Shown: piece after piece, positions 1-64,000 of the stretch | Layout: each line of letters opens with the position of its first letter | How positions within the stretch are numbered: position 1 is the first letter of the stretch | Assembly (NCBI GenBank): GCA_044224925.1 | Contig: JBGAJM010000010.1 | Location: 914-64,913, forward strand | Source: Candidatus Kapaibacterium sp. | GTDB taxonomy: Bacteria > Bacteroidota > Ignavibacteria > Kapaibacteriales > Kapaibacteriaceae | Direction of reading: 5' to 3' | Length of the DNA: 64,000 nucleotides | Notes under the pieces: model-generated | What the model was told of the DNA's origin: nothing | The model's input: the letters and a program-made list of their open reading frames with translations, nothing else | Databases searched by the model: none | Program-made: the position numbers and the translations under genes

Positions 1-1320
1 GCCATCGATCAGGTCGTACTGACTGCGATGGGCCTCGTCAGCCACAACGACGATGTTGCTCCGGTCCGACAGTAACGGCATTCGGCCGCCCTTTTCATCG
101 GCAAGGAACTTCTGGATCGTCGTGAACACCACACCGCCGCTGGCCACTTTGAGTCGCGTGCGCAGATCGAGCACTGATGCGGCCTGCACGGGCGTTTGAC
201 CGAGCAGTTCATGACAGCGCTGGAACTGACCGAACAGTTGATCATCGAGATCATTTCTATCGGTAAGTACCACCACCGTCGGATTCCGCATCTCCGGGTT
301 CTTGGCGATCTGTGCCACATAGAACAGCATCGTAAAGCTCTTCCCCGATCCTTGCGTGTGCCACACAACGCCAATGCGCTTGTCGCCCTTCTTCCCTTCG
401 GGCATCGAGCCCGTCCAATACGTGCCTTCCGATCCTTCACGTCCTTCCCACATCATCCCACTTGCGCGCACCGTCTCTTGAACGGCAGCTTGCACGGCGT
501 GATACTGATGATAGCCGGCAATGATCTTGTGCACGCTGGCCGTGTCGGTGTCCTCTTCAAAGGCAATGAAGTTGCGCACTAGATCAATGAAGCGCGACGG
601 CTCGAACACACCCTTGATCAACGTCTCCAGTTCCAGCGCCGTTGCCGGCGGTTCGGTGCGACCATCTACTGTGCGCCACACCTTGAACCACTCTTTGTTT
701 GCTGTGAGAGATCCGATGCGCGCACTCGTCCCATCGGAGATCACCAGCAGTTCGTTGTAGCGCATCAGCGACGGGATCTCCTGCTTATACGTCTGCAGTT
801 GATCGAAGGCCTTCCAGATGGTGGCGCTCTCATCCGTTGCGCTTTTCAGTTCGAGGGTGGCAAGGGGCAAGCCATTTACGAAGACCACTACGTCGGGTCG
901 ACGATTCTTCCCTGCATCGATCACCGTGAATTGATTCACAGCGAGGAAGTCGTTGGCGGCAATGTTGGTGGCATCGATCAGGTAGATCGTCTCTCCCGAG
1001 ATCGTCCCATCGGCGCGGCGGCTCTCCACCGTTACGCCATCACGCAGCATGGCATGAAAGCGTCGGTTGGACTCCGTCAGCGACGTCGTCTCTGTCCGCA
1101 ATACCTTGCGAAGCGCCTCTTCGATCACTTCTTCACGCGCCGTCGGATTACATCGGTGCATGGCCGACCGCAAGCGATCGACCAGCACTACATCTTCATG
1201 CGATGCGCGCTCGGCATGCGGCATATCCGGTGCAATGTCGGGACCGAAGAGAACTTCGTAACCCAGATCAGTGAACCATTCGAGGGCGGCGGATTCTATG
1301 TGTGATTCGTTAAGGGTCAT
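1..1320 (-). CDS. hsdR: Type I restriction enzyme R subunit HsdR, N-terminal part (start codon at 1320; gene runs off the window start)
   Basis: Reverse-complement translation from 1320 reads MTLNESHIESAALEWFTDLGYEV..., the canonical HsdR N-terminus, followed by nuclease and helicase motifs (e.g. VVVADEAHRSQY). No complete ORF appears in the track because the stop lies outside the window. Confidence 0.85.
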   Translation of the reverse strand, partial: MTLNESHIESAALEWFTDLGYEVLFGPDIAPDMPHAERASHEDVVLVDRLRSAMHRCNPTAREEVIEEALRKVLRTETTSLTESNRRFHAMLRDGVTVESRRADGTISGETIYLIDATNIAANDFLAVNQFTVIDAGKNRRPDVVVFVNGLPLATLELKSATDESATIWKAFDQLQTYKQEIPSLMRYNELLVISDGTSARIGSLTANKEWFKVWRTVDGRTEPPATALELETLIKGVFEPSRFIDLVRNFIAFEEDTDTASVHKIIAGYHQYHAVQAAVQETVRASGMMWEGREGSEGTYWTGSMPEGKKGDKRIGVVWHTQGSGKSFTMLFYVAQIAKNPEMRNPTVVVLTDRNDLDDQLFGQFQRCHELLGQTPVQAASVLDLRTRLKVASGGVVFTTIQKFLADEKGGRMPLLSDRSNIVVVADEAHRSQYDLIDG

Positions 1321-1326
1321 AATGGA

Positions 1327-1980
1327 TCAAAACTCAGATCGATGTTTCTTGATATACTCGATGAAGAGCGCATTGATGTCATCTGGGTATGCAAAGAACG
1401 CATTGTCTAATGCCTCCCACCTATGCATGTCTTCGATATTGCGAAACGCAATGTTCTCTCTCAGAGTTTGCTCTACGGGTATGCGCTTGCTAGGGAACAG
1501 TTCATTTGCCTGATGAACGATGTGTGCAGCTTTGTGCGCCCCAATCTCATGCAGTGCATCAACGGCTTGATGGGCGTAGCACCCATATCCATTGGTGTAG
1601 TACTGATTGAATCCACCATTCATGACATCTGCAACAAGCGACGTCACATACACCAACCGTTTCTGCGGCTCAGTAAGTCGGTCCATTCTTCTTCCATAGG
1701 AGCTCAACTCATCGACGAACGTCTCGATCTCCATCATGCTGGCATTCTGATCCTGCGCACGCAATAACGCATCGAGGTTGTCCATCCTTGAGGCTGTGCT
1801 TTTCGATGTTGGTGTGCGCTTTAGCGTTTCGATGATATTGCGAACGAAAGACCCCATGCCCTCACTCCTTGAATGATCCTCTCCACCGCTGGAATACCGA
1901 GACCCCAGCGCGAAATACAAAAACACTATGAGCGATCCGATCACCCCGCTCGCAACAATCCAATTTATGCCGTTTTTCAA
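1327..1980 (-). CDS. DUF4375/DMP19-like domain protein with an N-terminal TM helix (possible DNA-mimic family)
   Basis: 217 aa with a hydrophobic N-terminal helix and an NGGFNQYYTNGYG motif that I associate with the DMP19/DUF4375 family. Sits 7 nt after the hsdR start. Confidence 0.4.
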   Translation of the reverse strand: MKNGINWIVASGVIGSLIVFLYFALGSRYSSGGEDHSRSEGMGSFVRNIIETLKRTPTSKSTASRMDNLDALLRAQDQNASMMEIETFVDELSSYGRRMDRLTEPQKRLVYVTSLVADVMNGGFNQYYTNGYGCYAHQAVDALHEIGAHKAAHIVHQANELFPSKRIPVEQTLRENIAFRNIEDMHRWEALDNAFFAYPDDINALFIEYIKKHRSEF

Positions 1981-2300
1981 AACCAGTTCTCGTCATATGT
2001 GTGCATTACTTCGACACGTCTCCGTCCTGGATCGACTTCAATGTACGTCCCCTTGCTGTCTTCCATTCCTCGCGGCCGTTTGCTGACGCTGATGTAGATC
2101 TTCTGGATTCCGTTATCCTCTGGCGGTCCGATCAGCACATATGCGCCCGTCCGTTCGAGCTCCTTGCGGGCGCGAGCCTCAGCAAAAAGCGATCGAGGAA
2201 ACACAAGTCCGATCCCGCTCCAGTTCGATTTCTCGATCGTGCGGATCCCGCCCGGATCACCGGTGGGTAGGAAGATGCGATTGGAGTAAGGTTTGGTCAT
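1977..2300 (-). CDS. small hypothetical protein (about 107 aa from the internal start MTKPYS)
   Basis: ORF 1977..2420 is truncated to the internal ATG at 2300 so that it does not overlap the DUF4411 gene. Overlaps the DMP19-like start by 4 nt. No domain recognised. Confidence 0.3.
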   Translation of the reverse strand: MTKPYSNRIFLPTGDPGGIRTIEKSNWSGIGLVFPRSLFAEARARKELERTGAYVLIGPPEDNGIQKIYISVSKRPRGMEDSKGTYIEVDPGRRRVEVMHTYDENWF

Positions 2301-2344
2301 TGAAATGTATCTGGGTGCAAACGATGAAGGGTAGCAAGGCAGGG

Positions 2345-2824
2345 TTACAAAACAAAACGCGCACGCTCCCTTCGAAGCATCGTGTATGGGGTCATAAACT
2401 CGATACCTAGTCCTATGCATACGTTAGGGATCTTGATTCTCTTCCGTGAGTCAGCCGCTGCTTCGTGTGTCACCACTATGCATGATTCACAGAGTGCATG
2501 GGCAACGAGAAAGTAGTCAGCGACTTGGAAAAAGGTATGTATAGCAGCAGGCTCGAAGTTCTGTCCGGTTACCCAATTTGCTACATGGCCCAAGTGCGGC
2601 ATTGTGCGTGCGTCGGTTTTCCGGTACAGAAGTTCTCCGTGCGTCTTTGACCAATCACAGAGCTCATCAGCACCAACGTTGATCTCGTCGGCAACCTTGT
2701 CGACACTGTATACAAGTCCTTCGCCATTCTTTACGAGTATCCATTCCCAGAAGGCAGGACAGAAGTCGAAACCATAGTGAAGGTTCTTTGCTTGGATAAA
2801 GACGTTGGCATCGAGCAAGTACAT
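2345..2824 (-). CDS. DUF4411 family PIN-like nuclease
   Basis: N-terminus MYLLDANVFIQAKNLHYGFDFCPAFWEWI matches the DUF4411 signature. Its start overlaps the stop of the upstream ImmA/IrrE gene by 1 nt. Confidence 0.7.
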   Translation of the reverse strand: MYLLDANVFIQAKNLHYGFDFCPAFWEWILVKNGEGLVYSVDKVADEINVGADELCDWSKTHGELLYRKTDARTMPHLGHVANWVTGQNFEPAAIHTFFQVADYFLVAHALCESCIVVTHEAAADSRKRIKIPNVCIGLGIEFMTPYTMLRRERARFVL

Positions 2825-3975
2825 TACAACAGCACTCCCAGTTCACGCGCAGCAGTTTGAAATGTACTCGGCTTTCGAATTCCGAGCATTCGGTACGCAT
2901 CACGAAAGAGTGTCTGTCCTTCCAACGCACTTGAGCATACAGCACGTGCGAACCGCCCACCTACTCTACTTTGAAGAGTCCGATAGAAATCACCACCTGA
3001 ACCGCCGGCGTCTATGTCACGCAGGCGCGATATCTCGACACCGTAGGCATCCTGGAATTGCGATCGACTCAAGAGTTGTGCATCGAACATACTTCGCAAC
3101 ACAACCAAGGTGCTCACTTTGAACACGCGGGCCAATCGTTGCACCTCTGTTTCAATGTCGGCATCCATTCGGTACTCTTCTATCAACATTGCTCGAGGGA
3201 CAAGGAACTCCGCAGCGACAGCATTGCACCAGCGCTCGATCACTCCATCAGGGACCGAAGCAAGATCAGAATCCGATACACCGCTCTCACCGAGCCAGAC
3301 GTGCGCCAATTCGTGGACAATGGTGAACATCTGTGCCGATGTGCTATCGGCCGCATTGACAAATATGAGTGGAGCATACGGATCGGAAAGAGCGAAACCG
3401 CGGAACTCGTCAACGCGAAGCGTACGCGTGGTGTTATTTTCAACGATGGAGCTCGACATCAACATCACACCGGCCTCCTCCGTAGCTAATCTCAATGCAC
3501 GCAAGGCATCCGTCCAGTTTGGGGCGGACCGACGCTTTGCAGCAGTAACGCCAAGAGTGCTACGCATTGAACGAACAACAGCTTCAATAGGCGTTGTTAG
3601 CGTAACGCTGTTCACGAATTCAAGGGGCGAGTGCCCATGAATACGTGCATAGTCTCGGTACCACTCCTGTCGCTGTTGACAGATATAGATGGTATCGAGC
3701 AGATTCGGGCTTGGCCTACTTCTACCACCATTCGTGACAACTCTGAAGTCCGCAATCGGCAAAACCTCTACGGGCGGTCTGTCGAGGAAGAGAAAGCCAA
3801 TGGGCACATGAACAGCTTTGGCAAATTGCTCTAGCTGCCGAAGCGTTGGGAGCTCGGACCCAGATTCCCAATTCATGAGATGCGGAAATCGATGCTGCAA
3901 TGCATGCGCGTCACTCCCCGAGCGTTCTCGCGCCCATTGCAGCATTTCCGGGTGTACTGGTACTCTTGATATCAC
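2824..3975 (-). CDS. ImmA/IrrE family metallo-endopeptidase with N-terminal XRE-type HTH
   Basis: HEXXH motif in HELAHVWLGE; N-terminal HTH-like region (LPTLRQLEQFAKAVHVPIGFLF). This is the classic partner of DUF4411. Confidence 0.7.
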   Translation of the reverse strand: MISRVPVHPEMLQWARERSGSDAHALQHRFPHLMNWESGSELPTLRQLEQFAKAVHVPIGFLFLDRPPVEVLPIADFRVVTNGGRSRPSPNLLDTIYICQQRQEWYRDYARIHGHSPLEFVNSVTLTTPIEAVVRSMRSTLGVTAAKRRSAPNWTDALRALRLATEEAGVMLMSSSIVENNTTRTLRVDEFRGFALSDPYAPLIFVNAADSTSAQMFTIVHELAHVWLGESGVSDSDLASVPDGVIERWCNAVAAEFLVPRAMLIEEYRMDADIETEVQRLARVFKVSTLVVLRSMFDAQLLSRSQFQDAYGVEISRLRDIDAGGSGGDFYRTLQSRVGGRFARAVCSSALEGQTLFRDAYRMLGIRKPSTFQTAARELGVLL

Positions 3976-4782
3976 TTTTCAACTACGTGAGCAAAGCTCT
4001 CTTGAGTGTTTGTTGATTGCGAGTTACAATCTTGGACTCGTGTGCGAAAGATACGAGAGTTGTGATTCTCAATCAGCCTGAACTCACTTGGTTCACCTAC
4101 AGAAAGGAGGATGCGTGTTATATATGACCTTGGCCATGCGTCTTTGATAGCTCTAGACCCAATGGATCTGCGCTTCAGCTCTGGTTCATACACTCCTTCC
4201 CCAACTCCTTCTTTGGTTCTCAGAAGTATCGAACTGGATTTGACCCGCCGGCAAACACATGCCAGTTCGCGTGTGTTGTGCCTACAGCCTTCCAAGACCC
4301 GACATGAATGATACTTCTACCCTGTACAGTCGATGGAGTAAATCTCACGATCACTCCTTCATACAAATCGCCTCCACCATTGGCATTACGAATGTAGACT
4401 ACGCAGCAGGCTCCTTTGAGTATTGCCTGCCTTCTTAGGCCGATCTTCCAATGCCGTGTGACGTTCATTGATCCGTGCGGTTTCCCAGGCAACGGACTAC
4501 GCGTGAAGACCGCTATGCCTGAGCGTCCATTGGCAAGTGTGGCCAGATTTGCCGTTGCCTGTGGTCTCGATGAGAGGCTTCTCGCCACTACTGTTTCCTG
4601 CAGTGAGTGAAAATGACCATCAAGTGCAAAGACCACTTCTGTCCATAACATTGTCCCCGCGTAATCATCATCTAAACGCGAGTATCATAGAAGAAAAATA
4701 TCCTCAACATTGCTCATAGGAATCGAATTCACGGCGCAAGACGATTCGAAGTCGACGACTTCCGCAAAGGACTGGTTGAGGG

Positions 4783-6572
4783 TCATTGCTGCACGACGGC
4801 GATTCCCATCTCCGTCAGGAAACGAGACGGTGCTTTTAAGTATCCAAAGTATCTATCTGAATATGTTATCGTCAGCGCTTCCACCGCACGGGTAAATTCA
4901 ACAAAACAATTCCGGCGTTCCTCTCTCATTTCAAAACTGTCGTCTCCTTTTCTCGTTGCCGCCCAACTTGGAAGCTGATCTTCAACTAAGCCGATGAGGT
5001 AGACACGCTTGAACTCCAAGCCCTTCGAACTATGTATCGTGAGGCAGCGAACCGCGTCCTTCGGCACTGGCGCCTCCTTTGAGCGGAGATCGAACTCCTG
5101 TAGCAGCGAGTGAAGACTTACTTCGCTCTTCCCATACTGCTGAATGACCTCCTGTTGTAGCAGCTTCCAAACTTCTCTTTCCTCCTTATACTCGTCAAAC
5201 ACGGTGTCATCGGTAGTGTGGTGAATCTGAAGTGCGTCAAACCACGCAAATGTAGAGTCGATGAATGCCCAGTGGTCAATACGCTCAAGCAGAGTGCTTT
5301 TCGTTTGCTCAAGGAATGCCCGCGAAAGTGCCGAAACCGTTTCTTGGCTGAGCACCGCTTCAAGCCAGCCCCGCAAATAGTCACCGCTTTGGAATGATGA
5401 TGCAGCAACTACATCCTCCACCCGGATGTTGCTTCCTTCGAGTGAATATGCTGCGCGCACTCAGCGATTACGGAGTCCAACAGTTTCTTGCTCCTACCGA
5501 GAACCACTGAATGGATCCTTACCACCAAGGGATTTTGATTAAACTCTGAAACAATACAATCTACCTCATGCCCAAAATCAGCAAATGGAAACACTCTCAA
5601 TTGTGAATCGTTTGTTGATACCTTGTGTGCTTTAAGGCGCTCCTTACCCTCAGATCGATCAAGATTATGAATAATCAGATTGTTGGCTATCTCGATGACA
5701 GCAGGCGGGCAGCGATAGTTTTCAGGCAGCTGCACAGTTCTCATCGAGAAGCGCTTCAAAAGGTCCTGAAGTCGTTTGGGGTTAGCGCCGTTCCATTGGT
5801 AAATCAGCTGATCGTCGTCAGCGACGACGAACAAGTTCGGCCTGTCTGTCGAAACGAGTGAGCAGAGGAGCCGGAATTGTGTTTCGTTGGTATCTTGGAA
5901 CTCATCAACACACACGTAGCGATAGACGCGTTGAAACTGTTTCGCGATTGCGGGACGCTCTTCCAAAAGTTGAACAGCCAGGCCGATGAGCGAAGCAAAA
6001 TCCAAATGGTTCCCCTTTATGAGTTCAACGCGGTAAGCATTGAACATTTGGGTTAGAAACTCTTTGTGCTGATGTGCGCCTAGCCGCTCGGCCAGTTCCT
6101 TCGGGTTCGAGCACTCAGCAAGCATCTTATCAATGACCGGCAATACGTTGGCAGCTCCTGAGATTGTTTCTGCAACTTCGTCACTGAGCATTCTCATCGC
6201 TTCAGTGGCCACCGCTTCACGGTCCGCTTGCTCGACCAAGATTGTGAAGTCTGGCCTCAGTCCAATGTGGTGTCCATGCTGTCGCAAAACCTCAGCTGCA
6301 AATGAGTGGAAAGTTGTCAGAAGCGCCCTGTCCCTTCCGGTTTTCAACAGCCCCGCAAGACGGGTTCTCATTTCTCCAGCCGCCTTGTTCGTGAAGGTGA
6401 CTCCAAGTATTCGAAAGCGCTCCCCAGAGGTGTCGTTCAGAAGGCGCGCGATGCGATAAGTCAGCACGCGGGTCTTTCCTGAGCCAGGACCAGCAAGTAC
6501 GAGTAACGGCCCATCGTTCCACTGCACGGCTTCGAGCTGCTTTTCATTAAGCGTTGTGAGGTCGATGCTCAT
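4783..6572 (-). pseudogene. gajB: UvrD-like SF1 helicase (GajB-like), split or frameshifted into ORFs 5409..6572 (N-terminal, 387 aa) and 4783..5460 (C-terminal, 225 aa)
   Basis: N-terminal ORF has Walker A LAGPGSGKTRVL and motif II DEFQDTN. C-terminal ORF has UvrD motifs V/VI (LTIHSSKGLEFKRVYLIG, VEFTRAVEAL). The two ORFs overlap by 52 nt in different frames. Confidence 0.6.
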
Positions 6573-8275
6573 AGTCGTGCGTTGTTCACAGCGGTTGTAA
6601 TTGCGGTTTGAATTGTTGCAGGCAGACCCGGTGAGCCACCCTGCTGCGCGGCTTCCACGGCAGCGATTGCGAGGTGGGGTTTAGAGGTAGAGCTAATCGC
6701 CATGCGGATAGTCTGATCTGTGTGCATGGGAGTCCCGGCTGCCGCAGTGATATTAGCCCGTTGTGGCGCACGAACGGCGGAATCGTAAACGGCTGAATAA
6801 CCGTGAGCCCACATTGCGTGCTCAAGGTCCTTCTCGGCCAAGACGGTGAGTCTCTGGGCTTCCTTTGCTGCGCCGCTGAGCCCGCGAGCGGTCATTGCAT
6901 ATGTCTGCCCGGCTGGGTCTCCGTCCGCAAGGACGTGCCACTCAATGCCAAGGTCGGTCGCTAATTTAATCAGAGTAGCGAGACCGCACTGGACGAATTC
7001 CAGACAACACACTCCCTCTAGTTCGAAATCGAAATTGAGAAGGCGGGCTGCTTCAGGAAGAAACCAAAACTCACTCTCACCTTCCACAAGCAGCCAAGAT
7101 TTGGCGAAGAGGAGATTTCCTCGCTTGGCGCGCACGTGATATGCAATCTTGCGTTCATCATCAGGTGTGAGCGTCCCAGGCTGGACTCGGAATACCTCAA
7201 CCTTTCCTTCTTTGCGGGCGAGGCGGCGAACCGCACTGAGCGGGACAGCGGCAAGTAACTCGCCAGAATGGGTCGCGATAATCTTCTGCCCCTTGATCGA
7301 ACTCAGCACCTTCCACAAGGAGCGCACCGCCGATGGGTGGAGGTGAGATTCAGGCTCCTCAATAGCTAGGAGTGGTTCGGAATCTGGGTCGAATGCTTCG
7401 GCGAGCCGTGCATTGAGAAACGCTTCAAAAAGGAACAAGACCGAGAGACTTTGGGTTCCTGCGCCATGTTGGTTGATAGGCAACTTTGCTCCGCTCTTCG
7501 CTGCGAGCTTCACTTGCGTCTTGCTGAGCATATCGAAGATGCGCGCCGGAAATGCCTCTACACTTACGAGATCGTCCGCAGCTAACGGAACGAGTCCGCC
7601 AGTCTTCGCGACTTGTACCTTCACTTCGTTGAACGGCGTATGTGAATCGAGAACAGACTGGTTTATTGCCTCGATCTGCTCCTCCAGTAAGATCCGGGTC
7701 TCTTTATCAATTTGGGGATTCTTCGTGAAAGGTCCCCAAAACGGTGATCGGCTTTGGAAGTGCTGACCAGCGTCACGGACGGCAGCCAAAAAGAAGGCCG
7801 GGTTCAATTGCTGAAGCTCAGATACAATTCTCGGATTCTTTGCGGTCGTGAGTTCATTGTTGTTCAGGTCGAGAAATGACCATTCCAAGGTGAAGTCCTT
7901 TATTGCCGGGTCGTAAGCTGAAACGACCCGAAAACGAACCACCTGCTTATTATCAGCCCGGATTTGCACGGCCTTATCTAGTCCTTGCACAATTGCATCT
8001 GGCCACTCATTTTCCATTGATTCTACAAAGTTGAAATCCATCTCGATCGGCAGGGCGGAACTCGGTTCAGGCCTATCCGCTGTGAGATGAAAATCGTATT
8101 CACCAAACGGGACTACCTTTCTGGAAAGGCTTCGGCTCAAGCAGGTATGGACTGCTTCCAAGACACTGGTTTTGCCCGTGTTGTTTTCGCCGATTAGTAC
8201 TGTGCACTGGTCCAAAGGAATCACAAGCTCTTCGATTCCCCGGAAGTTCTTAATGGTGATTTTGGTTAGTAACAT
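6569..8275 (-). CDS. gajA: OLD-family ATP-dependent endonuclease (AAA ATPase + TOPRIM), GajA-like
   Basis: Starts [17 protein letters not shown] with P-loop GENNTGKTS; C-terminal TOPRIM motifs LLVEGESEF and ADGDPAG. The 4-nt ATGA overlap with the downstream helicase matches class 2 OLD/Gabija architecture. Confidence 0.65.
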   Translation of the reverse strand: MLLTKITIKNFRGIEELVIPLDQCTVLIGENNTGKTSVLEAVHTCLSRSLSRKVVPFGEYDFHLTADRPEPSSALPIEMDFNFVESMENEWPDAIVQGLDKAVQIRADNKQVVRFRVVSAYDPAIKDFTLEWSFLDLNNNELTTAKNPRIVSELQQLNPAFFLAAVRDAGQHFQSRSPFWGPFTKNPQIDKETRILLEEQIEAINQSVLDSHTPFNEVKVQVAKTGGLVPLAADDLVSVEAFPARIFDMLSKTQVKLAAKSGAKLPINQHGAGTQSLSVLFLFEAFLNARLAEAFDPDSEPLLAIEEPESHLHPSAVRSLWKVLSSIKGQKIIATHSGELLAAVPLSAVRRLARKEGKVEVFRVQPGTLTPDDERKIAYHVRAKRGNLLFAKSWLLVEGESEFWFLPEAARLLNFDFELEGVCCLEFVQCGLATLIKLATDLGIEWHVLADGDPAGQTYAMTARGLSGAAKEAQRLTVLAEKDLEHAMWAHGYSAVYDSAVRAPQRANITAAAGTPMHTDQTIRMAISSTSKPHLAIAAVEAAQQGGSPGLPATIQTAITTAVNNARL

Positions 8276-9579
8276 GGCAGTGAACTCTCGGGTGTAACCC
8301 TCATCTCCCCACTCAACAACTTCGGTAAAATCGTTTCACGCAGGGTTGCGAGGGTACGGGATTGTTGTTTGTTAATCTTGGTTTGGGCGTCCAGCTTGCC
8401 CACCGCCCGCTGGAAGGCCTCTTGAATTTCGATTGGCGGCAAAATGATGGGCATGCTGTTAACTGAATCGAAAGTGATTTGAGGGAAAGTACCTGATCGA
8501 GATTCCGCTTGCAATTGGAATTCATCTAAGGTTTCCTGTGCCGTTAGGATGCGGTACATTAGGCGTGGATGTATCGCTTCAGAGCCTCGGATGACCATAA
8601 ATTTGGTTGAGACCACGTAGTCACTGGAATCGAAGTCCACGTATGCATAACGCTTGTTTGCGGGGCGGATTTCGCTAAAGAGGATGTCGTCGGGACGAAT
8701 GGATTTCTTGGCTTGCCCTGGCAAACCGGTGTGTTGGCTCCGCTTTTCGTGGAGGAAGTCGCCTTCCAACACATCGCCCGTATTGATGAAAACCACCTCG
8801 AGTGTGCGCTTGAAATCAAACGTGATGGAAACGTTGTTCGCAATGTCTCCAAGCGTGCAAGCTTGCCAACCTTTGGGGATGTGGCCGAGGCTTGAGTCTT
8901 GGAAAGAGTCGGGGAAGAGGGCTGCGGTGGTTGCGTCCATGCCGGTGGGTTGGCGGCCGTCGAGTTTGGCGCGAACGGGGTCGAAGTCTACGAACCAGCT
9001 TTTGAAGAGGGCGCGCGCCATTGATTCAAGGGTCTCGTTCATTCGGCGGTTCAACTCGATCTTGTCGTCGAGGTCGCCGAGGATCTTGGCGATGGCTTTT
9101 TGCACTTGGATTGGAGGAATTGGAAAACGAAGACGTTCCAAAGTCTGAATATTGATGTTGTCCTGTACACTTCCAGTTGCTTGGTGCTGAATACGTTTCC
9201 GCATAAAACGGAACATGTACTCAATGAACTTAACATCGGCCTTAAGGGGATCTGCGATGAAACCAACGACACTATCCGGGAAGCATGCAGGAAAGGTCAG
9301 GATCGCTGTCTCGGCGATGTTCGCCGCAATCGTGATGCACATTGTTCCTGAAGGCCATAATCGACTCTGTGCCAGCCCTACTTCCGAATAGGTCTGTGAA
9401 TACGATGTAATCTTGCCATTTGATGCCTTAACATCACCTGTTTGGATGAATGGATAAGGCCCTCCATAAAGGTGCTCCGCGTAGCGGGGCCGATAACGAG
9501 AGCGGCCTCTCCCAACCTCTCCGAGTTCATGCAAACTCACCAATTGCCAGCCGTTCGGGCACTCAAACTCCAAAACCAA
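8266..9579 (-). CDS. hsdS: Type I R-M specificity subunit HsdS
   Basis: 437 aa with two target-recognition-domain halves and conserved HsdS repeat regions ([10 protein letters not shown]..., [12 protein letters not shown]). Overlaps hsdM by 17 nt. Confidence 0.8.
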
Positions 9580-11086
9580 ACCCCTTCAAGTTGTTCTTGA
9601 TCTCGGACTCGAGGCGGGCAGATTCGGCAAACTGCTCGTAGAGTGTTGTTGTGAGGCGTTTCATCTTTTCATCGAAGGGTTCACCATCATCCTCAACTGT
9701 TTCTGCACCAACATATCGGCCGGGTGTGAGGACGTGCCCGTGCGATGCGATCGTCGCGAGTGATGTCGATGCGCAGAAGCCGGCAACATCAGCGTAGTCC
9801 TTGCCGCCTTGCCAAGCTTGTAGTGTTCCGACGATCTTGGTGATGTCTTCGGACATGAGTTCACGGTTGACGCGCGACGTCATGGTGCCCATCTTGCGTG
9901 CATCGATGAAGAGCACTTCGCCTTTGCGTTGCTTGTTCTTGTTGATGAACCAGAGGCAGACGGGGATCTGCGTACTGTAGAAGAGTTGGCCGGGGAGGGC
10001 GACCATGCATTCGACGAGATCGTGTTCGATGAGTGACTTGCGGATCTCGCCTTCGCCGCTTTGATTCGAGCTCATGCTGCCGTTCGCAAGCACGAAGCCG
10101 GCCTTGCCGCGGGGACCCAGGTGATGGATGAAGTGTTGCACCCAGGCGAAGTTCGCATTGCCCTTTGGTGGCACACCATACTTCCATCGCACATCGTCAT
10201 CCTTGCGGAACCAATCGCTGTCGTTGAATGGTGGATTGGCGATGACGAAGTCGGCCTTGAGATCCGGATGCACATCGCGACGGAATGTGTCGGCATGCTC
10301 CGGTCCAATGTCGGCCTCGATCCCGCGGATCGCAAGATTCATGATGGCAAGTCGACGCGTGGTGGCGTTGCTCTCCTGTCCGTAGATGCTGATGTCGCCG
10401 ATCTTCCCGCCATGCGCCTCGACGAACTTCTCGCTCTGCACGAACATGCCACCGGATCCGCAACACGGATCGTAGATGCGACCCTTGTAGGGTGCGAGCA
10501 TCTCGACCAACAAGCGCACGATGCATGATGGTGTATAGAACTGTCCGCCGTTCTTCCCTTCCGCGCTTGCGAACTGCATGAGGAAGTACTCATAAACGCG
10601 ACCCAGCACGTCCTTCGAACGATTCTCTGCATCGCCAAGACCGATGGTGCTCACGAGATCGATCAACTCACCAAGTCGATGCTTGTCGAGAGCGGGTCGG
10701 GCATAGTCCTTTGGCAGCACACCTTTCAGTCGCGGATTGTCGCGCTCGATGGCCACCATGGCATCATCCAAGAACGTCCCGATCGTCATCTGTCGTGCAT
10801 TCGCCTGCAGATGCGACCACCGCGCCTCCTTCGGCACCCAGAACACCCCTTTGGCGCGATACTCATCGGCATCTTCCGGATTCGCATCCGGTTCATTCGT
10901 GAGTTGCGTGAACAGTTCTTCGAAGGAATCGGAGATGTACTTCAGGAAGATCAGACCAAGCACCACGTGCTTGTACTCTGACGCATCCATGTTGCTGCGC
11001 AGCTTGTCGGCCGCCTGCCACAGCGTGGCTTCAAAGCCGACGTTGGCGGTGGAGGAAGAGGAGGAGGATTTCTTGGATTTGGCCAT
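9563..11086 (-). CDS. hsdM: Type I R-M N6-adenine DNA methyltransferase HsdM
   Basis: HsdM_N region ([32 protein letters not shown]); SAM and catalytic motifs including VIANPPFN. Confidence 0.85.
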
Positions 11087-11109
11087 AGAGCAATTTACTT
11101 CTCGGGAGA

Positions 11110-11736
11110 TTACTCTTCAGCGATCATTCGTTTCAGTTCGGAAACACATTTGGGACCGATCAGGAGTCCCTCCAACTGTTCGCCGTTGGAATACGACCCA
11201 AGCCGATTCAAGGCTTTCGAGACATAACCTTCGATGACGTTTGTGGCTACTGCTGCGATTGGACCAAGACCAAGTGAAGTGGTGGCTGCCAACGACATAA
11301 CATCCTTACCCAACACTGAGACCAAGACCTGGGTTAGGGGTGCAACACTCATTTGACCTTTCGACAATAGTGCCATCTCCTTTTTACCGCCCGGCGTGTA
11401 CTGTACCGTCACCGTTGATTGCTTGAGAAGCTTTCCATGCGTGATCATCGCCGGGGTACGAAGTTCTAAACTGACGGACAACCTCACTCTGCCATCCTTT
11501 AACAAGGATCTCTCAACAGCCGTGATCCAGAAGCTGTAGTCCTCTCCTACTTCGCCACAACGAAATGTAGGACAGCTTTTAAGTGAATGTTCGATTCCTG
11601 ACTTGATGTGACGCAGTTCTAGCTTCTCTTCAAAAGCGGTCTTCAAGTCGATCTTGATCATTCCGTCTTGCGCACAAAGCGGTGCGACAATCGGACTCAT
11701 GAACAGGAACAGACTGATAAGTACGATCTTTTTCAA
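11110..11736 (-). CDS. secreted hypothetical protein with signal peptide
   Basis: N-terminal [23 protein letters not shown] signal sequence; no recognisable domain. Confidence 0.5.
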
Positions 11737-11948
11737 TTCCAGGGTCCTTTCGATACTGAGCGAATTCTCACTCAGTGTGATTGCTCGTGGTTACTACAAC
11801 TCATTGCTATTGCGCCACATCTCGCGTCATCCGAACAAACGTCTCGCAACGGACAGTTCAATGCCGGCATACACGCTACCGTACCTCCCTCAATTCGATT
11901 CAGCGTCATCAACTGCTTCTCAAGAGCCCACAACACAACAACCGAACA

Positions 11949-13862
11949 TCATCTACAGATCACGAGCGGCTTTACGAAGACGCCGGCACCGCGCTGCACG
12001 CGCACGTGGTACAGGCCGGAGGCCCAACGTGCGAGGTCCAGACGGGTGACTCCATCGGCATCGACCGTGAACGTGCGAACAACCGATCCATCCAGGGCCA
12101 TGATCCGCACGTCGTCGCCTGTGCGGAGGCCATCAAGAACAAGATCTTCGTCTGAGCCAGCCGGATTCGGATAGATGCTGATCTGCGCGTCTGCGACATC
12201 CGGCTCTTGAACAGAGACGGGTTGATTCGTACATGTGCTCGACGGTCCGGGATCTGCAAGGAACAGTTTCCATGCCCCTTCGGCGGCCGCAATGGCGAAC
12301 TCGTATTTGGTGTGCTGCTCGAGCGCGTTGGGCGAGGTTCCGAAACTGCTGGCGCCGTGCATGACGATCGCAGCACTATCGGACACATCGACACCATTGC
12401 GGAAAACCCGCACACCCTTTGCCGAGTCTTGATAGACGTAGATACCCCAATGCTCCGATCCATTTCCGGTGAAGAGCTCAAAGAGGTTGTAGCATGTAGC
12501 GTTCGACGGCTGCGTGGTCGCAAGAACCCAGTCGTTGAGTATGTGAAGCCGACCGTTACAGTATTGTGCGTAGAGGTAGGAGTAACGTCCGCGGGCAGGC
12601 ATCAGCGTACCTGGCCATTCACCGGATGTGAAGTCTCCATCGATGTCCATCACACCCGAGCAGGCGTTGCGGATGGAATCTCCGCTTCCATACCGGATCA
12701 CGCATGTGTCGTTCCGAAGGACGCCAGAGAATGCGCTAGGCTCAGTTGTAAGACCCACGATTCCTGACGTTGGAATGTAGCGCTGATCCTGACGTGTGAC
12801 GGTGCCATTCTCCGTAAGCATCGCTTGTCGGTAGTACGGCTCCTGGATCAGACCTGTGCCATCGTCCTTACAATCCAGCGCAACGGTGGTCGACGGAGTG
12901 CGCTCGACCGGATCGCTGCCGATCTCCATGAAGAACAAGCCGACCGATGCCTTGATCCCAAACTCATAGATCGTATGCGTCGTGCCATGACATGGCGAAG
13001 TCGAGAAGCCGAAGCGTACGCCAACGACGATGGCGGTATCGTCGGTAACATCTTTGCCGTTGAGTTCCACAACCACCGGACGCGCCGTATCGTGGTTCAC
13101 CTTGATCTTCCAATTCTCACGACCGTTGCCGGTTGAAAAGCCGAACACGTTATAGCACGTCTTCTCATACGGACCATTGCCGATCCCCCAGTCGTTCATG
13201 AGGTACATGATCTGCGACTTCGGACAGTAGTCCAAGTAGAGTTTTGAGAAACGGCCGAGGAGCGGCGTGATCCCTTCCCACTCTTGTGGTCTTCCAGGTC
13301 GGGACCGTGTGAACAGCCCATCGATCGTGTGCATCGAGTCACAAGCGAGATCGGTTGGCCAACCGTAGCCGCCCGGCGGATTCGTGACGCTTGGCTCTCG
13401 CTCGACGATCCGCGGCGTGCGTGAGAGATCGACGGGAGGACCGTTTTGCGTGGTGGGATCCGGATCGAAGGAATTCACGGCCGTGTCGAGAAGAGCACGC
13501 TTGGCGACAACCGTAGCGAGAGCTCTGCCCCATGGTCCGTCACTGATGCAGAACGAGATCGTCACGTCGCCGATTGGCGTCTGCGCCGGAAGCGTGAACG
13601 AGATGCTCTTCGCCGTAACGCCGATCACCGTTGCTTCAGTCGTCCCCACGTAGACACGAGCCAGATCCTTGATCGCCGGGGAAACGATCCCACTTCCCTC
13701 GACCACCAGTGTTCCGCTCCCTTCGATGCCAATGGTCGCCGGCTCGCAACGGACGGTGAGTTTCTCGAACATCGTATCGCATTGTGCTTGTAGCACATGA
13801 TCTGAAAGTCCGAACAGAACTGCAGCGATCAAGCTGCAACGCAAGAGGAGGTCACGTGTCAT
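11949..13862 (-). CDS. T9SS C-terminal-domain secreted protein containing an internal tandem domain duplication
   Basis: Signal peptide and a C-terminal Por sorting domain (ISIYPNPAGSDEDLVLDGL...VFVKPLVICR). Two homologous ~200-aa internal repeats (LMNDWGIGNGPYEKTCYNVFGFSTGNGRENW... / ILNDWVLATTQPSNATCYNLFELFTGNGSEHW...). Confidence 0.65.
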   Translation of the reverse strand: MTRDLLLRCSLIAAVLFGLSDHVLQAQCDTMFEKLTVRCEPATIGIEGSGTLVVEGSGIVSPAIKDLARVYVGTTEATVIGVTAKSISFTLPAQTPIGDVTISFCISDGPWGRALATVVAKRALLDTAVNSFDPDPTTQNGPPVDLSRTPRIVEREPSVTNPPGGYGWPTDLACDSMHTIDGLFTRSRPGRPQEWEGITPLLGRFSKLYLDYCPKSQIMYLMNDWGIGNGPYEKTCYNVFGFSTGNGRENWKIKVNHDTARPVVVELNGKDVTDDTAIVVGVRFGFSTSPCHGTTHTIYEFGIKASVGLFFMEIGSDPVERTPSTTVALDCKDDGTGLIQEPYYRQAMLTENGTVTRQDQRYIPTSGIVGLTTEPSAFSGVLRNDTCVIRYGSGDSIRNACSGVMDIDGDFTSGEWPGTLMPARGRYSYLYAQYCNGRLHILNDWVLATTQPSNATCYNLFELFTGNGSEHWGIYVYQDSAKGVRVFRNGVDVSDSAAIVMHGASSFGTSPNALEQHTKYEFAIAAAEGAWKLFLADPGPSSTCTNQPVSVQEPDVADAQISIYPNPAGSDEDLVLDGLRTGDDVRIMALDGSVVRTFTVDADGVTRLDLARWASGLYHVRVQRGAGVFVKPLVICR

Positions 13863-13872
13863 GGGTTGTAGA

Positions 13873-15699
13873 TCAGCGTTGAATGAGCAGTTTGAAGGTC
13901 GTCGTTCCTTGCGGCGTCATGATCCGGCCATAGTAGACACCACGTGATAGATCCTGTGTATCCAGACCGATGCGGTTCAAGCCCTCGTGCGCATCGACAA
14001 CTTCTATGGATCGAACCCGTGATCCCGTTGCATCGATCAGCTCAAGCGTGGCTTTTCCAGGAGCTTTCATCAACACGATCACTTCGGCGCGATCCGCGGT
14101 TGGTGTTGGTTGGACGATCGCGGATTGTTGGTTCGTATAGGAGTCGGGGTCGATCTCCACGCCCGTCACCACCGGATCGCACGAATACACGACCGAACGC
14201 GAAAGGAGTGTGTCGTTCGCTACGTAGACGATCTGAAGCTTCTGCGAGCCCATGGTTGGATCGCAGTCGGGCAGCGTAAAGTAGATCGTACAGCACTCAT
14301 CCTCCGAGATCTCCGAGATCAACCGACCATACAGACTGTCAAGCTCCGCACCGCGATCGATCTGAAACACCTTACCGCGCGGCGCGGCGGCGACGAATGA
14401 GCGCATCGTATCGAGCGCTTTCAGTTCGTTCGGATCGTTCTTGAATCCTAGGGCCACGAGATAGATCGGAATGTTCGCTTGTGTGATCGCGTCCACCAAT
14501 TGAGCGGGTCGTATCGTCGATCGATTGTCGACGCCATCCGTCATCGCGATCACAAACCGGTTTGGACTCGAGTTCACGCGTGCCTTGGCAAGACCAACAC
14601 TCAGCGCGTCATAGAACGCCGTATTCCCATCGGCGTTGAGATCGTTCACCGTTGTGATCAATTCCTGCTTGTTCGACGTCCAGTCCTTGCGTAGCTCCAC
14701 CACGTCGTTGAATCGGATCACACATGCACTATCACTGGGATGCATGCGGTTGATGAAGCGCGTGAGTGCGCGCTTGATCGCATCCATACGCGTGATCGTC
14801 TCGTTCTCGTACGAGATGTCGCTTCGCATACTGCCAGAGTTATCGACCACCAAGACCGCTGACATCTCATTGCCCGCCTCGCGTTGGTCGCATCGAATGG
14901 AGTCAGGACAAATGAAGCGTCCGTTCACAGCGATGCCGAGCTGGTTTGCTTCGCGGAGGCGATTCACTCGACCGTCGACCGCATTGGTATCGCTTGCGAG
15001 AATGGACGCGTCGATCTTCAGCCCTACCACCCTTCCGCTGCTCACCACCTTTTCGACATTACAAAGGTTGATGTCTTCCGGCAGGATCTCTTCGACGGTC
15101 ACTTTCAGTCCACCGCAATTGTCCTCATATCGCGCCACCGTCCGCTGCTGCGCGATGTTGAACGTTGAATCCAGGATCTGGAACACGAATGCCGAACCCG
15201 TACCGGCCTTCTCGATCTGATACCGGTGGATCGAACGGTTCAATGGTTGCGCGGGGAGCGGCTCTCCGTTGACGCGAAAGCCGAGGTTCTTTCGGAAACT
15301 GATCTCGAACAACGGCGTGAGTCCGAGCGACTTCGGCGGGAAGGCCCACACGGTCGAATCTCCCACCCAATGTGGGATCTCGACAAATGGCGAGGTAAGG
15401 ATACGTTTGGGTGGCCAGCGAAATGCATCGATCTCCTCTTGGGGTACATCGTACACCCAGGCTGCATCGACACCGTGGCAATCCGTGAACTGCGGCCACT
15501 GGCTATATGTGCCTTCTACCGTAATCCGGTAGGTGGCCGTTGGCCTGGTCGGCGGCGAGGAGATCGCAATGCCGGACGTAGCATCAAGTCGGGTTGTGAA
15601 GGGGAATTGCGCGAGTGCCAGCGTGGGCACCATCGCGAACACCGTCATGCAGATCAAAAGTTTGCGGACCAAGTCCATGCCACCACGTACAACCGTCAC
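13873..15699 (-). CDS. von Willebrand factor A domain protein with T9SS C-terminal sorting domain
   Basis: MIDAS motif in LVVDNSGSMRSD...TAFYDAL...MTDGVDN; signal peptide; C-terminal T9SS-like domain (ATLELIDATGSRVRSIEV...GVYYGRIMTPQGTTTFKLLIQR). Confidence 0.65.
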   Translation of the reverse strand: MTVVRGGMDLVRKLLICMTVFAMVPTLALAQFPFTTRLDATSGIAISSPPTRPTATYRITVEGTYSQWPQFTDCHGVDAAWVYDVPQEEIDAFRWPPKRILTSPFVEIPHWVGDSTVWAFPPKSLGLTPLFEISFRKNLGFRVNGEPLPAQPLNRSIHRYQIEKAGTGSAFVFQILDSTFNIAQQRTVARYEDNCGGLKVTVEEILPEDINLCNVEKVVSSGRVVGLKIDASILASDTNAVDGRVNRLREANQLGIAVNGRFICPDSIRCDQREAGNEMSAVLVVDNSGSMRSDISYENETITRMDAIKRALTRFINRMHPSDSACVIRFNDVVELRKDWTSNKQELITTVNDLNADGNTAFYDALSVGLAKARVNSSPNRFVIAMTDGVDNRSTIRPAQLVDAITQANIPIYLVALGFKNDPNELKALDTMRSFVAAAPRGKVFQIDRGAELDSLYGRLISEISEDECCTIYFTLPDCDPTMGSQKLQIVYVANDTLLSRSVVYSCDPVVTGVEIDPDSYTNQQSAIVQPTPTADRAEVIVLMKAPGKATLELIDATGSRVRSIEVVDAHEGLNRIGLDTQDLSRGVYYGRIMTPQGTTTFKLLIQR

Positions 15700-15880
15700 G
15701 TTATCACCCTCATTCTATGAATACGTACGCGAATGTAACGAAATGCGCATTGATTTTTCAGCGCACACGTTCGAGTCGCCGAAGATCGGAGAAGTGGCGA
15801 CATGTGGTGTCGTCAACGCTACTGCACATCAGTAGCACGTGAATACTGTGCAATTGATCGAGAACGATCGATCACCGTCT

Positions 15881-16786
15881 TCACCCCTCAAAATAGTCAC
15901 TGTCGATCTTCTTGATCTCGATCGTCCGGGCAATCGACACACCAACGTTATGCTCGATCATGAGTTCTGCCAACCGAGCTCCATCAATGAGGATCACTTT
16001 CTGAGAGATAGCGCTGGCGTACTCGTGGGCACCTTTTGAGAAATCAGAGGTGGTTATCATGATCCCTTTGTTTGCCTGTTTTCCGGCAAGAGCACCGACG
16101 AAGGCCTGCACGTCCCCACGACCTACGTTACTCGACCACCGCTTTGCTTGGATGTAGACGACGTCAAGACCCAATCGGTCCTGGTTAATGATGCCATCAA
16201 TACCTTCATCGCCTGATTTCCGAGTGACGGTTGAGGCTTCCTCACGCGAACCACCGTATCCCATTGCCGAGAGCAGGTCCACGACCAACTGTTCGAACTG
16301 ATACGGATCCATCCTCGCCATTTGTCCAATTAGTTCTGCGGCCAGTGAAAGGTTGAGTTTCTCGAAGGCATCGGAGATCAACTCATCCGGTGTCACCTCG
16401 GAATCGTCATCGGTGGGGGCTTCATTCTTGGAGGACCGCTCCGATCGATCTCGGAAGGCAACAAATGACGGGAACTGACTCAAGTAGCGGACCGTGATGC
16501 GATCCGGCGGCGACTGTAGCACCCTGCGACCTTCATCGCTGATCGAGTACACAGCTCGTTTCTCTGAAACAATGAGCCCAGCCTGCTTGAGATGCGTTAG
16601 GCACCAACCGATTCGGTTTGCAAAGAGCGGTGCGCGACGGCTCGGTAGCATCTCGGCGAGTTCCTCACTTGTGAGTTGATACTTCTCAGCCAAGCTCGTC
16701 CGTATCTGATTCGTAGAGGTCTCTCCCTTTATATCGATCAACTGAAGGATTGGGAGCATCATCGACTGAAAGTCGGGTATCGGCAT
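15881..16786 (-). CDS. mrr: Mrr-family type IV restriction endonuclease (Mrr_N winged helix + Mrr_cat)
   Basis: N-terminus MPIPDFQSMMLPILQLI...; catalytic PD-(D/E)xK region GDEGIDGIINQDRLGLDVVYIQAKRW. Confidence 0.75.
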   Translation of the reverse strand: MPIPDFQSMMLPILQLIDIKGETSTNQIRTSLAEKYQLTSEELAEMLPSRRAPLFANRIGWCLTHLKQAGLIVSEKRAVYSISDEGRRVLQSPPDRITVRYLSQFPSFVAFRDRSERSSKNEAPTDDDSEVTPDELISDAFEKLNLSLAAELIGQMARMDPYQFEQLVVDLLSAMGYGGSREEASTVTRKSGDEGIDGIINQDRLGLDVVYIQAKRWSSNVGRGDVQAFVGALAGKQANKGIMITTSDFSKGAHEYASAISQKVILIDGARLAELMIEHNVGVSIARTIEIKKIDSDYFEG

Positions 16787-16828
16787 TTGAGCTCAATGAT
16801 TGGTTGAGAACAATAGACAGGTCACTAT

Positions 16829-17290
16829 TTACAACAAATCCTCGCCGGTCAGCGCCATTTCCATTCTGTCCGCTTCTCTTGCACATTGCAGGATGGCGAA
16901 TCGGATCTCCGGCTTTGTCAAACCCACAGTTGGAAGTTCACAGACGACCGTGAATCCATCGTTCTCAACAATAGCACGAGCCATCGGCATTCCGGCATTC
17001 TGGTCCGCAAGAAACTCAACCTGTTCTTTTTCTGTCCTGCTCGGATCTACTGGGGCCGAATAACTGCGGAACTCTACCGACTTTTCGTTCAGTCTCCACA
17101 TAACGTCTTGTTTGCGGCCGTGGTCAAGAGAGACGCGAACCTTCGCTCGCATTACACGAAACGTCGCTGCCGGAAGCGCGCTGATCAGGCTCTCGAGCTG
17201 TTCATTCGTCATATGTCGCTCCATCATGTTCTTCATCCGTTCTGATGATCTCACGTTCCACATCGTCCGCTGCACGCGTAACCCGCTCAA
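16829..17290 (-). CDS. small hypothetical protein (130-153 aa), last gene of the PLD-SNF2 operon
   Basis: ORF overlaps the SNF2 gene stop. The likely start is an internal Met (17212-17227), giving a short overlap. No confident domain; weak resemblance to the YbjN/chaperone-like fold is speculative. Confidence 0.35.
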   Translation of the reverse strand: MSGLRVQRTMWNVRSSERMKNMMERHMTNEQLESLISALPAATFRVMRAKVRVSLDHGRKQDVMWRLNEKSVEFRSYSAPVDPSRTEKEQVEFLADQNAGMPMARAIVENDGFTVVCELPTVGLTKPEIRFAILQCAREADRMEMALTGEDLL

Positions 17291-20200
17291 TACACCACAA
17301 TACGCGCTCTACATCAAAACTGTCATTGCCGAGAAGCACCTCGCCGATCGATCGAAGCTGAATTGCCTCCTGTTTAAGACTCTTCCGAACGATCACGTGC
17401 TTTAGTTCTGGATGCGACAGTATCGTGCGCCAACCGTTCTGGAGTTTATGCACGGGACCGTCGTAGATGATGCTTCTGCACGTGACATAGACCTGGTCAT
17501 GCTCGGTCTCCATTGTTAGAATGATGTCCTCCCTTCGACCATTTTCCAAGTTGACAACCCCTCGATACCGATAGGGTTCCGGATGCAGATCCCATTCAAC
17601 CTGCTGAAGTTTCTTTAGCTCCCTGCAGATCGCAGCAAATCGCTTTGCAAGTGCCTTTGCTTTGCTACCGCTTTCTTTGAGCGTGCGCTCTGTGCCATGT
17701 AGAAGCTCTCTAGAAACCGGGAAGGCGCTCTTGAGTGGCTCGGTGATCGCAGGCGGTATCTGAAGGTCTGCGAGGGATTGCGCGGTGACAACGATCTCCG
17801 AGCCGCTGTCGTTTCTCACTGCGGTTTCATGCATCATCTGATGAAAAGCATTCATCCGCTCAAAGACGCGCTTCACTTGAAGCGTCTCGTACGTTTCCTT
17901 GAGGTACGGATAATAGACCTGGATCTTAGCTGCATCGACGATCTGGTCTGACATCCGCGTCAATCGACGCTCCGTTAGAGATCTCACCCTATCTACACGA
18001 CCTATTCGTTGTTCCATGGAAGATGGCATCCAGCCGATACCATAGTGGTAGATGCGCGCGCAGAACAAATGCAGATCTTCGCCCTCTTGGAGAAGGTCCG
18101 TCGTAACAAGTACAAAGGGATAGCCTGGCATCCGGAATTGCTTTACAACCCTGCGATTGATCCGGCCATACATCCCCGCAACAGGCATCTGTTCGCCAAG
18201 AGTTCGTGCAGTTACTCGGTCGTATGCGATGGGAGATTGCGATCCAAGATCATCCAGATTTAGATCAATGATTGAGTCGAGATTCGACGCCACCTCTCGC
18301 AGCTCGTGATATGCTCTGAACCCTCCTTTGCCATGCAATTCATCTGTCTTCTGTCTACGAAGTTCCTCCAGCCAAGAACGTACAAGCTTGTCATCTGATT
18401 TTTGATCATCAACGTCATCGCCGTGTGAAGCTCTCGTCCGAATCCGAATCGAAGAACGATATCGCGCTACGCAGAGATAGAGATCCACAAAGGCATGTCC
18501 AAGGCGCGACGTCGTTGATAGTACAGACATCTTGCGCAATAACATTTCGCATTTGGCATCAGTATCTGCACGCACCACGTCTGCTCCCCACAGTTCAGAG
18601 CATAGTTCAGTGTCGTTCATCAGCTCGGAGAAATAGGTCGGCATCTCGAGCCATCTCTTGACGTCAATATCAACTGGATTTGAACCATCCCCATGAGTAT
18701 AGCCTTCGAACCGAACGTTCAAGAGTACGCTGGCGATTTGTGACTCTTTATTGTGCGAGTCCCTAAGTTCAATCAAGGCAGCATACTGAACAGCCTCAAA
18801 CTGCGCTTGGCGTGTCCTTTCGTCACTATTCGATCCACGTTTGCGTACCGTTCGCGCTTTGTCCTTAACTCTCTGCACCAATTCGTCTTCGCCTAGGCTC
18901 AGTAGCTCTGCAAGACGGCTCAGCACGCCGCTCGCAGGCACTTCTAGGACATACGAACAGTAATTCAGTTCGAAGAATGTCGCGTAGACTCCCGTTGTTG
19001 ATCGGAACCGTTTGTTCAATGTGGCGCCACTGAACACATCGGATGGCCCCTCACCTCGAAAGTACCATTCGAAGAAGGTATTGATGCCTCCGGGATCTGC
19101 TTTCTCGACCTCGCTTAGCTTTTCGATATCAATGTCGGGTGTCCTATGTCGTTTTCGTTTTAGTAGGTTCTCATAGTACTCCTCGACACACTTGTTGAAC
19201 CTCGAAATCGACTTGCTATAAACACGGAGTTCTGCTCGCATCCGCCCAATGATGAACTCATTGTAGTGCTCATCGAGTCGTGGTTTGATCTCACGAACCC
19301 ATGCGATCCTTCGGACGAACACTAATGCCTTCTCGCCCGTATGGAATCTCGACGTGAGGTGATCTACAAGGGCGTCCATCTTTGGGTGCGGCAATTCAGT
19401 GTGGAACCTATCGCGGTGACTGCGCGTGATCGCATTCACAACGCCGACATCTGCGCCGTTCTTGACGCGGCTGTCATTCGTCTGTTCGGCACCGTCAAAG
19501 ATCTCGCTGCTGTCACTGCTCTCTACATTGCCTTTTACATCCAGAACATTCTCCAGCGTCTCCTCAAAGCTCTCAAACGAAGCCAGCAGTCCCGTCTGGA
19601 ACGCATTCCCGAAACGAGTGCGAAGCACTGTTGACACGTTCTTTTGCACAAGGGCCGTGGCGAGATACTGCTTCAGTGTCGGTCGACCCAACGGCTCGTC
19701 ATGTTCCGTAAGGCCGCCATGCCTCCATTCCAAACGATACATGTTTCGTGTTAGGGCCTGCCCGGCGACGGAAATAGAATAGGTTCTTCTGATCAGGAAT
19801 TGCCTTGCACATTCATGTTTCTCAGCTTCAGTGAGGACAGTAGAAGTCCCTGGCTTCACGGCTCCGTCTTTCAGTGACGTGAAGTTGTCACCCTTATCAA
19901 ACACCTCGAGCTGACCGAAGAGATGTCCATACGACTGCTCCACCGGCGTTGCTGATAGAAACAGAACGCTCCCAACCTTTCCTTTGAACACAGCATTCAG
20001 CGTGTGATTTCTCGCGGCCGTGCCTTTCTTGAGACCGTGTTTAAGGTTATGCCCCTCATCAACAATGAGGAGATCGAAGTATGGGAGGACCTTGTTGATC
20101 TCCGTAGCTACTCGTTTCTTTAGGACGTCTTTCGTACCCCTCGCAAAGCGCTCGACTTTGACGAACGGCAGTACGTCGCGCAGTCTGTTCAACAGCCTTT

Positions 20201-20687
20201 CCTGGGATTCCGCTGTGACCATTTCACCCTCTTCGACAGATGCCGACAAGCTGAAGCTGCCGAGACGAAGGAAGAAATCACGGTCTGGGTCGATCGAGAC
20301 CTCCCTGACAAAGTCGAACAGTGAACTGATCTTGACCTGTTTCCGCGACGAACCGCCGTTCAGGCCCTGATTTCGCAGATCCGCAAAGCGCACGTTGTTC
20401 TTCGAGAACTGCTTCATCTCCTTCATCCACTTTTCTTGGATGTTACCTCGAGGCGCGATGATCGCCACTCGAATATCTGGCTTGAGATGTCTGATAAGCG
20501 CAAGCGCTCCCATCGCAACATAGGTCTTCCCCATGCCGACTTCGTCGGCGAGATACGCCACGCCTTGGGTATCTAGGATGTTGGCTATCGCGACTGCACC
20601 CTCAAGCTGAGTCGCAGCAGTGTAGTCTGGAACTCCCTTCCCCTTGAATTCGAGCAGTTTCGATGCAAGACGAATGTCGTACTTCAT
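17202..20687 (-). CDS. SNF2-family (SF2) helicase, 1161 aa
   Basis: Motif I LADEVGMGKTYVAMG, motif II LLIVDEGHNLK (DEGH box), motif VI QRIGRVDRV. About 300 aa of extra C-terminal extension. Confidence 0.75.
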   Translation of the reverse strand: MKYDIRLASKLLEFKGKGVPDYTAATQLEGAVAIANILDTQGVAYLADEVGMGKTYVAMGALALIRHLKPDIRVAIIAPRGNIQEKWMKEMKQFSKNNVRFADLRNQGLNGGSSRKQVKISSLFDFVREVSIDPDRDFFLRLGSFSLSASVEEGEMVTAESQERLLNRLRDVLPFVKVERFARGTKDVLKKRVATEINKVLPYFDLLIVDEGHNLKHGLKKGTAARNHTLNAVFKGKVGSVLFLSATPVEQSYGHLFGQLEVFDKGDNFTSLKDGAVKPGTSTVLTEAEKHECARQFLIRRTYSISVAGQALTRNMYRLEWRHGGLTEHDEPLGRPTLKQYLATALVQKNVSTVLRTRFGNAFQTGLLASFESFEETLENVLDVKGNVESSDSSEIFDGAEQTNDSRVKNGADVGVVNAITRSHRDRFHTELPHPKMDALVDHLTSRFHTGEKALVFVRRIAWVREIKPRLDEHYNEFIIGRMRAELRVYSKSISRFNKCVEEYYENLLKRKRHRTPDIDIEKLSEVEKADPGGINTFFEWYFRGEGPSDVFSGATLNKRFRSTTGVYATFFELNYCSYVLEVPASGVLSRLAELLSLGEDELVQRVKDKARTVRKRGSNSDERTRQAQFEAVQYAALIELRDSHNKESQIASVLLNVRFEGYTHGDGSNPVDIDVKRWLEMPTYFSELMNDTELCSELWGADVVRADTDAKCEMLLRKMSVLSTTSRLGHAFVDLYLCVARYRSSIRIRTRASHGDDVDDQKSDDKLVRSWLEELRRQKTDELHGKGGFRAYHELREVASNLDSIIDLNLDDLGSQSPIAYDRVTARTLGEQMPVAGMYGRINRRVVKQFRMPGYPFVLVTTDLLQEGEDLHLFCARIYHYGIGWMPSSMEQRIGRVDRVRSLTERRLTRMSDQIVDAAKIQVYYPYLKETYETLQVKRVFERMNAFHQMMHETAVRNDSGSEIVVTAQSLADLQIPPAITEPLKSAFPVSRELLHGTERTLKESGSKAKALAKRFAAICRELKKLQQVEWDLHPEPYRYRGVVNLENGRREDIILTMETEHDQVYVTCRSIIYDGPVHKLQNGWRTILSHPELKHVIVRKSLKQEAIQLRSIGEVLLGNDSFDVERVLWCIERVTRAADDVEREIIRTDEEHDGATYDE

Positions 20688-22780
20688 TGGATATCACTCG
20701 TCTTGTTCGACAGATCTTCTTGGTTCATAAAGACTCGCTCAAACCACAGGACGAACTCTTCTATACCATCTTCGACATTCGCGATCAACAGGCGTTCGCG
20801 CGCATGGACAAGAGCGCTGGCGACGGTCGCTTGCAGTTCTGTCCAGTGCGGGCTCGTCGTCCGCAGGAACTCGTGAAGGCTTCGCTTTTCCATTGTGACG
20901 ACATCGTTCTCGATTCGCTGCAGGAGATCTTTCATTGAGACTGCAATGAGGTATTTCAAACGGTCATCACTGTCTGTTTCTTTTCCATCATCCTTGGCGT
21001 CGATCTTGCGAGCAAGAGAGATCATAGACGTCGATGATGCGCCGTACAGCATGTTCTTCAGTTTCGCCTTCTTATGTGAACCAAGGGCATCCGCAATTCT
21101 CTCTTCAATACTGGCGATACCTGCAAAGACGCCAGCAATTCTATCAAAGAGCGTCTCGTAGTGCTTCATGAGCTGATCTGTCATGGTGTCCACTGCATCG
21201 ATAAAATGACCCAGGACATTCATCCTTGACTCGATCAACTGTGCGCGACGTTCGGCAGACAGCGTTGACCAGAACTCGATGATCTGAGCGATCGTAAACG
21301 ACTCCACTAATGGCGCCTTGAGATACATATTATGTTCGCTGATGAGCACAGCGTACTCACGTCCCTGCGCTGTGAAGACCGTAACTTTCGATCGCGTAGC
21401 GAGCTGACGCTCAAGACGTTCTCTCGATTCTGTTGGGAGAACGTATTCCTCGTTGACTCTCGTAGGTCTCGTGGCTAGTTCCAGAATCACACCATCGGCA
21501 CCTCGAATGCCATATTCCTGCTCACCAAGACCGCCTTGCCAATTCAGGGTTGCTTTCCTCGATTCATGATCATACAGGATCGATGGGTATGCCCCGTTGA
21601 TCTCAAACGAGGGTAACTCCGATTCGAGAGCCTCTGCGTAACGTGTTGGCGGTTTCGTTCCGGTTTCGATCCACAAGATCGGTTTCCCTTCAAGGGAACT
21701 CTCAATGATCACCACGGCCTCGTAGTTCGGTCCCATCCACGCAGCCGATGTCAGATTCAACGAACCACATATCACGATCTCGCGCTTTGGCGCGGACACC
21801 GATAGAAACCGGTAGAGTTTTGCATGAACAAATCGCGATGGCGCTACTACGTCCTTGTGACGAGAACAGACACTTGAGCTGATGACTCCCCATTCCACAT
21901 TCTGAACATCAGCGACAGCATCCTTGATGTGCTCGCTGATCGTGATCTCACCGTCCTTGCTCGTAGGGAGTGATATTCGGACGACTTTGGGTTTGTACTT
22001 CTTGAGCAGCGGTACAAGAACACTTGTTACTGCCTTGTCGTCTACATACGGGGAGATGATCTCAAGTGAGAAGCCCATCGATTCGCCCCTGAGCACAGAG
22101 GCGAGTGAATCATGCCAGCCCCCAGAGCCGTGCAACAATCGTGTGCGCAAGCGATCATTCTCCTTCTTCCGCAGGGTCGGCTGAGGGCCATCAGTCGGAA
22201 GATGCCGAAGGATCGTCTCTACAGCTGTTGCACGCATTCCATGGTGCACCATCGACTTCAGGCTTCGTAGAAAATCAGCAACATCATATGGAAGAGCAGC
22301 GTTAGCATTCACCTCGAACTCTTCGATATGTACAAACTCAAGATTCTCCCACCAACCAGCCCGGGTTAAATTAGCCGAGGCCGTGCCGAGAAGGATTACT
22401 GTTGTTGTACTATCGTCTTTGTCACGTTCACCAAGGATCACAAAGACCTTCGGATGAAACACGCCATTTGGAATGACCACCGGAATACGACCAACGTCCA
22501 ACTTCGCGCTCATGTCGCTCCCCTCCGTGAGAGCGCGCGGGTCATAGAATACGTCGATCTCCACATCAACGACGTTTCTGAGATGATCGTCAAGTTGAGC
22601 GATCCTTATACTCGGGTTCTGATGGTATGGGAGATCGAACAATGCAGAGACGACGTGATGCTCAAAGAAGCCCGGATCCAGGGTATAAGTAGTAAAGACC
22701 GCAGCTTTTAGCGTCATTCCTTGAAGCATCTCTTGCAGTCGCTCCGTGAGTGGAGAGGTCGAGGCAGCGGCCATGGTCAC
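20684..22780 (-). CDS. Phospholipase D-family nuclease with two HKD motifs plus a ~330-aa C-terminal helical region
   Basis: HKD motif 1 HPKVFVILGE...LLGTASANLT and HKD motif 2 FVHAKLYRF...ICGSLNLTSAAW. 4-nt ATGA overlaps with genes on both sides. Confidence 0.7.
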   Translation of the reverse strand: MTMAAASTSPLTERLQEMLQGMTLKAAVFTTYTLDPGFFEHHVVSALFDLPYHQNPSIRIAQLDDHLRNVVDVEIDVFYDPRALTEGSDMSAKLDVGRIPVVIPNGVFHPKVFVILGERDKDDSTTTVILLGTASANLTRAGWWENLEFVHIEEFEVNANAALPYDVADFLRSLKSMVHHGMRATAVETILRHLPTDGPQPTLRKKENDRLRTRLLHGSGGWHDSLASVLRGESMGFSLEIISPYVDDKAVTSVLVPLLKKYKPKVVRISLPTSKDGEITISEHIKDAVADVQNVEWGVISSSVCSRHKDVVAPSRFVHAKLYRFLSVSAPKREIVICGSLNLTSAAWMGPNYEAVVIIESSLEGKPILWIETGTKPPTRYAEALESELPSFEINGAYPSILYDHESRKATLNWQGGLGEQEYGIRGADGVILELATRPTRVNEEYVLPTESRERLERQLATRSKVTVFTAQGREYAVLISEHNMYLKAPLVESFTIAQIIEFWSTLSAERRAQLIESRMNVLGHFIDAVDTMTDQLMKHYETLFDRIAGVFAGIASIEERIADALGSHKKAKLKNMLYGASSTSMISLARKIDAKDDGKETDSDDRLKYLIAVSMKDLLQRIENDVVTMEKRSLHEFLRTTSPHWTELQATVASALVHARERLLIANVEDGIEEFVLWFERVFMNQEDLSNKTSDIQ

Positions 22781-24117
22781 CCTACTCCTACATCGTTCAT
22801 AAGTCTATGCAGGGTTGGCACGAAGTACGTATACCGTGGGTTGACCTCCAGTCCCTTGATGCCTTCCAAGGAGCCCTGCTCGCTTGCGAGTTTCACGCTC
22901 ATCTTCTTGTTGACGATCTCGATCCACGCTCCCACCGAACGTCTTGTGCTCATCACGAATTGATTCAGCTCAATGACCTTCTCAACCAGCGTATCGTATT
23001 CACCTGCGTGAAGAAGGCCGGCTAAGGTTGACCAGCGTTGTTCAATCGCCTGATCATTCACTCCGACTCGGTTAAGCGCTGCTATAAATGCCGCCTGGTT
23101 GACATTGGCTCGTGGCCCCCACTCTCTTGAAAGGTTACCGGCGACGGCCGATAGAGATACACGATCTTGCGACTGCAAATAGAGAAAGAGTAGAGTGAGT
23201 GGTCCGAGAACTCTCTCGACAGTCACCAGATCATGAATGGATTGCGCGAGGTGTCGATGCTGCGGGTCCTTCTCGGCTCTCCGAGCCAATCGGTCGAGTG
23301 CGTGCGGCCCATACGTTACAAGAATCTCCTCGTTCTTCGCGATCAGATCAACAAAACTCGACTGTCGTCCATGTGTGAGATCAACATCTTCGGATCCGCC
23401 ACGAACAATGTTCGACGCGTAGAATGAACGTTCTACTGCCAACGCCTTTGGTCTGAGAATTGACGCGATCGTCTTTGATAACGTTGAGTCGATACTCAGT
23501 TGCCTGCCGTCCGAAAGAAGAAATCGTTCGAGTTCTCGTTGCGTCTGTTGATCAGGCCACAACTTTGGAAGGTACAGACGTTGCACCATCTCGGCACTCT
23601 CTCGAGTAAGACTGTCGTTGTTCACCCCATCGACGAGTCCGGAAGACCGAAGGGGCGATCGGTACAAACCCCAGATACCGTACACCTTCTGATTCCCGAG
23701 GATCTGCCAATCGCGCTGTGCAGATATCGTGACCTTCCTGGTGCCGTCAAGTCGCCTCTTCACCTGCTCAATGCCACGAAATCCCTGGTCGCCTGAATGG
23801 GAATATCTGGAGTATGCGCACAGTTGCTCCCATCGTAGGAATGCGTCCGAGATGGCGATCGGCTCATTACTCTTGTGACGAATCCAGTCGGCTAGATGGA
23901 GACCTGTAAGACAGATCGTAAAATCTCTCAGCAGCGTACTGACCGTTGTAAGATTGTGGATCAGTTGCCGCCCGGCAGCGATCCAGATCACCTGAGCACC
24001 AAGTGGGTCCACGGATCCCTTGATGGCAGCGTTAGGATCGATCGAAGTGAAGAAGGATGTTCGTTGTTGCATAGGATGAGATCGTCGGGCATGTCTTCGA
24101 TAGATGGCGTTGCGCAA
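22777..24117 (-). CDS. hypothetical protein (446 aa), first gene of the PLD-SNF2 operon
   Basis: Long ORF of coding-like composition whose stop overlaps the PLD start by 4 nt. I recognise no domain. Confidence 0.5.
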   Translation of the reverse strand: MRNAIYRRHARRSHPMQQRTSFFTSIDPNAAIKGSVDPLGAQVIWIAAGRQLIHNLTTVSTLLRDFTICLTGLHLADWIRHKSNEPIAISDAFLRWEQLCAYSRYSHSGDQGFRGIEQVKRRLDGTRKVTISAQRDWQILGNQKVYGIWGLYRSPLRSSGLVDGVNNDSLTRESAEMVQRLYLPKLWPDQQTQRELERFLLSDGRQLSIDSTLSKTIASILRPKALAVERSFYASNIVRGGSEDVDLTHGRQSSFVDLIAKNEEILVTYGPHALDRLARRAEKDPQHRHLAQSIHDLVTVERVLGPLTLLFLYLQSQDRVSLSAVAGNLSREWGPRANVNQAAFIAALNRVGVNDQAIEQRWSTLAGLLHAGEYDTLVEKVIELNQFVMSTRRSVGAWIEIVNKKMSVKLASEQGSLEGIKGLEVNPRYTYFVPTLHRLMNDVGVG

Positions 24118-24141
24118 GATAGGTGTGTCGCAGCAGCACGG

Positions 24142-24594
24142 TCAAGAGCTTGTTTCCACGTCCCTGTACACTCCTATCACCTTTTTAAGTACCGACCAAT
24201 CCTCATCCGTCGGATAGAAGATGCCCGCTGCGCCCTTTGCCTTGATCTCGTCGTCGAACATCCGCGGGTTCTCGAGTCGGATGCCGTATTGGTCGGTCTC
24301 TCCGTCTTCGCCGGGCCATTCATCGACGTCGACGACGTCCACGATACCGACGTACGCTCCCAACGGCAGAGATCGGATGAGCTCCTCCGATGAACCAACT
24401 TGAAAGTACATCTGCAGGAGGTGGTCCATTGTTGCCGTTGCTGAGGCATGAATGAGCAAAGGACCTCGGTACTTCATGTTCCAGGAACGGAACTCGACAT
24501 CCTTGATCCCACAGATGATCATCGTCGCCCATGGCTGTCGCACACTGAGTGCCGGATACTTGCCCTCGTTGTTGGATCGTTGCTTCGTTGCCAT
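24142..24594 (-). CDS. ASCH domain protein
   Basis: From the internal start MATKQRSNNEGKYPALSVRQPWATMIICGIKDVEFRSW; the SVRQPWA motif is the ASCH signature. The ORF track extends to 24654. Confidence 0.55.
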   Translation of the reverse strand: MATKQRSNNEGKYPALSVRQPWATMIICGIKDVEFRSWNMKYRGPLLIHASATATMDHLLQMYFQVGSSEELIRSLPLGAYVGIVDVVDVDEWPGEDGETDQYGIRLENPRMFDDEIKAKGAAGIFYPTDEDWSVLKKVIGVYRDVETSS

Positions 24595-24686
24595 CGCAGC
24601 ACCTGTCATCAGTGTTCCATGTTGCGTTCGAAGCGAACCTACGGGTGTGCGCACTGCGACTCCATGACTTTGATCATGCGTTGTCG

Positions 24687-25328
24687 TTACTTGAGCATGG
24701 ACCCCGCCGTCTCGATCTTGTTCGTGAGACAGCGCAACTCTTCCTTGCTGTTGGCAATGAATATGTAGATGTAGCTATTCTCGGCCAATGTGATGGTGAG
24801 GTTCGGACCGTTGACCGTGCGATTGAAGGCCATGCGCAGGGTCTCTGAGTACGAGATGATGGAGTCCGAGACCACACGCTCCTGATCCTGCGGGACCGAG
24901 ACGAACTCCCAGAACTCGGCCTTGTCGGATCCGATCTGGTTGTCCCATTCCGCGAGCATCTTCTGCAGACCGCGCACGACGACGGGAACCTGGTCCTTCC
25001 GGATCACGGCCCCTTGATTCACGTTCACATTGGGCATGTCCGACGCAGAGAGCTGCGGATGGATGAGCGGCGCCAACAAGATGTACGAGTAGGACTGACC
25101 GCCTTCGACCTGATCGTGCGCCGCGATCACTCCGAGCTCGCTACTCCCTCGCGCATCGTTCTCGTCGCAGGCAACCACGGTCATTTGCGTTGAGACCTGC
25201 GTGACCGTTCGCGGCTTGAACGCATTGGAGTGATATGGTAGGATGTCGGCATGTCGACATCCGATCGTGACCACGAGCATCGTGCACGTGATGCACATGC
25301 CCGCCAAGAACCTGGAACCCTTTCGCAT
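24687..25328 (-). CDS. hypothetical lipoprotein
   Basis: Internal start MRKGSRFLAGMCITCTMLVVTIGC, a lipobox-like signal. The ORF track extends to 25376. Confidence 0.45.
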   Translation of the reverse strand: MRKGSRFLAGMCITCTMLVVTIGCRHADILPYHSNAFKPRTVTQVSTQMTVVACDENDARGSSELGVIAAHDQVEGGQSYSYILLAPLIHPQLSASDMPNVNVNQGAVIRKDQVPVVVRGLQKMLAEWDNQIGSDKAEFWEFVSVPQDQERVVSDSIISYSETLRMAFNRTVNGPNLTITLAENSYIYIFIANSKEELRCLTNKIETAGSMLK

Positions 25329-25375
25329 AACCCCCTCATGTGTGTGTTGCTGTTGGGCGGCAAATGTAGTGGGCA

Positions 25376-26416
25376 TTGACGACGCCCGACGTCGTCGGTT
25401 CGGGGAACTTTGCCATATTCATCGCCTATACATCTATTCAACGTGAGGTAGAAGTGTCTCGACCGATCTATCGTGCTGCCAAGATCATTGCATTGTTGTC
25501 GACCGGATATCGGTGCACCACCGAAGAGATCCTCCAACACCTTGCCGATGCCGATGCGTCGTTGCGGACACTGTCGCTGCGGACGGTGCAGCGCGACCTG
25601 GCCGATATCATGGAGGCGGGGATCCCCATCGTGACCACACAGCATGGCACGGCGCGACGGTATCATCTTGCCCGTGCCGCCTCGCTGCCTTCCATGTCGG
25701 CCTCCATGCAGAGTCCGCTCCTCGCCATGCACATGCTCAAGGCCGCACTGCCGCAGTTCACGGCGCTGGATGTTGGCGATGCGATCGCAGAGCTGGTGAC
25801 GAGGCTCGATGCGGCCGCACCGGAAGAGGTGATCTCGAACGACCTGGTGGCCAGTATCAACGTGGGTGAGTATCGCGGCGTGCCGATGCTGCGACGGGAA
25901 AGTCTCGATGCCATCATCCGCGCCATCGTCGACAAGCAGTGGCTGCGCGTGACGTATCGTCAGAGCGACAACGTCTTCCAGGCATTCCCGTATCGGATCA
26001 TTCCCTACCTCGGCCGACTCTACCTTGCGGCCTGGAATGCCCGTCACGAGCAGTTCTTCTCGATGGCGCTGGATCGTGTGGTCGACGTGGAAGCGATCTC
26101 CTCCACCGATGTGGCGCCGCCCTTTTCGGTGGATGCCTTCATGGCGAATCGCTTCGGTATGTGGTCGGACCCGCGCGTGCACGATGTGGTGGTGCATGTG
26201 AGCGCCGAGGCCTATGCCGACATTGCCACGCGCATGTGGCATCCCACGCAACAACTCACGGACCTCGGCGACGGTCGCCTCGAGATCCGCATGCGCACGG
26301 GGATCAGTCATGAGCTCGTCTCTTGGGTCCTGCATTGGACGCCGTATATCGAGGTCGTGGAGCCGGAGGTGTTGAGGGACGAGGTGGAGGCGAGGAAGAA
26401 CTTCGTGCGACACTAA
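25376..26416 (+). CDS. WYL-domain transcriptional regulator (HTH + WYL + C-terminal extension)
   Basis: N-terminal HTH-like region (RPIYRAAKIIALLSTGYRCTTEEIL), central WYL-like segment (FQAFPYRIIPYLGRLYLAAWNARHEQFF), C-terminal WCX-like end. The true start may be the GTG near 25452. The last codons lie inside the 12-nt repeat. Confidence 0.65.
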   Translation: MTTPDVVGSGNFAIFIAYTSIQREVEVSRPIYRAAKIIALLSTGYRCTTEEILQHLADADASLRTLSLRTVQRDLADIMEAGIPIVTTQHGTARRYHLARAASLPSMSASMQSPLLAMHMLKAALPQFTALDVGDAIAELVTRLDAAAPEEVISNDLVASINVGEYRGVPMLRRESLDAIIRAIVDKQWLRVTYRQSDNVFQAFPYRIIPYLGRLYLAAWNARHEQFFSMALDRVVDVEAISSTDVAPPFSVDAFMANRFGMWSDPRVHDVVVHVSAEAYADIATRMWHPTQQLTDLGDGRLEIRMRTGISHELVSWVLHWTPYIEVVEPEVLRDEVEARKNFVRH

Positions 26417-26486
26417 GGCGTGCGACACGGAGTGCGACACGGAGTGGGACACTAGCGTGGGACACTTCGTGGGACACTGCGTGCGC
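26405..26486. repeat. tandem 12-nt repeat (GTGCGACACGGA-like, 6 degenerate units) in the convergent intergenic region between the WYL and AbiEii genes
   Basis: gtgcgacactaaggcgtgcgacacggagtgcgacacggagtgggacactagcgtgggacacttcgtgggacactgcgtgcgcc. Confidence 0.8.
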
Positions 26487-26490
26487 CAAG

Positions 26491-27579
26491 CTACCCCTGC
26501 ATCAACGCTTCCACGAGTGCCACTGCCTCTTGTTTAACGGACTTCGGTAGACCTCTGCAGATGGTCTTGATGCGCTCGCTACCAAGCTCTGACTCTTTGA
26601 TGTCTTTGAATACTGTGATCGGCGTATCACCATTGAGAAGACACTGGCCGACGTGGGCGGCACGCAGTGCGGCCATCTTGACCTCTGCAGCGTCAAAACG
26701 ACGCCTGTCGATGATGTAGTTGCTCAGACTTCTGTGGCCACCTGCGTGAGCTTGCTGAAGATCAGGATGATATTCTCGATCCAATTGGCCGAACAACGCC
26801 AACGCCCTATCGGTCAAATCCATGACCACCTCTTCGTTGGTAAAGGTCTGACCAAAGACGTCGCTCTGCACTTCAAGCGTGCGTTCAAACGCAGTGCGAA
26901 CGACACTCCAGTCATTCGCCAGTGAGATCAAAATATTCACATCATACAATTGCTTGATCATTTGTTGGTGCTTCTGTACGGTCCTGTCCGTCCCCGATAA
27001 TGTGCTCGAATGAATTGGTACCCCAACCGTCAATGGTGCACATGCCGTGAGCTTATCTCCAAGCAGTCCCTCAAGCGTAGGAGTGACGATCACAGTCGGT
27101 TCGTCTTCATTGCTGAGCGCCACGTGTTTCAACTCTCGCTTCTCAGTACAAGGGTTTAGAATGCCGGTTCTCACAACGTCCAAAATCACGCTCGAATTGT
27201 TGCCAATTGTATCATCTGGATTCAGGTAGTTGATTCTATAGTGATGCGATCCTTCGGTGCTTCTGCGCCGGATCTGTTGTTCCACGCCCACGAATGGAGT
27301 ACGCTCGGACACAATGCTCTGGATAACATCTTCAACATCCTTTGTCGAGGTGTTCGAGTGCACTTCAATGTCGACATCGATGGAAAGTCTGTCCAGACGA
27401 TCCACGATGAGAGACAGGCATGTCCCACCCTTGAACGTGAATTGAAGTCCATGATTGGCAAGTTGCTCAACCAGGTACAGGGCATGAACCATCGTGTACA
27501 ACAGCTGTTTGTCCCGGATCTTCAATTGTCGCGCTATAGTGTCGCAATGTTCCCTCGTGAGGCACTCCTTACGGATCAT
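26491..27579 (-). CDS. AbiEii/AbiGii-family nucleotidyltransferase toxin (DUF1814)
   Basis: Region LQFTFKGGTCLSLIVDRLDRLSIDVDIEV matches the AbiEii NTase core. Start chosen at internal MIRKECL (27579), overlapping the AbiEi stop. The ORF track extends to 27771. Confidence 0.6.
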   Translation of the reverse strand: MIRKECLTREHCDTIARQLKIRDKQLLYTMVHALYLVEQLANHGLQFTFKGGTCLSLIVDRLDRLSIDVDIEVHSNTSTKDVEDVIQSIVSERTPFVGVEQQIRRRSTEGSHHYRINYLNPDDTIGNNSSVILDVVRTGILNPCTEKRELKHVALSNEDEPTVIVTPTLEGLLGDKLTACAPLTVGVPIHSSTLSGTDRTVQKHQQMIKQLYDVNILISLANDWSVVRTAFERTLEVQSDVFGQTFTNEEVVMDLTDRALALFGQLDREYHPDLQQAHAGGHRSLSNYIIDRRRFDAAEVKMAALRAAHVGQCLLNGDTPITVFKDIKESELGSERIKTICRGLPKSVKQEAVALVEALMQG

Positions 27580-28273
27580 GCAACACCTCCCGTGGTGCAA
27601 CGGCAAGCCACTCAAGGTACGATAGCAACTTGTCGAGGACATTCCTGCGTCGTGCATATGCGCGTAGAACACGTATGTCTGTCGTGTAATCCGTGAATGC
27701 AAGTCTGCACAAATGTTCAAGGTCGGTCGGTGCAATGCCTGCCAGAACCTGTCCGTCAACAAACAGATCAACGATGATCTTCTCGAGCGATGGAGTCCCT
27801 TTTACCTTGTTGATGATCGGCGCCTTCGTGATCAACCTCCGAACCATTACGTCGAAGTTCGAAAACCCAACGTGATTCACTGCCCACTTCGTGTCTGTTT
27901 CAAGGATCACATCTCGAAACCGTTCGGATCGAAGTCGTTCGAACACCATCCCTTGACTATATCGATCGACTTCTACGATCGTAAGACGACGCATGCGCTG
28001 ATGAATGAACAATGGGTTCAAGGCTGTCAAGGACCAGATGCAGTAGTCATCAACGAGGGTTCGGATCACTTGCGCGAGCTCAATCTCCCTGGAAGTTTGA
28101 GGGAGCTCGAACAGGCGTTCAGCGCCGGTTCTGCACCACGTCCGCGAAACGGGCACGAACAGTCCCTTGGTCCGCAATTGGTTCACGCGCCACCGACCCA
28201 CACCGGAACTCGGAGTCGTTCCATAGCGGTCTAGGACCTCAACTCGTTTGATATACGTCGGGATGTTTTCCAT
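27569..28273 (-). CDS. AbiEi-family antitoxin (type IV TA, transcriptional regulator)
   Basis: 234 aa immediately upstream of and overlapping the AbiEii-like gene. Size and position fit AbiEi; the sequence match is weaker than for the toxin. Confidence 0.45.
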   Translation of the reverse strand: MENIPTYIKRVEVLDRYGTTPSSGVGRWRVNQLRTKGLFVPVSRTWCRTGAERLFELPQTSREIELAQVIRTLVDDYCIWSLTALNPLFIHQRMRRLTIVEVDRYSQGMVFERLRSERFRDVILETDTKWAVNHVGFSNFDVMVRRLITKAPIINKVKGTPSLEKIIVDLFVDGQVLAGIAPTDLEHLCRLAFTDYTTDIRVLRAYARRRNVLDKLLSYLEWLAVAPREVLHDP

Positions 28274-28489
28274 GGATGCAGTTCATTCAACTTGTCATTA
28301 CATGTTGAATATACTACAGTTACGTGGAAATTTGCAAAACAAACACGGGACAATTATAGGCATCTAGTGTCCGATGTTAGGACGTGGACGTCGCTCTTTT
28401 CGACGAGAAAGCCGCGTTCGGATTCTCCCGAACTCTCCATGTTCCTAAATTGTCGGTCGGCACTTCTCCCACCATTGGATCAACGAACC

Positions 28490-29149
28490 ATGTCCGTCCG
28501 CATCAACCAGATCGCCCCGAACTTCACGGCTGAGACCACGCAAGGCCCGATCAACTTCCACGATTGGATCGGTGATGGGTATGCTGTGCTGTTCTCACAC
28601 CCGAAGGATTTCACGCCGGTGTGCACCACAGAGTTGGGCACCGTGGCCAAGATGCTACCTGATTTTGCCAAGCGCAATACAAAGGTCATCGGGTTGAGCG
28701 TTGACCCGGTTGCAAAGCATCTTGAATGGGAGAAGGATATTGAAGAGACGCAAGGGGCACCGGTGACGTTTCCGATGATCGCCGATACGGACCTTTCGGT
28801 ATCAAAGCTGTACGACATGCTTCCCGAAGACGAAGGTGATTCGCATGAAGGCCGTACGGCGGTGAACAATCAAACCGTACGCACGGTGTTCATCGTTGGC
28901 CCCGACAAGAAAGTGAAGCTCACCCTTTCCTATCCCATGACGTCAGGCCGAAATTTTGACGAGATCCTTCGCGTCCTCGACTCGATCCAACTCACGGCCA
29001 ACCATAAAGTGGCGACGCCCGCCAATTGGAAGAACGGCGAGGATGTGATCATCGTCACCTCTGTTTCCGATGAAGAAGCCCATGCAAAGTACCCGGACGG
29101 ATTCACGACGGTGAAGCCGTATTTGCGGGTGGTGAAGCAGCCGAAGTAA
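28490..29149 (+). CDS. 1-Cys peroxiredoxin (Prx6-type)
   Basis: MSVRINQIAPNFTAETTQGPINFHDWIGDGYAVLFSHPKDFTPVCTTELG with the peroxidatic Cys in the FTPVCTTE motif. The ORF track starts at 28292 but the true ATG is at 28490, after an AT-rich promoter region. Confidence 0.85.
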   Translation: MSVRINQIAPNFTAETTQGPINFHDWIGDGYAVLFSHPKDFTPVCTTELGTVAKMLPDFAKRNTKVIGLSVDPVAKHLEWEKDIEETQGAPVTFPMIADTDLSVSKLYDMLPEDEGDSHEGRTAVNNQTVRTVFIVGPDKKVKLTLSYPMTSGRNFDEILRVLDSIQLTANHKVATPANWKNGEDVIIVTSVSDEEAHAKYPDGFTTVKPYLRVVKQPK

Positions 29150-29162
29150 GAACGCCTTCGGC

Positions 29163-29333
29163 GTGCGACACGGAGTGCGACACGGAGTGCGACACTTGCG
29201 TGCGACACGGAGTGCGACACGGAGTGCGACACGGAGTGGGACACGGAGTGCGACACGGAGTGCGACACGGAGTGCGACACGGAGTGCGACACTAGAGTGC
29301 GACACGGAGTGTGACACTAGCGTGGGACACCTC
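29163..29333. repeat. intergenic tandem array of about 14 copies of the 12-nt unit GTGCGACACGGA (same unit that encodes S-H-S-V inside the cyclase genes)
   Basis: Head-to-tail repeats gtgcgacacggagtgcgacacgga... with a few variant units (ctagag, ggagtgg). No spacers, so not CRISPR. Confidence 0.9.
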
Positions 29334-29398
29334 TTGGGAAAGACGTTTACGAGGCTTTCGCGTATGTTAACGGGAACGCTGAACGGTGCACAGAGCCT

Positions 29399-30103
29399 AT
29401 GGATATCATCAAACGATCAGTAGCCAACAATGCGGCGTGGGTGGACATGGTGATGACGTCGCTGGGAATGCCGGGGGAGTTCACGCCGGTTCTCTGGCAG
29501 AATCTCCATGACATGCCGCCGATCTTCCCGAATGCCGATACACTGGACGGCACGGAGACGGAACAGCTTCAGGCGATTGCAGCTCTTGCACAACGTCGCA
29601 AGAACAAGGCCGTAGCCATCAAGGATGCATGGGCACGATTGGACCTGCACGCATTGGGATTTACGCCACTGTTTGAGGCGCAGTGGCTCGCTCGAAATGC
29701 AGACCCTATGCCCATGCCCATGATCTCAGACATCTCTATCGAGCGCATCAATACCATTGATGCTCTGCGCGAGTTCGCCGTGGCCTGCAATGGCGAGGAT
29801 CTGGCCTATGTCTATTCCGCGGACCTCCTGCGACCTGAGATCGCCTGGATAGCAGCACGAGTAGACGGGAACATTGTCGGTGGTGTAACAGCGGTCAACG
29901 CCATTGGGGTGAACGGCATCAATAATCTCTTTGCATCAGATGGAGCAACGGAACGAGCCCTGATTCAGGCTGCCGTGAACGCCTTCCCAGCCTTGCCTGC
30001 TTGTGGCTATGAGCGCATCGAGGCGACCGCACCTTACTTGGAGGTAGGATTCTCAGTCATGGGCAACCTCAGGGTGTGGGTCAAGCCACCGTCTACTGTC
30101 TGA
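29399..30103 (+). CDS. hypothetical protein (234 aa), possibly acyltransferase-like
   Basis: ORF of coding composition; no motif confidently recognised. Confidence 0.4.
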   Translation: MDIIKRSVANNAAWVDMVMTSLGMPGEFTPVLWQNLHDMPPIFPNADTLDGTETEQLQAIAALAQRRKNKAVAIKDAWARLDLHALGFTPLFEAQWLARNADPMPMPMISDISIERINTIDALREFAVACNGEDLAYVYSADLLRPEIAWIAARVDGNIVGGVTAVNAIGVNGINNLFASDGATERALIQAAVNAFPALPACGYERIEATAPYLEVGFSVMGNLRVWVKPPSTV

Positions 30104-30214
30104 TCATCGTTCGCCCATGCGCTACCGTCAACCCGGATCCGTATCAGCACGACAAGCGCCTGCCTGTCCAACGCTCAGCCACACAGACTCTCGGCATCGA
30201 CTCTTCAAATGCGT

Positions 30215-32044
30215 TCATGGAACGCTTTGCAACCAATAGGTCTTCATCATGCCCTTGCCCTTTATGTCGAACGAACCCCTTCGTTGAGTTACAAGTGACA
30301 AGTGATGAGTGACAAGTGGCACTTCGTTGGATTCTGGATTCTCAGATTCCGTGATTGGATTCTGTATTGTGTATTCTGTATTCGCCTTCAATTGAATGGC
30401 AAAGGCTTCGGAAACATGCACCTTGCCCGGCTCCCCGCTCGACTCCATACGTGAAGCAACGTTCACCGTGTCTCCCCAGACGTCGTATTGAAGCCGCTGC
30501 GTGCCGATGACGCCGGCTGTGGCAGGACCGATGTGGATGCCGACGCGAGACTGTAGTGGCGTGCCATCATGCCATGTGAAGGCATGCTGCATGACATCGA
30601 GTGCAACGTGGGCAATGGACTGTGCATTCGTTGTTGCATCGGCATCGCCGCGGAAGCACATGTAGGAGTCACCGATGGTCTTGACCTTGACCACGTTGTG
30701 CGTGTCGCAGAATGCATCGATTGTACGGAAGATATTCTCGAGCATCTTCACCACATCGGAAGGCGGCATGGAGGATGTATGCGAAGTGAAACTCACGATG
30801 TCGAGGAACATCACGGCGGCATATTCGAAGTGGTCGCCGCTGACGTCTTCGCCGCGGATCATGCGGTCGGCAACGGACTTCGGTAGAGCGCCATACAAAA
30901 GAGCACGCTCCTTGTCTCGCTCGCGCCGTTCCCCTTCCATCCTTCGCTCTGCCTCCATGATTGCCATGCGTTGCGTTGTCTCTTTGCCGCGGATCTCTTC
31001 CGTCAGTCGAAGATACTCTGCATTGTGTTCGATGAATCCGGCAAAGTCGTTGCGCTTCTGAGCAAGATCACGAAGAAGATGCCGAACCTCCGCAGAATAC
31101 GCACGCAGGCCGGCATGCATTGTGATCGCCAGTGCTTCCTGAAGATGTTGGTGCGCCGCATCGAGATCACCACGATGTTCGGCAAGGGAGGCACTATTGG
31201 TCTCACGCTGCGTTCGTACTGCAGGATCGTCCATCGGCATGGTGCCTTGAAGCGCCAACAGTTCTTCGGCTACATCGTACCGATCGAGCTTCGCGAGCGT
31301 GGCGATCACATTGCCGATAGCACGAACGATAGCGGCACGGTCACCCTGTTGCTCAAGCATTGCAAGCGAGTGACGGTAGTGGTCCAACGCCGACAGATCG
31401 TCGCCAGTGAACTTGTATAAACTGCCGATGCTGCTTGTGACGTTTGCTACACCGGCATGGTCGCCCAATTCTTCAAACAGTACCTGCGCGAGACGGTAAT
31501 ACTCCAACGCGGTATCATAGTCGCCGGTACTTGTATACACACTGCCGATGCGTTGCGTATTGCGGGCCACACTGTCGCGTTTCCCCAGCTCTTCAAACAC
31601 CGTCTGCGCGCGGAGATAGTGTTCCATCGCCGATGCGTAGTCACCTGTGTTATTGAAGACGATACCAATGTTTCCCGTGACGAGGGCCACACCGACGCGG
31701 TTGCCCAGCTCTTCATGCAGTGACCGCGCACGACCGTAGGACTCCAGCGCAGATGCGAAGTCGCCGATCTTCAAGTAGGCATTGCCGATGCTGGTGGAAA
31801 CACTTGCAACACCGGTACGGTCACCACGCTCATCATGAAACGCCAACACCAGACGGTAATGCTGCAATGCCGACGGGAAGTCTCCGGCGAGTCCCTCGGC
31901 GATACCCAAGGCATAGTGCGCATGAACCTCAGCCTCTGGCGTGCCAAGCGATCGCATCTCCAGCGCCAGCGCCCGAAGCGCCGGAGCATCACTTCGGTTC
32001 TTTGCATGATCGAAGTCTTCTCTCATCTCTTCGAGCGTTCTCAT
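30215..32044 (-). CDS. TPR-repeat + class III adenylyl cyclase domain protein (paralog P1, subfamily B)
   Basis: About 10 TPR-like 40-aa units (IGNAYLKIGDFASALESYGRARSLHEELGNR...). Coiled-coil linker, then cyclase motifs FLDIVSFT, VKTIGDSYMC, YDVWGDTVNVASRMES and a C-terminal FDIKGKGMMKTYWL. Its stop overlaps the P2 start (ATGA). Confidence 0.8.
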   Translation of the reverse strand: MRTLEEMREDFDHAKNRSDAPALRALALEMRSLGTPEAEVHAHYALGIAEGLAGDFPSALQHYRLVLAFHDERGDRTGVASVSTSIGNAYLKIGDFASALESYGRARSLHEELGNRVGVALVTGNIGIVFNNTGDYASAMEHYLRAQTVFEELGKRDSVARNTQRIGSVYTSTGDYDTALEYYRLAQVLFEELGDHAGVANVTSSIGSLYKFTGDDLSALDHYRHSLAMLEQQGDRAAIVRAIGNVIATLAKLDRYDVAEELLALQGTMPMDDPAVRTQRETNSASLAEHRGDLDAAHQHLQEALAITMHAGLRAYSAEVRHLLRDLAQKRNDFAGFIEHNAEYLRLTEEIRGKETTQRMAIMEAERRMEGERRERDKERALLYGALPKSVADRMIRGEDVSGDHFEYAAVMFLDIVSFTSHTSSMPPSDVVKMLENIFRTIDAFCDTHNVVKVKTIGDSYMCFRGDADATTNAQSIAHVALDVMQHAFTWHDGTPLQSRVGIHIGPATAGVIGTQRLQYDVWGDTVNVASRMESSGEPGKVHVSEAFAIQLKANTEYTIQNPITESENPESNEVPLVTHHLSLVTQRRGSFDIKGKGMMKTYWLQSVP

Positions 32045-34218
32045 GAGGCGTGCTCCAGCCAGTAGGTGTTCATTGCACCCTTTCCTTTGATGTCAATCGA
32101 GCCCCTGAGTTGAGTTACAAGTGACGAAGACACTTCGTGCGACACGGAGTGCGACACGTTGTGCGACACGTTGTGCGACACTTCGTGGAGAATTGGATTC
32201 TTGATTGTTGATTGTTGATTCTTCTCCAATTCAATAGCAAATGCTTCGGTCACCTGCACCCGTCCGGCCTCACCGCTGCTCTCCATTCGTGAGGCCACGT
32301 TGACCGTGTCTCCCCACACATCATACTGCATGCGTTCTTTGCCGATCACTCCTGCCGTCACTGGTCCACAGTGCAATCCAATTCGGAATGCCATTTCGTG
32401 GGATACGTTGATGCGCGACATCTCCAACGCACAGAGCGCGGCGTTCACAACACTATCAAACGCTACGGCCATGTAGCTATCCCCGATCGTCTTGATCTTG
32501 GTGACGCCATGCTTGGTGCAGATCGCATCGCATTGTGTGAACACGTTGTCGAGTAGCTCGATCACATCGTGTGATGACATCGACGATGAGATCTCTGTGA
32601 ATCCGACGATGTCGAGGAAGATGACGGCTGCATTGTCGTAGTGGTCGTTCACCACCTCGCCCCTCGCCACCCTATCCGCCACTTCCTTGGGCAGGGTGGA
32701 ATGGAGCACGGCGAGATGCTTCTGGTGCTCGCGATCCTTTGCATCGATCTCGCGTTGCTTGGCTTGCATGGCGAGCTTGGTTGCAGCCTCATTACCGTTG
32801 ATCTCTTCATGTACACGCATGTATGCGTTGTTGTGTTCGACATAGCCCACAAGGTCGTTTCGTTTGAAGGCAAGGTCGCGCAGTTGCTGATGTACGGCTG
32901 CAACGCTTGGACGGAGTCCGTGCTCTTCGGCTATGCGCAATGCATGCATGAGTGTTGCCTGAGCCTGCTCCACATTGCCGGTGCGATCCTGCACCTTCGC
33001 ACGGCAGATCTCTCGCAAGAGTATCTTTGGCGGTCCATCGAGTTCGAGCGTGTCCAACACGCTCAGTGTTTCGGTTGCCGCATCGAGATCACCCATTGCG
33101 AGATGGAGACCCACCAATGCGCACCGTACGCGCGCAATATTGTAACGTTCGCCAAGCTCTTCCCATTCCGTGAGCGCTTGCTCGTAGTGTTCCTTCGCCA
33201 ATGCATGGTTGCCCTGCTGATCGTACACTTCGCCCAGACCGTGCAAGGCACCCGCCAAATGTGAACGCTCACCCAATTGCGCATACATCGTGCGGGCGCG
33301 TTGGTACTGCGCAATGGCAGCAGATCCTTGTCCCGTACGATGGTGGAGGAGGCCGATTCGAAGCAACGTATACGCAATGCCCTTCTGATTGTCGATCTCT
33401 TCGAAGATATCGAGGGCACGCTCGAAATGTTCGAGTGCGGTCGGGTTATCGCCTGTATCGAAATGCAGAACTCCAATGTTCGTCGTCACGAGTGCTACGT
33501 CATACAACTCATTCAGGTCTGCATGTACAGACATTGATCGATGATAGTGTTCAAGAGCTGCAGCCGTGTCGCCGATCGCTGCGTAGACATTGCCGATGTT
33601 CGCAAGACCACGTGCAATGCTCCCTTGGCCACCTTCATCGCCATACATGTCCAACGAGCGTTGAAAGTACTCAAGTGCCGTTCTGTAGTCTCCACGATTG
33701 TAGTAGACGATGCCCATGTTTCCGGTGATCCGCGCAGCAGAAATGCTCCGTCCCTGTTTGACGCTGAGATCGAGTGCCCGCCGGTAGTACGTCATTGCCG
33801 CATCGTAGTCGTTGAGTTCCAGCAGCACATTCCCGAGGTTCCCGCTGGTGCGCGCCACACTATTGAGATCATTCGCCTCTTCGCCTATAGCGAGCGCTCT
33901 CGAATGGTGGTCAAGTGCCGCCGCGTGGTTCCCTGTTCGATGAAGAGCACTCCCGATATTGTCCAACGCGATCGCCATCCCTGTACGATCACCAAGTGTA
34001 TCATAGAGTGCCAGTGCGGCCCGCAGATGTTCGATCGCTTCATGGTACTTATCATGCGAGAGAACGGCCCACCCACGAGCGCGATGCGCCAACGCTTCTG
34101 CGTTCGGTGATTCCAACGCATCGAGCTCCGTTGCAAGGTCGAGCAGCGCTGCTGCATCGTTGTTCCGTGTAGCCGCAAGGACGTCTGCGTCGATATCGTC
34201 AAACGAGCGTTGTGTCAT
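32041..34218 (-). CDS. TPR-repeat + class III adenylyl cyclase protein (paralog P2, subfamily A) with (SHxV)n insert
   Basis: Start moved to MTQRSFDDIDADV (34218). Cyclase motifs FLDIVGFT, IKTIGDSYMAV, YDVWGDTVNVASRMES. Insert HEVSHNVSHNVSHSVSHEVSSS before the final beta-strand. Confidence 0.8.
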   Translation of the reverse strand: MTQRSFDDIDADVLAATRNNDAAALLDLATELDALESPNAEALAHRARGWAVLSHDKYHEAIEHLRAALALYDTLGDRTGMAIALDNIGSALHRTGNHAAALDHHSRALAIGEEANDLNSVARTSGNLGNVLLELNDYDAAMTYYRRALDLSVKQGRSISAARITGNMGIVYYNRGDYRTALEYFQRSLDMYGDEGGQGSIARGLANIGNVYAAIGDTAAALEHYHRSMSVHADLNELYDVALVTTNIGVLHFDTGDNPTALEHFERALDIFEEIDNQKGIAYTLLRIGLLHHRTGQGSAAIAQYQRARTMYAQLGERSHLAGALHGLGEVYDQQGNHALAKEHYEQALTEWEELGERYNIARVRCALVGLHLAMGDLDAATETLSVLDTLELDGPPKILLREICRAKVQDRTGNVEQAQATLMHALRIAEEHGLRPSVAAVHQQLRDLAFKRNDLVGYVEHNNAYMRVHEEINGNEAATKLAMQAKQREIDAKDREHQKHLAVLHSTLPKEVADRVARGEVVNDHYDNAAVIFLDIVGFTEISSSMSSHDVIELLDNVFTQCDAICTKHGVTKIKTIGDSYMAVAFDSVVNAALCALEMSRINVSHEMAFRIGLHCGPVTAGVIGKERMQYDVWGDTVNVASRMESSGEAGRVQVTEAFAIELEKNQQSTIKNPILHEVSHNVSHNVSHSVSHEVSSSLVTQLRGSIDIKGKGAMNTYWLEHAS

Positions 34219-34326
34219 GGAGGAAAGGAGAATGAGAAGTAAGAAAGAAGGAAAAGAGAAGGAAAAAAGAAGGAAAAAAGAAGTACAAAAGAAGTACAAA
34301 AGAAGTGGCACTTCGTGGGACACATG
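34219..34326. repeat. CT-rich (coding-strand) tandem repeats (TTCCTTCTCTTT / TTGTACTTCTTT units) filling the 108-bp gap between the P3 stop and the P2 start
   Basis: Plus strand reads ggaggaaaggagaatgagaagtaagaaagaaggaaaagagaaggaaaaaagaaggaaaaaagaagtacaaaagaagtacaaaagaagtggcac. Homologous to the tract after P6 (44396..44470). Confidence 0.85.
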
Positions 34327-36285
34327 TCACTCTCTTGATTCCAACCAGTAGGTGTTCATCAGACCCTTGCCCTTGATATCGAACGATCCACGCTCGATAG
34401 TGACAAGTGACGAAGACACAGAGTGCGACACCGAGTGCGACACCGAGTGCGATTGTGGATTCTCCGATTCAGTGATTGGATTCTGTATTATGAATTCTGT
34501 ATTCCTCTTCAATTCCGAGGCAAACGCTTCGGATATATGAACCCGCCCGGCCTCGCCCGCCGACTCCATCCGTGAGGCAACGTTGACGGTGTCGCCCCAC
34601 ACATCGTATTGCAACCGCTGCGTGCCGATGACACCGGCTGTTGCGGGACCGAAGTGGATGCCGACTCGGAACAGCAGTGGATCTCCGTTGGGCCATGTGA
34701 ATGCGTGTTGCATGACATCGAGGGCAACGTGGGCAATGGACAACGCATTTGTCGTCGCATCTGCATCGCCGCGGAAGCACATGTAGGAGTCACCGATGGT
34801 CTTGACCTTGACAACGTCCTGCTTGTCACAGAATGCATCGATCGTACGGAAGATGTTCTCCAACATCTTCACCACGTCGGAAGGCGGCATGGAGGAAGTG
34901 TGCGATGTGAAGCCCACAACATCAAGGAACATCACGGCAGCATGATCGAAATGATCGCCGGTCACATCTTCGCCGCGGATCATACGGTCGGCGACAGACT
35001 TCGGAAGCGCTCCATACAGCAACGCGCGCTCCTTGTCTCGCTCCCGCCTTTCACCTTCCATCCTTCGCTCCGCCTCCATCATCGCTAGTCTTTGCGTGGC
35101 CTCTTTGCCGCGGATCTCTTCGGTGATGCGCTGATACTCGTTGTTGTGCTCAATGTAACCGGCGAAGTCATTACGTTTCTGGGCGAGGTCGCGAAGCATT
35201 TTGTGGCACTCTGCGGAATACCCACGTAGGCCGGCCTCGACCGTGATCGCTAGTGCATCAGTTAGGTGTTGATGCGCCGCATCAAGATCCTCCCAGTGTT
35301 CGGCAAAGTTGGCGCTGTTGGCGTGATATTGACACCGAACAACCGGATCATCCATCTGCATGGTGGCCTGACGCTCCAACAGTTCTGCGGCTTCGTCATA
35401 CCGAATGAGGCCCATGAGTGCCGTGACCACATTGCCGGTGGCGCCGGCCATACCGGCGCGGTCGCCTAGTTCTTCGTGCATCGCTAGCGCGCGGCCGTAA
35501 TGCTCCAGCGCTGCCGTATGGTCGCCTCTTGCACGGAATAGATTTCCAATGTTCGAGGTAATGCTGGCCACGCCAGCTCTGTCGCCAACCCCGTCAAGGA
35601 TCGCCATCGCTCGACGGAAGTACTCAAGTGCGGCCGTGCTGTCGTCGGTGCCGTTGTACACGTTCCCAATACCGTTGGTACTGTGGGCCACGCCCACAGG
35701 GTCACCAAGCAATTCATACAATGCCAATGCGCGGCGGTGGTATTCCAGTGCCGCGGGGTAGTCGTCGGTACTGAAGTACACATTGCCAATGCCATTGGTG
35801 ACGCGGGCCACGCCCGCATCGTCGCCAAGCGATAGATGCAATTCCAATGCGCGGCGATACTGTTCCAATGCCGCCGGATAGTCGCCCGTGTTTGTAAGTA
35901 GATTACCGATATTCCCAGTGATAACGGCCACCCCAGCGAGGTCGCCCAACTCTGTGGGCACCTCCAACGCGCGGCGGTAGTGCTCGAGTGCTCTGGCAAA
36001 ATCGCCGATCTTGCGGTACACATTGCCTATGTTGACAGCGATGCGTGCTATCCCTTGACTGTCACCCAGCGCTTCACGCAATGCCATCGCACTGCGGTAA
36101 TGCTCCAATGCTGCAGGGTACTCGCCCCTGATCACTTCGGCAACACCAAGGGTAGTGTGTGCATGCGCCTCTGCGCTCTGTGTACCAAGCGCTTGCATTT
36201 CATGAGCCAGAGCACGTAGCGACTCAGCGTCATGTTTCGTCATTGCATGATCGACATCTTCCTTGATCTCTTCGAGCGTTCTCAC
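34327..36285 (-). CDS. TPR-repeat + class III adenylyl cyclase protein (paralog P3, subfamily B)
   Basis: Starts MRTLEEIKEDVDHAM (compare P1 MRTLEEMRED). Cyclase motifs FLDVVGFT, VKTIGDSYMC, YDVWGDTVNVASRMES. Insert ...ENPQSHSVSHSVSHSVSSSLVT. Confidence 0.8.
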   Translation of the reverse strand: MRTLEEIKEDVDHAMTKHDAESLRALAHEMQALGTQSAEAHAHTTLGVAEVIRGEYPAALEHYRSAMALREALGDSQGIARIAVNIGNVYRKIGDFARALEHYRRALEVPTELGDLAGVAVITGNIGNLLTNTGDYPAALEQYRRALELHLSLGDDAGVARVTNGIGNVYFSTDDYPAALEYHRRALALYELLGDPVGVAHSTNGIGNVYNGTDDSTAALEYFRRAMAILDGVGDRAGVASITSNIGNLFRARGDHTAALEHYGRALAMHEELGDRAGMAGATGNVVTALMGLIRYDEAAELLERQATMQMDDPVVRCQYHANSANFAEHWEDLDAAHQHLTDALAITVEAGLRGYSAECHKMLRDLAQKRNDFAGYIEHNNEYQRITEEIRGKEATQRLAMMEAERRMEGERRERDKERALLYGALPKSVADRMIRGEDVTGDHFDHAAVMFLDVVGFTSHTSSMPPSDVVKMLENIFRTIDAFCDKQDVVKVKTIGDSYMCFRGDADATTNALSIAHVALDVMQHAFTWPNGDPLLFRVGIHFGPATAGVIGTQRLQYDVWGDTVNVASRMESAGEAGRVHISEAFASELKRNTEFIIQNPITESENPQSHSVSHSVSHSVSSSLVTIERGSFDIKGKGLMNTYWLESRE

Positions 36286-38567
36286 GATGCACCCTCCAAC
36301 CAGTACGTGTTCAATGCACCCTTGCCTTTGATGTCAATCGAGCCACGCTCGATAGTGACGAGTGACGAAGACACTGCGTGCGACACTTCATGCGACACGG
36401 AGTGCGACACGGAGTGCGACACCGAGTGCGACACGGAGTGCGACACGGAGTGCGATTCTGGATTGGGAGATTCCGAGATTGAATTCTGTATTGTGTATTC
36501 TGTATTCGCCTTCAATTGAATGGCAAACGCTTCGGACACCTGCACCCGTCCGGCCTCACCGCTGCTCTCCATTCGTGAGGCAACATTGACGGTGTCTCCC
36601 CACACATCATACTGCATGCGTTCTTTGCCGATAACGCCAGCAGTTACAGGGCCACAGTGCATTCCGATGCGGAAGAGCACTTCGTGCGACACGGGGATAA
36701 CGCCTTCGGCGTGCGACACCGAGTGCGACACGGAGTGCGACACTTCGTGGGAAAGACGAATACGCGACATATCCATGGCGCAGAGTGCAGCGTTGATCAC
36801 GTTGTCAAACGCCACGGCCATGTAGCTATCCCCGATCGTTTTGATCTTGGTGACGCCATACTTGGCACAGATCGCATCGCATTGTGTGAACACATCGTCG
36901 AGCAACTCGATCACATCTTGCGATGACATTGTTGAGGAGATCTCTGTGAAGCCGACGATGTCGAGGAAGATGACGGTTGCATTGTCATAGTGATCATTCA
37001 CCACCTCGCCCCTTGCCACCCTATCGGCCACTTCCTTGGGTAGGGTGGAATGAAGCACGGCCAGGTGTTTTGCGAGCTCGCGTTCACGGGCATCGATCTC
37101 GCGCTGCTTGGCCTGCATGGCGAGCTTGGTGGCCGTTTCCTTGCCGTTGACCTCTTCGGTGATGCGCGTGTATTCGTTGTTGTGCTCGACGTAGCGGGCA
37201 AGATCATTTTGCTCCAGCGCAAGATCGCGGAGGTGCTTGTGTGTCGACGCAATGTAGGGACGCAGTCCATGCTCTTGAGCGATGGCCAACGCGCGCAGGA
37301 GCGAATCGCGGGACTGCTCTGCGTCACCGGCGCGCACCTGCAATTGCGCACGATACACCTCACGCAAGATGTGCTGGTGCGGACTGTCGCTCTGAATTTC
37401 GTCGACGATCCCTAGCAGATCCATGGCATCGCCGTCTTTCTCCGCGGATAGATACATTCCGATCAGAGCATACCGAATGCGTTGAACATTTCCACGTTCG
37501 CCAAGCTCTTCTACGATCGTCAGTGCTCGCTGATACTGCTCAATGGCCGCGAGTTGGTCGCCGTTCCTCGCATACACCTCACCAATTCCGTAGATGGCTT
37601 CGGCCACATGAGAGGGTTCACCCAACTGTTCATACAAGGTACCAGCCCGCTGGTAGTGTTCAAGAGCCGCGGTGGTATCGCCGATGCGGTTGTGCAAGCC
37701 GCCGATACGTTCCAGCACATACGCGATCCCTCTGCGGCTGTCGATCTCTTCATAGATGGTGAGCGCCTGTTGCAAGTAGTCGAGTGCCGATGGATAGTCG
37801 CCGGTTTCGCGGTACACACCACCGATGTTCGCCATCACATGGGCAATACTGTGCGGTTCACCGACCTCCTGATGGATCGACAGTGATCGACGGTACTGCT
37901 CCAACCCCGCTGGATAGTCACCCATCATAAGGTAGGCGTTGCCGATGTTGCCCAAGGTACGAGCGACCGCGCCTCGATCGCCGTGTTCGGCATGCATACT
38001 CAGAGAGCGTTGAAAGTGCTCCAGGGCTGTACGATAGTCACCGAGATTGTAGTAGATGATGCCGATGCTTCCGGTGACAAGTGCGACGGAATTGAGTTCC
38101 CCGAGCTCGCTATTGAGAGCGAGGGCTCGTTGGTAGTTCGTCATGGCCGCGTCGTAGTCGTTGCATTCCAGCATCACGGCAGCAAGATTCCCTGACGCAC
38201 GAGCCACACCACGACGGTCGGCCGTTTCTTCACTTATGGTGAGGGCCCTTCGATGGAAGTTCAACGCTTCAGAATAATCGCCGGTTCGGCAGAGAGCACT
38301 GCCGATATTGTCCAAGGTGACCGCCTGGCCTGCACGGTCGCCAAGCGCTTCATACAGTGCCAACGCAGCACGACCATGCTCCAGCGCTTTGGCATAGTTG
38401 TCGCGCAACAGCATGGCCCATCCGCGTATGCGGTGGGCGAGGGCCTGCGCTTCCGGTGTTGCGACCGTATCGAGCTCGGTGGCAAGGGTCAGCAAGGCGG
38501 CGGCGTCGTTGATCCGCATCGCCGCCTGAACGGCCTCGCGGATCTCGTCAAAGGGGCGGGGTGACAT
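36282..38567 (-). CDS. TPR-repeat + class III adenylyl cyclase protein (paralog P4, subfamily A) with two (SHSV)n inserts
   Basis: Insert 1 is LSHEVSHSVSHSVSHAEGVIPVSHEV, before FRIGMHCGP. Insert 2 is NPESHSVSHSVSHSVSHSVSHSVSHEVSHAVSSS, before LVTIERGSIDIKGKG. Its stop overlaps the P3 start. Confidence 0.8.
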   Translation of the reverse strand: MSPRPFDEIREAVQAAMRINDAAALLTLATELDTVATPEAQALAHRIRGWAMLLRDNYAKALEHGRAALALYEALGDRAGQAVTLDNIGSALCRTGDYSEALNFHRRALTISEETADRRGVARASGNLAAVMLECNDYDAAMTNYQRALALNSELGELNSVALVTGSIGIIYYNLGDYRTALEHFQRSLSMHAEHGDRGAVARTLGNIGNAYLMMGDYPAGLEQYRRSLSIHQEVGEPHSIAHVMANIGGVYRETGDYPSALDYLQQALTIYEEIDSRRGIAYVLERIGGLHNRIGDTTAALEHYQRAGTLYEQLGEPSHVAEAIYGIGEVYARNGDQLAAIEQYQRALTIVEELGERGNVQRIRYALIGMYLSAEKDGDAMDLLGIVDEIQSDSPHQHILREVYRAQLQVRAGDAEQSRDSLLRALAIAQEHGLRPYIASTHKHLRDLALEQNDLARYVEHNNEYTRITEEVNGKETATKLAMQAKQREIDARERELAKHLAVLHSTLPKEVADRVARGEVVNDHYDNATVIFLDIVGFTEISSTMSSQDVIELLDDVFTQCDAICAKYGVTKIKTIGDSYMAVAFDNVINAALCAMDMSRIRLSHEVSHSVSHSVSHAEGVIPVSHEVLFRIGMHCGPVTAGVIGKERMQYDVWGDTVNVASRMESSGEAGRVQVSEAFAIQLKANTEYTIQNSISESPNPESHSVSHSVSHSVSHSVSHSVSHEVSHAVSSSLVTIERGSIDIKGKGALNTYWLEGAS

Positions 38568-38655
38568 GGAGGGAAGTTACGAATCAGAGTGACGAGTGAC
38601 GAGTGACAAGTGACACTTCGTGGGTCCTATATTGTTGATCCTTGATCCTTGATCT

Positions 38656-39936
38656 TTGATTCATCTTCCATCCTCCCCCATGATCCTCCGCTCCTTCCTC
38701 CTCCTGCTTGTCGGCGTGGTCGTGCTTGTCGGACGAGCACAGGGTCAGCATTGCACGAACGACCAGCGCTATACCGACGTGGTGACCTTCGATACCGCCC
38801 AGATCACGATCGGCGCGAATGTTCAATACGGCACGGCCAACGATGTGCAAGGGAGTCCGGTGCCGTTGCTCATGGACCTGTACTATCCGAACCTTGCCGT
38901 CGACCCAGTGGCGGCACGACCGATGATCGTGCTCTTTCATGGAGGCGGGTTCTCGTCGGGTGACAAACAGTCGGGCGACATCCGCGACCTCTGCGTGCAT
39001 CTGGCCATGCGCGGCTTTGTGTGTGCATCCGTGAACTATCGGCTCGGACATGACTTCTCGGAGTACGGACAGTACAAGGCGCGGTATCGCGCGATCCAGG
39101 ATGGCCATGCCGCCCTTCGATTCATTGTGCGCAATGCCGCCACCGTCCGCATCGACACGAACTGGCTGTTCGTTGGCGGACAAAGTGCCGGCTCGTTGCT
39201 GGCGCTGGGCATGGTGTATGCGGATCAGAGCGAGCTCGACAGTATATCGCTGCTCTATGGCACGACGGCTGTGAGCGCGGAGTTGGGAGGCTTGCATACG
39301 TCCGGCAATGCACTGACGAATTCGTATTCCATCAAGGGCATCTTCAACAACTGGGGCGGTGTTGTTGCGAGCGAAGTGGATGCGGACGAAATGATCCCCA
39401 CCATTGCCTTTCACGGTGGCCTCGATCCGTTGGTCCCGATCGATGTCGATACGTCGTTCGCACACTGCGCACTGCTTGGCTCGCGAGCGATCCATGCCGA
39501 TCTGATCGCCAACGGCGTGTGCAGCGAGTTGAACGTAGAGGTATCGGGTGGACACGGCATCTATCGCGATGCTGCAAGCGTGTTCAGAGCACAACATGCG
39601 AGCTGCTTCTTCCGCTCGATCTTCTGTGATCGTTGCTCGAGTTTCTCCACCACCGATTCGATCCCTTCATCGTGCTCGTCCCCTGTCCACGTCGACGAGC
39701 AACCGCGCACCACCTCATTCCACATCGACCCCAATCCTTTCGAAAGCATCATGACCATTGGAGGGTTGGAGGGTGGCGCGGAACTCACGGTCTACAACTG
39801 CTTCGGACAAGTGGTCCGCACAGCTCACGTCGGCAATGGCCCCCTTCACCTTGATGTATCGCCGGGTTTGTACATTCTGCACGTACAACCCACGGGAAAC
39901 AGCAGTAGATTCACGAAGGTGGTGGTGAGGCGATGA
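38656..39936 (+). CDS. alpha/beta-hydrolase esterase/lipase with T9SS C-terminal sorting domain
   Basis: Signal peptide; VLFHGGGFSSGD oxyanion motif; nucleophile elbow GGQSAGS; C-terminal Por domain IDPNPFESIMTIGG...LYILHVQPTGNSSRFTKVVVRR. Confidence 0.75.
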   Translation: MIHLPSSPMILRSFLLLLVGVVVLVGRAQGQHCTNDQRYTDVVTFDTAQITIGANVQYGTANDVQGSPVPLLMDLYYPNLAVDPVAARPMIVLFHGGGFSSGDKQSGDIRDLCVHLAMRGFVCASVNYRLGHDFSEYGQYKARYRAIQDGHAALRFIVRNAATVRIDTNWLFVGGQSAGSLLALGMVYADQSELDSISLLYGTTAVSAELGGLHTSGNALTNSYSIKGIFNNWGGVVASEVDADEMIPTIAFHGGLDPLVPIDVDTSFAHCALLGSRAIHADLIANGVCSELNVEVSGGHGIYRDAASVFRAQHASCFFRSIFCDRCSSFSTTDSIPSSCSSPVHVDEQPRTTSFHIDPNPFESIMTIGGLEGGAELTVYNCFGQVVRTAHVGNGPLHLDVSPGLYILHVQPTGNSSRFTKVVVRR

Positions 39937-40190
39937 AGAAGAGGAATACAGAATACACAATACAGAATTCAATCAAAGAATCAAGGAATCAAGAATCACA
40001 CGAAGTGTCGCACAGCGTGTCGCACAGCGTGTCGCACGCCGAAGGCGTTTTCTTCGTGTCGCACTCCGTGTCGCACGAAGTGCCACTTGTCACTCGTCAC
40101 TCGTCACTTGTCACTGTCGAACGAGGATCGTTCGACATCAAAGGCAAAGGCCCCATGCGCACGTATTGGTTGGAAAGGAGCGATCGATGA
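39933..40190 (+). pseudogene. stand-alone 85-aa ORF that is a chimeric C-terminal remnant of a TPR-cyclase gene
   Basis: MKKRNTEYTIQNSIKESRNQESHEVSHSVSHSVSHAEGVFFVSHSVSHEVPLVTRHSSLVTVERGSFDIKGKGPMRTYWLERSDR joins insert-2-type, insert-1-type and terminal beta-strand sequences. Its TGA stop overlaps the P5 ATG exactly as between intact pairs. Confidence 0.6.
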
Positions 40191-42259
40191 GGACCTTCAA
40201 GGAGATCGCTGCGGACATCGATCGTGCGATGATCAACAACGAAGCGGACGTCTTGCGTTCGCTGGCCCGTGAGGCGCAAGCATTGCATACATGGCAATCA
40301 GAGGCGCTTGCAGAGCTGGCGATGGGAACAGCCGAGCGCCAAATCGGTGCATACACATCGGCGCTTGAGAGTTTCCGTCGTGCGCTTGATCTGTTTGACA
40401 AGAAAGGCGACAAAACAGGATCAGCGCGAGCAATGGGAAGTATCGGCAATGTCCACCACAACATGGGCAACAATGCCTTGGCCATCGAGCAGTACCGTCG
40501 TGCACTCGCACTGCATACTGAGCTCGGTGATCGCATTGGCGTGGCAAGAAGTACGAACAACATGGGCAATGTGTACTACAACACCGGCGACTATCCGTCA
40601 GCACTGGAGCACTACAGAGCTGCATTGGCCACCTATGCAGAGATGGGTGACGTGGTTGCTACGGCTCGCATCACAACGAACATCGGGAACATCTATGGGA
40701 TCACGGGCGACTATCCGTCGGCGCTGGAACACTATCAGCGAGCGCTGCCGTCGCTGGAAGAAATGTCCGACCGTTTTACGATAGCACTCGTCACTGCCAA
40801 CATTGGCGGAGTGTACAAAGCCACCGGTAACAATACCTTGGCACTGGAGCACTTCGATCGTGCACTATCGCTCACGGAAGAGTTGGGCGATCGTGCCAAT
40901 ACAGCTCTTTGCTACGCCAACATGGGGAATGTGTATTCAGAGATCGGTGAGTTCGCAACGGCGCTCGACTACTACTCGCGTGCTCTGGCAAGTGGCAAGG
41001 AACTGGGTGATAGCGCTCTCATCGCCAACATGACAGGCACCTGCTGCGGCGTGTACATCGAGATGGGACGATATGAAGAGGCCTCTGCATGCCTTGATAC
41101 CCTTTCCTCCATGCCATTGGCGAGCCCATTGATCCAATTCGGATACAAGGCCAACTGCAGTGCGCTGGCCCGGCATCGCGGAGATCTTGATGCTGCAACG
41201 GAGCATGCTCTCGAGGCTTTGGAGATCGCCACTTCGGCTGGTTTGCGAGCAGAGGCGGCGCGATGCCACGAACTCCTTCGCGACCTGGCACAGTTGCGGA
41301 ATGACTTCGCCGCCTACATCGAGCACAACAACGAGTTCTCGCGCATCACGCAAGAGATCAACGGCAGGGAGACGGCAACGAAACTGGCCATGCAAGCAAA
41401 GCAGCGCGAGATCGACGAACGCGAGCGTGAGCATCAGAAACACCTTGCCGTCCTCCATTCCACCCTGCCCAAGGAGGTTGCTGAAAGGGTGGCAAGGGGC
41501 GAGGTGGTGAATGATCACTACGACAATGCAACCGTGATCTTCCTTGATATCGTCGGCTTCACGGATCTATCGTCAACAATGTCGTCGCAAGAGGTCATTG
41601 CTCTACTCGACGACGTCTTCACCCAATGCGATGCGATCTGCGAGAAGCATGGCGTCACGAAGATCAAGACGATCGGTGACTCCTACATGGCCGTATCGTT
41701 TGACAGCGTCGTCAACGCTGCACTCTGCGCCTTGGAAATGTCGCGGATTCGTCTTTCCCACGCAGTGTCGCACTCCGTGTCGCACGCAGTGTCGCACGCC
41801 GAAGGCGTCCTCCCCGTGTCGCATGAAGTTACATTCCGTATTGGCGTGCATTGTGGACCTGTGACGGCCGGTGTGATCGGCACGCAGCGTCTTCAATATG
41901 ACGTCTGGGGAGACACGGTGAACGTTGCGTCGCGAATGGAGTCCTCTGGTGAACCAGGGAAGGTGCATGTTTCCGAAGCGTTTGCCATTCAATTGAAGGC
42001 GAATACAGAATACATGATACAGAATCCAATCTCTGAATCTGTGAATCCACAATCCCACGAAGTGTCGCACTCCGTGTCGCACAACGTGTCGCACAACGTG
42101 TCCCACTCCGTGTCCCACTCCGTGTCGCACTCCGTGTCGCACAACGTGTCGCACTCCGTGTCGCACGAAGTGTCTTCGTCACTTGTCACCATCGAACGAG
42201 GATCGATCGACATCAAAGGCAAGGGCCCCATGCGCACCTACTGGCTCGAACAAGCGTGA
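40187..42259 (+). CDS. TPR-repeat + class III adenylyl cyclase protein (paralog P5, subfamily A) with two (SH[SNA]V)n inserts
   Basis: Start MRTFKEIAADIDRAM. Insert 1 is SHAVSHSVSHAVSHAEGVLPVSHEV. Insert 2 is a 10-unit run QSHEVSHSVSHNVSHNVSHSVSHSVSHSVSHNVSHSVSHEVSSS. Confidence 0.8.
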   Translation: MRTFKEIAADIDRAMINNEADVLRSLAREAQALHTWQSEALAELAMGTAERQIGAYTSALESFRRALDLFDKKGDKTGSARAMGSIGNVHHNMGNNALAIEQYRRALALHTELGDRIGVARSTNNMGNVYYNTGDYPSALEHYRAALATYAEMGDVVATARITTNIGNIYGITGDYPSALEHYQRALPSLEEMSDRFTIALVTANIGGVYKATGNNTLALEHFDRALSLTEELGDRANTALCYANMGNVYSEIGEFATALDYYSRALASGKELGDSALIANMTGTCCGVYIEMGRYEEASACLDTLSSMPLASPLIQFGYKANCSALARHRGDLDAATEHALEALEIATSAGLRAEAARCHELLRDLAQLRNDFAAYIEHNNEFSRITQEINGRETATKLAMQAKQREIDEREREHQKHLAVLHSTLPKEVAERVARGEVVNDHYDNATVIFLDIVGFTDLSSTMSSQEVIALLDDVFTQCDAICEKHGVTKIKTIGDSYMAVSFDSVVNAALCALEMSRIRLSHAVSHSVSHAVSHAEGVLPVSHEVTFRIGVHCGPVTAGVIGTQRLQYDVWGDTVNVASRMESSGEPGKVHVSEAFAIQLKANTEYMIQNPISESVNPQSHEVSHSVSHNVSHNVSHSVSHSVSHSVSHNVSHSVSHEVSSSLVTIERGSIDIKGKGPMRTYWLEQA

Positions 42260-44376
42260 GAGGCTTCGACGACATCGAAGCAGACCTCCGTCATGCCTAT
42301 GCCGTGAACGATGCCGAGGCATTGCTTCGATTTGCCGACGAACTCGACAACATCACAACACCACAGGCCGCAGCGCACGCACAGCGTGCGAGAGGGTGGG
42401 CGCTGCTGTTGCGCGGCGAGTTCACTCCCGCCATGCATCACTTCGAACAGGCGCTGACGCTTTGCGAAGAGCTCGACGATCAGGAGGGTGTGGCGCGGGT
42501 GGTGAGCAACATCGGTAGTGTGTATGTCTGCACAGGCGATGTGTCCATGGCGCTCGAGCACTACCGTCGCGCACTGGCATTGCACGAACAACTTGGCAAT
42601 CGCAGTGGTGCTGCCGTGGTGATGGGCAACCTTGGTAAACTCTCGACCGACACCGGTGACTACCCCGCTGCCGTCGAGTACTTCCGTCGCGCATTGTCGA
42701 TCCACGAAGAACTTGGCAACCGCAGCGGCATCGCCGTGGTCACCACCAACCTTGGCAATCTCTATCTCAGCATGGGCGACTTCCCTGCCGCCCTCGAGCA
42801 CTACCACAAGGCCCTTGCCCTGCATGAGGAATTCGGCGATCGTCACGCCATTGCCGTCGTCACGGGAAACATCGGCATCGTTCACAACTATACCGGCAAC
42901 TACCCTGCCGCCTTGGAATTCTTCCACCGTGCCCTTGCCTTGCATGAAGAGCTTGGCGATCGCAGCACGGCGGCCACCGTCATCGGCAACATGGGCGTTG
43001 CGCTTGCGAACACGGATGATCAAGAAGCGGCGTTGGAGCATTACCTGCGCGCGTTGGCGCTGTATGAAGAGCTTGGCGATCGGCGATGCATGGCGAACTT
43101 CATGAGCAACATCGGCAGTGCGTACAACGACATGGGACAGCACCCGGAAGGGCTCGCCTATCACCGTCGCGCACTGACCTTGTTCGAAGAGCTCGGCAAT
43201 CCGAAAGGTGGTGCCAATGCCATGGTCAACATGATCGGCGCACACATTGCCATGGGTGAGGATGCCGAGGCACAAACGCTTCTTCAGAGGATGGACACAA
43301 TGCAGGTGGACGAGCCCGAGATCCGCATCGCACGTGAGCAACATCGGGCTGAGCTACAGGAGCGAAACGGTGATCGCGATAGCGCGATCGCTACACTGCG
43401 CCATGTGCTCGCAGTGGCGCATGAACACGACCTCCCGTCTAATGTTGCCGAAACACATCGGCGGCTGCGCGACGTGGCGTATCGACAGCAAGATCTGTCC
43501 GCCTACGTCGAACACAACGATGCCTTCTCGCGCATCACGCAGGAGATCAACGGAAAGGAAACAGCGATACGACTTGCCATGCAGACCAAGCAGCGCGAGA
43601 TCGATGCCCGCGAACGCGAGTACGCCAAACAGATGGCCGTGCTCCATTCCGCCTTGCCAAAACATGTGGCGGATAGGGTGGCACGGGGCGAGGTGGTGAA
43701 CGATGCATTCGACAATGCGACCGTGATCTTCCTCGACATTGTGGGGTTCACGACGATGTCGTCGTCCATGTCGTCCCAAGACCTCATCCAGCTCCTCGAC
43801 CGCATCTTCACGGCATTCGATGACATCTGTGAGCGGCACGGCGTGACGAAGATCAAGACCATCGGCGATTCATACATGGCTGTGGCGTTCGATAGTGTTG
43901 TGAACGCCGCACTCTGCGCTTTAGAGATGTCGCGGTTTCGCATCTCCCACGAAGTGTCGCACTCAGTGTCGCACTCCGTGTCGCACAACGTTGCATTCCG
44001 CATCGGAATGCACTGCGGGTCGGTAACGGCGGGCGTGATCGGCAAGGAGCGCATGCAGTATGATGTGTGGGGAGACACGGTGAATGTTGCGTCACGCATG
44101 GAGAGTTCAGGAGAGGCCGGGCGGGTGCATGTGTCCGAAGCGTTTGCAATTCAATTGAAGGCGAATACAGAATACACAATACAGAATTCAATCACGGAAT
44201 CCCCAAATCCAGAATCCCACGAAGTGTCACACTCCGTGTCGCACAACGTGTCGCACAACGTGTCGCACTCCGTGTCGCACTCCGTGTCTTCGTCACTTGT
44301 AACTATCGAGCGTGGCTCGATCGATATCAAAGGCAAGGGTGCAATGCAGACCTACTGGCTTGAGTCGAGAGATTAG
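42256..44376 (+). CDS. TPR-repeat + class III adenylyl cyclase protein (paralog P6, subfamily A)
   Basis: Start overlaps the P5 stop (ATGA). Inserts SHEVSHSVSHSVSHNVAFRIG and ESHEVSHSVSHNVSHNVSHSVSHSVSSS. Canonical cyclase motifs present. Confidence 0.8.
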   Translation: MRGFDDIEADLRHAYAVNDAEALLRFADELDNITTPQAAAHAQRARGWALLLRGEFTPAMHHFEQALTLCEELDDQEGVARVVSNIGSVYVCTGDVSMALEHYRRALALHEQLGNRSGAAVVMGNLGKLSTDTGDYPAAVEYFRRALSIHEELGNRSGIAVVTTNLGNLYLSMGDFPAALEHYHKALALHEEFGDRHAIAVVTGNIGIVHNYTGNYPAALEFFHRALALHEELGDRSTAATVIGNMGVALANTDDQEAALEHYLRALALYEELGDRRCMANFMSNIGSAYNDMGQHPEGLAYHRRALTLFEELGNPKGGANAMVNMIGAHIAMGEDAEAQTLLQRMDTMQVDEPEIRIAREQHRAELQERNGDRDSAIATLRHVLAVAHEHDLPSNVAETHRRLRDVAYRQQDLSAYVEHNDAFSRITQEINGKETAIRLAMQTKQREIDAREREYAKQMAVLHSALPKHVADRVARGEVVNDAFDNATVIFLDIVGFTTMSSSMSSQDLIQLLDRIFTAFDDICERHGVTKIKTIGDSYMAVAFDSVVNAALCALEMSRFRISHEVSHSVSHSVSHNVAFRIGMHCGSVTAGVIGKERMQYDVWGDTVNVASRMESSGEAGRVHVSEAFAIQLKANTEYTIQNSITESPNPESHEVSHSVSHNVSHNVSHSVSHSVSSSLVTIERGSIDIKGKGAMQTYWLESRD

Positions 44377-44395
44377 TACGGCCTGCCACGCAGTG

Positions 44396-44500
44396 CCACT
44401 TCTCTTGTACTTCTTTCTTCCTTCTCTTTTCCTTCTCTTTTCCTTCTCTTTTCCTTCTCTTTTCCTTCTCGTGACTCGTCACTCGTCACTTGTCACTTCC
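44396..44500. repeat. CT-rich 12-nt tandem repeat (TTCCTTCTCTTT x5) followed by 9-mer units (GTGACTCGTCACTCGTCACTTGTCAC), downstream of P6
   Basis: cttctcttgtacttctttcttccttctcttttccttctcttttccttctcttttccttctcttttccttctcgtgactcgtcactcgtcacttgtcac. Homologous to the P3/P2 intergenic tract. Confidence 0.85.
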
Positions 44501-45734
44501 ACAACATCCCCACCGGCACGGCATACATGTTGTTCCCAAAGCCAACACATGCAGTACCGTCATAGAGCACCACGCCGGCCACGAATCGATCACCTGCTAA
44601 CGACTTGAGTTTGCGAAGTCCGCGGAAGTCTGCGGCCGTTACCGTTGCCGAAGCCTTGACCTCAATGCCGGCCACCTGATGTTGCCCGCGCTCGAGTACA
44701 AGATCTACTTCTACACCATCCTTGTCGCGAGCATGAGAAAAGCGGATGTGATCCGTACGCCAACTAGCCTGCTTGAAGAGTTCTTGCACGACAAAGGTCT
44801 CGAGCAGCGGCCCAACCTTCGTACGATCATTCCACAGTGTCTCTTCGTTGAGCCCAAGCAGTGCACATGCAACACCTGTGTCAACGATATGCAGCTTCGA
44901 TGCCTTGACGAGACGATTCATCTGATTCACATGCCACGGTGGAAGTCTGTCGACAAGGAAGATCTGCTCCAGCAAGGTCATGTAGGACGCGATCGTTGTG
45001 CGGCTCATCTGAAACGGCGACGCAAGATCACTGATGTTCACTAAGCTCGACGTTTGTCCGGCCGTCATCACGAGCAGTCGGTGCAACACATCAACCGATG
45101 CGATCCGCGCAATGTCTCGCGCATCACGCTGAATGATCGATGTGCTATAGTCACGATACCATGCCGCTCGACGATACTCTTGCGTGCGTCGAAGTGCACG
45201 CGGATACCCGCCGGAAACGATACGCGTGATCAGGTCACGACCAAGTCGCTCAACCGTTCGCGTCGGGAACGACCCCTCGAACAGCGTGTCCAGAAACCGA
45301 GGTGTTGTCCCCGCCAGCTCGGACTGTGAAAATGGATACATGCGCAGGATGCTCATCCTACCGGCCAAGGAGTCTGCCAAGGTGGGAAGGAACAGGATAT
45401 TCGCAGAGCCGGTGAGTAGCACTTGCCCCGGTACGTTTCGCGCGTCAACTCGCGCCTTGAGAGGTGCGAAGATCGTAGGCACGCGTTGTACTTCGTCCAA
45501 AACGGCTCGGTTCGGCAGATCAGCCACGAAACCTGCGGGATCTGCCTTCGCCGACTTCAGGAGGGCAGGGTCGTCAAAGCTGAAGTACGTGTAGCCTTGG
45601 AATGCTGTAAGTTCCTTTGATGTTGTAGACTTACCACATTGCCTCGGACCATGCAGTAGCACCACCAGAGAATCTTCCAGGGCCTCGAGCAAGGACGGCA
45701 TACACGAGCGAACGATGGTCTGATCGGTGTCCAT
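44493..45734 (-). CDS. AAA+ family ATPase (COG1373-like, DUF4143 C-terminal region)
   Basis: Internal start MDTDQTIVRSCMPSLLEALEDSLVVLLHGPRQCGKST (Walker A). The ORF track extends to 45773. Confidence 0.6.
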   Translation of the reverse strand: MDTDQTIVRSCMPSLLEALEDSLVVLLHGPRQCGKSTTSKELTAFQGYTYFSFDDPALLKSAKADPAGFVADLPNRAVLDEVQRVPTIFAPLKARVDARNVPGQVLLTGSANILFLPTLADSLAGRMSILRMYPFSQSELAGTTPRFLDTLFEGSFPTRTVERLGRDLITRIVSGGYPRALRRTQEYRRAAWYRDYSTSIIQRDARDIARIASVDVLHRLLVMTAGQTSSLVNISDLASPFQMSRTTIASYMTLLEQIFLVDRLPPWHVNQMNRLVKASKLHIVDTGVACALLGLNEETLWNDRTKVGPLLETFVVQELFKQASWRTDHIRFSHARDKDGVEVDLVLERGQHQVAGIEVKASATVTAADFRGLRKLKSLAGDRFVAGVVLYDGTACVGFGNNMYAVPVGMLWK

Positions 45735-45754
45735 GATTCTGCAATCTACGAAAT

Positions 45755-45873
45755 AGTAGCGGCTACTTGCCAACTTATAGTGCGGCTACTTGCCAACTTT
45801 TAGTGCGGCTACTTGTCAACTTTTAGTGCGGCTACTTGCCATCTTTTAGTGCGGCTACTTGCCACTCGTCACT
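45755..45873. repeat. 5 tandem copies of a ~24-bp unit (TAGTGCGGCTACTTGCCAACTTTT), ending in 9-mer units
   Basis: tagtagcggctacttgccaacttatagtgcggctacttgccaacttttagtgcggctacttgccaacttttagtgcggctacttgccatcttttagtgcggctacttgccactcgtcactcgtaactc. The first unit contains the perfect hairpin AGTAGC-G-GCTACT. Lies between the Fic stop and the AAA ATPase start. Confidence 0.85.
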
Positions 45874-45879
45874 CGTAAC

Positions 45880-47076
45880 TCAATTCGCGCCTTCATTCAG
45901 GATGGAGAGATACCGGTGGTATGCAAAGACACGATTGCGCTGCTTCCCGGTGATCTCACGCACGATGCCAAGGCTCGTCAGAACATCGATGGCTTTGCTT
46001 GCTGTCGGGAACGTCATAGCGGCCATCGCACAGATCCGATCGATGGTGACGATAGGACGTGCTTGCAATGCCGAATGCACACGGAGGACGCTGCCGAGAT
46101 TACGGCCATGTAAGCGAATGACTTCACTGTCGGTGTTGAAGCATGTGATGAGTCGCTGTGCGGTGTCGACCGCACCTGCAGAGGTTTGCTCCACGCCCTC
46201 CAGAAAGAACCCTAGCCACTGCTCCCAATCGCCCGTTGTCCGCACATGACCAAGGAGACGGTAGTATTCGGCCCTGTGTTTCTTGAGATACAGACTCAGG
46301 TACAGAAGTGGCTGTCGGAGTACGCGCTCGTGTTGCAAGATCATGGCAATGAGTAGCCGACCAGTTCGCCCGTTCCCGTCGAGGAATGGGTGAATGGTCT
46401 CGAATTGCACGTGTGCCAATGCGGCTTTGACCAGTGTTGGCACATCGTTCCGGTGGATGTACTTCTCAAGGTCCGACATGCACTGTTCTACCACATGGGC
46501 TGGTGGTGGCACGAACTCCGCATTGCCGGGTCGCGTGCCACCGATCCAGTTCTGACTGCGGCGGAATTCACCCGGCATGCGCTCAGAGCCACGTCCACCT
46601 GCCATGAGTCGCTCGTGGATCTCCTTGATCAGTCGATTTGAAAGTGGGAACCCTGCCGCCATTCGGTCAAGGCCATGCTGCATCGCGGCCACGTAGTTCG
46701 AGACCTCGGCCACGTCGTCGAATGGCACGCCCGGCGCTTCGTCGAGTTCAAAGAGCAAAAGATCGGACAGCGAAGACTGCGTCCCCTCGATCTGTGACGA
46801 AAGCACTGCCTCCCGTCGCACGTACGAATACAGGAAGATGCTTGCGTCCGGCAGCAAGGCCGACACGCTATCCAGTCTCCCACATGCCAGGAGCGCACGC
46901 TCCATGGTCCTACTCAAGGCAGCATCCATAAGGATGGGTGGAAAAGGCGGCAAGGCACTGGGCACATAGGCCCGTACTGTTTCACCTCCCACCGTCGTGG
47001 TTTCATATGTTCCGTTTTCTTGGCGGCGCATCGATCCAATGTACGAAAGATCTTTCGTTATTAAAGTAAATGCCAC
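45880..47076 (-). CDS. Fic/DOC family protein (adenylyltransferase-type)
   Basis: Fic motif HPFLDGNGRTGR. About 398 aa, possibly starting at internal Met 16. Confidence 0.8.
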   Translation of the reverse strand: MAFTLITKDLSYIGSMRRQENGTYETTTVGGETVRAYVPSALPPFPPILMDAALSRTMERALLACGRLDSVSALLPDASIFLYSYVRREAVLSSQIEGTQSSLSDLLLFELDEAPGVPFDDVAEVSNYVAAMQHGLDRMAAGFPLSNRLIKEIHERLMAGGRGSERMPGEFRRSQNWIGGTRPGNAEFVPPPAHVVEQCMSDLEKYIHRNDVPTLVKAALAHVQFETIHPFLDGNGRTGRLLIAMILQHERVLRQPLLYLSLYLKKHRAEYYRLLGHVRTTGDWEQWLGFFLEGVEQTSAGAVDTAQRLITCFNTDSEVIRLHGRNLGSVLRVHSALQARPIVTIDRICAMAAMTFPTASKAIDVLTSLGIVREITGKQRNRVFAYHRYLSILNEGAN

Positions 47077-47110
47077 TTTTCTTTAATAGAGAATTCCGCT
47101 ATTAAAGTGG
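47043..47110. promoter_or_regulatory. AT-rich operator-like cluster: a perfect 16-bp palindrome plus three TATTAAAG half-sites in alternating orientation, in the divergent Fic / hypothetical-gene control region
   Basis: ACGAAAGATCTTTCGT at 47043..47058 is perfectly palindromic. It is followed by TTATTAAAGT, CTTTAATAG and CTATTAAAGT; the last two form a 9-bp inverted repeat with a 9-bp spacer. This is the AT-richest spot in a GC-rich region. Confidence 0.5.
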
Positions 47111-48579
47111 TCGTATTTTGCCTCCCTATGCCCCGCCACCCTTCAAACCCCTCGAAACCTGCCAAAACCACTTCAAAAACCCCGTCAAAGGCCTCGCTGA
47201 CAGACCAATTGCGCGAGGTGCCGGTGGATGTGCTGGTCGACCTGATCGAGCGGCATGCCAAGACGGTTCCGGCGCTGAAGCAGGAGATGATGCGGCTGGT
47301 TGGGAACGACAAGACGGTGATCACGGAGATCAAGCGGGCGATCAAGAAGCTCGCGGCGGTGCGACCAAACACGAGGAGTCGACCCAAGGAGATCCAGACG
47401 CAGCTTGTGAGCGTGCTCGAACTGATCAAACATCTGTCCCTCCGACGTCCGCACGAAGCACTGCCCCTCCTCTGCTTGCTCCTCGAAGATGCATCGAATG
47501 TTGCCGGCTCGTTCTCGCAAACAAGTGTTGTGGCAGCGTTCTTCCGTGACACGCTTCCTTCTGCCGGTGCCGATGTGCTCGCGCGTTGCAGTGACCTTGA
47601 TCTCGTCCGCCACGAAGTAGGTCAGGTAATGTTGAAGGATCGATACCGCACAAAGGCTTGGTTCCTGCAAGGCGTTGGTGATGCGCTTCCGGAGGATCTT
47701 GTGGACGAACTGCGTCGCGCCTTCGCTGCACGCATCAAGCATCATACAAGCCCATGGGACGACCTGGAAGATGAAGCCATCCTCTTGCTCAAGGCGCTTG
47801 AATTCTCGGTCGGCGATGTGGTCGGCTATGAGAAGGCAGCAAGGCGGCAAGGCATGCTGCATCGCAGTGATGGGATCGCGCTTGCACAGATGTGCATCGG
47901 TCACGAGGACTATGCCGCGGCCAATGTGTGGTTGGACAAGATCCCGAACGATGTCGACAACCCTGCAGCGCGCGCGATGAACAAGCAACGTGACGCATTG
48001 TATCTCCAGATCGCAACGGCCACGGGAAGCACGGCCCATGCGGCATTGGCGTTCCGTTCGCACATGCTCACGCAACCATCCACGGAGACGATCGCCATGC
48101 TTCGCACGCTTCTCGGTGACGATGGCGCGATGAATGCCGTGCGCGAAGCCGCGCTGCAGCTCGTTGCGAAGGATGACCCTTCACCACGCGTCATGACGTT
48201 TTTCGTGCAGAACGGCTATGATGATGTGATGGAAGAACGCATGTTCGCACCATTGGTTCGTGATGCGATGGCATTTCATCACGAGTGGCAACTCGTCGAG
48301 GCGTTCATCGACAAGATGCGTTTCCACGGTGCCTTGCAGGCATGCCGACATTTCATTACAGATATACTGACCGACTCATACTTCACGATGTATGGCGAGG
48401 CCATCTACGCCATGCAGCTCCAACGAGCACTCGCTCGTGATCGTAAAGACCTGCGAGGTCTCCAAACGGCCGATGCATTCGAGAGCGAACTTCGTCTCGC
48501 GTTCAACAACGAAACCTCTTTCTGGAGAGATCTCGACGTTGCGAGCACACGTCGCTTCCCGGGTTCTCCACTTCTCTGA
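47107..48579 (+). CDS. hypothetical protein (about 483-490 aa)
   Basis: Long ORF of coding composition divergent from the Fic gene. No domain recognised. Start may be Met 8 (47128). Confidence 0.5.
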   Translation: MVVFCLPMPRHPSNPSKPAKTTSKTPSKASLTDQLREVPVDVLVDLIERHAKTVPALKQEMMRLVGNDKTVITEIKRAIKKLAAVRPNTRSRPKEIQTQLVSVLELIKHLSLRRPHEALPLLCLLLEDASNVAGSFSQTSVVAAFFRDTLPSAGADVLARCSDLDLVRHEVGQVMLKDRYRTKAWFLQGVGDALPEDLVDELRRAFAARIKHHTSPWDDLEDEAILLLKALEFSVGDVVGYEKAARRQGMLHRSDGIALAQMCIGHEDYAAANVWLDKIPNDVDNPAARAMNKQRDALYLQIATATGSTAHAALAFRSHMLTQPSTETIAMLRTLLGDDGAMNAVREAALQLVAKDDPSPRVMTFFVQNGYDDVMEERMFAPLVRDAMAFHHEWQLVEAFIDKMRFHGALQACRHFITDILTDSYFTMYGEAIYAMQLQRALARDRKDLRGLQTADAFESELRLAFNNETSFWRDLDVASTRRFPGSPLL

Positions 48580-48648
48580 TCTTCGATTCTGTATTATGTA
48601 TTCTTGATCCTGTATTCTTGATTCTGTATTGATCTTCCCATTCCCCTG

Positions 48649-49197
48649 CTACCCTCCCCACCTCAACCCCAATCGAACCGGTATCGACATTACTTGTACG
48701 ACATCGAACCGCGTCACCATGGAGACCTCGAGCGTGAGAGAGCCACCACCCATGAGATAGAGATCGGTAAGAAGACCTGTCTCCATCGTGAACACACCAT
48801 TGGTTGAGATCGGATAGCCAAACGTAAGGCGAGCACACGGAAGCAAGGTGCGCCGTGGATCTGCGAGTTCAAATTCGAGTCCGAGGTCCACCGCCGTATA
48901 CGGTTCATACTGATACGCCGTCTTCGGTCCGGCGGGTGACGCTGTGATGTCCTTCACAACGTTGATGGAGCGATATCCTCCCAGCACCAGCATTTGACTA
49001 CGTGGTATCCGCCAGCTCATGTCGATGGCCCACGTGATCGTTCGCTCCAATCCTCCGGACGCCGTCACCGGGAATGCCAAGCCGGGCGCAATGCCAACTC
49101 GCCAGTCCTGACGTTGCCGGTGATCATCGAAGAGCCCTGCAGCATGAGCGTAGGAAGCAGGGAGCAAAAAGGTAATGAGAAGGAGGAAAGGAAGCAT
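48649..49197 (-). CDS. putative outer-membrane beta-barrel protein with signal peptide
   Basis: MLPFLLLITFLLPASYAHAAG signal; alternating hydrophobic pattern; C-terminal ...RLGLRWGG typical of small OM beta-barrels. Confidence 0.45.
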   Translation of the reverse strand: MLPFLLLITFLLPASYAHAAGLFDDHRQRQDWRVGIAPGLAFPVTASGGLERTITWAIDMSWRIPRSQMLVLGGYRSINVVKDITASPAGPKTAYQYEPYTAVDLGLEFELADPRRTLLPCARLTFGYPISTNGVFTMETGLLTDLYLMGGGSLTLEVSMVTRFDVVQVMSIPVRLGLRWGG

Positions 49198-49252
49198 TCG
49201 ATGTGTACTTTCGCGGTATCACGTTACTGCACTGTTCCATGAGGAGGGAATA

Positions 49253-51628
49253 ATGAACAACAGACTCGCCTGCTTGATACTGCTGATCTCGTTCACCACC
49301 ATGCAGGCCCATGCTCAGCGCGCAAAAGATACGCAGGGTCCGTTGTACATTGAGAATCGTGGACAGTGGGAAGCTGATGCACGCTTTCTGCTACGCTCAT
49401 CAGGATTGGATGTGTGGATCTGTCAGGATCGGGTCGTGTACGACGTCGGTCGCTCCAACCTCGAGGATTCGACGACAAGTCACAGCATCGTAACCAGCCG
49501 ATTTGTAGGTGCCAACATCAGTGCTTCCGTCCGCGGTACCGTACGTATGAAGAGCACGCACGCCTACTACATTGGAGACGATCCGACCAAGTGGGCAACC
49601 GGAGTACCGCTGTATTCCGGTGTGGAGATCAAGGACCTGTATGACGGTATCGACCTCGCCTTCTATGTTGATGCGGGCAGACCTCGTTATGATATTGTTG
49701 TTGCTCCGCATGCAGATCCGACGCAGTACACCATGCGCCTCGAGGGAGTGAACGATGTGCGACTTGATGAGAAGGGATCGCTCATTGTCATTACTCCTTC
49801 CGGTGAGCTTCGCGTTCAAGAGCTGTTCGCCTATCAGATGCGCAATGAGACGCATGAGTACGTGCCCTGTTCGTTTGTTCGAAATGACGATGGCACCATC
49901 CGATTTGCAGTGGGCGACTACGATCCATCGCTTCCCTTGGTGATCGATCCGATCACTGTCTCGTACTGCACATTCCTAGGTGGTAACGACAACGATGGAA
50001 GCAGTGGGATCGCCGTCAGTAGTGATGGCGACGTGTACATTACAGGTCGAACGCCATCGGCTGATTTCCCCACCGGGAAGGAAGGGTTGCCGGCGCAGGG
50101 CGGCAAGACGATCTATGTATCGAAGTTGAAGCAGGTGAACGGGTCCCCGGTGGATCTTGAATACACCGTCTTCATTGGAGGATCCGGCATTGAGAACGCG
50201 AGTGGGATCGCCATCGATGGTAGCAGGAACATTTACATAACAGGGGAAACGTTTTCAAAGAACTTCCCACTGCTCCATGCATATCAAACGGATCAACCCG
50301 GTACGGATGCTTTCGTTGTCAAGTTCTCAGAGGATAACAGCGGCGCCGTATCCCTTGCTTTTTCCACGTACGTGGGTGGAAGTGCGGCCGATCAACCGTT
50401 GTGCATCACCGTTGATGCCAATCGCAACGTTTTCATTGCCGGATCTACGGTCTCAACGGACTTCCCGACAAAGAATGAGTATCAGAAGGATCAGACCGGT
50501 GACGATGCATTTGTGGCCAAACTCTCGCAGACCGGAAACGATCCGGTCGTGTTGGAGTTTGCAACCTATATTGGAGGCAGTGGAAGAGAAACCATATCGG
50601 ATATTGCCGTTGATAGTTTCGGCAACATGTACATTGCTGGATCGGTAGAGTCGACGGACTTCCCGACCGTGAATCAGTATCAGACCGATCAACCACAGGC
50701 TGACGGATTTGTCGCCAAGATCACACAGCAAGGTAGCACTCCCGCAACGCTTGCGTTCTCTACCTATCTGGGTGGCGATGATATCGAGGCCATCTCTGAT
50801 GTTCTTGTTGACGCCAATGCCAACATCTTCATTGCGGGTCGTACACGTTCATCGAATTTCCCTTCCAAGCTCCCATTGCAGCCAAGCGGTGGAGATTTCG
50901 ACGTCTTCGTCACAAAGCTACGGCAGTCTGGTGGCCCTGTTGAGATCGTGTTCTCGACATTCTTGGGCGGGAATGGAGCGGAGGGTATTGGTGGAATGAC
51001 AATGGATGCTGATGGGAACATGTACATCGCCGGGTCAACACCGTCTCCCGACTTTCCAATACTGCACCAGTTTCAAAACGACCAACCGCAGTCGGACGTC
51101 TACATCGCGAAGCTCTCTCAATCCGGTCAAAGCCCTGTCACCCTCGTATACTCCACCTATCTTGGTGGTGACACGCTAGAATCGGCGGGTGGTATTGCGA
51201 TCGACCAGGCTGGCAATGCCTATGTCTCCGGCTTTACGGCGTCTAGCAATTTCCCGTCGGTTAATGCTTTCCAGACCAAGTCTCCGAAAGGAGATGTTTT
51301 TGTTGCAAAGATCGATGCCTTCGGTCAAGGAACGACCTCTGTACAGGAAGAAACAACAACATCACTGCCCTTGATCAACGCAGCCACGCCGAATCCGACG
51401 AGCGACAACCTCTCGATACACTTCGCCCTGCCGACGGCCGGGATCATGAGCATGCGAGTGTTCAACGCTAAAGGACAGCTTGTTCTCTCGCCAATCGCTG
51501 AGGAGTTTCGCCCAATGGGCATGCACCATCAGACCATTGACGTCAGCATGCTTCCGAGTGGTGTGTACTCTCTCCGGTTGATCACAGCGAGTGATGTGGC
51601 TACACAACAGATCGTCATCCTTCGGTAG
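49253..51628 (+). CDS. SBBP beta-propeller repeat protein with T9SS C-terminal sorting domain
   Basis: Start MNNRLACLILLISFTTMQAHAQ. Repeat unit [YF][IV][AST]G.T.S.[DN]FP[TSL] occurs 7 or more times (YITGRTPSADFPT, YIAGSTPSPDFPI...). C-terminal Por domain LSIHFALPTAGIMSMRVFNAKGQLV...LITASDVATQQIVILR. Confidence 0.75.
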   Translation: MNNRLACLILLISFTTMQAHAQRAKDTQGPLYIENRGQWEADARFLLRSSGLDVWICQDRVVYDVGRSNLEDSTTSHSIVTSRFVGANISASVRGTVRMKSTHAYYIGDDPTKWATGVPLYSGVEIKDLYDGIDLAFYVDAGRPRYDIVVAPHADPTQYTMRLEGVNDVRLDEKGSLIVITPSGELRVQELFAYQMRNETHEYVPCSFVRNDDGTIRFAVGDYDPSLPLVIDPITVSYCTFLGGNDNDGSSGIAVSSDGDVYITGRTPSADFPTGKEGLPAQGGKTIYVSKLKQVNGSPVDLEYTVFIGGSGIENASGIAIDGSRNIYITGETFSKNFPLLHAYQTDQPGTDAFVVKFSEDNSGAVSLAFSTYVGGSAADQPLCITVDANRNVFIAGSTVSTDFPTKNEYQKDQTGDDAFVAKLSQTGNDPVVLEFATYIGGSGRETISDIAVDSFGNMYIAGSVESTDFPTVNQYQTDQPQADGFVAKITQQGSTPATLAFSTYLGGDDIEAISDVLVDANANIFIAGRTRSSNFPSKLPLQPSGGDFDVFVTKLRQSGGPVEIVFSTFLGGNGAEGIGGMTMDADGNMYIAGSTPSPDFPILHQFQNDQPQSDVYIAKLSQSGQSPVTLVYSTYLGGDTLESAGGIAIDQAGNAYVSGFTASSNFPSVNAFQTKSPKGDVFVAKIDAFGQGTTSVQEETTTSLPLINAATPNPTSDNLSIHFALPTAGIMSMRVFNAKGQLVLSPIAEEFRPMGMHHQTIDVSMLPSGVYSLRLITASDVATQQIVILR

Positions 51629-51842
51629 TCACATTCACCCATTGAAACACCTCATTGAGCGTTACCCCGAAAACATCGGCAATGCGAAATGCCGTTTCGA
51701 GTGACGGAGAGTACTTGCCTCCTTCAATGGCTGCTATTGTCTGGCGGGTGAGACCTACACGCTCACCGAGATCGGACTGAGACATTTCGTCGTGCTCGAA
51801 ACGCAGTCGGCGGATACAGTTGGTGACCTTGACATCGCTCAT
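51615..51842 (-). CDS. XRE-family (Cro/CI-type) HTH transcriptional regulator
   Basis: 75 aa; LSQSDLGERVGLTRQTIAAIEGGKYSPSLETAFRIADVFGV is a canonical HTH_XRE. Confidence 0.8.
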   Translation of the reverse strand: MSDVKVTNCIRRLRFEHDEMSQSDLGERVGLTRQTIAAIEGGKYSPSLETAFRIADVFGVTLNEVFQWVNVTTEG

Positions 51843-52303
51843 GACCGCTGCTTGTAGTAGTTCCGAACGATGATGGTGTCTCGTACGAGTTCAGAGATGA
51901 ACACGACACAGATGGCATCGTTGACAATGGACCAGCCGTGTTCAATGAATGGCTTGTAGATGCCAACGATGATCATGCCGGTGAGGAGAACAATGTAGCC
52001 GAACCGATAGGACTGTCGCTCGATCATGCTGTCGCGCTCATCCGGGGGTGCCTTGGCTTCGATCGGATACCGCAACCGCAATACGAGATAGCCAAGTCCC
52101 ACGAGCACCGCAAAGGACGACGAAGCGATGCCGTAGATCCACAGCTGCGAGAATCCTGGCATTTGGATCTCAACACCTTGTTGAAATCCGTACACGTAGA
52201 TCAGGTACGGTCCGAGTGATACAACCATGGAAAGCAGCATCATCCATGCAATTCGTTCTCGATAGGCCATTGTTGCCTCCAATACAGATGTTAAGTTTAC
52301 CAT
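51839..52303 (-). CDS. small multi-TM membrane protein (DUF2178-like partner of the XRE regulator)
   Basis: 154 aa with 3-4 hydrophobic helices. Its stop overlaps the HTH gene start by 4 nt, the usual DUF2178/XRE arrangement. Confidence 0.5.
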   Translation of the reverse strand: MVNLTSVLEATMAYRERIAWMMLLSMVVSLGPYLIYVYGFQQGVEIQMPGFSQLWIYGIASSSFAVLVGLGYLVLRLRYPIEAKAPPDERDSMIERQSYRFGYIVLLTGMIIVGIYKPFIEHGWSIVNDAICVVFISELVRDTIIVRNYYKQRS

Positions 52304-52345
52304 ACAATATGCATAAAATACTTAACATACGATCAAGACGACCGC

Positions 52346-54439
52346 TCATGTCGTATCTGCTGAGGTCAACCAGTACGTCCGCATTGGGCCTTTGCCTTTG
52401 ATGTCGACAGACCCCCTTGGGGTAGTGACAAGTGACGAAGACACTTCGTGCGACACTTTGTTCGACACGGAGTGCGACACCGAGTGCGACAATTCGTGAG
52501 ACACGTTGTGCGACACCGAGTGCGACACGTTGTGCGACACGGAGTGCGACACGTTGTGCGACACAGAGTGGGATTGTGGATTCTCTGATTCAGAGATTGA
52601 ATTCTGTATTGTGTATTCTGTATTGCTCTTCAGATTCAAAGCAAACGCCTCGGACACATGCACCCTTCCGGCCTCTCCCGTACTCTCCATCCGTGACGCC
52701 ACGTTGACGGTATCTCCCCACACATCGTATTGCAACCGCTGCGTTCCGATCACGCCGGCCGTCACTGGTCCACAATGCACGCCAATTCGGAAGAGCACTT
52801 CGTGCGACACGGAGTGCGACACGTTGTGCGACACTTCGTGGGACACGGAGTGCGACACTTCGTGGGTAATGCGAACGCGCGACATGTCCAAGGCACAGAG
52901 CGCCGCATTCATGGCGCCGTCGAACGAGACGCACATATAGCTGTCGCCAATGGTCTTGATCTTCGTGACGTTGTGTTGCTCACAGATCGCATCGAACGAC
53001 GTGAAGATCTGCTCGAGGAGCTGCACCACATCGCTGGGCGCCATGCGATCGCTCATTCGGGTAAACCCAACGATGTCGACGAAGATCACCGACGCATTCT
53101 CGTAGTGATCGCCACTGACCTTCTCTCCGCGGATCATGCGGTCGGCCACATGCTTCGGCAGTGCGCCATAGAGCAAGGCGCGTTCCTTCTCACGCTCACG
53201 TCGCTCCCCTTCCACCTTTCGCTCCGCCTCCATCATGGTCATACGTTGCGTGGTCTCTTTGCCACGAACTTCTTCGGTGATGCGCGTGAACTCGTTGTTG
53301 TGTTCGATGTAGGCGGTGAAGTCGTTGCGCTTCTGTGCAAGGTTCCGAAGTCGTTCATGACACAACGCTTCATCCGCCTTGATGCCCGTCTCGGAAGCAA
53401 GGCTGAGTGCCTGTTGCAAGGCGGCAAGGGCAGCATCAAGGTCACCACGTCGTTCGGCTAGAGTGGCACGATTGGCAAGATGGATCACACGCGTTTCAGG
53501 GTCATCCATGAGCATCGTTGCTTGCTCATCAAGAAGCGTTCCAGCCTCCTCATCACGACCAAGCTCGAGCAATGCAAGAACAATGTTCCCGGTCACGGTG
53601 CTCACGCCGGCGCGATCGCCGATCTGCTGATGCAGGTCGCGTGCCCGCCGATGTAGCGCGAGCGCCTCTTCGTACTCGTGCATCATGGCATGAACGAGGC
53701 CCATGTTGGACGTGATGCGCGCTGCATGGGCAATGTCGGCATGCGCTTCGTGCATTGCGAGCGCTCGACGATAGTGGTCAAGCGCCTGATCGTGATCGCC
53801 CGTGCTGTGATAGATGTTGCCAATGTTGCCGGTGACGATAGCGATGCCGCGACGGTTGTCATCCTCTTCATGGATGGCGAGGGCACGACGCAGTAAGGCA
53901 AGTGCTTCCGGATAGTTTCCCGTGCTCCAGTACACGTTTCCTAGATTACTTGCAACGCGCGCCGTGTTAGCGCGATCGCCGAGATCGTCGTGCATCTCAA
54001 GGGATCGATGCAGTTGTTGCATGGCCCGTGGGAAATCGCCCATGCTATCGTGGACCAAGCCGATGTTGCCGGTGACAACAGCAATACCATCGCGATCGCC
54101 GAGTTCCTCGTAGGTGGCAAGGGCACGATGCAGATGTTCCAAGGCCTCGGCATACTGTCCCATACTTGCATGCATGCTCCCAAGCGCTGAGCACGTGCGT
54201 GCGATGGAGCGCCGATCTCCGAGCTCTGAGAACAAGGCCAGAGCCCGACCATGGTGTTGGAGGGAGGCAGGGTAGTCGTGCGTGAAGGAGCAGGCCATGC
54301 CAAGAGCGCGCGCCGCCTGCGCTTCGGCCTCGCGTGTATCGTGCGTCTGCAGTTCCGCGGCCAACGTCGACAAGACAACGGCATCTCTCTTCGCGACAGC
54401 TGCTTCGACGTCGGTGAGGATGTCGGCCAGCGCTCTCAT
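52346..54439 (-). CDS. TPR-repeat + class III adenylyl cyclase protein (paralog P7) with the longest (SH[SNE][VL])n inserts
   Basis: Start moved to MRALADILTDVEAAV (54439) to remove a spurious N-terminal extension. Insert 1 is THEVSHSVSHEVSHNVSHSVSHEV. Insert 2 is about 13 units, QSHSVSHNVSHSVSHNVSHSVSHNVSHELSHSVSHSVSNKVSHEVSSS. Confidence 0.8.
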   Translation of the reverse strand: MRALADILTDVEAAVAKRDAVVLSTLAAELQTHDTREAEAQAARALGMACSFTHDYPASLQHHGRALALFSELGDRRSIARTCSALGSMHASMGQYAEALEHLHRALATYEELGDRDGIAVVTGNIGLVHDSMGDFPRAMQQLHRSLEMHDDLGDRANTARVASNLGNVYWSTGNYPEALALLRRALAIHEEDDNRRGIAIVTGNIGNIYHSTGDHDQALDHYRRALAMHEAHADIAHAARITSNMGLVHAMMHEYEEALALHRRARDLHQQIGDRAGVSTVTGNIVLALLELGRDEEAGTLLDEQATMLMDDPETRVIHLANRATLAERRGDLDAALAALQQALSLASETGIKADEALCHERLRNLAQKRNDFTAYIEHNNEFTRITEEVRGKETTQRMTMMEAERKVEGERREREKERALLYGALPKHVADRMIRGEKVSGDHYENASVIFVDIVGFTRMSDRMAPSDVVQLLEQIFTSFDAICEQHNVTKIKTIGDSYMCVSFDGAMNAALCALDMSRVRITHEVSHSVSHEVSHNVSHSVSHEVLFRIGVHCGPVTAGVIGTQRLQYDVWGDTVNVASRMESTGEAGRVHVSEAFALNLKSNTEYTIQNSISESENPQSHSVSHNVSHSVSHNVSHSVSHNVSHELSHSVSHSVSNKVSHEVSSSLVTTPRGSVDIKGKGPMRTYWLTSADTT

Positions 54440-56556
54440 CTTTCTTCCAGCCAATAGGTATTCATGGGGCCTTTGCCCTTTATGTCGATCAAACCGCGGA
54501 GTTGAGTTACTAGTGACAAGTGACGAGTGACGAGTGGCACTGCGTGCGACACCGAGTGCGACACGGAGTGCGACACGGAGTGCGACACGGTGTGGGATTC
54601 TGGATTGCCGGATTCGGTGATTGGATTCTGTATTGTGTATTCTGTATTGCTCTTCAGATTCAACGCAAACGCTTCGGAGACATGCACCCGCCCTGGCTCC
54701 CCAGTGGACTCCATTCGTGAGGCGACGTTCACCGTATCTCCCCACACATCGTATTGCAATCGTTGCGTTCCGATCACGCCGGCAGTAACAGGCCCACAAT
54801 GCACGCCAATTCTGTATTGCAGCATTCTAGGATTGGATTCTGTATTCTGTATTGTGTATTGTATTCGATTCATCTCCAAGGCGCAGAGTGCTGCGTTTGT
54901 GATGCTGTCGAACGACACGGCCATATAGCTGTCGCCAATTGTCTTGATCTTCGTGACGTGATGCTGTTTGCAGATCGCATCGCATTGCGTGAAGACGTCG
55001 TCGAGGAGTTCGATCACTTCCTGCGACGTCATCGACGACGAGAGATCCGTGAAGCCAACGATATCCAAGAAGATCACGGCTGCATTCTCATAGTGATCGT
55101 TCACCACCTCGCCCCGTGCCACCCTTTCGGCCACCTCTTTGGGAAGGGTGGAATGGAGCACGGCGAGCTGTTTCTCGTGTTGCCGTTCGCGTGCATCGAT
55201 CTCGCGTTGCTTCGCCTGCATTGCGAGCTTCGTGGCGGTCTCCTTCCCGGTGGTCTCTTCCATGATACGCGCATACTCCGTGTTATGCGTTACATAGGCG
55301 GCAAGGTCCTGCCGCGCGAGAGCGAGTTCGCGGAGACGTCGATGAATTTCGATCTGCAGCTCGGGCAAGTGTATGCGCTGGGTGATCTCGAGAGCAGAGT
55401 GGAGCGTCTGTTGCGCCTCATCAATTCGACCGTAGTGTTCATGGAGCGAGGCACGACACAGCTCGATGCTCACCACAACCATGGGACTGTCGGTCTGTGC
55501 TGCATCCAGCGTTGCCAGCAGCATCTCCGCTTCAGAGATCTCGCCGACATGTATCAATACCTCGAGGATGTGACCCTGTAGTCGGAGCACGGCCTCATGT
55601 TCGCCGTGGCGTTGCTTCAGATCCAAGGCTCGACGGAAATGATCGAGTGCTTTTTCTGTTTCGTCTTTCTTTTTGAGTACGATGCCGATATTGGCAAGGA
55701 GCGACGATAGAACGTAGTCGTTCCGTGCGACATGCTCCATTGCCATCACGCGTTCGTAGTGACTGAGAGCCTGGTCATAGTTTCCGGCGGCATTATACAC
55801 GTTCCCGATGTTTGCCAATATTCGGGCAATGCCATCAAGATCGTTCAAAGCCTCATAGATGGCCAACGCGCGATGATAGTGTTCAAGCCCCGTCGGATAG
55901 TCCGCCGTGTGGTAGCAGATGATGCCGATGTTGTTATGGATACCGGCGACACTTCTCGTCATACCGAGGCGATCCGACAGTGCGAGCAGTCGATGGCATG
56001 TCTCCAGTGCATCGGCATACTGACTCGTCGCAATGTAGATGCCTGCGATATTCCCAAGGACAAGGGCAATGCCGTTGTGGTCTTCAGCGCGAGTGAACAG
56101 CTCAAGCGCCTTGTGATGATACTCAAGTGCTTCGCTCGTGGCTCCACAGTTGCTCTTGACGTAGCCGATGCTATTCAAGGTGTGCGCCGTCCCGTTCACA
56201 TCGTCGACGAGTTTAAATTGCTGTAGAGCATCGCTGTAGAGGGCGAGTGCACGCTCATGATCTCCTTGCTCGGAGTGGACCAGGGCGATGTTGCTTATGA
56301 CACTTGCCGTGCCGACAGCATCTCCGAGCTCTTGGTAACGGTCCAAGGAGGCATGAAACAGGTCGAGGGCACGCTCCGCGTAGCCTTGACGATACATATC
56401 CAGGCCGCGCAAGCGCCCGGCAAGCGCCTGTGCCTCGAGCGTTCCGATCTCGTCCAGTTCAACCGCATATTGCTCGAACTTCTCAGCATTCCGAATGCTG
56501 ATGTCGCGCTCGACGTCGGTCTGAATGTCGGCAAATGTTCGTTGTTGCTGTGTCAC
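54436..56556 (-). CDS. TPR-repeat + class III adenylyl cyclase protein (paralog P8, subfamily A)
   Basis: Its stop overlaps the P7 start (ATGA). Insert site 1 carries the other module type (IQYTIQNTESNPRMLQYRIGVHCGP). Site 2 is ESHTVSHSVSHSVSHSVSHAVPLVTRHLSLVTQLRG. Confidence 0.8.
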   Translation of the reverse strand: MTQQQRTFADIQTDVERDISIRNAEKFEQYAVELDEIGTLEAQALAGRLRGLDMYRQGYAERALDLFHASLDRYQELGDAVGTASVISNIALVHSEQGDHERALALYSDALQQFKLVDDVNGTAHTLNSIGYVKSNCGATSEALEYHHKALELFTRAEDHNGIALVLGNIAGIYIATSQYADALETCHRLLALSDRLGMTRSVAGIHNNIGIICYHTADYPTGLEHYHRALAIYEALNDLDGIARILANIGNVYNAAGNYDQALSHYERVMAMEHVARNDYVLSSLLANIGIVLKKKDETEKALDHFRRALDLKQRHGEHEAVLRLQGHILEVLIHVGEISEAEMLLATLDAAQTDSPMVVVSIELCRASLHEHYGRIDEAQQTLHSALEITQRIHLPELQIEIHRRLRELALARQDLAAYVTHNTEYARIMEETTGKETATKLAMQAKQREIDARERQHEKQLAVLHSTLPKEVAERVARGEVVNDHYENAAVIFLDIVGFTDLSSSMTSQEVIELLDDVFTQCDAICKQHHVTKIKTIGDSYMAVSFDSITNAALCALEMNRIQYTIQNTESNPRMLQYRIGVHCGPVTAGVIGTQRLQYDVWGDTVNVASRMESTGEPGRVHVSEAFALNLKSNTEYTIQNPITESGNPESHTVSHSVSHSVSHSVSHAVPLVTRHLSLVTQLRGLIDIKGKGPMNTYWLEER

Positions 56557-56639
56557 GGCTCAATTTGGTCACTTTTCCGCAAATGAATCTCATTCCTCCT
56601 CTCTGCGTACATCGCGCCCGCTCAGAATTTTCTGCCACC

Positions 56640-56770
56640 CACTCGTCACTCGTCACTTGTCACTCCTCACGCTCCTCATCACTTGTCACTTGTCACTCGT
56701 CACTTGTCACTCTACTCGTCACATGTCACTCGTCACTTGTCACTTGTCACTCGTCACTTGTAACTCTCTC
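56640..56770. repeat. tandem array of about 14 copies of the 9-mer TCACTCGTC / TCACTTGTC in the divergent promoter region between P8 and the serine hydrolase gene
   Basis: cactcgtcactcgtcacttgtcactcctcacgctcctcatcacttgtcacttgtcactcgtcacttgtcactctactcgtcacatgtcactcgtcacttgtcacttgtcactcgtcacttgtaactc. Confidence 0.9.
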
Positions 56771-56827
56771 GCCCAGCATGTGCGCACCGCCCACGCTGAT
56801 GCTGATCTTGGATTCCAGTTCACCGTC

Positions 56828-57823
56828 ATGGACACAACGGGGGCGTTCGAGAACGTGAACCTCGGCCTGGCCGACGTGGCCGGCAACGTGCCGGTGACGG
56901 ATTCGACGGTCTTCATGTCGTATTCGATGACGAAGGTGATCACCGCCATCGCCGCTCTGCAACTTGCGCAAGAGGGTCTGCTCGACCTCGATGCCGATGC
57001 GCATCGGTACCTTCCATGGCTCCCCTATGCACAGCCCATCTCCACCCGACAGCTTCTCGCGCACACGGCCGGCATCCCCAATGCCATTCCATTACGATGG
57101 GTGCATCTGCCCGAGGCGCATGGGACGTTCAAAGAAGACTCGGCTCTGCGGGCCGTGCTGGCGGATAATGCCGACCTGACGTCGACGCCCGGTACGCGCT
57201 ATCGCTATAGCAACATCGACTACTGGATCGTGGGTGCCATCATCGAACACATCACCGGCCGATCGTATGAAGCGGTCGTTCGCGACAAGATCTTCCGGCC
57301 CCTTGGCCTCACCCACTCCGGCTTCTACATCCCTTCCGCCCTCCCCCTTGCAAAGGGCTATCTGCGTCGGTGGACGTGGATGAACCTCTTCAAATGGTTG
57401 GTCACCGATAGCGAGTACTGGGGCGAGTATGAAGACGGCAAGCTCAACATCGTTCCGCACTACGTGAACGGTCCGGCCTATGGCGGCCTCTACTCGACCA
57501 GTCACGACCTCGCCCTGATCTGCGCCGATCTCCTGCGCACAAACAGCATCCTCCTCAACGCCGCATCACGCGCCACGCTCTTCACCGCAGCCACCCTGAC
57601 CAACGGAAGCACGACCGACATGACGCCCGGCCTGCACATCGTCCCCCATCCCTCCCTTCGCATTTTCATGAAGGAAGGCGGCGGGGCGGGATTCCACAAT
57701 GAACTCCGCCTCTATCCCGACCTCGGCATGGTAGCCGTGCTGCAGACGAACGATGCGACGTTCGATGTGAAGAAGGTCTATGAAGAAATGGAAGAGAGAT
57801 CAATGATCAAGGATCAAGAATGA
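56828..57823 (+). CDS. serine hydrolase (beta-lactamase/transpeptidase-like fold)
   Basis: SxxK motif in FMSYSMTKVITAIAAL; start set at MDTTGAFENV (56828). The ORF-track N-terminal extension is translation of the 9-mer array (LVTRHLSLLTLLITCHLSLVTCHS). Confidence 0.6.
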   Translation: MDTTGAFENVNLGLADVAGNVPVTDSTVFMSYSMTKVITAIAALQLAQEGLLDLDADAHRYLPWLPYAQPISTRQLLAHTAGIPNAIPLRWVHLPEAHGTFKEDSALRAVLADNADLTSTPGTRYRYSNIDYWIVGAIIEHITGRSYEAVVRDKIFRPLGLTHSGFYIPSALPLAKGYLRRWTWMNLFKWLVTDSEYWGEYEDGKLNIVPHYVNGPAYGGLYSTSHDLALICADLLRTNSILLNAASRATLFTAATLTNGSTTDMTPGLHIVPHPSLRIFMKEGGGAGFHNELRLYPDLGMVAVLQTNDATFDVKKVYEEMEERSMIKDQE

Positions 57824-57911
57824 CGGAGGGTGGTGCAGAATTCGTTCCGAATTCTGTATTCTTGATGCTTGATGCTTGCGACATCCTCCCATTTTCTTCC
57901 CTTGCTATTCT

Positions 57912-59405
57912 ATGTCTGTGACTGCCGTTGGGATCGACCTCGGTACGACGTATACAGTGCTCTCTGCGATCAATCCGGCCGGAAAACCGGAGATCATTGC
58001 AAACCGAGATGGTGATCGGATCACCGCATCTGCCGTGCTTTTCCAAGCCGATGGGACGACCGTTGTGGGTCAGCATGCAGCAGAGAGCGCAGAGCTGGAG
58101 CCCGAGCGCGTCGTACGCTGGGTAAAGCGGCACATTGGTGATCCCTCGTGGAAGTTCACCCTTGATGGTGTCGACCACACGGCCGTTGACCTTTCCGCCA
58201 TGATCCTTGCCAGTGTTCGCGATCAAGCTGCCGACGTGATCGGAGCGTTTGTGCAGGCCGTGATCACTGTGCCGGCCTACTTTGATGAGTTCCGCCGAAA
58301 GGCCACGATGGATGCGGCTGCAAAGGCCGGCATCGATGTGCTTCGCATCATCAACGAACCAACGGCGGCAGCACTTGCCTACACGACAACAGGAACGGTG
58401 GAAGGGAATGTTCTTGTGTATGACCTTGGGGGCGGAACGTTCGACGTATCGATCGTCCGCGTCGACTCGCCCACACAGATGACCGTGATCGCATCCGAAG
58501 GTGATCATCAACTTGGCGGTGTGGACTTCGATCGCAGGCTGGCGATCTACTTCGATGAACTCTTCAAGGCCGAGCATAGCGTGTCTCTCTTGGATGGCAG
58601 CGACGAATCTGCAATGCAGCACACGCTGGTAGAAGCCGAGAAGGCGAAGAAGAAGCTCACAACCGTAGCAACGGCCAATGGTGTGTTGTTGCGACGTGGC
58701 GACGCCGTGCTCATGACGTCGGTAGATCGCGCGACCTTCACAACTCGAACGGCCGATCTGCTCGTTCGAACAGAGATGCTCCTGGATGAAGCATTGGATG
58801 CTGCGGCACTTCGGTCCGAGGATATCTCGAATGTCATCCTTGTTGGCGGGTCATCGCGCATGCCACAGGTACACGACATGTTGCGGAAGAAGTTCAACCG
58901 TGAACCACTGCGCCATATCAATCCTGACGAGGCCGTGGCACTTGGTGCAGCCGTCCAAGCGGGTCTGATCTTGCATGAGAAGGGCTCGTATCGGAACGAG
59001 GCTACGTCTGCAACCTATCTTGCCCATACCAAGGTAACAGACGTCACGAATCACAGCTATGGGGCCATTGTGATCGAAACGGAATTCACTGGCGCACGCA
59101 AGCGAAACTCCATCATGATCCGGAAGAACACGCCGATCCCTTGCTCGAGAACACAAACGTTCTATACGTTAGCTCCCAATCAAACGATCGTGTCTTGTCA
59201 GATCACGCAAGGCGAAGATGAAGATCCGAGTTTTGTGAATGTGATCGCCGAAGGTGAGCTGGAGCTTCCGTCGGGACGACCATCCGGATGTGAGATCCGC
59301 GTCACGTATCGCTATGATGCGAATGGACGCATGTCGTGCACGTATCTCGACGTGTTGACGGGGATCTCAAAGGACTTCGATCTCGACCACTCGTCTAGGG
59401 GCTAG
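57912..59405 (+). CDS. Hsp70-family protein, short form (about 497 aa, truncated substrate-binding lid)
   Basis: MSVTAVGIDLGTTYTVLSAI (phosphate-1 motif), VLVYDLGGGTFDVSIV, ILVGGSSRMPQV. Shorter than DnaK, comparable to the HscC/YegD class. Confidence 0.8.
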   Translation: MSVTAVGIDLGTTYTVLSAINPAGKPEIIANRDGDRITASAVLFQADGTTVVGQHAAESAELEPERVVRWVKRHIGDPSWKFTLDGVDHTAVDLSAMILASVRDQAADVIGAFVQAVITVPAYFDEFRRKATMDAAAKAGIDVLRIINEPTAAALAYTTTGTVEGNVLVYDLGGGTFDVSIVRVDSPTQMTVIASEGDHQLGGVDFDRRLAIYFDELFKAEHSVSLLDGSDESAMQHTLVEAEKAKKKLTTVATANGVLLRRGDAVLMTSVDRATFTTRTADLLVRTEMLLDEALDAAALRSEDISNVILVGGSSRMPQVHDMLRKKFNREPLRHINPDEAVALGAAVQAGLILHEKGSYRNEATSATYLAHTKVTDVTNHSYGAIVIETEFTGARKRNSIMIRKNTPIPCSRTQTFYTLAPNQTIVSCQITQGEDEDPSFVNVIAEGELELPSGRPSGCEIRVTYRYDANGRMSCTYLDVLTGISKDFDLDHSSRG

Positions 59406-59406
59406 T

Positions 59407-60591
59407 GTGCTATCGGCATTCCTCTTCTTTCTCCTTGTGCGCTTCATCTTCTACCTGATGAAGGACAAGGACACATCTGCCGAAAAGGTACCCACAGGTG
59501 GTTGGCGCCTGCGTCGTAAGGCGAAGAAGGGGATCACGCTCGACATTCGCACGGTCACGAGATCTAACGACGAAGAAGATCTACGAATGTCCATTCTTCG
59601 ATTCTCTGTGAACGGGATCATCGACGTTGTGCACGCGGATCGAGCGGTCACATGTGTCGTGCGTTTCTACGACATCACCAAGGGAACATCGCACGAGCTA
59701 CCGATCTACAGCACGCACCATGCCATCGCCAATGAGCGCGCTGAAGCAGTGATCGTGTTCAAAGCGTTTTCACGATCGGTCTTCTGCGTCTTCACCGACT
59801 TTGAGATCGGTCTGGTCTCACCGCACTTCCTGCACTGTCCATACCACGGCGAGAGCACGATCCTCGCAACGCTGACCGTGATCGACACAACGTATCCGGA
59901 GATCGAGTTCGGAACCTGTTCGGCAACCTTTACGATGACGGAGACTTCGATCGGATATGTCGCCATCCAAGAGATCGTGAAGGATCGGGTCAAACCTATC
60001 TGCGACCTTGTTGCGACCATCCTCACGCGCGATGAACCCGTTGAGCACGACGTTGTTACCGGTGCATGTGCATACGTAGCCGATCTTGGACGTGATGCGC
60101 TTCCGTGGCACCTTGTTGAGAGCATCGTGCAGACCGCCATGGAAGCGTCCATGCGCGACGCGCAACGGACAGCGCTGCCGCGCATGGACCTGCTCAAGCA
60201 ACAGATCGCCGCCATCGATGTTGACGAGTATCCCGGGATCGGCGAGCTTCTCTGTTCCATCTGCTTCTTCTGTTACGGGCAGCTCGGTGGGATCTCTGAT
60301 GAAGCGCAACAGGTTGTATCGTTGATCTGTGCGCGGTTCGATGTGCCCAGAGAGCTGATGCTCGAATTGCGCGACAGCTTTATCCGAACGCATATGTATG
60401 ATGCCGACGTGAATCCGATCCTGGCAGAGATGCCGGAGGGTCTGGATCGCGACCAGCAGATCCAGTATCTCCATGACGAGTACCGGCGTTGGCGACAACG
60501 CGTGACGAATGTCGATCAGGATGTCGTTCGCGAAGCCACCCATCGCTTGGAGCTGATCGCATCATTGAGAGCCAGCCTCTCTTCTTCGTGA
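59407..60591 (+). CDS. membrane-anchored protein with TerB-like region and degenerate J-like C-terminus (paralog A)
   Basis: N-terminal TM helix MLSAFLFFLLVRFIFYL. C-terminus ...RTHMYDADVNPILAEMPEGLDRDQQIQYLHDEYRRWRQRVTNVDQDVVREATHRLELIASLR. Two-nt gap after the Hsp70 gene. Confidence 0.5.
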   Translation: MLSAFLFFLLVRFIFYLMKDKDTSAEKVPTGGWRLRRKAKKGITLDIRTVTRSNDEEDLRMSILRFSVNGIIDVVHADRAVTCVVRFYDITKGTSHELPIYSTHHAIANERAEAVIVFKAFSRSVFCVFTDFEIGLVSPHFLHCPYHGESTILATLTVIDTTYPEIEFGTCSATFTMTETSIGYVAIQEIVKDRVKPICDLVATILTRDEPVEHDVVTGACAYVADLGRDALPWHLVESIVQTAMEASMRDAQRTALPRMDLLKQQIAAIDVDEYPGIGELLCSICFFCYGQLGGISDEAQQVVSLICARFDVPRELMLELRDSFIRTHMYDADVNPILAEMPEGLDRDQQIQYLHDEYRRWRQRVTNVDQDVVREATHRLELIASLRASLSSS

Positions 60592-60594
60592 GTA

Positions 60595-61776
60595 TTGTCC
60601 ATGCAGATCTGGCTCATCATCGTTGTCTTCATTGCCGTTGCGGCGATCGTGTACCTGCTGATCGTCGCACGAAGACCCGACGTTACGGCGTCGACCGTTC
60701 GTATGGCAACGGCAGATGGGGATGAAGCGCCTCCACTCATACTCCGCGATGGCTTGGTCATGGATGATGCAGGGAATGCCCGCCCCATCAAAGAAGTGGT
60801 GCTGACACACGCACTCTACCTGCGCGCATCCCGAGGTACGTGTCTCGTGCATGTTCAGCTCCTCGACATCACCGAAGGCGAAGTCATGGCGTGGCCGGTC
60901 TACTCCACGATGTCCGAATGGACGAATGACCACGCTGAAGTGAACTACGTCTTGAGCTACCCCATCGAAGATCATGTCGTTCCTTTGCATGGTCACGTTA
61001 TTGGATCGATCCAGCTCGACACGCTTCAATGCGCCAAGAGCGGACCGCGGACCTTGCGCGTCATGGTATCATTGTTCAGAGAGGATGTGGTTGACGAATT
61101 CATCGTTCGCAACACCGTCGACTTCCCATACGTCGAGACGGGACCCGGTTACGAGCAGATCCACAAAGAATGCGCCTTCGACGTAGATCAACTGTCAGGC
61201 ATCGGGATCGCAGCCGCAACGCTTCTCGGAGAGCTTCACAACGAGCGCATTGCGCTCGTCGAATCGATCCTTCTTGAAGCGTACGTTCCCACGATGCCGT
61301 ATCGCGTCTATGCATCGTTTGTTGCTCAGGGCCTACGGAAGGCCATCGATGTATGGAATGAGGCCAATCCGTCATTCGAAGAGGTGCTTCGGCATCATGC
61401 GAATGTGTTGACGTCAAGTACGGATGTTCGCATGCGAGCATTTGCCTATGAGCTCTGCCTGCGCGTGTTCGCCGACCTGCACACGATGAATGAAGCAGCG
61501 ATGAATGCGTTGCATGATCTGGAGTCCACGCTTGAGCTCGATGAAGCGACCCGGAACGAATTACAACACCGGTATCTGCGCACGAAGATGTATGATGCCG
61601 ATGTTGATCCGATCCTTCTCGAAATGCCGCCCGATCTTGACAGAGATGCGAAGATCGAATACCTGGACGGACAGTATCGAGCCTGGCGGCGGCGCGTGAC
61701 CAATGCCGACCCGGAGATCGCCGCCGAAGCCGCTCGGCGCCTCGATCGTATTGCACACCATCGAGCCAAGCTCTAG
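60595..61776 (+). CDS. membrane-anchored paralog B of the preceding gene
   Basis: N-terminal TM helix IWLIIVVFIAVAAIVYLLIV. The C-terminal block RTKMYDADVDPILLEMPPDLDRDAKIEYLDGQYRAWRRRVTNADPEIAAEAARRLDRIAHHR is homologous to paralog A. Confidence 0.5.
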   Translation: MSMQIWLIIVVFIAVAAIVYLLIVARRPDVTASTVRMATADGDEAPPLILRDGLVMDDAGNARPIKEVVLTHALYLRASRGTCLVHVQLLDITEGEVMAWPVYSTMSEWTNDHAEVNYVLSYPIEDHVVPLHGHVIGSIQLDTLQCAKSGPRTLRVMVSLFREDVVDEFIVRNTVDFPYVETGPGYEQIHKECAFDVDQLSGIGIAAATLLGELHNERIALVESILLEAYVPTMPYRVYASFVAQGLRKAIDVWNEANPSFEEVLRHHANVLTSSTDVRMRAFAYELCLRVFADLHTMNEAAMNALHDLESTLELDEATRNELQHRYLRTKMYDADVDPILLEMPPDLDRDAKIEYLDGQYRAWRRRVTNADPEIAAEAARRLDRIAHHRAKL

Positions 61777-61777
61777 C

Positions 61778-62773
61778 ATGATCGACCTTACTTCCTTCGA
61801 ACGCACATGCGAGCAGGTTCGCTTCTCGGTCCACGAGCCCTATGCCGACGTCGCCTCGGCCTCTTCATCGTATTCGCTTGCGCATGTGCGGCTGACGGGG
61901 TTGCAAGTGACCTCCACCTCGGTCCCCATCCTCCATCGCGCACTCGAACGCGCAGCCGCATCACTCATGCTTGATGTTCTCCCGGAGATCTACGTGGTCG
62001 CGCAGTCGGAGCCGAATGCCCACGTGTTCTCGCATGGATCCGCACAATCGCCCGTGGTGGTCGTGAACAGCGGACTTGTGCAATTGCTACGTCCGCCGGA
62101 GCTCGAATTCGTTCTCGCGCATGAACTTGCCCACTTCGGTTTGCGACACGATGCGCAAGCTCGCTCGCAATCGATGCAGCGCAATGCCGAGATCAGCGCA
62201 GATCGCGTCGCTCTCGTGGCCTGTAAGAGCCTAACGCTTTGTACGAGAGTGATGATCACGTTGGCAAGTGGACTTCCGATGGAATATCTCGGACTGGACA
62301 TCGACACCTTTGTCCGTCAGCTCGATGTAGATGCCGATGAGGCTGCACGTCGCTGGGAGTTTCAAAGCACCCACCCGGCGTTGCCCTTCCGCCTTTGGGC
62401 CTTGCTCCGTTTCAGTCATAGCGATGTATTTGCCCGCCTTTCCGGTCAGGGAATGGATGGCCTCCCCTTGGAGCAGATCGATGACGAGATCGATGCACGC
62501 GCATCGACCATGCATCGAGAGGACGACGCCGAAGACACCACATATGCAACAGCCTTGGCCTGGCACAGTGTACGCAAGGTTCTGCAGGGCGGAAAGGTGG
62601 ATGCGGATGGGTACTCAGATCTCGTCAAGAAGTGCGGAAGCGACTATGCCTATCATGTCACGGCCATTGCCTTGGCGCGTGGTCCCGAAGCCGTAGCGGC
62701 GCAGGCGAAACGCTCATTGCAACGACTGCAGGACACACATCCCGAACTTGCACGGAAGCTCATGTCGGCATAA
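61778..62773 (+). CDS. M48-family-like zinc metallopeptidase (soluble, HExxH)
   Basis: HELAHFGLRHD zinc-binding motif with a downstream Glu (NAEISADR). Start at MIDLTSFERT (61778), 2 nt after the paralog B stop. No TM helices seen. Confidence 0.55.
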   Translation: MIDLTSFERTCEQVRFSVHEPYADVASASSSYSLAHVRLTGLQVTSTSVPILHRALERAAASLMLDVLPEIYVVAQSEPNAHVFSHGSAQSPVVVVNSGLVQLLRPPELEFVLAHELAHFGLRHDAQARSQSMQRNAEISADRVALVACKSLTLCTRVMITLASGLPMEYLGLDIDTFVRQLDVDADEAARRWEFQSTHPALPFRLWALLRFSHSDVFARLSGQGMDGLPLEQIDDEIDARASTMHREDDAEDTTYATALAWHSVRKVLQGGKVDADGYSDLVKKCGSDYAYHVTAIALARGPEAVAAQAKRSLQRLQDTHPELARKLMSA

Positions 62774-62788
62774 CGATCGCGCACGACC

Positions 62789-62846
62789 AACTCGTCACTC
62801 GTCACTCGTCACTTGTAACTTGTCACTCGTCACTCGTAACTCTCTT
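62789..62846. repeat. short array of the 9-mer CTCGTCACT / CTTGTAACT in the convergent intergenic region
   Basis: aactcgtcactcgtcactcgtcacttgtaacttgtcactcgtcactcgtaactc. Confidence 0.85.
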
Positions 62847-63719
62847 CCTCATTTTCTTCCACCCGAACGCTGCCATTGGCGCCACCACTACTGCCCAGAG
62901 CCATTGCCAGTTCTTGCTGACGAACCCTGCCACCATTTGCCCTACCGTGACGTTGACGCGGATCTGATGCTCGTACGTCTTGATCGAACGCGTGATCTCT
63001 TTGCCGTCAACATTGAGTTTGGTGGAGAGTGAGACGTTCAGGAAATGCTCGCCGGGTTCTGTTGGCGTTACCTGCCAGCGCCATTCGGTGTCGTCTGCTT
63101 CGAGAATTCCTTGCTCTGCCGGTGTGAGCTCCGTGATCTCGAACCCATCGCCTGAGAGTTTGGCCGTCACAACGTTGCCGATGTTCACCGCGGCGCCTTC
63201 AACGCTACCGCTCTCAACGATCTCTTGCTTGAGCTCTTCGACCGTCTTCTGCACGGAGAGTCGCAACTGCACACGCTGCACATCGTCGAGCTGGATCTCG
63301 TCGGGAGCATTGAAGGCAATGCTTGCGCGCTGTGTGGTGATCCGCAACGTGGCAGGTGTTGGCGTTGGCGTTGTGACGGGTGCGGGATCAGGCGATGCTG
63401 TCGTGGTTGCAGGCGTACGCGAAGGACGGATGGACGTCGATGTCGGTATGTGCGAGAACGTTCGCGGTATTGTGCTCCCCGAACCGGATGAACTCGTTCT
63501 CGGCACGGGAACAGGACGTGGTCGAGGCGGATGTGCGATCACGTGCGACGAGGTCGATCGTACTGATATTGCGGTTGCGGTCATGCGAACAGTGTCGCTT
63601 GCGAGAACCACTTCGTCCGGCGCCGTTTCCTTCATCGTAGCAGGTCGCTCGGGTTCACCACAGGAACACAACAATGCACACAACGAAATGGTCGAGATCA
63701 CGATGGTCATCGTCTTCAT
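62823..63719 (-). CDS. hypothetical lipoprotein-like protein with a Pro/Thr-rich linker and a C-terminal TM helix
   Basis: Start MKTMTIVISTISLCALLCSCGEP (lipobox). PT-rich segment (PATTTASPDPAPVTTPTPTPA). C-terminal WQWLWAVVVAPMAAFGWKKMRKR. The ORF-track N-terminal extension overlaps the upstream gene and was trimmed. Confidence 0.45.
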   Translation of the reverse strand: MKTMTIVISTISLCALLCSCGEPERPATMKETAPDEVVLASDTVRMTATAISVRSTSSHVIAHPPRPRPVPVPRTSSSGSGSTIPRTFSHIPTSTSIRPSRTPATTTASPDPAPVTTPTPTPATLRITTQRASIAFNAPDEIQLDDVQRVQLRLSVQKTVEELKQEIVESGSVEGAAVNIGNVVTAKLSGDGFEITELTPAEQGILEADDTEWRWQVTPTEPGEHFLNVSLSTKLNVDGKEITRSIKTYEHQIRVNVTVGQMVAGFVSKNWQWLWAVVVAPMAAFGWKKMRKRVTSDE

Positions 63720-64000
63720 GCTGCTCCCTCCATCACCACTTCTTGCTGTTGCGTCATCATACGCTTCTCGGCCTGCATGGACGTGATGGCTCGCACCATC
63801 AGGACAGAGAGAACAACGGCCAACAGTTCGAAGATGTCGCTGATCAGCATACCCCATGAGAGACCGAGATAGCCTTCGGCCGTTTCGACCATTCTTCCTG
63901 CACGCAACATGGCGCCAGCAGCCAACTGTGCCAACACGAAGGCCGACCACCACCAGACGATCAGCATTGATGTTGACGAGCGCATCCATGCAAGACCGCC
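63716..64000 (-). CDS. membrane protein, C-terminal part (gene continues beyond the window end)
   Basis: Hydrophobic ORF ending at 63716, overlapping the downstream lipoprotein start by 4 nt (ATGA). The upstream portion lies outside the window. Confidence 0.35.
   Translation of the reverse strand, partial: GGLAWMRSSTSMLIVWWWSAFVLAQLAAGAMLRAGRMVETAEGYLGLSWGMLISDIFELLAVVLSVLMVRAITSMQAEKRMMTQQQEVVMEGAA

Follow-up and report, generated by a model that had tools for sequence, protein, structure and literature searches.

A probable lineage-specific tandem family of TPR-containing class IIIa adenylate cyclases in Candidatus Kapaibacterium

Results

Cyclase genes and overlapping junctions

The window analyzed in this work is a stretch of 64,000 nucleotides from Candidatus Kapaibacterium sp. 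(contig JBGAJM010000010.1). Eight paralogous genes (P1 to P8, Table 1) had been predicted to encode TPR proteins with a class III cyclase, and the eight open reading frames were found present and intact, each with matches to both kinds of domain. A Pfam profile search matched the Guanylate_cyc family (PF00211) in all eight proteins with E values from 3e-45 to 9e-52 and scores between 155 and 176 bits (curated cut-off, 21.9), and TPR_12/TPR_1 matches were also obtained in all of them (TPR_12, E 1e-30 to 1e-55). The ATG at 34218, considered the start of P2, lines up with the other paralogs; in the public 760-aa model the start falls inside the repeat spacer.

Table 1. Coordinates of the cyclase genes, repeat-encoded inserts and related elements in the window.
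Feature	Position	Strand	Description
P1	30215-32044	-	Shortest TPR of the eight, with 6 regular units, type B helix/CTE, cyclase; ATG start
P2	32041-34218	-	TPR, type A helix/CTE, cyclase
P3	34327-36285	-	TPR, type B helix/CTE, cyclase; GTG start
P4	36282-38567	-	Type A; leads the P4-P3-P2-P1 run
P5	40187-42259	+	TPR of the P1/P3/P7 clade yet type A helix/CTE, cyclase
P6	42256-44376	+	TPR, type A helix/CTE, cyclase; GTG start
P7	52346-54439	-	TPR, type B helix/CTE, cyclase; ATG start
P8	54436-56556	-	Most divergent TPR, type A helix/CTE, cyclase
Ninth element	39933-40190	+	Cyclase 3′ remnant, 84-codon open frame
P3/P2 spacer	34219-34326	-	One 12-mer unit, then pyrimidine 11-mer tandem repeat
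Sequence 3′ of P6	44377-44497		Homologous to the P3/P2 spacer
Insert 1, P4	36678-36761	-	Between helix alpha3 and the RIGxH strand
Insert 1 equivalent, P5	41747-41830		
Insert 1 equivalent, P6	43936-43992		
Insert 1 equivalent, P7	52796-52876		
Insert 1 equivalent, P8	54817-54864		Heptamer type
Insert 2, P1	30293-30388		
Insert 2, P2	32119-32226		
Insert 2, P3	34405-34509		
Insert 2, P4	36360-36512	-	Repeat cassette example
Insert 2, P5	41996-42184		
Insert 2, P6	44158-44298		
Insert 2, P7	52430-52630		
Insert 2, P8	54511-54654		

The pairs P2-P1, P4-P3, P5-P6 and P8-P7 all overlap by four nucleotides, although the ATGA described for each of them in the original prediction is limited to P2/P1 and P8/P7; at P4/P3 and P5/P6 the overlap is GTGA and the downstream genes start with GTG, a start that in P6 is conserved in the SZAS-90 ortholog. 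Four-nucleotide overlaps were also found at four or more other gene junctions of the window, and are not peculiar to the cyclase genes. As far as the sequence can tell, co-expression by translational coupling is plausible at these junctions. P4-P3 and P2-P1 may constitute one four-gene unit, because they share the same strand and their spacer has about 105 nt.

The ninth element of the array, which the original prediction did not include, spans the repeat cassette and the final strands of a cyclase domain (...RGSFDIKGKGPMRTYWLE), with ATGA overlaps at both ends, one with an esterase stop and the other with the P5 start. A homologous remnant, decayed by frameshift, was located between the esterase gene and the P6 ortholog in the relative SZAS-90 (locus L083, 20313-20579).

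Domain architecture and catalytic residues

TPR modules were confirmed in all the proteins, but not an even content of about 10 units each: there are 6 regular 40-residue units in P1, 7 in P3, P5 and P7, 8 in P6 and P8, and 9 in P2 and P4, plus three flanking helix pairs. The TPR is the fast-diverging part of these proteins, with 32% identity at most between P8 and the remaining paralogs. In P4, the TPR region (aa 1-443) is followed by the signalling helix with the cyclase-transducer element (CTE; aa 444-522) and the class IIIa cyclase (aa 523-761). The AlphaFold2 monomer model of P4 (pLDDT 88.5) displays 24 paired TPR-type helices, a long helix (476-508, plus 511-518) and then the cyclase fold. 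One continuous helix connects the TPR region to the cyclase in this model, and no membrane segment is present. Structural matches of this model in Foldseek were 5o5l, Rv1625c and the TPR of LGN, LGN/Pins being the best match for residues ~1-390 (E 8e-13; TM to target 0.54-0.62).

Motif inspection revealed, as had been claimed, that the residues needed for catalysis are kept in the eight proteins. These are the metal-binding Asp pair, located in the FxDxVxFT segment of strand beta1 (FxDIxGFT) and in KTIGD (D536 and D580 in P4); the base-recognising adenine pair formed by the KTIGD Lys and the YDVWG Asp (K576 and D654); the transition-state Asn and Arg of NVASRMES (NxxxR; N661 and R665); and the triphosphate-binding KGKG Lys (K747). 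The top PDB sequence matches of the cyclase were AC9, AC8, AC5, 5o5k and 4p2f, and the solved sequences and folds nearest to the C-terminal part were AC9/AC8/AC5, Mycobacterium intracellulare Cya/Rv1625c and GC-A. Assignment to class IIIa is based on the nearest solved structures being Rv1625c and the mammalian membrane cyclases, together with a CTE ahead of the domain. These data support reading all eight proteins as adenylate cyclases of class III (IIIa-like) that have a complete catalytic set and carry their TPR modules at the N terminus, in line with the class III cyclases originally predicted.

Repeat-encoded loops in the catalytic domain

Unexpectedly, short tandem DNA repeats (7, 8 and 12 nt) were found to run in frame through the catalytic domain, where they encode two disordered loops; repeats of the same families also fill intergenic regions nearby. 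The insert 2 cassette, present in the eight genes, is organized as (GAATACA)x3, AATCnnnG units, (GTGTCGCACnnn)n and (GTCACTY)n, and it is translated as NTEYTIQN..SES.NP.SH(xVSH)n..SSLVT. In the P4 model this loop is disordered (pLDDT below 50, residues 693-732). The third-position (synonymous-site) identity of the cassette is the highest of the gene (0.67-0.90 versus 0.3-0.55 elsewhere). Insert 1 of P4 consists of 12-mer repeats and a mini hairpin (ACGCC-GAA-GGCGT). Its site contains no repeat array in P1, P2 and P3, the native loop being kept in P1 and P3, while the P2 loop has 7 residues (INVSHEM) with one VSHE unit among them. The frame is open across the 7- and 8-nt repeats of all eight genes, which indicates that the C-terminal KGKG strand is under selection.

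Type A and type B proteins and module histories

The two motif subfamilies of the original prediction were recognized, A (DRVARGEVVN...YMAV) in P2, P4, P5, P6 and P8, and B (DRMIRGE.V[ST]G...YMC) in P1, P3 and P7. Three of the four window pairs have an A gene upstream and a B gene downstream, in agreement with the claim that most pairs combine both types. The CTE, as defined in PMC9552081, precedes the cyclase domain and has the centre STLP in type A or GALP in type B. Trees were constructed separately for the TPR, the helix plus CTE, the cyclase N-half and the cyclase C-half, with 40 bootstraps each. The A/B split, expected in the catalytic domains, was recovered in the helix plus CTE only, where the B clan appeared in 33 of 40 bootstraps, in contrast to 0 of 40 in each cyclase half. 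Helix/CTE sequences of A and B types share 50-59% nucleotide identity, and their split is old and found in many genomes.

The TPR tree grouped the proteins by orthology across genomes (P5-P0011, P4-P0001, P7-P0079 and P1-P0097, 40/40 each), and the cyclase C-half within the genome (P7 with P8, 31/40; P4 with P6, 32/40). The C-halves of P7 and P8 show 95% protein identity, a likeness that could equally reflect interface co-evolution, these two genes being neighbours. Any gene conversion is not recent, as there are no long near-identical tracts among paralogs (longest exact shared run, 54 nt). For the window remnant, the most similar tail is that of SZAS-90 g3 (81%). The P5 tail is closest to the SZAS-90 remnant preceding the P6 ortholog (78%), with only 72% to its own ortholog g4. 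From these similarities it is deduced that the junction travels with the downstream gene, the differences backing this recombination unit being modest (78% versus 72-74% over about 96 nt, in one genome pair).

Cyclase chains in relatives

In relatives the family is also expanded within individual contigs, one of which (262 kb) has at least 12 paralogs, and several more have 4 to 7. Four-nucleotide overlaps link 2 to 6 of these genes into chains, among them chains of three (L006), four (L007) and six genes (L083), and the total is of 19 overlapping junctions (15 ATGA, 4 GTGA) versus 18 same-strand neighbours without overlap. The order of types is arbitrary, from B-B-B-A-B-B in the SZAS-90 chain to A-A in L002, and one of the window pairs is also A-A. 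When L001 and L083 were compared with the window, the orthologs of P1, P6 and P7 did not keep the same adjacent partners. The gene upstream of the P1 ortholog in L001 has an unrelated TPR region, the one upstream of the P7 ortholog in SZAS-90 is B-type and not P8, and the P6 ortholog (L083, 18237-20312; TPR region 88% identical) is preceded by the remnant only, with the P5 ortholog P0011 located elsewhere, inside the SZAS-90 chain.

Discussion

In bacterial class III cyclases the catalytic centre arises by homodimerisation, up to 30 isozymes occur in single strains, and signal transfer requires the CTE (PMC9552081). In this uncultured FCB-group bacterium, related to Kapaibacterium and Ignavibacteria MAGs, the locus is likely to be a lineage-specific recombining tandem family of soluble, homodimer-competent, TPR-gated class IIIa adenylate cyclases, a reading derived from sequence comparison and structure prediction. 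The sensor would be a TPR superhelix resembling that of LGN, built from 9-12 helix pairs and probably binding a peptide or protein, and the transducer would be the long signalling helix with the CTE (LxSTLPKxVAxRV or LYGALPKxVAxRM), followed by the complete catalytic domain. By analogy with the family, contacts of the helix and of the catalytic domains would hold two chains together as a dimer, with two ATP sites at the interface of the catalytic domains, and ligand binding to the TPR would shift the helix/CTE geometry and gate cAMP synthesis. Since all the catalytic residues are kept in each paralog, every protein could form a two-site homodimer and homodimers would be sufficient. Most of the variation between the genes is in the TPR sensor and the output domain is homogenised, and so the array may be a battery of differently tuned inputs to one second messenger. 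The four-nucleotide overlap would be a property of the duplication/recombination unit: crossovers in the conserved 3′ half or in the repeat cassette would move the next gene as a block with its junction and with the end of the ORF upstream, yielding pairs, chains and orphan remnants. Overlapping neighbours are probably co-expressed by coupling, but the overlap does not make them an enzyme pair.

The proposal that coupled pairs are dedicated heterodimers was not sustained. Under this explanation, which is quite improbable, an overlapping pair would encode the two halves of one enzyme, typically an A and a B chain, produced 1:1 through translational coupling. It agrees with the A-upstream/B-downstream order of three window pairs and with the location of the old and widespread A/B difference in the helix/CTE, through which the two chains pair in the dimer. 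Precedents are the two different CTEs of the mammalian cyclases (PMC9552081) and the chytrid NeoR/RGC rhodopsin-guanylyl cyclases, duplicated neighbouring class III cyclase genes turned into obligate heterodimers (PMC10622942). However, the NeoR cyclase domain is inactive alone (PMC10622942), whereas complementary loss of catalytic residues between pair members was found in none of the window pairs. Chains of three, four and six genes, the swapped partners of P1, P6 and P7, the existence of B-B, A-A and B-A junctions, and the combination in P5 and its ortholog of an A-type helix with a TPR from an otherwise-B clade also argue against fixed pairs. Promiscuous combinatorial dimers, in which chains with nearly identical catalytic domains, made from one mRNA, mix co-translationally and two TPR inputs are integrated without fixed partners, are rather unlikely as well. 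The cyclase C-halves are 84-95% identical among paralogs and share their interface residues, the most similar ones belong to the neighbours P7 and P8, and coupled translation would bring nascent neighbours together; nevertheless, nothing in the sequences requires mixing, and in most window neighbours the helix/CTE is of different type, which is expected to disfavour a regular coiled coil.

The repeat cassette itself could be the functional core, either because 7-nt slippage switches the cyclases and the translation of their downstream neighbours, or because the cassette is a regulatory or recombination signal at the nucleotide level. This is improbable for both forms taken together. The peak of third-position identity, the intergenic repeats of the same families and the different module types and copy numbers between orthologs (P5 and P0011; P4 and P0001) point in that direction, and a one-unit change in the heptamer array would remove the KGKG strand. 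However, each gene has only 2-5 imperfect heptamer copies, a poor slippage substrate, all eight are in frame, a frameshift was seen in a single copy, the SZAS-90 remnant, and the cassette had no match in Rfam. A role as diversified immune sensors producing a cyclic-nucleotide infection signal, comparable to TPR-bearing STAND/Avs proteins and Pycsar cyclases, is very unlikely. Next to the array there is a defence island (type I RM, an OLD and UvrD pair, Mrr, a PDC-M27-like trio and AbiEii), the same PLD, SNF2, ASCH and HsdM block borders the array in L002, the TPR regions diverge fast, and weak matches to PycC models were obtained (E 1e-13 to 1e-15). These scores, however, are far below those of Pfam class III and any PF00211 domain would give them; the specificity residues are the adenine Lys/Asp pair, the architecture is widespread in Bacteroidota as an ordinary chromosomal gene, and no effector with a cNMP-binding, TIR, membrane or pore domain adjoins any cyclase in the window, L001, L002, L083 or L084. 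Finally, the source is metagenome-like, and tandem repeats and repeated paralogs assemble poorly, so repeat copy numbers may be collapsed; but that the whole array is an assembly artefact or a set of decaying pseudogenes is hardly credible, given eight long open ORFs with every motif intact, a longest exact run between paralogs (54 nt) that makes chimeric joins unlikely, and a gene order syntenic with two independent assemblies.

Comparison with known systems

Among known systems, mycobacterial Rv1625c/Cya and the mammalian membrane cyclases (class IIIa) are the best sequence and fold matches for the catalytic domain of the window proteins, with which they have in common the six catalytic residues, the KGKG Lys and, immediately N-terminal to that domain, a helical region whose CTE has an xSxLP-type centre. 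In contrast, the window proteins are predicted to be soluble, with a TPR superhelix replacing the 6-TM anchor, their catalytic domains are broken by the two long repeat-encoded disordered loops, and their genes form overlapping tandem chains. The TPR-then-cyclase order is shared with proteins annotated across Bacteroidota (Flavobacterium, Chitinophagaceae, Saprospiraceae, Ignavibacteria, Kapaibacterium); at least 593 were confirmed in species-representative genomes (593 of 596 among the pattern matches listed), with 24-46% identity. Among the matches listed these are mostly single genes, and neither chains with four-nucleotide overlaps nor repeat-encoded loops were seen outside the Kapaibacterium/Ignavibacteria-like relatives. 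Experimental characterisation of any Bacteroidota TPR-cyclase protein was not found in a literature search.

In Rv0386 the TPR follows the cyclase, and ATPase and HTH modules are also present. The Rv0386 type of mycobacteria and Roseiflexus A7NMN0, with a terminal TPR, resemble the window proteins in joining a class III cyclase to a TPR (PMC9552081). Their TPR follows the cyclase, whereas in the window proteins it precedes the signalling helix and therefore occupies the sensor position. The TPR of LGN/Pins, whose superhelix groove binds extended peptides, is the best structural match of the P4 TPR, but with a sequence identity of about 19%. Pycsar PycC has a homologous PF00211-type fold, with weak model matches, and differs in that the window proteins have adenine-type specificity residues, no adjacent effector gene and PycC scores far below Pfam class III. 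Mammalian C1/C2 and sGC have degenerate sites. Like the window genes, chytrid NeoR/RGC, mammalian C1/C2 and sGC alpha/beta have class III domains derived from duplication, and the NeoR and RGC genes are neighbours (PMC10622942); in those systems one chain or site is defective, whereas all the window chains are complete and their partners are not conserved.

The TPR-cyclase genes and their predicted fold

The eight TPR and class III adenylyl cyclase paralogs (P1-P8) that the original prediction had placed at 30215-56556 were confirmed as intact ORFs, and the observation was largely right, with the corrections given below. Each protein showed strong matches to TPR profiles and a single Guanylate_cyc domain (E 3e-45 to 9e-52). 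A motif scan revealed that the expected catalytic set, formed by two metal Asp, the adenine-reading Lys and Asp and the Asn/Arg pair, is kept in all eight, as is the Lys of the KGKG motif. The nearest solved sequences were mammalian AC9/AC8/AC5 (both halves), Cya from M. intracellulare and Rv1625c.

In the AlphaFold2 model of P4 (pLDDT 88.5), 24 paired helices lead into a long helix (476-508) and then a short one (511-518), after which comes the cyclase fold. Foldseek matches of its C-terminal part were class III cyclases, both bacterial and animal, and the N-terminal part matched the peptide-binding TPR superhelix of LGN/Pins. On the basis of this model and these matches, P1-P8 are predicted to be soluble class IIIa-type adenylate cyclases in which the TPR module would occupy the sensor position, connected to the cyclase via a signalling helix and a cyclase-transducer element (CTE), a conserved 19-residue unit required for signal transfer (PMC9552081). 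This enzymology is ordinary and well founded, with enzyme activity, dimer composition and ligand as the parts that we infer. The 760-aa public model of P2, with its GTG at 34323, takes in 34219-34323 and with it 35 hydrophobic residues that come from the pyrimidine 11-mer repeat in the P3/P2 spacer; the likelier start is the ATG at 34218, which is aligned with those of the other paralogs.

Coordinates of the cyclase genes, repeats and neighbouring features in the window
Feature	Positions	Strand	Remarks
P1	30215-32044	-	Long intact ORF
P2	32041-34218	-	Long intact ORF
P3	34327-36285	-	Long intact ORF
P4	36282-38567	-	Long intact ORF
P5	40187-42259	+	Long intact ORF
P6	42256-44376	+	Long intact ORF
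P7	52346-54439	-	Long intact ORF
P8	54436-56556	-	Long intact ORF
Cyclase 3' remnant	39933-40190	+	84-codon open frame; missed in the original prediction
Defence island	1-27771
Esterase	38656-39936		BD-FAE/Abhydrolase_3
Fic-domain gene and 490-aa ORF	45880-48579
SBBP beta-propeller protein	49175-51628
23-nt direct repeat	45754-45864		TAGTGCGGCTACTTGCCAACTTT, 4.8 copies
Intergenic array	26418-26483
Intergenic array	29159-29317		(GTGTCGCACTCC)x13
Intergenic array	38587-38660
Intergenic array	44399-44497
Intergenic array	45863-45881
Intergenic array	48572-48630
Intergenic array	56640-56766		GTCACTY, about 18 copies
Intergenic array	57798-57878
Intergenic array	62790-62842
Mini hairpin	29152-29164	-	Closes the intergenic 12-mer array
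Mini hairpin	40036-40048	+	Within the remnant
Mini hairpin	about 36700		In P4, insert 1
Mini hairpin	about 41800		In P5, insert 1

Overlapping junctions and the cyclase remnant

The proposed 4-nt overlap of same-strand neighbours was found in all four pairs, but it is ATGA only in P2/P1 and P8/P7; P4/P3 and P5/P6 overlap by GTGA, with GTG starts. P3 and P2 lie about 105 nt apart, with repeat DNA between them, and P4-P3-P2-P1 may therefore be a single unit. At least four further gene junctions in the window show a 4-nt overlap, which is therefore common operon grammar of this genome. Scans for sigma-70 promoters and intrinsic terminators at 29-58 kb gave counts at the level of shuffled sequences, and both transcription as units and translational coupling are putative.

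The ninth cyclase element, the remnant, resembles the last quarter of the cyclase domain (the repeat cassette and then ...RGSFDIKGKGPMRTYWLE), and is linked by ATGA to the stop of the upstream esterase gene and again to the start of P5. With the eight proteins as tblastn queries, the masked window revealed no other pseudogene, the remaining matches being repeats only, at 26.4 and 29.2 kb. A continuation of the remnant within the esterase gene was rejected, the apparent similarity being too weak. The SBBP protein has a match to Por_Secre_tail, the C-terminal sorting domain of type IX secretion; the tail of the esterase resembles such a domain by eye, with no Pfam match. Both fit an FCB-group organism.

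Repeat-encoded loops in the catalytic domain

Two loops of the catalytic domain, both disordered in the P4 model, are encoded in frame by short tandem DNA repeats. Insert 2, the repeat cassette, occurs in each of the eight genes and in the remnant with the layout (GAATACA)x3, AATCnnnG units, (GTGTCGCACnnn)n and (GTCACTY)n, translated as NTEYTIQN..SES.NP.SH(xVSH)n..SSLVT, and its final heptamers code for part of the strand that precedes RGxxDIKGKG. Insert 1 is made of 12-mer units in P4-P7 and of a heptamer module in P8, and in P4 and P5 it includes the mini hairpin (ACGCC-GAA-GGCGT), read as SHAEGV(I/L)P; at the end of the intergenic 12-mer array and in the remnant, this hairpin carries a T-rich tail. 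The repeat region has the highest third-position identity of the gene (0.67-0.90 vs 0.3-0.55), exceeding the catalytic motifs. Orthologs vary in repeat module type and copy number, and copy numbers, coming from a short-read assembly, are to be read with caution. Since the reading frame stays open in all eight genes across units of 7 and 8 nt, the C-terminal strand is under selection.

Repeats of the families translated within the cyclase genes also fill the intergenic DNA between 26 and 63 kb as 7-, 11- and 12-nt arrays, in divergent, convergent and tandem regions alike. The 23-nt direct repeat is flanked by the stop of the Fic gene and by the start of a DUF4143 ATPase gene. Searched against Rfam at gathering thresholds, the whole window gave no match, and an exact search of metagenome contigs with the heptamer cassette (GAATACAGAATACACAATACAGAAT) gave three matches, all arising by chance in AT-rich non-coding stretches of unrelated DNA. 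In the more distant Ignavibacteria locus L084, the same two catalytic-domain sites are taken up by another in-frame 12-mer (CTCAACGAGGCG, translated as LNEA), and this locus has its own 7- and 8-nt arrays beside the cyclase genes (8043-8192, 11813-12071, 14002-14056, 16164-16287 and 21955-22039).

Cyclase arrays in related genomes

The protein search retrieved hundreds of homologs, almost all from metagenome-assembled Kapaibacterium, Ignavibacteria or 'Bacteroidetes bacterium', often with many paralogs per contig (at least 12 on one 262-kb contig). The TPR-then-cyclase order is widespread among Bacteroidota, with 24-46% identity among the matches listed. Chains joined by overlaps comprise three genes in L006, four in L007 and six in SZAS-90 (L083), the last count taking in the ATGA start of the final gene, and overlap-joined pairs were found in L001, L002, L011, L012 and L084. 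In total, 15 ATGA and 4 GTGA junctions were counted vs 18 same-strand neighbours without overlap.

The order in SZAS-90 is beta-lactamase, the chain g1-g6, then further on Fic, the P6 ortholog, a remnant and esterase; in the window it is beta-lactamase, P8-P7, then further on Fic and, beyond another gap, P6, P5, remnant and esterase, followed by P4-P1. L001 agrees with the window over the esterase and P4 to P1 side. The esterase-remnant-cyclase order is kept in SZAS-90, and the esterase-cyclase adjacency in L001. The 490-aa ORF adjoining the Fic-domain gene has no Pfam match (its L001 counterpart matches DUF6880 faintly); in L001 both genes keep synteny with the cyclase arrays, in L083 the Fic gene alone.

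The window remnant has a tail closest to that of g3, which precedes the P5 ortholog (81%), and the tail of window P5 is most like the remnant lying before the P6 ortholog in SZAS-90 (78%), its own ortholog coming lower (72%), a terminal WLEQx-GTGAGAGG junction being common to the tails compared. These similarities suggest, with modest confidence and from one genome pair, that the last part of the upstream ORF and the stop/start overlap move with the downstream gene. Crossovers in the conserved 3' half would transfer upstream tail, junction and next gene together, yielding pairs, chains and orphan remnants without pair-specific function. Recent gene conversion between paralogs was not detected as long near-identical tracts, the longest exact run being 54 nt and mostly within repeats.

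Defence genes and search for effectors

The defence island lacks the repeat families seen further right (none at 1-26 kb) and includes a type I RM system (HsdR N-terminal part, HsdS and HsdM), an OLD/DUF2813 ATPase adjoining a UvrD-like helicase split in two ORFs (Gabija-like pair), IrrE/M78 with DUF4411, a VWA protein, Mrr, a PDC-M27/Zac-like trio (PLD and SNF2 helicase), ASCH and AbiEii. A PLD, SNF2, ASCH and HsdM block likewise adjoins the cyclase array in L002. No gene for a cNMP-binding effector was found within the window. PADLOC gave only generic TPR matches and weak PycC matches for the cyclases, the latter expected from any class III domain.

Discussion

We know of no study of cAMP signalling in the uncultured Kapaibacterium/Ignavibacteria lineage, in which at least 12 TPR-gated cyclases per genome would imply many distinct inputs onto one messenger. 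The novelty lies in the array dynamics and the repeat-encoded loops, set on ordinary enzymology. In-frame repeats in a catalytic domain, conserved in DNA above protein and shared with intergenic DNA, are an unusual gene structure, and the repeats could serve as a substrate for recombination, encode a hypervariable loop or have a regulatory role. A wider reading, which we consider unlikely, is that the cassette is a nucleotide-level crossover site moving TPR-sensor genes between arrays with the junction kept, while copy-number change generates two hypervariable loops; the arrays would then amount to an inbuilt means of reshuffling and diversifying sensors on a constant cAMP output, and the intergenic repeats its footprints.

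The gene pairs had been interpreted as dedicated heterodimers of two subfamilies, A and B. Types A (P2, P4, P5, P6 and P8) and B (P1, P3 and P7) do differ by real motifs in the signalling helix and CTE, where the B clan was recovered in 33 of 40 bootstrap replicates with 44 taxa, but the split appeared in none of the 40 for either the N-half or the C-half of the cyclase. B-type proteins are present in many genomes. TPR trees joined P5, P4, P7 and P1 to their orthologs from other genomes (P0011, which belongs to the SZAS-90 chain, P0001, P0079 and P0097, respectively) in 40/40 replicates each, and cyclase C-half trees grouped proteins within the genome, P7 with P8 (31/40) and P4 with P6 (32/40). 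Judged from these trees, TPR, helix plus CTE and cyclase C-half have separate histories.

Partners also change among genomes. In L001 the P1 ortholog comes after a gene with a TPR unrelated to that of P2, the P7 ortholog in SZAS-90 is preceded by a B-type gene other than P8, the P6 ortholog by a remnant only, and the P5 ortholog is an internal member of the six-gene chain, whose types are B-B-B-A-B-B. A loss of catalytic residues in one partner was found in none of P1-P8, every chain being complete. Dedicated A/B heterodimers are thus not supported, because the split is confined to helix and CTE, partners are not conserved and the catalytic residues are intact. Mixed dimers among the paralogs may form. 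In the signalling helices of A and B the core positions are polar, which leaves the heptad register ambiguous. A stop/start overlap between paralogs of a dimeric enzyme is by itself no sign of heterodimers; comparison with two related genomes suggests, with modest confidence, that junction and recombination unit are inherited together. No specific report on TPR class III cyclase heterodimers or on Kapabacteria cyclases was found in the literature searched. In the chytrid NeoR/RGC pair, an obligate heterodimer, the NeoR cyclase is inactive alone (PMC10622942), whereas P1-P8 each keep all catalytic residues.

Follow-up and report, generated by a model that had tools for sequence, protein, structure and literature searches.

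Comparison with known repeat systems

Rickettsia palindromic elements (RPE) were reportedly described by Ogata et al. in 2000 as 'selfish DNA in protein-coding genes', a topic also touched on in PMC1779305. The repeats analyzed here, inserted into the catalytic domains of a family of predicted adenylate cyclases, resemble RPE in that the same repeat family occurs in intergenic regions and in frame within conserved genes, where it is tolerated at surface-exposed positions of the fold. However, RPE are single dispersed palindromic elements of about 100–150 bp, whereas the cyclase inserts consist of 7-, 8- and 12-nt units repeated head to tail in varying numbers, and they cluster at fixed loops of a single paralog family. 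Their composite module contains no inverted repeats, so it lacks the palindromic character of RPE, and its length is not constant.

With VNTR-type intragenic repeats the cyclase arrays share units that are multiples of three nucleotides, a copy number that varies between close relatives, and the encoding of low-complexity loops; direct repeats of this kind lie within the cyclase ORFs and differ in number between conserved flanks. Such variation is mostly known from surface or antigenic proteins with gene-specific repeats, whereas here it affects a cytoplasmic signalling enzyme, and the repeats are drawn from, or common to, a genome-wide intergenic pool.

Cyanobacterial STRR and the TAACTGA repeats of Beggiatoaceae, Cyanobacteria and Bacteroidetes are intergenic direct repeats of heptamers (PMC4679880). 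Like the heptamers of the present locus, they are abundant between genes, often lie a few nucleotides 5′ of start codons, occur as mixed heptamers and are suspected of a role in rearrangements (PMC4679880), but the sequences differ, the units here being GTCACT(C/T), GAATACA and ATCAAGG. When repeats of that study fell inside ORFs, it was chiefly at the ends of proteins or within hypothetical ones (PMC4679880), whereas those described here occupy the middle of the catalytic domain in eight of eight paralogs, together with a 12-mer family.

The paralogs share their fold with class III cyclases (PF00211; mycobacterial Rv1625c-type and bacterial 5o5k), and none of the canonical catalytic residues is missing. 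What sets them apart is that the loops α3-β4 and α5-β7 contain long disordered inserts (26–67 residues); the same alignment segments (a few flanking residues included) have median lengths of 20 and 13 residues in 97 homologs.

Catalytic core of the cyclase paralogs

The window, i.e. the whole 64,000-nt stretch of DNA that was analyzed, contains eight neighbouring TPR and class III cyclase paralogs (P1–P8), each with the same two positions of insertion in its catalytic domain. The host belongs to an uncultured lineage related to Kapabacteria/Ignavibacteria, within the Bacteroidota-Chlorobi group.

36282–38567, (−) strand: P4, TPR and class III cyclase gene, 761 aa (translation; Pfam TPR_12 and PF00211, E = 4.8e-47)

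Three paralogs were matched by the PF00211 profile (E = 4.8e-47, 6.6e-50 and 8.9e-52), which places them in this family, and PDB cyclases match the paralog sequence with E values down to 2.9e-45. All eight aligned paralogs have the same residues at D34, K74, D78, D152, N159, R163 and K245/K247. On the basis of the mammalian C1/C2 structures, we take these to be the metal Asp pair, the Lys/Asp specificity pair, the transition-state Asn/Arg and the KGKG lysine. The AF2 model (mean pLDDT 84.8) recovers the βαββαβ cyclase fold, and the best Foldseek matches are 5o5k (TM 0.83), GC-A and Rv1625c, with target-normalised TM scores of about 0.8. The paralogs are predicted to form homodimers with the Lys/Asp (ATP) specificity pair. 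Since the enzyme core is intact, the paralogs are probably functional adenylate cyclases with floppy Ser/His-rich loops.

Two insertion sites in the catalytic domain

The original prediction placed two hypervariable insertion hotspots within the catalytic domain, and this was borne out: when the eight catalytic domains are aligned, gaps are confined to these two sites and every catalytic residue is kept. The interval given for the hotspots, 36282–38567, corresponds to the whole P4 gene; the inserts proper are much narrower.

36678–36755, (−) strand: P4 site 1 (LSHEVSHSVSHSVSHAEGVIPVSHEV), five 12-nt GTGTCGCACNNN units and the variant unit GCCGAAGGCGTT
36354–36506, (−) strand: P4 site 2 (NTEYTIQNSISESPNPESH(SVSH)n...SSSLVT)
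30287–30382, (−) strand: P1 site 2, made up solely of heptamers and 8-mers, without 12-mer units
32392–32409: P2 site 1, one unit
32113–32220, (−) strand: P2 site 2, 4 units, variant heptamer AATCAAC
34399–34503, (−) strand: P3 site 2, 3 units
41753–41830, (+) strand: P5 site 1, 5 units, the GCCGAAGGCGTC variant among them
42002–42190, (+) strand: P5 site 2, 10 units
43942–43992, (+) strand: P6 site 1, 4 units
44164–44304, (+) strand: P6 site 2, 6 units, none in the ortholog of the sister genome SZAS-90
52796–52870, (−) strand: P7 site 1, 5–6 units
52424–52624, (−) strand: P7 site 2, 11 units, the longest array
54817–54864, (−) strand: P8 site 1, GAATACA-type heptamer DNA in place of the 12-mers (IQYTIQNTESNPRMLQ)
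54505–54648, (−) strand: P8 site 2, 5 units, with a long GTCACT heptamer tail encoding PLVTRHLSLVT

Site 1 of P4 is the loop connecting helix α3 with strand β4 (helix 88–99 and strand 130–144 in the AF2 model, pLDDT 57–77), and site 2 is the one joining helix α5 to strand β7, modelled as a coil between helix 177–186 and strand 234–244, with pLDDT below 50 for residues 203–230. The strands and helices flanking both inserts are well formed; the inserts are predicted as low-confidence coil in loops and do not enter core elements of the fold. The site 2 insert of P4 is a composite of GAATACA heptamers (36483–36507), AATCNNNG units, seven 12-mers (36370–36455) and GTCACT heptamers (36354–36368). 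The residues bordering the inserts, N(TEY) and (S)LVT, are also encoded by heptamers.

The numbers of VSHx units at sites 1/2 are 0/0 in P1, 1/4 in P2, 0/3 in P3, 5/7 in P4, 5/10 in P5, 4/6 in P6, 5–6/11 in P7 and 0/5 in P8, i.e. 0–6 at site 1 and 0–11 at site 2, all counted in single assemblies, in which arrays common to eight near-identical paralogs are prone to short-read collapse or chimaeras. The proposed range of 0 (P1) to about 13 (P7) is correct at its lower end and slightly high at its upper one. Tandem Repeats Finder scores of the arrays range from 56 to 164, so they are far beyond chance.

The TIQN... start described as universal for site 2 is present in seven of the eight paralogs, while P2 has NQQSTIKNPIL, encoded by its variant heptamer. 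The heptamer module reported at site 1 of P8 is indeed there, and its reading frame is that of the site 2 heptamers.

Repeat families in intergenic DNA

The inserts are built of a 12-mer, GTGTC(G/C)CACNNN, the heptamers GAATACA and GTCACT(C/T), and the 8-mers AATCNNNG. These families also occur in intergenic DNA of the lineage, as in the following arrays of the window.

29159–29317, (−) strand: intergenic array located between a peroxiredoxin gene and an unrelated ORF, with 13 units, among them the GCCGAAGGCGTT variant and units of 13 nt
26405–26483, (−) strand: second array of the 12/13-mer unlinked to cyclases
38587–38660, (−) strand: intergenic cluster abutting the P4 start codon upstream, with ATCAAGG units, then CACGAAGTGTCACTT, then GTCACTC heptamers
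56640–56766, (+) strand: intergenic GTCACT(C/T) heptamer array, about 18 copies

The similarity extends to fine details. The variant unit GCCGAAGGCGTT, the junction CACGAAGTG(C/T)CACTT and the predominant spacers (TCC, GAA and GCA) occur in arrays inside and outside coding sequence alike; the junction sequence of the cluster at 38587–38660 is identical to that of cyclase site 2, and the heptamer of the array at 56640–56766 is the one that encodes SLVT at the start of β7 in the cyclases. Heptamer arrays of the window, starting at 38587, 44468, 45863, 56640 and 62790, are intergenic and often lie just 5′ of start codons. The cyclases are the only genes in the window that bear such arrays.

The repeats had been interpreted as modules that hop and are shuffled between the cyclase paralogs. 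A module specific to the cyclases does not agree with the presence of the same short-tandem-repeat families in intergenic arrays unlinked to cyclase genes. Since the loop repeats are in-frame copies of intergenic repeats, they are better regarded as tolerated, translated repeat DNA than as a cyclase-specific protein module. We favour, with a probability of roughly 0.7, the explanation that the inserts are translated, slippage-prone short tandem repeats located in permissive loops and exchanged by recombination.

Reading frame and codon-level conservation

Within the cyclase arrays, all 104 unit spacings are multiples of three (12, 24, 27 or 36 nt). In non-coding arrays 21 of 80 spacings are not, mostly owing to 13-nt units (Fisher p = 4.6e-9), and the 4-nt spacers GCTA, TCTA, GCAA and TCCC are found in non-genic arrays only. 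The spacer AAC (Asn) occurs 18 times in coding arrays vs once in non-coding ones, which indicates that the coding arrays evolve partly on their own. All of the coding arrays (23 or more over the two sites) lie on the same strand and are read in a single frame out of six open ones, which may stem from common descent or from selection for the Ser/His peptide.

Heptamers are not multiples of three, and in the cyclases they lie in coding sequence just before an essential segment. Slippage of these tracts might shift the frame and switch off the C-terminal β7-β8 strands with the catalytic KGKG lysine, making the cyclases phase-variable. We consider this very improbable, as the frame is intact in all eight paralogs of the window and in every SZAS-90 paralog whose catalytic domain is complete, the GAATACA tract invariably has 3.6 copies, the GTCACT tract varies without loss of frame, and tracts of 2–4 copies are short for efficient slippage.

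When the same amino acid is present, codon identity among the paralogs is 0.79–1.0 in the inserts vs 0.48–0.74 in the core; the inserts are conserved at the DNA level. High identity at synonymous sites would also be expected if the site 2 composite, embedded about 85 nt before an overlapping stop/start, were a dual-use DNA or RNA element, such as an internal promoter or a binding array resembling a 5′-UTR, regulating the next head-to-tail cyclase gene. Clusters with the same internal order are located directly 5′ of start codons at 38587–38660 (P4), 34235–34306 (P2) and 56640–56766, and for other bacteria it has been suggested that intergenic heptamer arrays shortly before start codons serve as sites of post-transcriptional regulators (PMC4679880). 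However, the last genes of their arrays, P1, P6 and P7, carry the composite without a co-oriented downstream gene, the distance between site 1 arrays and any start codon is about 600 nt, and the intergenic arrays occur in either orientation, also between convergent genes. In addition, the repeats match no Rfam family and the single-strand folding signal of the module is not significant (z = −1.5). A regulatory role of this kind therefore seems unlikely.

Arrays in the sister genome and in distant relatives

A search for near-identical sequences in collections did not reveal any (the best protein match is 58% identical), and a metagenome scan returned an unrelated organism only. The original prediction suggested searching related species for the same inserts. 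The cyclases of SZAS-90 (a MAG) have the same architecture; more distant relatives carry other, genome-specific repeats in the same loops.

The intergenic arrays of SZAS-90 contain the same repeats, variant units and junctions. They are dispersed over four contigs, adjacent to a tRNA gene, a truA-like gene and a P-type ATPase gene, and one contig (L003) carries the full GAATACA, AATC and 12/13-mer composite without cyclase flanks. Array lengths differ even between close counterparts: the P6 orthologs share 88% DNA identity, yet have 6 (window) vs 0 (SZAS-90) units at site 2, a P4-like pair has 7 vs 10–11 units, and the array following the peroxiredoxin gene has 13 units in the window vs about 5 in its ortholog. 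Judging from these sequences, array turnover appears to be fast. The heptamer insert at site 1 of P8 is also present in an SZAS-90 paralog on contig L007, so this arrangement is old.

Repeats are a classic source of misassembly, and the composite is found at several genomic places with its internal order preserved, as might result from an assembly artefact or from insertion of a mobile element (MITE- or RPE-like), respectively. Both origins are highly unlikely. The independent assembly of SZAS-90 shows the same architecture at orthologous positions, which argues against an artefact. As for a mobile element, the module has no terminal inverted repeats, the aligned paralogs show no target-site duplications where the inserts begin and end, and the content consists of tandem arrays of variable length, not of a fixed unit.

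In the distant relatives the same loops hold NEAL/AKAL, (E/D)GSP, LPES and DPGLRRGDE repeats, a 33-nt palindromic unit (site 2 of a distant relative, L028) and the heptamers CTGACTC and ATTCCCC, part of which are also found elsewhere on the same contigs. These data bear on the idea, implied by the original prediction, that the inserts are cyclase-specific functional modules, i.e. that VSHx loops were selected for metal or pH sensing or for docking, with their number tuned in each paralog, and shuffled as protein modules. Coding arrays at either site always use the VSHx frame, which would fit such selection, as would the enrichment of the AAC spacer. His-rich loops are able to bind metals, and site 1 presumably corresponds to the α3-β4 loop that forms part of the Gsα-binding groove of the mammalian cyclase C2 (1AZS). 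Nevertheless, the same DNA also makes up arrays between genes that have no relation to cyclases, P1 and a P6 ortholog have no units, conservation is seen at synonymous sites, and the inserts are predicted to be disordered. Moreover, NEAL, GSP, LPES and DPGLRRGDE are chemically unrelated, so no property of the loops is conserved. Functional modules are thus a doubtful explanation, and a specific function of the inserts is not supported.

Probable recombination and a proposed model for array evolution

A remnant of a cyclase gene was distinguished upstream of P5.

39944–40190, (+) strand: 3′ remnant of a lost ninth cyclase, beginning at GAATACA heptamers, 8 nt past an esterase stop codon

This remnant is in frame through to ...VERGSFDIKGKGPMRTYWLERSDR*, its stop codon overlaps the P5 start, and its tail shares at most 75% identity with any present paralog. 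Its SZAS-90 ortholog is decayed and acquired a 13-nt unit once non-coding. P8 and the paralog on L007 share the catalytic-domain insert, but their TPR parts are dissimilar. Because synonymous identity is higher in the inserts, the remnant begins exactly at the heptamers, and P8 and its counterpart share an insert without TPR similarity, we infer recombination or gene conversion involving the arrays. The proposed shuffling of modules between paralogs captures this in part, and the same DNA does occur at both sites, but the copy-number differences are most simply ascribed to slippage or unequal exchange within arrays and not to module shuffling.

The favoured explanation, translated tandem repeats in permissive loops, can be formulated as follows. 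Repeat families populating the intergenic DNA of this lineage also occupy, in frame, two permissive and disordered loops on the surface of the catalytic domain. Their arrays would lengthen and shorten by replication slippage or unequal exchange, while homologous recombination or gene conversion, suggested by the synonymous-site identity and the remnant, would keep the arrays of paralogs alike and swap them with intergenic ones. The inserts themselves would be neutral, with purifying selection acting only to keep the frame, by purging 4-nt spacers and retaining the single frame V-S-H-x.

A more speculative and rather improbable extension is that three fixed loops of the TPR-cyclase family serve as lineage-wide 'landing pads' that continuously trade sequence with the intergenic repeat pool of each genome, and that the embedded repeats act at the nucleic-acid level, e.g. 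by binding the post-transcriptional or DNA-binding factor of the intergenic arrays. If so, expression or recombination of the tandem cyclases would be coupled to that factor, and a dual-coding regulatory element would lie inside the catalytic domain of an enzyme.

The heptamer located beside β7 encodes the first residues of this strand (S-L) in three genomes with three different heptamers. This could mean that the arrays arose in situ.

Insert sites of the cyclase paralogs

The insertions in the cyclase genes are best read as genome-wide tandem repeats that are translated and sit in permissive loops of one family of cyclase paralogs. The coordinates originally given (36282-38567) span the entire P4 gene. 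P4, a protein of 761 aa, combines an N-terminal TPR array with a C-terminal class III nucleotidyl cyclase domain (PF00211, E = 4.8e-47). P1-P8 are arranged as three head-to-tail groups with overlapping stop and start codons.

Cyclase paralogs and inserts, with V-S-H-x units as site 1/site 2; all copy numbers are drawn from single assemblies of repeat-rich paralogs
30215-32044, P1, 0/0
32041-34323, P2, 1/4
34327-36285, P3, 0/3
36282-38567, minus strand, P4, 5/7
36354-36506, site 2 insert of P4
36678-36755, site 1 insert of P4
40166-42259, P5, 5/10
42256-44376, P6, 4/6
52346-54799, P7, 5-6/11
54436-56556, P8, 0/5
54817-54864, heptamer-derived IQYTIQNTESNPRMLQ in site 1 of P8, in place of V-S-H-x units

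The 4-nt overlaps of the tandem genes (GTGA or ATGA; 32041-32044, 36282-36285, 40187-40190 and 42256-42259) suggest translational coupling within each array. A 120-nt periodicity within the TPR regions (35641-35884 and 42553-42805), with one 40-residue unit per period, is ordinary TPR repeat structure and has no relation to the short repeats.

When the eight catalytic domains were aligned, gaps were confined to two places, which bears out the two insertion hotspots originally proposed. Site 1 (loop between helix α3 and strand β4) is bordered by ...ALCALEMSR(I/F)R and FRIGxHCGP, and site 2 (loop between helix α5 and strand β7) by ...AFAIQLKA and (I/Q)(E/L)RGSxDIKGKG. On the basis of the alignment, unit counts and coordinates, the original prediction was confirmed with small corrections. 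The large array of P7 is present, but with 11 units instead of about 13, and the TIQN module, said always to open site 2, does so in seven of the eight paralogs and not in the remaining one. The heptamer-derived sequence in site 1 of P8 is where it had been placed.

Structure of the catalytic region

The P4 catalytic region was modelled as a monomer with AlphaFold2 from an alignment of 105 sequences; the model has a cyclase fold (mean pLDDT 84.8, pTM 0.81) and matches 5o5k, GC-A and Rv1625c in Foldseek (TM about 0.8). Site 1 (residues about 100-129) is coil that links helix 88-99 to strand 130-144 (pLDDT 57-77), and site 2 (187-233) is coil that links helix 177-186 to strand 234-244, in which residues 203-230 have pLDDT <50. 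No variation is seen among the eight paralogs in the two metal-binding Asp residues, the Lys/Asp specificity pair, the Asn/Arg pair or the KGKG lysine. Both inserts thus lie in coil and not in core elements, as the original prediction implied, and the model places them in disordered loops, the enzyme being intact in other respects. The position of the loops relative to the dimer interface is judged from the monomer model and from published cyclase structures. At site 2, the preceding helix is capped by the first residue that the heptamers encode, and the last such residues, (S)LVT, start strand β7; the repeat DNA thus borders structural residues and encodes some of them. The locus shows which class III cyclase loops accept 25-70 extra disordered residues, and these are natural insertion-tolerant sites for cyclase engineering.

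Composition of the inserts

Both inserts are short tandem repeats at the DNA level. Site 2 is a composite whose parts follow a fixed order: GAATACA heptamers (about 3.6 copies, encoding NTEYTIQN), AATCNNNG units (SI(S/T)ESxNPES), n copies of the 12-mer GTGTC(G/C)CACNNN (VSHx), the junction CACGAAGTG(T/C)C... and GTCACT(C/T) heptamers (SSSLVT or PLVTRHLSLVT). Site 1 uses the same 12-mer, to which the variant unit GCCGAAGGCGTT (AEGV) is added in P4 and P5. Across the eight paralogs, residues identical in amino acid share their codon at 0.79-1.0 in the inserts vs 0.48-0.74 in the catalytic core. The conservation of the inserts is thus at the DNA level, a pattern expected of repeat DNA recently homogenised by slippage or gene conversion but not of a motif whose peptide chemistry is conserved.

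Several known classes of element were considered. A MITE or RPE-like element was rejected because the site 2 module contains no inverted repeats, and a known RNA family because no Rfam family matched anywhere in the window. Instability driven by a hairpin of the quasi-palindromic 12-mer was likewise rejected, its DNA fold (-18.7 kcal/mol) not differing significantly from that of shuffled sequences (-15.2 ± 2.3, z = -1.5).

The same repeats outside the cyclase genes

Units of the same kinds are found between genes of the window and in its closest available genome, the MAG “Bacteroidetes bacterium SZAS-90” (GCA_018266735.1), whose locus is syntenic with the window (DNA identity 92.6% for the peroxiredoxin gene and 88.5% for the esterase gene).

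Repeat arrays outside cyclase genes
26405-26483, second non-cyclase 12-mer array
29159-29317, 12-mer array of 13 units, including the GCCGAAGGCGTT variant, between the peroxiredoxin gene and an unrelated ORF
38587, 44468, 45863, 56640 (about 18 copies) and 62790, intergenic GTCACT(C/T) heptamer arrays
38635 and 57798, ATCAAGG-type units
34235-34306, 38587-38660, 44399-44497, 45754-45881, 48572-48630, 56640-56766, 57798-57878 and 62790-62842, intergenic repeat-packed stretches
SZAS-90 L021, intergenic array adjoining a tRNA
SZAS-90 L002, intergenic array upstream of a truA-like gene
SZAS-90 L012, intergenic array downstream of a P-type ATPase
SZAS-90 L014 and L024, further intergenic arrays

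The junction recurs as CACGAAGTG(C/T)CACTT in intergenic heptamer clusters of the window, and locus L003 of SZAS-90 carries a complete GAATACA + AATC + 12/13-mer composite without surrounding cyclase sequence. When 185,579 species-representative genomes were scanned for three 12-mers in a row, SZAS-90 yielded 12 loci on four contigs, some of them inside cyclases, and several other genomes (Verrucomicrobiales, Bordetella, Streptococcus and others) yielded single three-unit matches; an Ignavibacteria MAG (L004) has a small intergenic array. Inserts and intergenic arrays belong to the same repeat families.

The GCCGAAGGCGTT unit also occurs in the L024 array, and this variant pairs with the end of the peroxiredoxin gene to give a small hairpin, GCCGAAG...CTTCGGC, around the TAA stop (window 29140-29175; SZAS-90 L001 1890-1910). 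Intergenic short tandem repeats of the window have periods of 7, 8, 11 and 23 (GTCACTC, ATCAAGG, CTTCTCTTTTC and the 23-mer TAGTGCGGCTACTTGCCAACTTT, 4.8 copies). Genes for an AAA_14/DUF4143 ATPase and a Fic-domain protein recurrently adjoin cyclase arrays (window 44493-47076 and two related loci, L001 17286-17894 and L027 412-2883).

Intergenic heptamer repeats located just upstream of start codons have been described in other genomes (PMC4679880), and the intergenic arrays of the window resemble them. The repeats might, with low probability, act at the nucleic-acid level. The site 2 composite resembles such clusters; however, the last gene of each array carries it too, and site 1 is distant from any start codon. 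If they do act on DNA or RNA, they would be rare regulatory repeats within coding sequence. Several intergenic arrays of the window stop 10-30 nt short of a start codon.

Reading frame of the coding arrays

Coding and non-coding copies of one repeat provide an internal control within the locus. All 104 unit spacings in the cyclase ORFs of the window and SZAS-90 are multiples of three (12, 24, 27 or 36 nt), whereas 21 of the 80 in non-coding arrays are not (13, 25 or 40 nt; Fisher p = 4.6e-9). The main spacers (TCC, GAA and GCA) and core variants (TCG and TCC, both Ser) are common to both classes, and the 4-nt spacers GCTA, TCTA, GCAA and TCCC are restricted to arrays outside genes.

A 3′ remnant of a ninth cyclase (39944-40190, plus strand) lies 8 nt after the stop codon of a T9SS esterase gene. 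It starts exactly at the GAATACA heptamers and is in frame to ...DIKGKGPMRTYWLERSDR*, its stop overlapping the P5 start. The orthologous remnant of SZAS-90 (L001 14858-15120) has decayed, with a 13-nt unit gained and the KGKG motif damaged. Since no present paralog exceeds 75% identity to the tail of the window remnant, an origin from one of these was rejected and the remnant is traced to a lost gene.

On sequence grounds, the contrast in spacings and spacers and the remnant pair show both translation of the arrays within cyclase genes and selection that holds them in frame; the frame results argue against splicing, bypass or pseudogenes. With every copy in frame, phase variation via the heptamers finds no support. 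Coding arrays use a single frame exclusively and are enriched in Asn spacers, so some scope remains for selection acting on the peptide. A specific role for the Ser/His loops is argued against by the lack of conserved chemistry at these loops among relatives and by paralogs and orthologs with zero units. Frame is the only constraint shown for the coding copies.

Turnover and recombination

Copy number changes fast. P6 and its SZAS-90 ortholog (88% DNA identity) are the same at site 1 and have 6 vs 0 units at site 2; P4 has 7 units vs 10-11 in its closest SZAS-90 counterpart, and the array after the peroxiredoxin gene 13 vs about 5. Simple one-to-one orthology failed for several window/SZAS-90 paralog pairs, whose TPR regions are 50-63% identical and catalytic regions similar, which points to mosaicism. 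A paralog of SZAS-90, L007, shares the heptamer insert of P8 site 1 but has a dissimilar TPR part. Together with the remnant, these data indicate gene loss, mosaicism and recombination in the cyclase arrays. The module shuffling envisaged earlier is upheld to this extent, but not as the movement of a cyclase-specific module, since the repeats are genome-wide.

Replication slippage or unequal exchange would expand and contract the arrays, homologous recombination would homogenise the paralogs and exchange units with intergenic arrays, and the insert peptide itself would be largely neutral. The repeats may have arisen in situ and then spread, or have been imported from the intergenic pool. Known relatives of the phenomenon are intragenic tandem repeats, RPE-like selfish DNA in genes and intergenic heptamer repeats. 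The locus shows how short tandem repeats that occur genome-wide can colonise a conserved enzyme's catalytic domain and be retained there; in this poorly known, repeat-rich lineage, annotation and assembly of such genes will be prone to error.

Near-identical sequences were not found in a protein search (best match 58% identity). A metagenome scan for a 24-nt heptamer signature returned only intergenic GAATACA repeats adjoining tRNA in an unrelated AT-rich organism. In this organism (JGI metagenome contigs L031-L033) they include the identical 24-nt string of the cyclase module, probably through convergence of a simple repeat.

Repeats at the same loops in related bacteria

A literature search on Kapabacteria adenylate cyclases turned up nothing. 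In homologs of related uncultured bacteria, assigned by their sources to Kapabacteria, Ignavibacteriae or Chlorobi, both of these loops hold inserts, as does a third one that lies between GDSYMAVAF and helix α3. The search of related species' cyclases suggested earlier thus recovers the insert loops, but not the same sequences beyond SZAS-90, as the inserts differ and are genome-specific: NEAL/AKAL repeats at both sites of homolog P0001, (E/D)GSP and LPES repeats at site 1 of P0006, P0009 and P0010, and SSSEQR or EQPNSRI repeats at the third loop of homologs.

These inserts are again short tandem repeats at the DNA level. Locus L026 contains the 7-mers CGAGCAG and ATTCCCC, the 12-mer TTCCCCTGAAAG, a 15-mer and a 30-mer containing GTCATTCCGAG; L028 contains a 33-nt perfect-palindrome unit, CCCGGCCTTCGCCGGGGTGACGAAGGAA (1-3 copies), and CTGACTC heptamers. 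Outside the cyclase loops of the same contigs, CTGACTC occurs at L028 1162, and GGGAAC and GTCATTCCGAG between genes on L026. The more distant L029 (GCA_964467455.1) has in-frame repeats in HrpB, GcvP and a LytTR protein. Given these occurrences, the cyclase loops are the most conspicuous, multi-copy case of a general tolerance of repeat DNA in a repeat-rich lineage.

The L029 repeats (4354-4440, 7650-7704, 10856-10892 and 19033-19068) include two sets in housekeeping genes, reading ERVKGWKG in the HrpB helicase and GSPx in the glycine dehydrogenase GcvP, and the 8-mer GAATAACC is common to the LytTR-domain gene and the cyclase. At site 2 of L028 (4500-4660, 9891-9979 and 11790-11900) the palindromic unit CCCGGCCTTCGCCGGGG... 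is read in frame as DPGLRRGDEGM, followed by CTGACTC heptamers. The heptamer adjoining β7 encodes the first residues of the strand, S-L, in three genomes with three different heptamers.

Follow-up and report, generated by a model that had tools for sequence, protein, structure and literature searches.

The catalytic residues of class III cyclases are a metal-binding Asp pair together with substrate and transition-state residues. Gene remnants and recombination between repeats are both known kinds of event, and the object described here is itself ordinary. In bacteria, ATGA overlaps between neighboring genes support termination-reinitiation coupling, according to two reports (PMC6728339, PMC10666635). 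We analyzed an 85-codon open reading frame, referred to here as the stub, that lies between an esterase gene and P5, a gene of the TPR/class III cyclase type, in a stretch of DNA of 64,000 nucleotides (the window). A literature search found no paper on these TPR-cyclases. Comparison of the stub with its paralogs and with related genomes suggests that it is probably a non-enzymatic remnant, left from the 3′ tail of an adenylate cyclase paralog of the TPR/class III type that underwent an old truncation and, later, an insertion of P5. The features on which this reading is built are collected in Table 1.

Table 1. Features of the esterase-stub-P5-P6 region, in window coordinates
Feature	Position	Strand	Remarks
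Esterase	38680..39936	+	secreted alpha/beta-hydrolase with T9SS-type C-terminal sorting domain; the remnant is bounded on the left by the esterase TGA
Stub	39933..40190	+	85 codons; candidate 5′-truncated 3′ tail of a cyclase; ATGA overlap at each end
GAATACA heptamer and AATCNNNG octamer block (NTEYTIQNSIKESRNQES)	39938..39998	+	start of "insert-2"
12-mer array (GTGTCGCACNNN, SHxV)	40000..40083	+	broken by the AEGV block CACGCCGAAGGCGTTTTCTTC at 40035-40055
GTCACTY heptamer array (PLVTRHSSLVT)	40084..40115	+	GTCACTY unit also in many intergenic arrays
Terminal beta-strand segment VERGSFDIKGKGPMR	40116..40162	+	left copy of the 47-nt direct repeat
Last 28 nt of the stub, GTATTGGTTGGAAAGGAGCGATCGATGA	40163..40190	+	orthologous to the tail end of cyclase U (L001)
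P5	40187..42259	+	TPR and class III cyclase gene, 690 aa
Right copy of the 47-nt direct repeat	42191..42237	+	inside the P5 tail; 44/46 identical over 42192-42237
3′ end of the putative ancestral orphan tail, CTACTGGCTCGAACAAGCGTGA	42238..42259	+	today ends P5 and adjoins the P6 start
P6	42256..44376	+	cyclase gene; directly after the orphan tail in L067 and L001

The stub and its homology to cyclase tails

An initial annotation of this DNA had reported the 85-aa open reading frame on the forward strand, with a start at the esterase stop and a stop on the P5 start, and its quoted sequence proved exact. Both overlaps are present: the stub ATG (39933-39935) overlaps the esterase TGA (39934-39936), and the stub TGA (40188-40190) overlaps the P5 ATG (40187-40189). 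This is the same 4-nt [A/G]TGA geometry that we found at all cyclase-cyclase junctions of the window (P4/P3, P2/P1, P5/P6, and 54436/52346) and of a sister genome (A/B, B/U, U/P5L, P5L/C, and C/D). The esterase matches the Pfam families BD-FAE, Abhydrolase_3, and, weakly, Por_Secre_tail, and its 418-aa form is database protein P0001. The N-terminus of P5 (MRTFKEIAADIDRAMINN) matches that of its ortholog. Public databases list the window stub and two similar open reading frames as predicted proteins.

Alignment of the stub to its paralogs, a check that had been proposed with the initial annotation, located the breakpoint: homology to cyclases sets in at most 2 nt from the esterase stop and continues colinearly from there onward to the end. 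Nine cyclase genes in the window have 3′ ends that are colinear with nucleotides 6-243 of the stub, terminal strand included, which bears out the earlier view of a truncated TPR-cyclase gene. The best match in the window is the P5 tail (41995-42250, 77%, E 6e-51), and tblastn searches gave E-values down to 1e-31. All paralog tails in the window present the same order of blocks, with GAATACA heptamers (NTEYTIQN) followed by AATCNNNG octamers, a 12-mer array of GTGTCGCACNNN (SHxV), GTCACTY heptamers (LVTRHSSLVT), and a terminal hairpin, xERGSxDIKGKGxMxTYWLE. The C-terminal beta-hairpin with its KGKG motif is present in the stub, where VERGSFDIKGKGPMRTYWLE aligns to all paralog ends.

The Pfam profile of the cyclase domain, PF00211, places the stub in the same way. 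Positions 146-182 of its 183 positions correspond to stub residues 45-81, with a score of 16 bits that lies under the gathering score of 21.9, and a whole domain was not found, as only ~37/183 profile positions are covered. In the paralogs, the catalytic stretch runs from FLDIVGFT through KTIGDSY to YDVWGDTVN. The part of PF00211 that holds the catalytic residues is missing from the stub, which begins after it, at ...LK[R]NTEY. Since only positions 146-182 are represented, no catalytic residue is encoded and, as judged from its sequence, the stub cannot be an enzyme.

The stub might alternatively be a generic intergenic simple-repeat cassette that was not derived from a cyclase at all and resembles one by chance; low-complexity similarity of this kind had been named at the outset as the finding that would overturn the cyclase interpretation. 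Units of all three lengths (heptamer, octamer, and 12-mer), and indeed the AEGV block described below, do also occur between genes, at 29151-29317, 38587-38660, 44468-44497, 56640-56766, and 62790-62842, and further intergenic arrays of tail repeat units lie in the window at 26418-26483, 45863-45881, and 48572-48630. However, the last 71 nt of the stub are non-repetitive and match cyclase ends only, with 95.7% identity over 46 nt to the P5 tail (E 6e-17) and 92.7% over 41 nt to the tail of the gene at 52346-54448 (E 1e-11). Moreover, the Pfam match falls at the very end of PF00211, and the order of all blocks is colinear with that in the nine tails. The match of the non-repetitive 71 nt and the Pfam placement indicate that the similarity is not a low-complexity artefact, and we consider a chance resemblance extremely unlikely.

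The initial annotation had also described the stub as a chimera of "insert-2", "insert-1", and terminal-strand sequences. The stub does appear chimeric, and its "insert-1" piece, CACGCCGAAGGCGTT (AEGVFFVSH), is real: the window contains four copies, against 0.25 expected. The stub and the insert-1 regions of P4 and P5 carry one each, and the fourth closes the intergenic 12-mer array at 29151. The AEGV block is also found in the stub of the related contig L067 and is absent from every cyclase of the L001/L065 genome, the orthologs of P4 and P5 included. Its intergenic copy, its absence from L001, and its presence in L067 suggest that the block spreads as a unit from one 12-mer array to another irrespective of where these lie, and it is no proof of a crossover between insert-1 and insert-2. 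The main chimerism would lie elsewhere than at the junctions first proposed, between the ancestral orphan tail (39933-40162) and a U-type tail end (40163-40190).

Tail DNA is nearly invariant among paralogs. The GAATACAGAATACACAATACAGAAT block is identical in ten tails, bar two positions in the P5 tail, in genes that have 45-60% protein identity. The simplest reading of this near-invariance is homogenising gene conversion among tails; it could instead reflect constraint at the DNA level.

Origin of the two junctions

Three loci of the lineage were found besides the window, plus two more distant outgroup loci; all compared genomes are metagenome assemblies, in which repeat copy numbers may be unreliable. 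L001, L065, and L068 are parts of one 194-kb contig of the metagenome-assembled genome (MAG) GCA_018266735.1, in which the esterase is at 87-88% on the amino acid level. L067 is a 1.5-kb ENA metagenome contig found via the stub peptide (P0242, 83% identity), and its P6 has 91% DNA identity to the window P6. L066 is a JGI contig with the esterase at 77%. A scan of metagenome contigs with the esterase gave no match closer than 75%, and exact look-ups with the stub and esterase proteins yielded no contig. In the loci of the distant esterase orthologs, L008 and L022, we found no stub, no repeats, and no cyclase at the site, and their esterases end at the same residue position as the window esterase. 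In L066, the esterase is followed by a 51-nt spacer only (TGAAGAGGAG...CACTCCGTGACCCACAAAG...). This spacer may be a further-decayed tail, an assignment that we set aside because the evidence is too thin.

The left junction, GGTGGTGAGGC[G/A]ATGA[A/G]GAAGAG[G/C]AATACAGAATACAC (which begins AATACAG after the [G/C]), is common to the window, L001, and L067. Therefore, the truncated tail beside the esterase predates the divergence of the three genomes and is old. In both L067 and L001, the order is esterase, tail, and P6, with the orphan tail running straight into the P6 ortholog. Intact tails read ...[C/T]TGAAGAGGAATACAG, and the esterase TGA can be aligned with the TGA inside CTGAAG. Microhomology at the left breakpoint, at the esterase stop codon, thus amounts to at most ~5 nt (TGAAG), so that the first deletion is not demonstrably repeat-mediated. 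The proposed check of orthologous loci for an intact gene, once run, found none between the esterase and the next cyclase at the exact site in L067 and L001, which have the orphan tail, or in L066, L008, and L022. As no examined genome has an intact gene there, the original truncation is something we infer rather than see. Of the deletion scar that had been envisaged, the loss of the cyclase body stands, mediation by repeats is not shown, and the notion that the same deletion made the P5 junction does not hold. We propose that a cyclase gene upstream of P6 would have been truncated before the three genomes diverged, and that its tail, from ...LKRNTEY onward, would in this way have come to abut the esterase stop and to form the ATGA start/stop overlap.

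The right junction has a different history. The L067 and window stubs are colinear for 230 nt with 0 indels and 17 mismatches, of which 12 fall in the first 60 nt (39933-39992), the most diverged part. The two sequences part after ...CATGCGCAC, and 40116-40162 is the final stretch of the window stub that is still colinear with the L067 stub. Past this switch point, L067 reads CTACTGGCTCGAACAAGCATGA followed by P6, which corresponds to the end of P5 in the window (42238-42259) and the P6 lead-in, and the window reads GTATTGGTTGGAAAGGAGCGATCGATGA followed by P5. The sequence CTACTGGCTCGAACAAGCGTGA at 42238-42259 matches the stub ends of both L067 and L001. The window thereby contains a 2075-nt block (40163-42237) between the two copies of the 47-nt direct repeat. 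The block opens with the final 28 nt of a U-type tail, continues through the P5 body, and ends within the P5 tail, of which it includes the 5′ part.

The genome of L001 supplies the putative donor context. P5 and P0121 of that genome are reciprocal best hits (77%), and P0121 sits in a six-gene chain ~8 kb from the esterase locus. Directly upstream of the P5 ortholog in L001 lies an intact 703-aa cyclase, U, with a junction ...CGATCGATGA as in the window. The U tail ends ...ATTCTGGCTGGAAGGGAACGATCGATGA before P5L; it is the best match to the stub end among all tails (30/36) and has a 6-nt indel in common with it. By blastn, L065 9707-12165 matched window 39938-42276, and L065 18177-20571 matched window 44437-42002. 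The stub had been said to sit where an upstream chain member belongs, and the intact U before the P5 ortholog of the sister genome agrees with that placement.

Four observations thus converge on an insertion: the direct repeat, the empty site in L067 and L001, the reciprocal hybrid junctions, and the donor context of U and P5L. Comparison of the genomes shows the present stub-P5 junction to have arisen, in all likelihood, when P5 was later inserted into the orphan tail, and by this comparison the stub is apparently a hybrid. By parsimony, and given the empty site in two relatives, the insertion in the window lineage is the derived state. The 2075-nt segment would have entered by homologous recombination within the terminal-strand sequence, which would have left the 47-nt direct repeat and two hybrid tails, that of the stub and that of present-day P5. 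An excised circle integrated by a single crossover, a double-crossover copy from a U-P5 chain, or two successive inversions between inverted tails could each have produced this outcome, and all of these options would involve recombination within tails.

An assembler that jumped between similar cyclase tails might also have created an esterase-stub-P5-P6 contiguity that exists in no cell, a concern raised by the repeats common to the tails and by the metagenomic origin of the window, L001, and L067. However, the esterase/tail junction was assembled independently three times, and an artefact of this kind would take two jumps, each by way of a 47-nt segment whose copies differ at 2 positions. Final assembler k-mers are typically longer than the exact repeats within that segment, which also counts against a jump. 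In addition, the last 28 nt of the stub run unbroken into unique P5 sequence, and the array next to the beta-lactamase gene differs between the genomes beyond any single jump. An assembly artefact is, in our judgment, very unlikely, and we retain the insertion of P5 into an older orphan tail as the preferred reading.

Constraint on the peptide and on the open frame

Comparison of the window and L067 stubs gives 13.8 nonsynonymous and 3.2 synonymous differences, a dN/dS of 1.3 from a small sample of 17 differences, whereas the dN/dS of P6 is 0.13 over 383 codons. The binomial P for the stub is 1.6e-5 under P6-like constraint and 0.44 under neutrality. Nine of the 17 differences are clustered at nt 36-58 and may represent a single conversion event, and the isolated ones are all nonsynonymous (8/8). 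The L001 stub has undergone a heptamer expansion and a frameshift, with a TAA in frame, 68 nt short of the P6 start; its terminal strand lies in another frame, and KGKG has become KGKC. These results show that the stub peptide is not under purifying selection. Partial homology, relaxed protein-level constraint, and disruption of the L001 copy are all as expected of a remnant.

The window stub has 0 stop codons in all three forward frames, and its open frame is therefore no evidence of coding. Freedom of the repeats from stops in every forward frame keeps the frame open, and in the sister species it has been broken by heptamer expansion. At the DNA level, only 5/170 positions (2.9%) differ from L067 over nt 61-230 of the stub, and the repeat copy numbers are identical. 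This is less than the 8-9% difference of the esterase end and P6 flanks (Poisson P 0.004) or the 19% of P6 synonymous sites (5e-9). Homogenising gene conversion is the simplest reading here too, but the low divergence could also mean that this stretch is under DNA-level constraint.

The remnant might have been kept as a translated spacer, a coupling leader at whose two ATGAs the ribosomes of the esterase gene would re-initiate, so that expression of P5 (or of P6 in L067) would be tied to that of the esterase; for such an exapted role the open frame would matter and the peptide would not. In two of the three genomes, the window and L067, the frame is open with an ATGA overlap at both ends, and a second orphan tail in L001, described below, also ATGA-overlaps its downstream cyclase. 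The 0 indels in 230 nt of slippage-prone repeats fit a leader, as do a dN/dS near 1, which is the expectation for a leader whose sequence does not matter, and the coupling described for ATGA overlaps in PMC6728339 and PMC10666635. However, the geometry is lost in L001, where the frame ends at the TAA and the downstream gene is intact nonetheless, and an open frame is the default where three frames are stop-free. Slips of 12 nt would be frame-neutral and yet none are seen, which indicates that the lack of indels reflects short divergence. Finally, an AAGGAG motif 6 nt 5′ of the P5 ATG, within 40163-40190, could drive independent initiation. The L001 state argues that any leader role would be dispensable, and we regard this role as unlikely. 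The coupling geometry to which the initial annotation had drawn attention is thus present in the window and was inherited, but it is not conserved, as the L001 copy is frameshifted. Under the preferred reading of a non-enzymatic remnant, the stub would survive on account of its 3′ end, where the start region of the downstream gene lies (the ATGA junction and the purine-rich WLE codons). Ribosomes that come off the esterase gene may translate the stub passively, and its peptide would have no function of its own.

Other kinds of element were also looked for. The only Rfam match, at 40226-40316, is at chance level (E 0.11) and falls within P5 coding sequence rather than in the stub, and the fold z-score is -1.4. 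There were 0 sigma-70 promoter matches, and terminator-like hairpins occurred at chance level. One such hairpin lies in the AEGV block, for which a terminator role is unlikely since the block also lies within the coding regions of P4 and P5.

Probable exchange at cyclase tails and comparison with known systems

The stub search also returned P0244, a 130-aa product of the L001 genome (L068 6001-6393) that ends ...AIQLKANTEYTIQNSIKESGNQESHEVPLVTRHLSLVTTPRGLIDLKGKGLMHAYWLESAS. This open reading frame has an ATGA overlap with a cyclase of 689 aa, which by position is the ortholog of P1 in the window and lies beside a peroxiredoxin gene (91%); in the window, the same place is held by the intact pair P2 and P1. 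P2 and P4 tie as matches to its last 36 nt (27/36), and its equivalence to P2 is one of position only. Since its truncation point lies further upstream than that of the stub, this second orphan tail is an independent event, and two independent orphan tails indicate that truncation of upstream chain members with the tail and the ATGA spared is recurrent, which supports the general idea of the initial annotation. The pattern suggests that deletions that remove the tail end would be selected against, since that is where the next gene has its start region. A 67-aa open reading frame before cyclase A (L065 3864-4067, ending ...HSVSLPLVMIERGSK and a stop) was considered as another tail relic and rejected, with blastn matches of only 12 nt (E ~0.3), and a search for 5′ cyclase relics after terminal genes, likewise ending in ATGA, gave unconvincing translations.

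Synteny between the window and the L001 genome is conserved for the beta-lactamase region (94.8%), D, Fic, P6, and the esterase. The chain that adjoins the beta-lactamase gene comprises six cyclases in L001 versus two in the window, and reshuffling at tails therefore appears to be common. The evidence for tails as exchange points comes from three partial loci in metagenome assemblies, and these exchange points around the stub seem more interesting than the stub itself. A bolder extension, which we put forward tentatively and hold to be rather improbable, is that the repeat-laden 3′ tails serve as portable sites of recombination, by which entire cyclase genes become cassettes, with orphan tails as their landing pads. 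If so, a gene could be excised together with the end of its upstream neighbor's tail and re-inserted into any other tail, and orphan tails would also supply the start region and the ATGA coupling for the gene that lands. This would amount to an integrase-free, integron-like reshuffling of a large signaling-gene family, and the near-invariant tail DNA and low divergence of the 3′ two-thirds of the stub would then reflect selection on the DNA itself.

Taken alone, the stub is a pseudogene fragment that changes little, and its value is that of a dated marker. Read alongside the empty sites of two relatives, it provides a nucleotide-level record of a cyclase gene that moved between chains by recombination within the conserved tail. 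The repeated truncations that spare the tail and its ATGA add a testable picture of reshuffling in a very large TPR-cyclase sensor family of a poorly known Bacteroidota/Ignavibacteria-like lineage. It is also a caution for annotators, as short open reading frames of this type are relics.

The stub resembles a 5′-truncated pseudogene in a tandem paralog array in that it has 3′-end homology only, lacks catalytic residues, encodes a neutral peptide, and is disrupted in one relative, with an independent second example in the sister genome. Unlike such a pseudogene, it keeps start/stop overlaps with both neighbors, is open in two genomes, and consists largely of lineage-specific simple-sequence repeats that are stop-free in every forward frame. 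With the PF00211 class III adenylate/guanylate cyclase domain it shares the last beta-hairpin, whereas it has no metal-binding, substrate-binding, or transition-state residues and scores below the Pfam threshold. Compared with translationally coupled pairs, as described in PMC6728339 and PMC10666635, the 4-nt overlap geometry is the same, but the upstream "gene" would here be a relic without a conserved peptide, and the geometry is lost in L001. The heptamer arrays just before the terminal strand, with a unit that is not a multiple of 3, might point to a contingency locus, a site of phase variation by simple-sequence repeats; heptamer copy number is equal in the window and L067 stubs and expanded, with a broken frame, in the L001 stub only. 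The intact cyclase genes that we inspected are all in frame (20/20; 9 in the window and 11 in the L001 genome). The closest parallel to the P5 junction is a Campbell-type or ends-in insertion, with which it shares an insert between direct repeats, reciprocal hybrid flanks, and an empty site and donor context in relatives, except that the "repeat" is here the cyclase genes' own conserved 3′ tail. As known from comparison of the sequences, whole cyclase genes appear to move between chains in this lineage with their ATGA junctions kept.

The invariant tail block and the stub

Across ten paralogous tails of two genomes, the repeat-laden 3' ends of the TPR/class III cyclase genes share the block AATACAGAATACACAATACAGAAT, which is unchanged, including at synonymous sites, apart from two positions in the tail of paralog P5. 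Because this block is invariant although the genes that carry it are otherwise just 45-60% identical in protein, its sequence points to concerted evolution or a DNA-level constraint. The stub, the orphan tail of a lost cyclase gene between the esterase gene and P5, shows low divergence as well: its 3' two-thirds (39993-40162) differ by 2.9%, with equal repeat numbers, from positions 181-350 of L067, a 1.5-kb metagenome contig with the same orphan tail, and the genes flanking it differ by 8-9% between the window and L067.

No stop codon interrupts the frame of P5 in the 258 nt 5' of its ATG (39929-40186), a stretch that runs across the entire stub, and the first ATG, GTG or TTG in this extension is a TTG at 40166. 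Protein searches returned no 100% match for P5 itself; the stub, P6 and the esterase are present in the database. A small hairpin is possible in the AEGV block, a stretch of the stub's 12-mer array (40036-40057: ACGCC GAA GGCGT, followed by TTTCTTCG). This hairpin was flagged as terminator-like; the number of such matches was at chance level, and the AEGV block also lies inside the coding regions of P4 and P5.

Orphan tails and cyclase chains in related genomes

The sister genome (MAG GCA_018266735.1) contains a second orphan cyclase tail, a 130-aa ORF (L068 6001-6393) with an ATGA stop/start overlap with the next cyclase. The corresponding site in the window is occupied by the intact gene P2 (32041-34220), and this tail is independent of the stub. 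In a third genome (L066; esterase, 77%), merely 51 nt (11258-11308, TGAAGAGGAGTGCAGCAGTGCACTCCGTGACCCACAAAGCACGTAACTTCCACG) separate the esterase stop from a non-orthologous cyclase. The start of this spacer resembles the tail junction and a 12-mer-like unit lies inside it; the spacer may derive from the same relic as the stub and have decayed further.

The beta-lactamase/HSP70-like region is 94.8% identical in DNA between the window and the sister genome, and is adjoined by six ATGA-linked cyclase genes in the sister genome (L065 3864-16772) versus two in the window (52346-56556). The six-gene chain contains no ortholog of the first of these two cyclases (54436-56556).

A possible mark of chain ends, and the region beyond P6

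An 11-nt tandem repeat, CTTCTCTTTTC, is present in about 6.5 copies after the P6 stop (44399-44470) and, on the opposite strand, after the P3 stop (34235-34306), preceded at both sites by ...CACG[C/A]AGTGCCACTTCT. This repeat may be a mark of cyclase chain ends. Beyond P6, a 23-nt tandem repeat (4.8 copies, 45754-45864) lies ahead of a 426-aa ORF that, judged by eye, looks like an AAA-ATPase/DUF4143-type protein. An NCBIfam search with this ORF gave no match, and a counterpart is absent from the corresponding place in the sister genome and in L066.

Coordinates of repeat arrays, example tail blocks and the 426-aa ORF in the window
Feature	Positions	Strand	Location
Intergenic repeat array	26418-26483		
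Intergenic repeat array	29151-29317		
Intergenic repeat array	38587-38660	-	upstream of P4
Intergenic repeat array	44399-44497		
Intergenic repeat array	45863-45881		
Intergenic repeat array	48572-48630		
Intergenic repeat array	56640-56766		
Intergenic repeat array	57798-57878		
Intergenic repeat array	62790-62842		
AATACAGAATACACAATACAGAAT block	39945-39968		
AATACAGAATACACAATACAGAAT block	42002-42025		
AATACAGAATACACAATACAGAAT block	44164-44187		
AATACAGAATACACAATACAGAAT block	36483-36507		
AATACAGAATACACAATACAGAAT block	54625-54648		
AATACAGAATACACAATACAGAAT block	52601-52624		
426-aa ORF	44493-45773	-	between P6 and Fic gene

Short tandem repeats between genes and in cyclase loops

Many short tandem repeats occur in this genome, among them the 12-mer GTGTCGCACNNN, the heptamers GTCACTY and GAATACA, and the 7/8-mer GATCAAG, and intergenic arrays are spread along the window. 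Upstream of P4, the cassette resembles a cyclase tail that lacks both the 12-mers and the terminal strand, the non-repetitive last β-strand. Identical 12-mer, heptamer and 7/8-mer units are also translated, in fixed order, within two loops of every TPR-cyclase paralog.

When P0129 and P0215, from Ignavibacteria-type MAGs (L008 contig), were compared with the window cyclases, a 4-residue repeat, LNEA/LNKA, and also ANQIANSEQRIAN were found at the two corresponding loop positions. Two loops of this cyclase family seem to have been colonised by lineage-specific simple repeats, with LNEA/LNKA standing in place of SHxV in homologous cyclases of other lineages.

Follow-up and report, generated by a model that had tools for sequence, protein, structure and literature searches.

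TCACTYG heptanucleotide repeats inside and between genes of a cyclase-rich locus in a Kapaibacterium-related genome

Among the long simple repeats of bacteria, tandem heptanucleotides are the most frequent; heptamer repeats of the STRR type were reportedly described in cyanobacteria by Mazel and colleagues in 1990, and small dispersed repeats of Nostoc by Elhai and colleagues in 2008. Iterons of plasmids and phages are built from units of 17-22 bp that lie beside the rep gene and the origin. To our knowledge, the hmw repeat is the only heptamer repeat of its kind that has been dissected mechanistically. In the hmw1A and hmw2A genes of Haemophilus influenzae, an (ATCTTTC)n repeat in the 5' UTR acts via a hairpin that is cut by RNase III (PMC12721329). 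Heptanucleotide long simple-sequence repeats (LSSRs) are the subject of Mrazek et al. 2007, as summarised in PMC4679880. TAACTGA direct repeats occur in Beggiatoaceae, Cyanobacteria and Bacteroidetes, and a translational role, with one cold-shock protein per heptamer, was proposed for them (MacGregor 2015, PMC4679880). In Nostoc, heptamer repeats also lie near start codons (bioRxiv 10.1101/2022.06.06.494920).

Here we analysed a 64,000-nt stretch of DNA (the window) from a metagenome-assembled genome of the FCB group that is related to Ignavibacteria/Kapabacteria. The initial annotation had described arrays of a 9-mer in promoter and intergenic regions around cyclase genes. Arrays are indeed present at these places and far above chance (29 matches to TCACTYGTC in the window versus 2.1 expected, with a maximum of 6 over 100 shuffles), but their unit is the 7-mer TCACTYG, since the apparent 9-mer is one such unit followed by 2 nt of the next. 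Using Tandem Repeats Finder (TRF), we found a period of 7 at every one of these sites, with 2.7-18.7 copies. The main array (56640-56766 in this program) has 18.7 copies of period 7 with 78% matches and an extra higher-order period of ~40 nt; parsed in register, it resolves into 16 complete units of 7 nt, 10 of which are TCACTYG exactly, plus a partial unit and two irregular ones of 5 nt, close to the 14 or so copies first counted. Higher-order periods of 21 and 40 nt in the arrays are imperfect. The four shorter intergenic arrays that had been noted were found as well (Table 1). A single isolated copy of the 9-mer lies in the first 28 kb of the window, and the 35-kb region that holds the arrays also holds other repeat families, namely a 12-mer (GTGTCGCACTCC), the 7-mers GAATACA and GATCAAG, an 11-mer (CTTCTCTTTTC) and a 23-mer.

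Table 1. Positions of the TCACTYG arrays, of the composite inserts in cyclase genes and of the features around the main array.
Feature	Coordinates	Strand	Remarks
Composite insert, cyclase P1	30287..30385	-	99 nt, 4.7 heptamer units
Composite insert, cyclase P2	32113..32223	-	111 nt
Composite insert, cyclase P3	34399..34506	-	108 nt
Composite insert, cyclase P4	36354..36509	-	156 nt
4-unit array	38587..38615	-	20 nt upstream of cyclase P4 ATG (38567); preceded by junction CACGAAGTG and a GATCAAG array
Composite insert, cyclase 3' remnant upstream of P5	39942..40115	+	174 nt, 4.7 heptamer units
Composite insert, cyclase P5	41999..42190	+	192 nt, nine 12-mers
Composite insert, cyclase P6	44161..44304	+	144 nt; holds the sole indel relative to an 86%-identical orthologue
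4.3-unit array	44468..44498	+	follows 11-mer array 44399-44470, downstream of P6 stop; left half of split array
2.7-unit array	45854..45881	+	follows 23-mer array 45754-45864; abuts Fic gene; right half of split array
Composite insert, cyclase P7	52424..52627	-	204 nt
Composite insert, cyclase P8	54505..54651	-	147 nt, 4.7 heptamer units
Noncoding block of ~50 nt adjoining main array	56575..56625	.	nearly invariant in three genomes
Main TCACTYG array	56640..56767	+	about three 40-nt blocks; between P8 start (56556, -) and GTG 56780; in-frame ATG 56723
Beta-lactamase-family serine hydrolase gene	56780..57823	+	GTG start 13 nt past array end
7.6-unit array	62790..62842	+	17 nt past M48 peptidase stop; right boundary of 5-kb cassette

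Most heptamer copies lie within coding sequence or just past stop codons, not in promoters. P8 (54436-56556, minus strand) and seven further ORFs encode TPR plus class III (adenylate) cyclase proteins, and in all eight cyclases, as well as in the 3' remnant, the DNA between the parts encoding 'SEAFAIQLK' and 'IERGSIDIKGKG' reads [GAATACA]n-[GAATCnnG]n-CACGAAGTG-[GTGTCGCACnnn]2-10-[TCACTYG]1.7 or 4.7. The heptamer is the last (3') block of a composite with the order [GAATACA]n-[GAATCnnG]n-[GTGTCGCACnnn]n-[TCACTYG]n. The inserts measure 99-204 nt and every length is a multiple of 3, while the heptamer block has 1.7 or 4.7 units, and no other size, among the composite copies of the window. The earlier proposal that the same unit encodes a segment near the C-termini of the cyclases was thus borne out and could be extended to all eight ORFs and the remnant, where the heptamers encode SSSLVT or PLVTRHLSLVT; the 12-mer of the composite encodes VSH(S/N/E/A). 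The insert site corresponds to the loop that joins the last helix of the catalytic domain to its penultimate strand, and up to 66 residues are found at this position versus ~10 in solved cyclases. In an AlphaFold model of a fragment (mean pLDDT 81), the insert has a pLDDT below 50 (residues 201-238) and the penultimate strand begins at the heptamer-coded LVT; most of the insert is predicted by this model to be disordered. A second loop, before 'FRIGVHCG', also carries 12-mers, and in other lineages of the cyclase family these two loops are occupied by repeat-coded peptides of other sequence (NEAL repeats, SEQRIANQIAN, ESRINNQESNQE). Cyclase homologues that are further removed bear the labels Ignavibacteria or Kapabacteria.

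Two relatives were used for comparisons, both of them, like the genome of the window, metagenome assemblies. The first, GCA_018266735.1 ('MAG: Bacteroidetes bacterium'), has a hydrolase with 95% protein and 96% DNA identity to that of the window and an orthologous cyclase with 86% identity. The second, a 262-kb JGI contig, is the more distant of the two (hydrolase with 86% protein and 84.5% DNA identity). In the pair of 86%-identical cyclases, the sole indel in 706 residues falls within the insert, with five 12-mers plus 1.7 heptamers in one orthologue and zero 12-mers plus 4.7 heptamers in the other. The JGI relative has almost no 12-mers and longer in-gene heptamer arrays. Two variants, GTGTCGCAC and GTGTCCCAC, are present 66 and 9 times in the window, and about equally often in GCA_018266735. 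The repeat blocks expand genome by genome, each in its own fashion.

The intergenic arrays carry traces of this coding module. The junction CACGAAGTG followed by heptamers is found upstream of P4 (38622, minus strand), where GATCAAG units come before it and a GATCAAG array (38635-38660) abuts the start of the esterase gene, and again after the stop of P3 (34317, minus strand); a diverged junction, CACGCAGTG, follows the stop of P6. In the relatives, CACGAAGTG-heptamer copies with a GAATACA block attached lie upstream of a Band_7 gene and between DUF4199 and DUF4331 genes, and heptamer arrays there adjoin unrelated genes (Band_7, DUF4331, M48). The copies form a decay series, which leads from a complete cyclase 3' remnant with an IERGS...YWLE tail (39942-40186) over a partial remnant ORF in a relative and module-only copies to heptamer-only arrays. 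Since the intergenic arrays share the junctions of the in-gene module and such a series exists, the link between arrays and cyclase genes is best explained by common descent and not by a shared regulator. These same observations, together with the strong rearrangement of the region between relatives, would also fit intergenic arrays that are functionless relics of decayed cyclase 3' ends and that drift in length by slippage. We consider this unlikely, because relics should decay, while the conservation of the main array and of the one after M48 far exceeds that of synonymous sites at equal divergence (93% versus 70% identity), and because the layout of conserved block, array and start codon was kept in three lineages.

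This layout consists, in all three genomes, of the cyclase start, the nearly invariant block of ~50 nt, the array and the hydrolase start. The initial annotation had called for a comparison of array lengths between strains: orthologous arrays do differ in length while their flanks align, with ~18, 12 and 18.7 units (about 128, 89 and 131 nt) at the main site and 7.6, 4 and 6 units between conserved flanks after M48, although such lengths could include assembly errors. Further heptamer-array loci are present in both relatives. Between the window and the JGI relative, 118 of 127 columns of the main array are identical (93%), as compared with 70% at third codon positions of the adjacent gene; each unit, irregular ones too, has its counterpart in the other array, and C and T follow one another in the same order at the Y position. 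The main array is therefore neither a fast switch nor a product of neutral decay. It had also been suggested that the arrays are slippage-prone contingency elements; the differences in length agree with slippage, but a rapid switch does not fit the main array, in which units remain orthologous one to one despite 30% third-position divergence. As regards the geometry of a contingency locus, the main array lies between divergent starts and the unit of the in-gene arrays is not a multiple of 3, yet the reading frame is intact in each of the eight paralogues and in the orthologues examined.

In the sense orientation, TCACTYG is free of stop codons in all frames, whereas on the opposite strand a TGA turns up in each frame at intervals of 21 nt, and for this reason in-gene arrays are always sense and an antisense gene that runs into an array ends there. 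Two examples are found in the window: a 388-aa ORF (62823-63989, minus strand), convergent to M48, takes its last codons and its TGA stop from the antisense strand of the array after M48, and an array also supplies the TGA stop of an inserted PDC-S01-type ATPase gene (44493-45773, minus strand). This asymmetry in stop codons accounts for the way in which the arrays are oriented and for their incorporation into genes. For annotation, start and stop calls beside such arrays are unreliable.

Altogether, the reading that we favour, with a probability of roughly 60%, is that the arrays are heptanucleotide simple-sequence repeats (TCACTYG) that form the 3' block of a lineage-specific composite, and that the intergenic ones act, if at all, within the transcript of the gene that shares their sense strand. 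As to function, we infer that the arrays would arise and change through slipped-strand mispairing and unequal recombination, that the main array would be a G-poor, pyrimidine-rich and unstructured 5' leader of the serine-hydrolase mRNA, possibly including its first codons, and that a dedicated DNA-binding regulator would not be needed. Pyrimidines make up 64-85% of the sense strand of the intergenic arrays, and the C/G ratio there is 2.4-4.6. The main array ends 13 nt before GTG 56780 and is followed by no Shine-Dalgarno (SD) sequence; the JGI relative has kept the GTG but lacks the overlapping ATG, which is out of frame. RNA structure in 56575-56800 is not significant (-27.4 kcal/mol versus a shuffle mean of -28.95, z = +0.45), no Rfam family matched anywhere in the window, and consensus scans of 56400-56900 gave neither a sigma-70 promoter nor an intrinsic terminator, although promoters of this group may differ from the consensus. 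The conserved block beside the array is probably the promoter or leader of one of the two divergent genes. For arrays that follow stop codons, a role in Rho loading (rut) would be compatible with the C/G ratio. A general rule of pyrimidine-rich leaders was rejected, as the 20 nt upstream of 44 called genes in a relative are 49% pyrimidine. Against the favoured reading stands that the arrays have no single consistent position in this lineage, some lying before starts, some after stops and one, in a relative, in antisense orientation upstream of a gene with an SD sequence.

A related question is whether the main array is itself translated. The frame of the hydrolase is open upstream of GTG 56780 across the whole array, back to ATG 56525, and likewise in the JGI relative from ATG 9779; two of the three genomes thus have an uninterrupted frame over the array. 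In that case the array could provide the hydrolase with a lipoprotein-type signal peptide at its N-terminus and with a low-complexity tether, just as the same repeats encode a loop of the cyclases. Relative to the window, the array is 39 nt shorter in one genome and 3 nt longer in the other, in each case by a multiple of 3, the ATG within the array is in frame in all three, and the four substitutions in the 5' part would be L>V, L>I, synonymous and L>M, the three amino-acid changes being conservative. The irregular units would encode LSLLTLLITC or VSLITLLITC, which resemble the signal peptide and lipobox that distant homologues have about equally far from the domain (MVIISC, LLALISC, LISSLC), and an in-frame TAA just upstream is present only in the genome whose array has lost 39 nt, the hydrophobic part among them. 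However, an open frame is expected by construction from sense arrays that are stop-free in every frame, and coding alone cannot account for 93% nucleotide identity when synonymous sites are at 70%. The n-region would also measure ~44 residues and the ORF would overlap the start of the divergent cyclase by 32 nt, some homologues have no signal peptide, and gene calls disagree, the start being placed at the GTG past the array by JGI and at the ATG inside it by NCBI. We rate translation of the main array as rather unlikely. Type IX secretion tails were observed on two secreted proteins of the window.

If the main array belongs to a leader, one may ask whether its sequence is read as such. Like some of the TCACTYG arrays, the TAACTGA repeats lie in sense orientation just before SD-less starts (PMC4679880). 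The two further resemble each other in an occasional position at the edges of ORFs, a scatter over phyla, stops that are confined to one strand and a suspected part in rearrangements. Because its stops are on the reverse strand, and not on the forward one as in TAACTGA, TCACTYG remains translatable in the orientation that it has when it lies before genes. In Acidobacteriota the proximity to start codons is clear, but in the window it applies to only two of the five intergenic arrays (56640-56767 and 38587-38615), the unit not being TAACTGA. The arrays might be sequence-specific mRNA leader elements that replace the SD sequence and are read by a single-strand binder with a 7-nt footprint (a cold-shock domain or ribosomal protein S1), much as MacGregor (2015) proposed for TAACTGA, CspB binding one heptamer per protein (PMC4679880).

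Three exact tandem TCACTYG units are present at no fewer than 118 places in species-representative genomes of many phyla, and among the matches listed, period 7 leads all other short periods there (156 arrays versus at most 11 for any other). In Acidobacteriota, mostly Pyrinomonadaceae, 23 of the 60 arrays among the matches listed end within the 20 nt before the ATG of a long ORF (at least 100 aa) in sense orientation, at a distance of 3-18 nt, as compared with 0 of 60 in antisense orientation; all of these, again among the matches listed, are in leaders and not in ORFs, and SD-like motifs are at most occasional in the array-to-ATG sequences that were inspected. Neither the main array nor the P4 array, at 13 nt from a GTG and 20 nt from an ATG, has an SD, and the main array is unstructured. 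On the other side, the arrays at 44468, 45854 and 62790, three of the five intergenic ones in this lineage, are not upstream of a start, phyla other than Acidobacteriota show no positional bias among the matches listed, the binding protein is putative, and in viral contigs TCACTYG arrays are just 2-6 times commoner than composition-matched shuffles. In these control scans, TCACTYG gave 59 matches versus 10, 16 and 33 for the shuffles and 107 for TAACTGA, indicating that heptamer arrays of any kind are common and that TCACTYG is moderately favoured; the spread across phyla is weak evidence of a specific function. A role as leader elements in place of the SD is accordingly hard to favour and we rate it as improbable, and its broader form, in which TCACTYG arrays would be a cross-phylum, sequence-specific start-region element replacing the SD and read by a conserved protein that binds single-stranded nucleic acids with a 7-nt footprint, is distinctly less probable still. 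If true, this broader form would explain the strict sense placement 3-18 nt before starts in Pyrinomonadaceae and the above-neutral conservation of the main array, and a stop-free start element would also have been absorbed into ORFs here, in the cyclase loop and perhaps in the hydrolase leader.

The hmw repeats offer another comparison for a leader, since they are pyrimidine-rich heptamers as in the main array, with 10-20 units that are transcribed between promoter and start and whose length tunes expression (PMC12721329). They differ in that they pair with a G-rich arm and switch length rapidly (PMC12721329), whereas the main array has no detected complementary arm and is stable over ~30% synonymous divergence. 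A hairpin of this type was rejected for the main array, given its z of +0.45, the lack of a complementary purine-rich arm and the nearest antisense heptamer copies lying 2 kb away.

The initial annotation had further proposed that the arrays are iteron-like binding sites for a common regulator, and as double-stranded DNA sites for a transcription regulator of the cyclase locus they would indeed be direct repeats in an intergenic region, as iterons are. The main array occupies the space between two divergent genes, its units are each conserved and a higher-order period of 21 nt equals two helical turns. Still, the unit is 7 nt and not 17-22 nt, the copies are mostly direct repeats within ORFs, beside them or after stops, the arrays flank unrelated genes and occur in many phyla, and a Pfam scan of 16 ORFs of the window, five of them without any match, gave no Rep-type replication initiator and no DNA-binding regulator family. 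The proposal thus found no support and we judge it very improbable. Unit-by-unit conservation would nevertheless be compatible with a protein that binds DNA, too, and in that respect counts against the transcript-level reading that we favour. A CRP-type cAMP-receptor site (TGTGA/TCACA), which the presence of cyclases brings to mind, was rejected by reasoning, as direct repeats are unlike the two-fold symmetric site of a dimer.

The arrays might also be hot spots of recombination between dispersed identical repeats, through which cassettes would be inserted or exchanged. The PDC-S01-type ATPase gene (PADLOC), together with a 23-mer array (~1.37 kb in all), is inserted in a heptamer array beside a SoFic-type gene, and a relative has a single, uninterrupted array of 5.4 units and no inserted gene at this Fic site. 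A cassette of 5 kb, from an Hsp70-like gene to M48, is absent from the JGI relative, in which the array directly follows the hydrolase stop. Upstream of the esterase, relatives carry different genes, and repeat arrays lie at the breakpoint. Arrays are thus markers of the boundaries of cassettes. Neither PADLOC nor Pfam returned anything for the two partner proteins of the Hsp70-like protein. These are, however, three cases only, from a region chosen as repeat-rich, and too few to call a function; target-site duplications and recombinase genes were looked for and none was found, and any such activity would be a side effect rather than a function. We regard the reading as unlikely for these reasons.

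The TCACTYG arrays have at least three tandem copies, a dispersed excess over chance and copy numbers that differ at orthologous sites, and they belong to the known heptanucleotide repeat class (LSSR / STRR). As summarised in PMC4679880, the class shares with the arrays tandem 7-nt units, many dispersed loci per genome that are mostly intergenic, mixed heptamer families and length steps of 7 nt between relatives; what differs is the unit TCACTYG, the host, a genome of the FCB group related to Ignavibacteria/Kapabacteria, the fixed composite with 12-mers and the in-frame residence in an enzyme family. The exact repeat strings appeared in no relevant paper in our literature search. Small dispersed repeats of Nostoc are alike in being short dispersed elements with heptamer tracts, in intergenic DNA and in tolerated parts of genes, and unlike in that the composite here has no demonstrable hairpin-defined insertion unit or target duplication; its dispersal may simply reflect the decay of cyclase gene copies.

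Within this class, the arrays are unusual in their fixed composite, in their in-frame residence in the catalytic domain across a gene family and in their above-neutral conservation. A heptamer array can thus be conserved unit by unit at well above the neutral rate, which argues for function over slippage noise, and the placement of the Acidobacteriota arrays before start codons offers a clean system for testing the idea of a translation leader. In the cyclases, a many-paralogue enzyme family with repeat-coded, length-variable loops in its catalytic domain, whose units differ by lineage, represents a natural experiment on protein variation made by repeats.

Cyclase homologues from other lineages (P0008, P0013, P0017 and P0023) carry NEAL repeats, SEQRIANQIAN and ESRINNQESNQE in the same two loops that carry other repeat-coded peptides in the window's cyclases. 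Repeats have therefore invaded these two loops throughout the family, in a lineage-specific way. The two truncated 3' remnants listed in the table show, in addition, that cyclase copies often decay and rearrange.

Repeat arrays also occupy intergenic positions of the window. The longer 12-mer array follows a stable hairpin (ACGCC-TTCG-GGCGT) that lies directly 3' of the peroxiredoxin stop codon, and the same palindrome is found within the 12-mers of several cyclases, where it encodes the "SHAEGV" of loop 1. The two G-poor 11-mer arrays fill the spacer 3' of cyclase stop codons, and one of them extends to ...CCTTTCCTCC directly 5' of the ATG of the following cyclase; CCTCC here has the sequence of the anti-Shine-Dalgarno region rather than that of its complement. 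Close to the main heptamer array, about 50 nt of noncoding DNA (56575-56625) are almost unchanged across three genomes in which the flanking genes are 84-96% identical; on the minus strand this block includes GGAGGAATG, a Shine-Dalgarno-like motif plus ATG, before the cyclase start.

Coordinates of repeat arrays, cyclase remnants and neighbouring genes in the window
Feature	Position	Strand	Remark
12-mer array, 5 copies of GTGTCGCACTCC	26418-26483	antisense	intergenic
AbiEii-type nucleotidyltransferase toxin gene	26491-27771	-	adjoins 12-mer array
12-mer array, 13 copies of GTGTCGCACTCC	29150-29317	antisense	intergenic
G-poor 11-mer array (CTTCTCTTTTC)	34221-34326	-	
Truncated cyclase 3' remnant	39942-40186		
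G-poor 11-mer array (CTTCTCTTTTC)	44377-44470	+	
DUF4143/AAA_14 ATPase	within 44493-47076		matches PDC-S01, a candidate defence family in PADLOC (E 1e-159)
Fic protein	within 44493-47076		matches SoFic (E 4e-119); adjoins PDC-S01-type ATPase
23-mer tandem array	45754-45864		beside PDC-S01-type ATPase gene
Truncated cyclase 3' remnant	about 48593-49196		adjoins inserted SBBP/type IX secretion gene
Cassette	57824-62789		Hsp70-like ATPase, two paralogous ~394-aa proteins, M48 peptidase

In other phyla, Acidobacteriota (mostly Pyrinomonadaceae; loci L003-L116) have arrays of 4-5 TCACTYG units, frequently with TTG/TCG alternation, among the matches listed. Among these same matches, the arrays stopped 3-18 nt 5' of the ATG of a long ORF in 23 of 60 cases in the sense orientation and in 0 of 60 in antisense, mostly without a Shine-Dalgarno-like motif in the gap; inverted pairs in divergent intergenic regions were frequent, and CACGATT heptamer arrays often adjoined the TCACTYG arrays. 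In a Chlorobiaceae MAG (L061, 1245-1745), two heptamer tracts of about 250 nt each, one of GAATGCT and one of TCACYCG, lie directly against each other between convergent genes; the repeat types are paired as in the composite of the window.

Arrays also border gene content that varies between relatives. The cassette running from the Hsp70-like ATPase to the M48 peptidase, whose two paralogues had no match in Pfam or PADLOC, is found in the window and in GCA_018266735 and is missing from the JGI relative; it is flanked on the left by arrays of GATCAAG/CTTGATG, accompanied by a perfect hairpin (CAGAATTCG...CGAATTCTG), and on the right by the TCACTYG array. Compared with the window, the close relative lacks both the PDC-S01-type ATPase gene and the 23-mer array, and its Fic gene is abutted by a single unbroken heptamer array. 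Together, the AbiEii-type toxin, PDC-S01 and SoFic matches suggest a variable island rich in defence genes.
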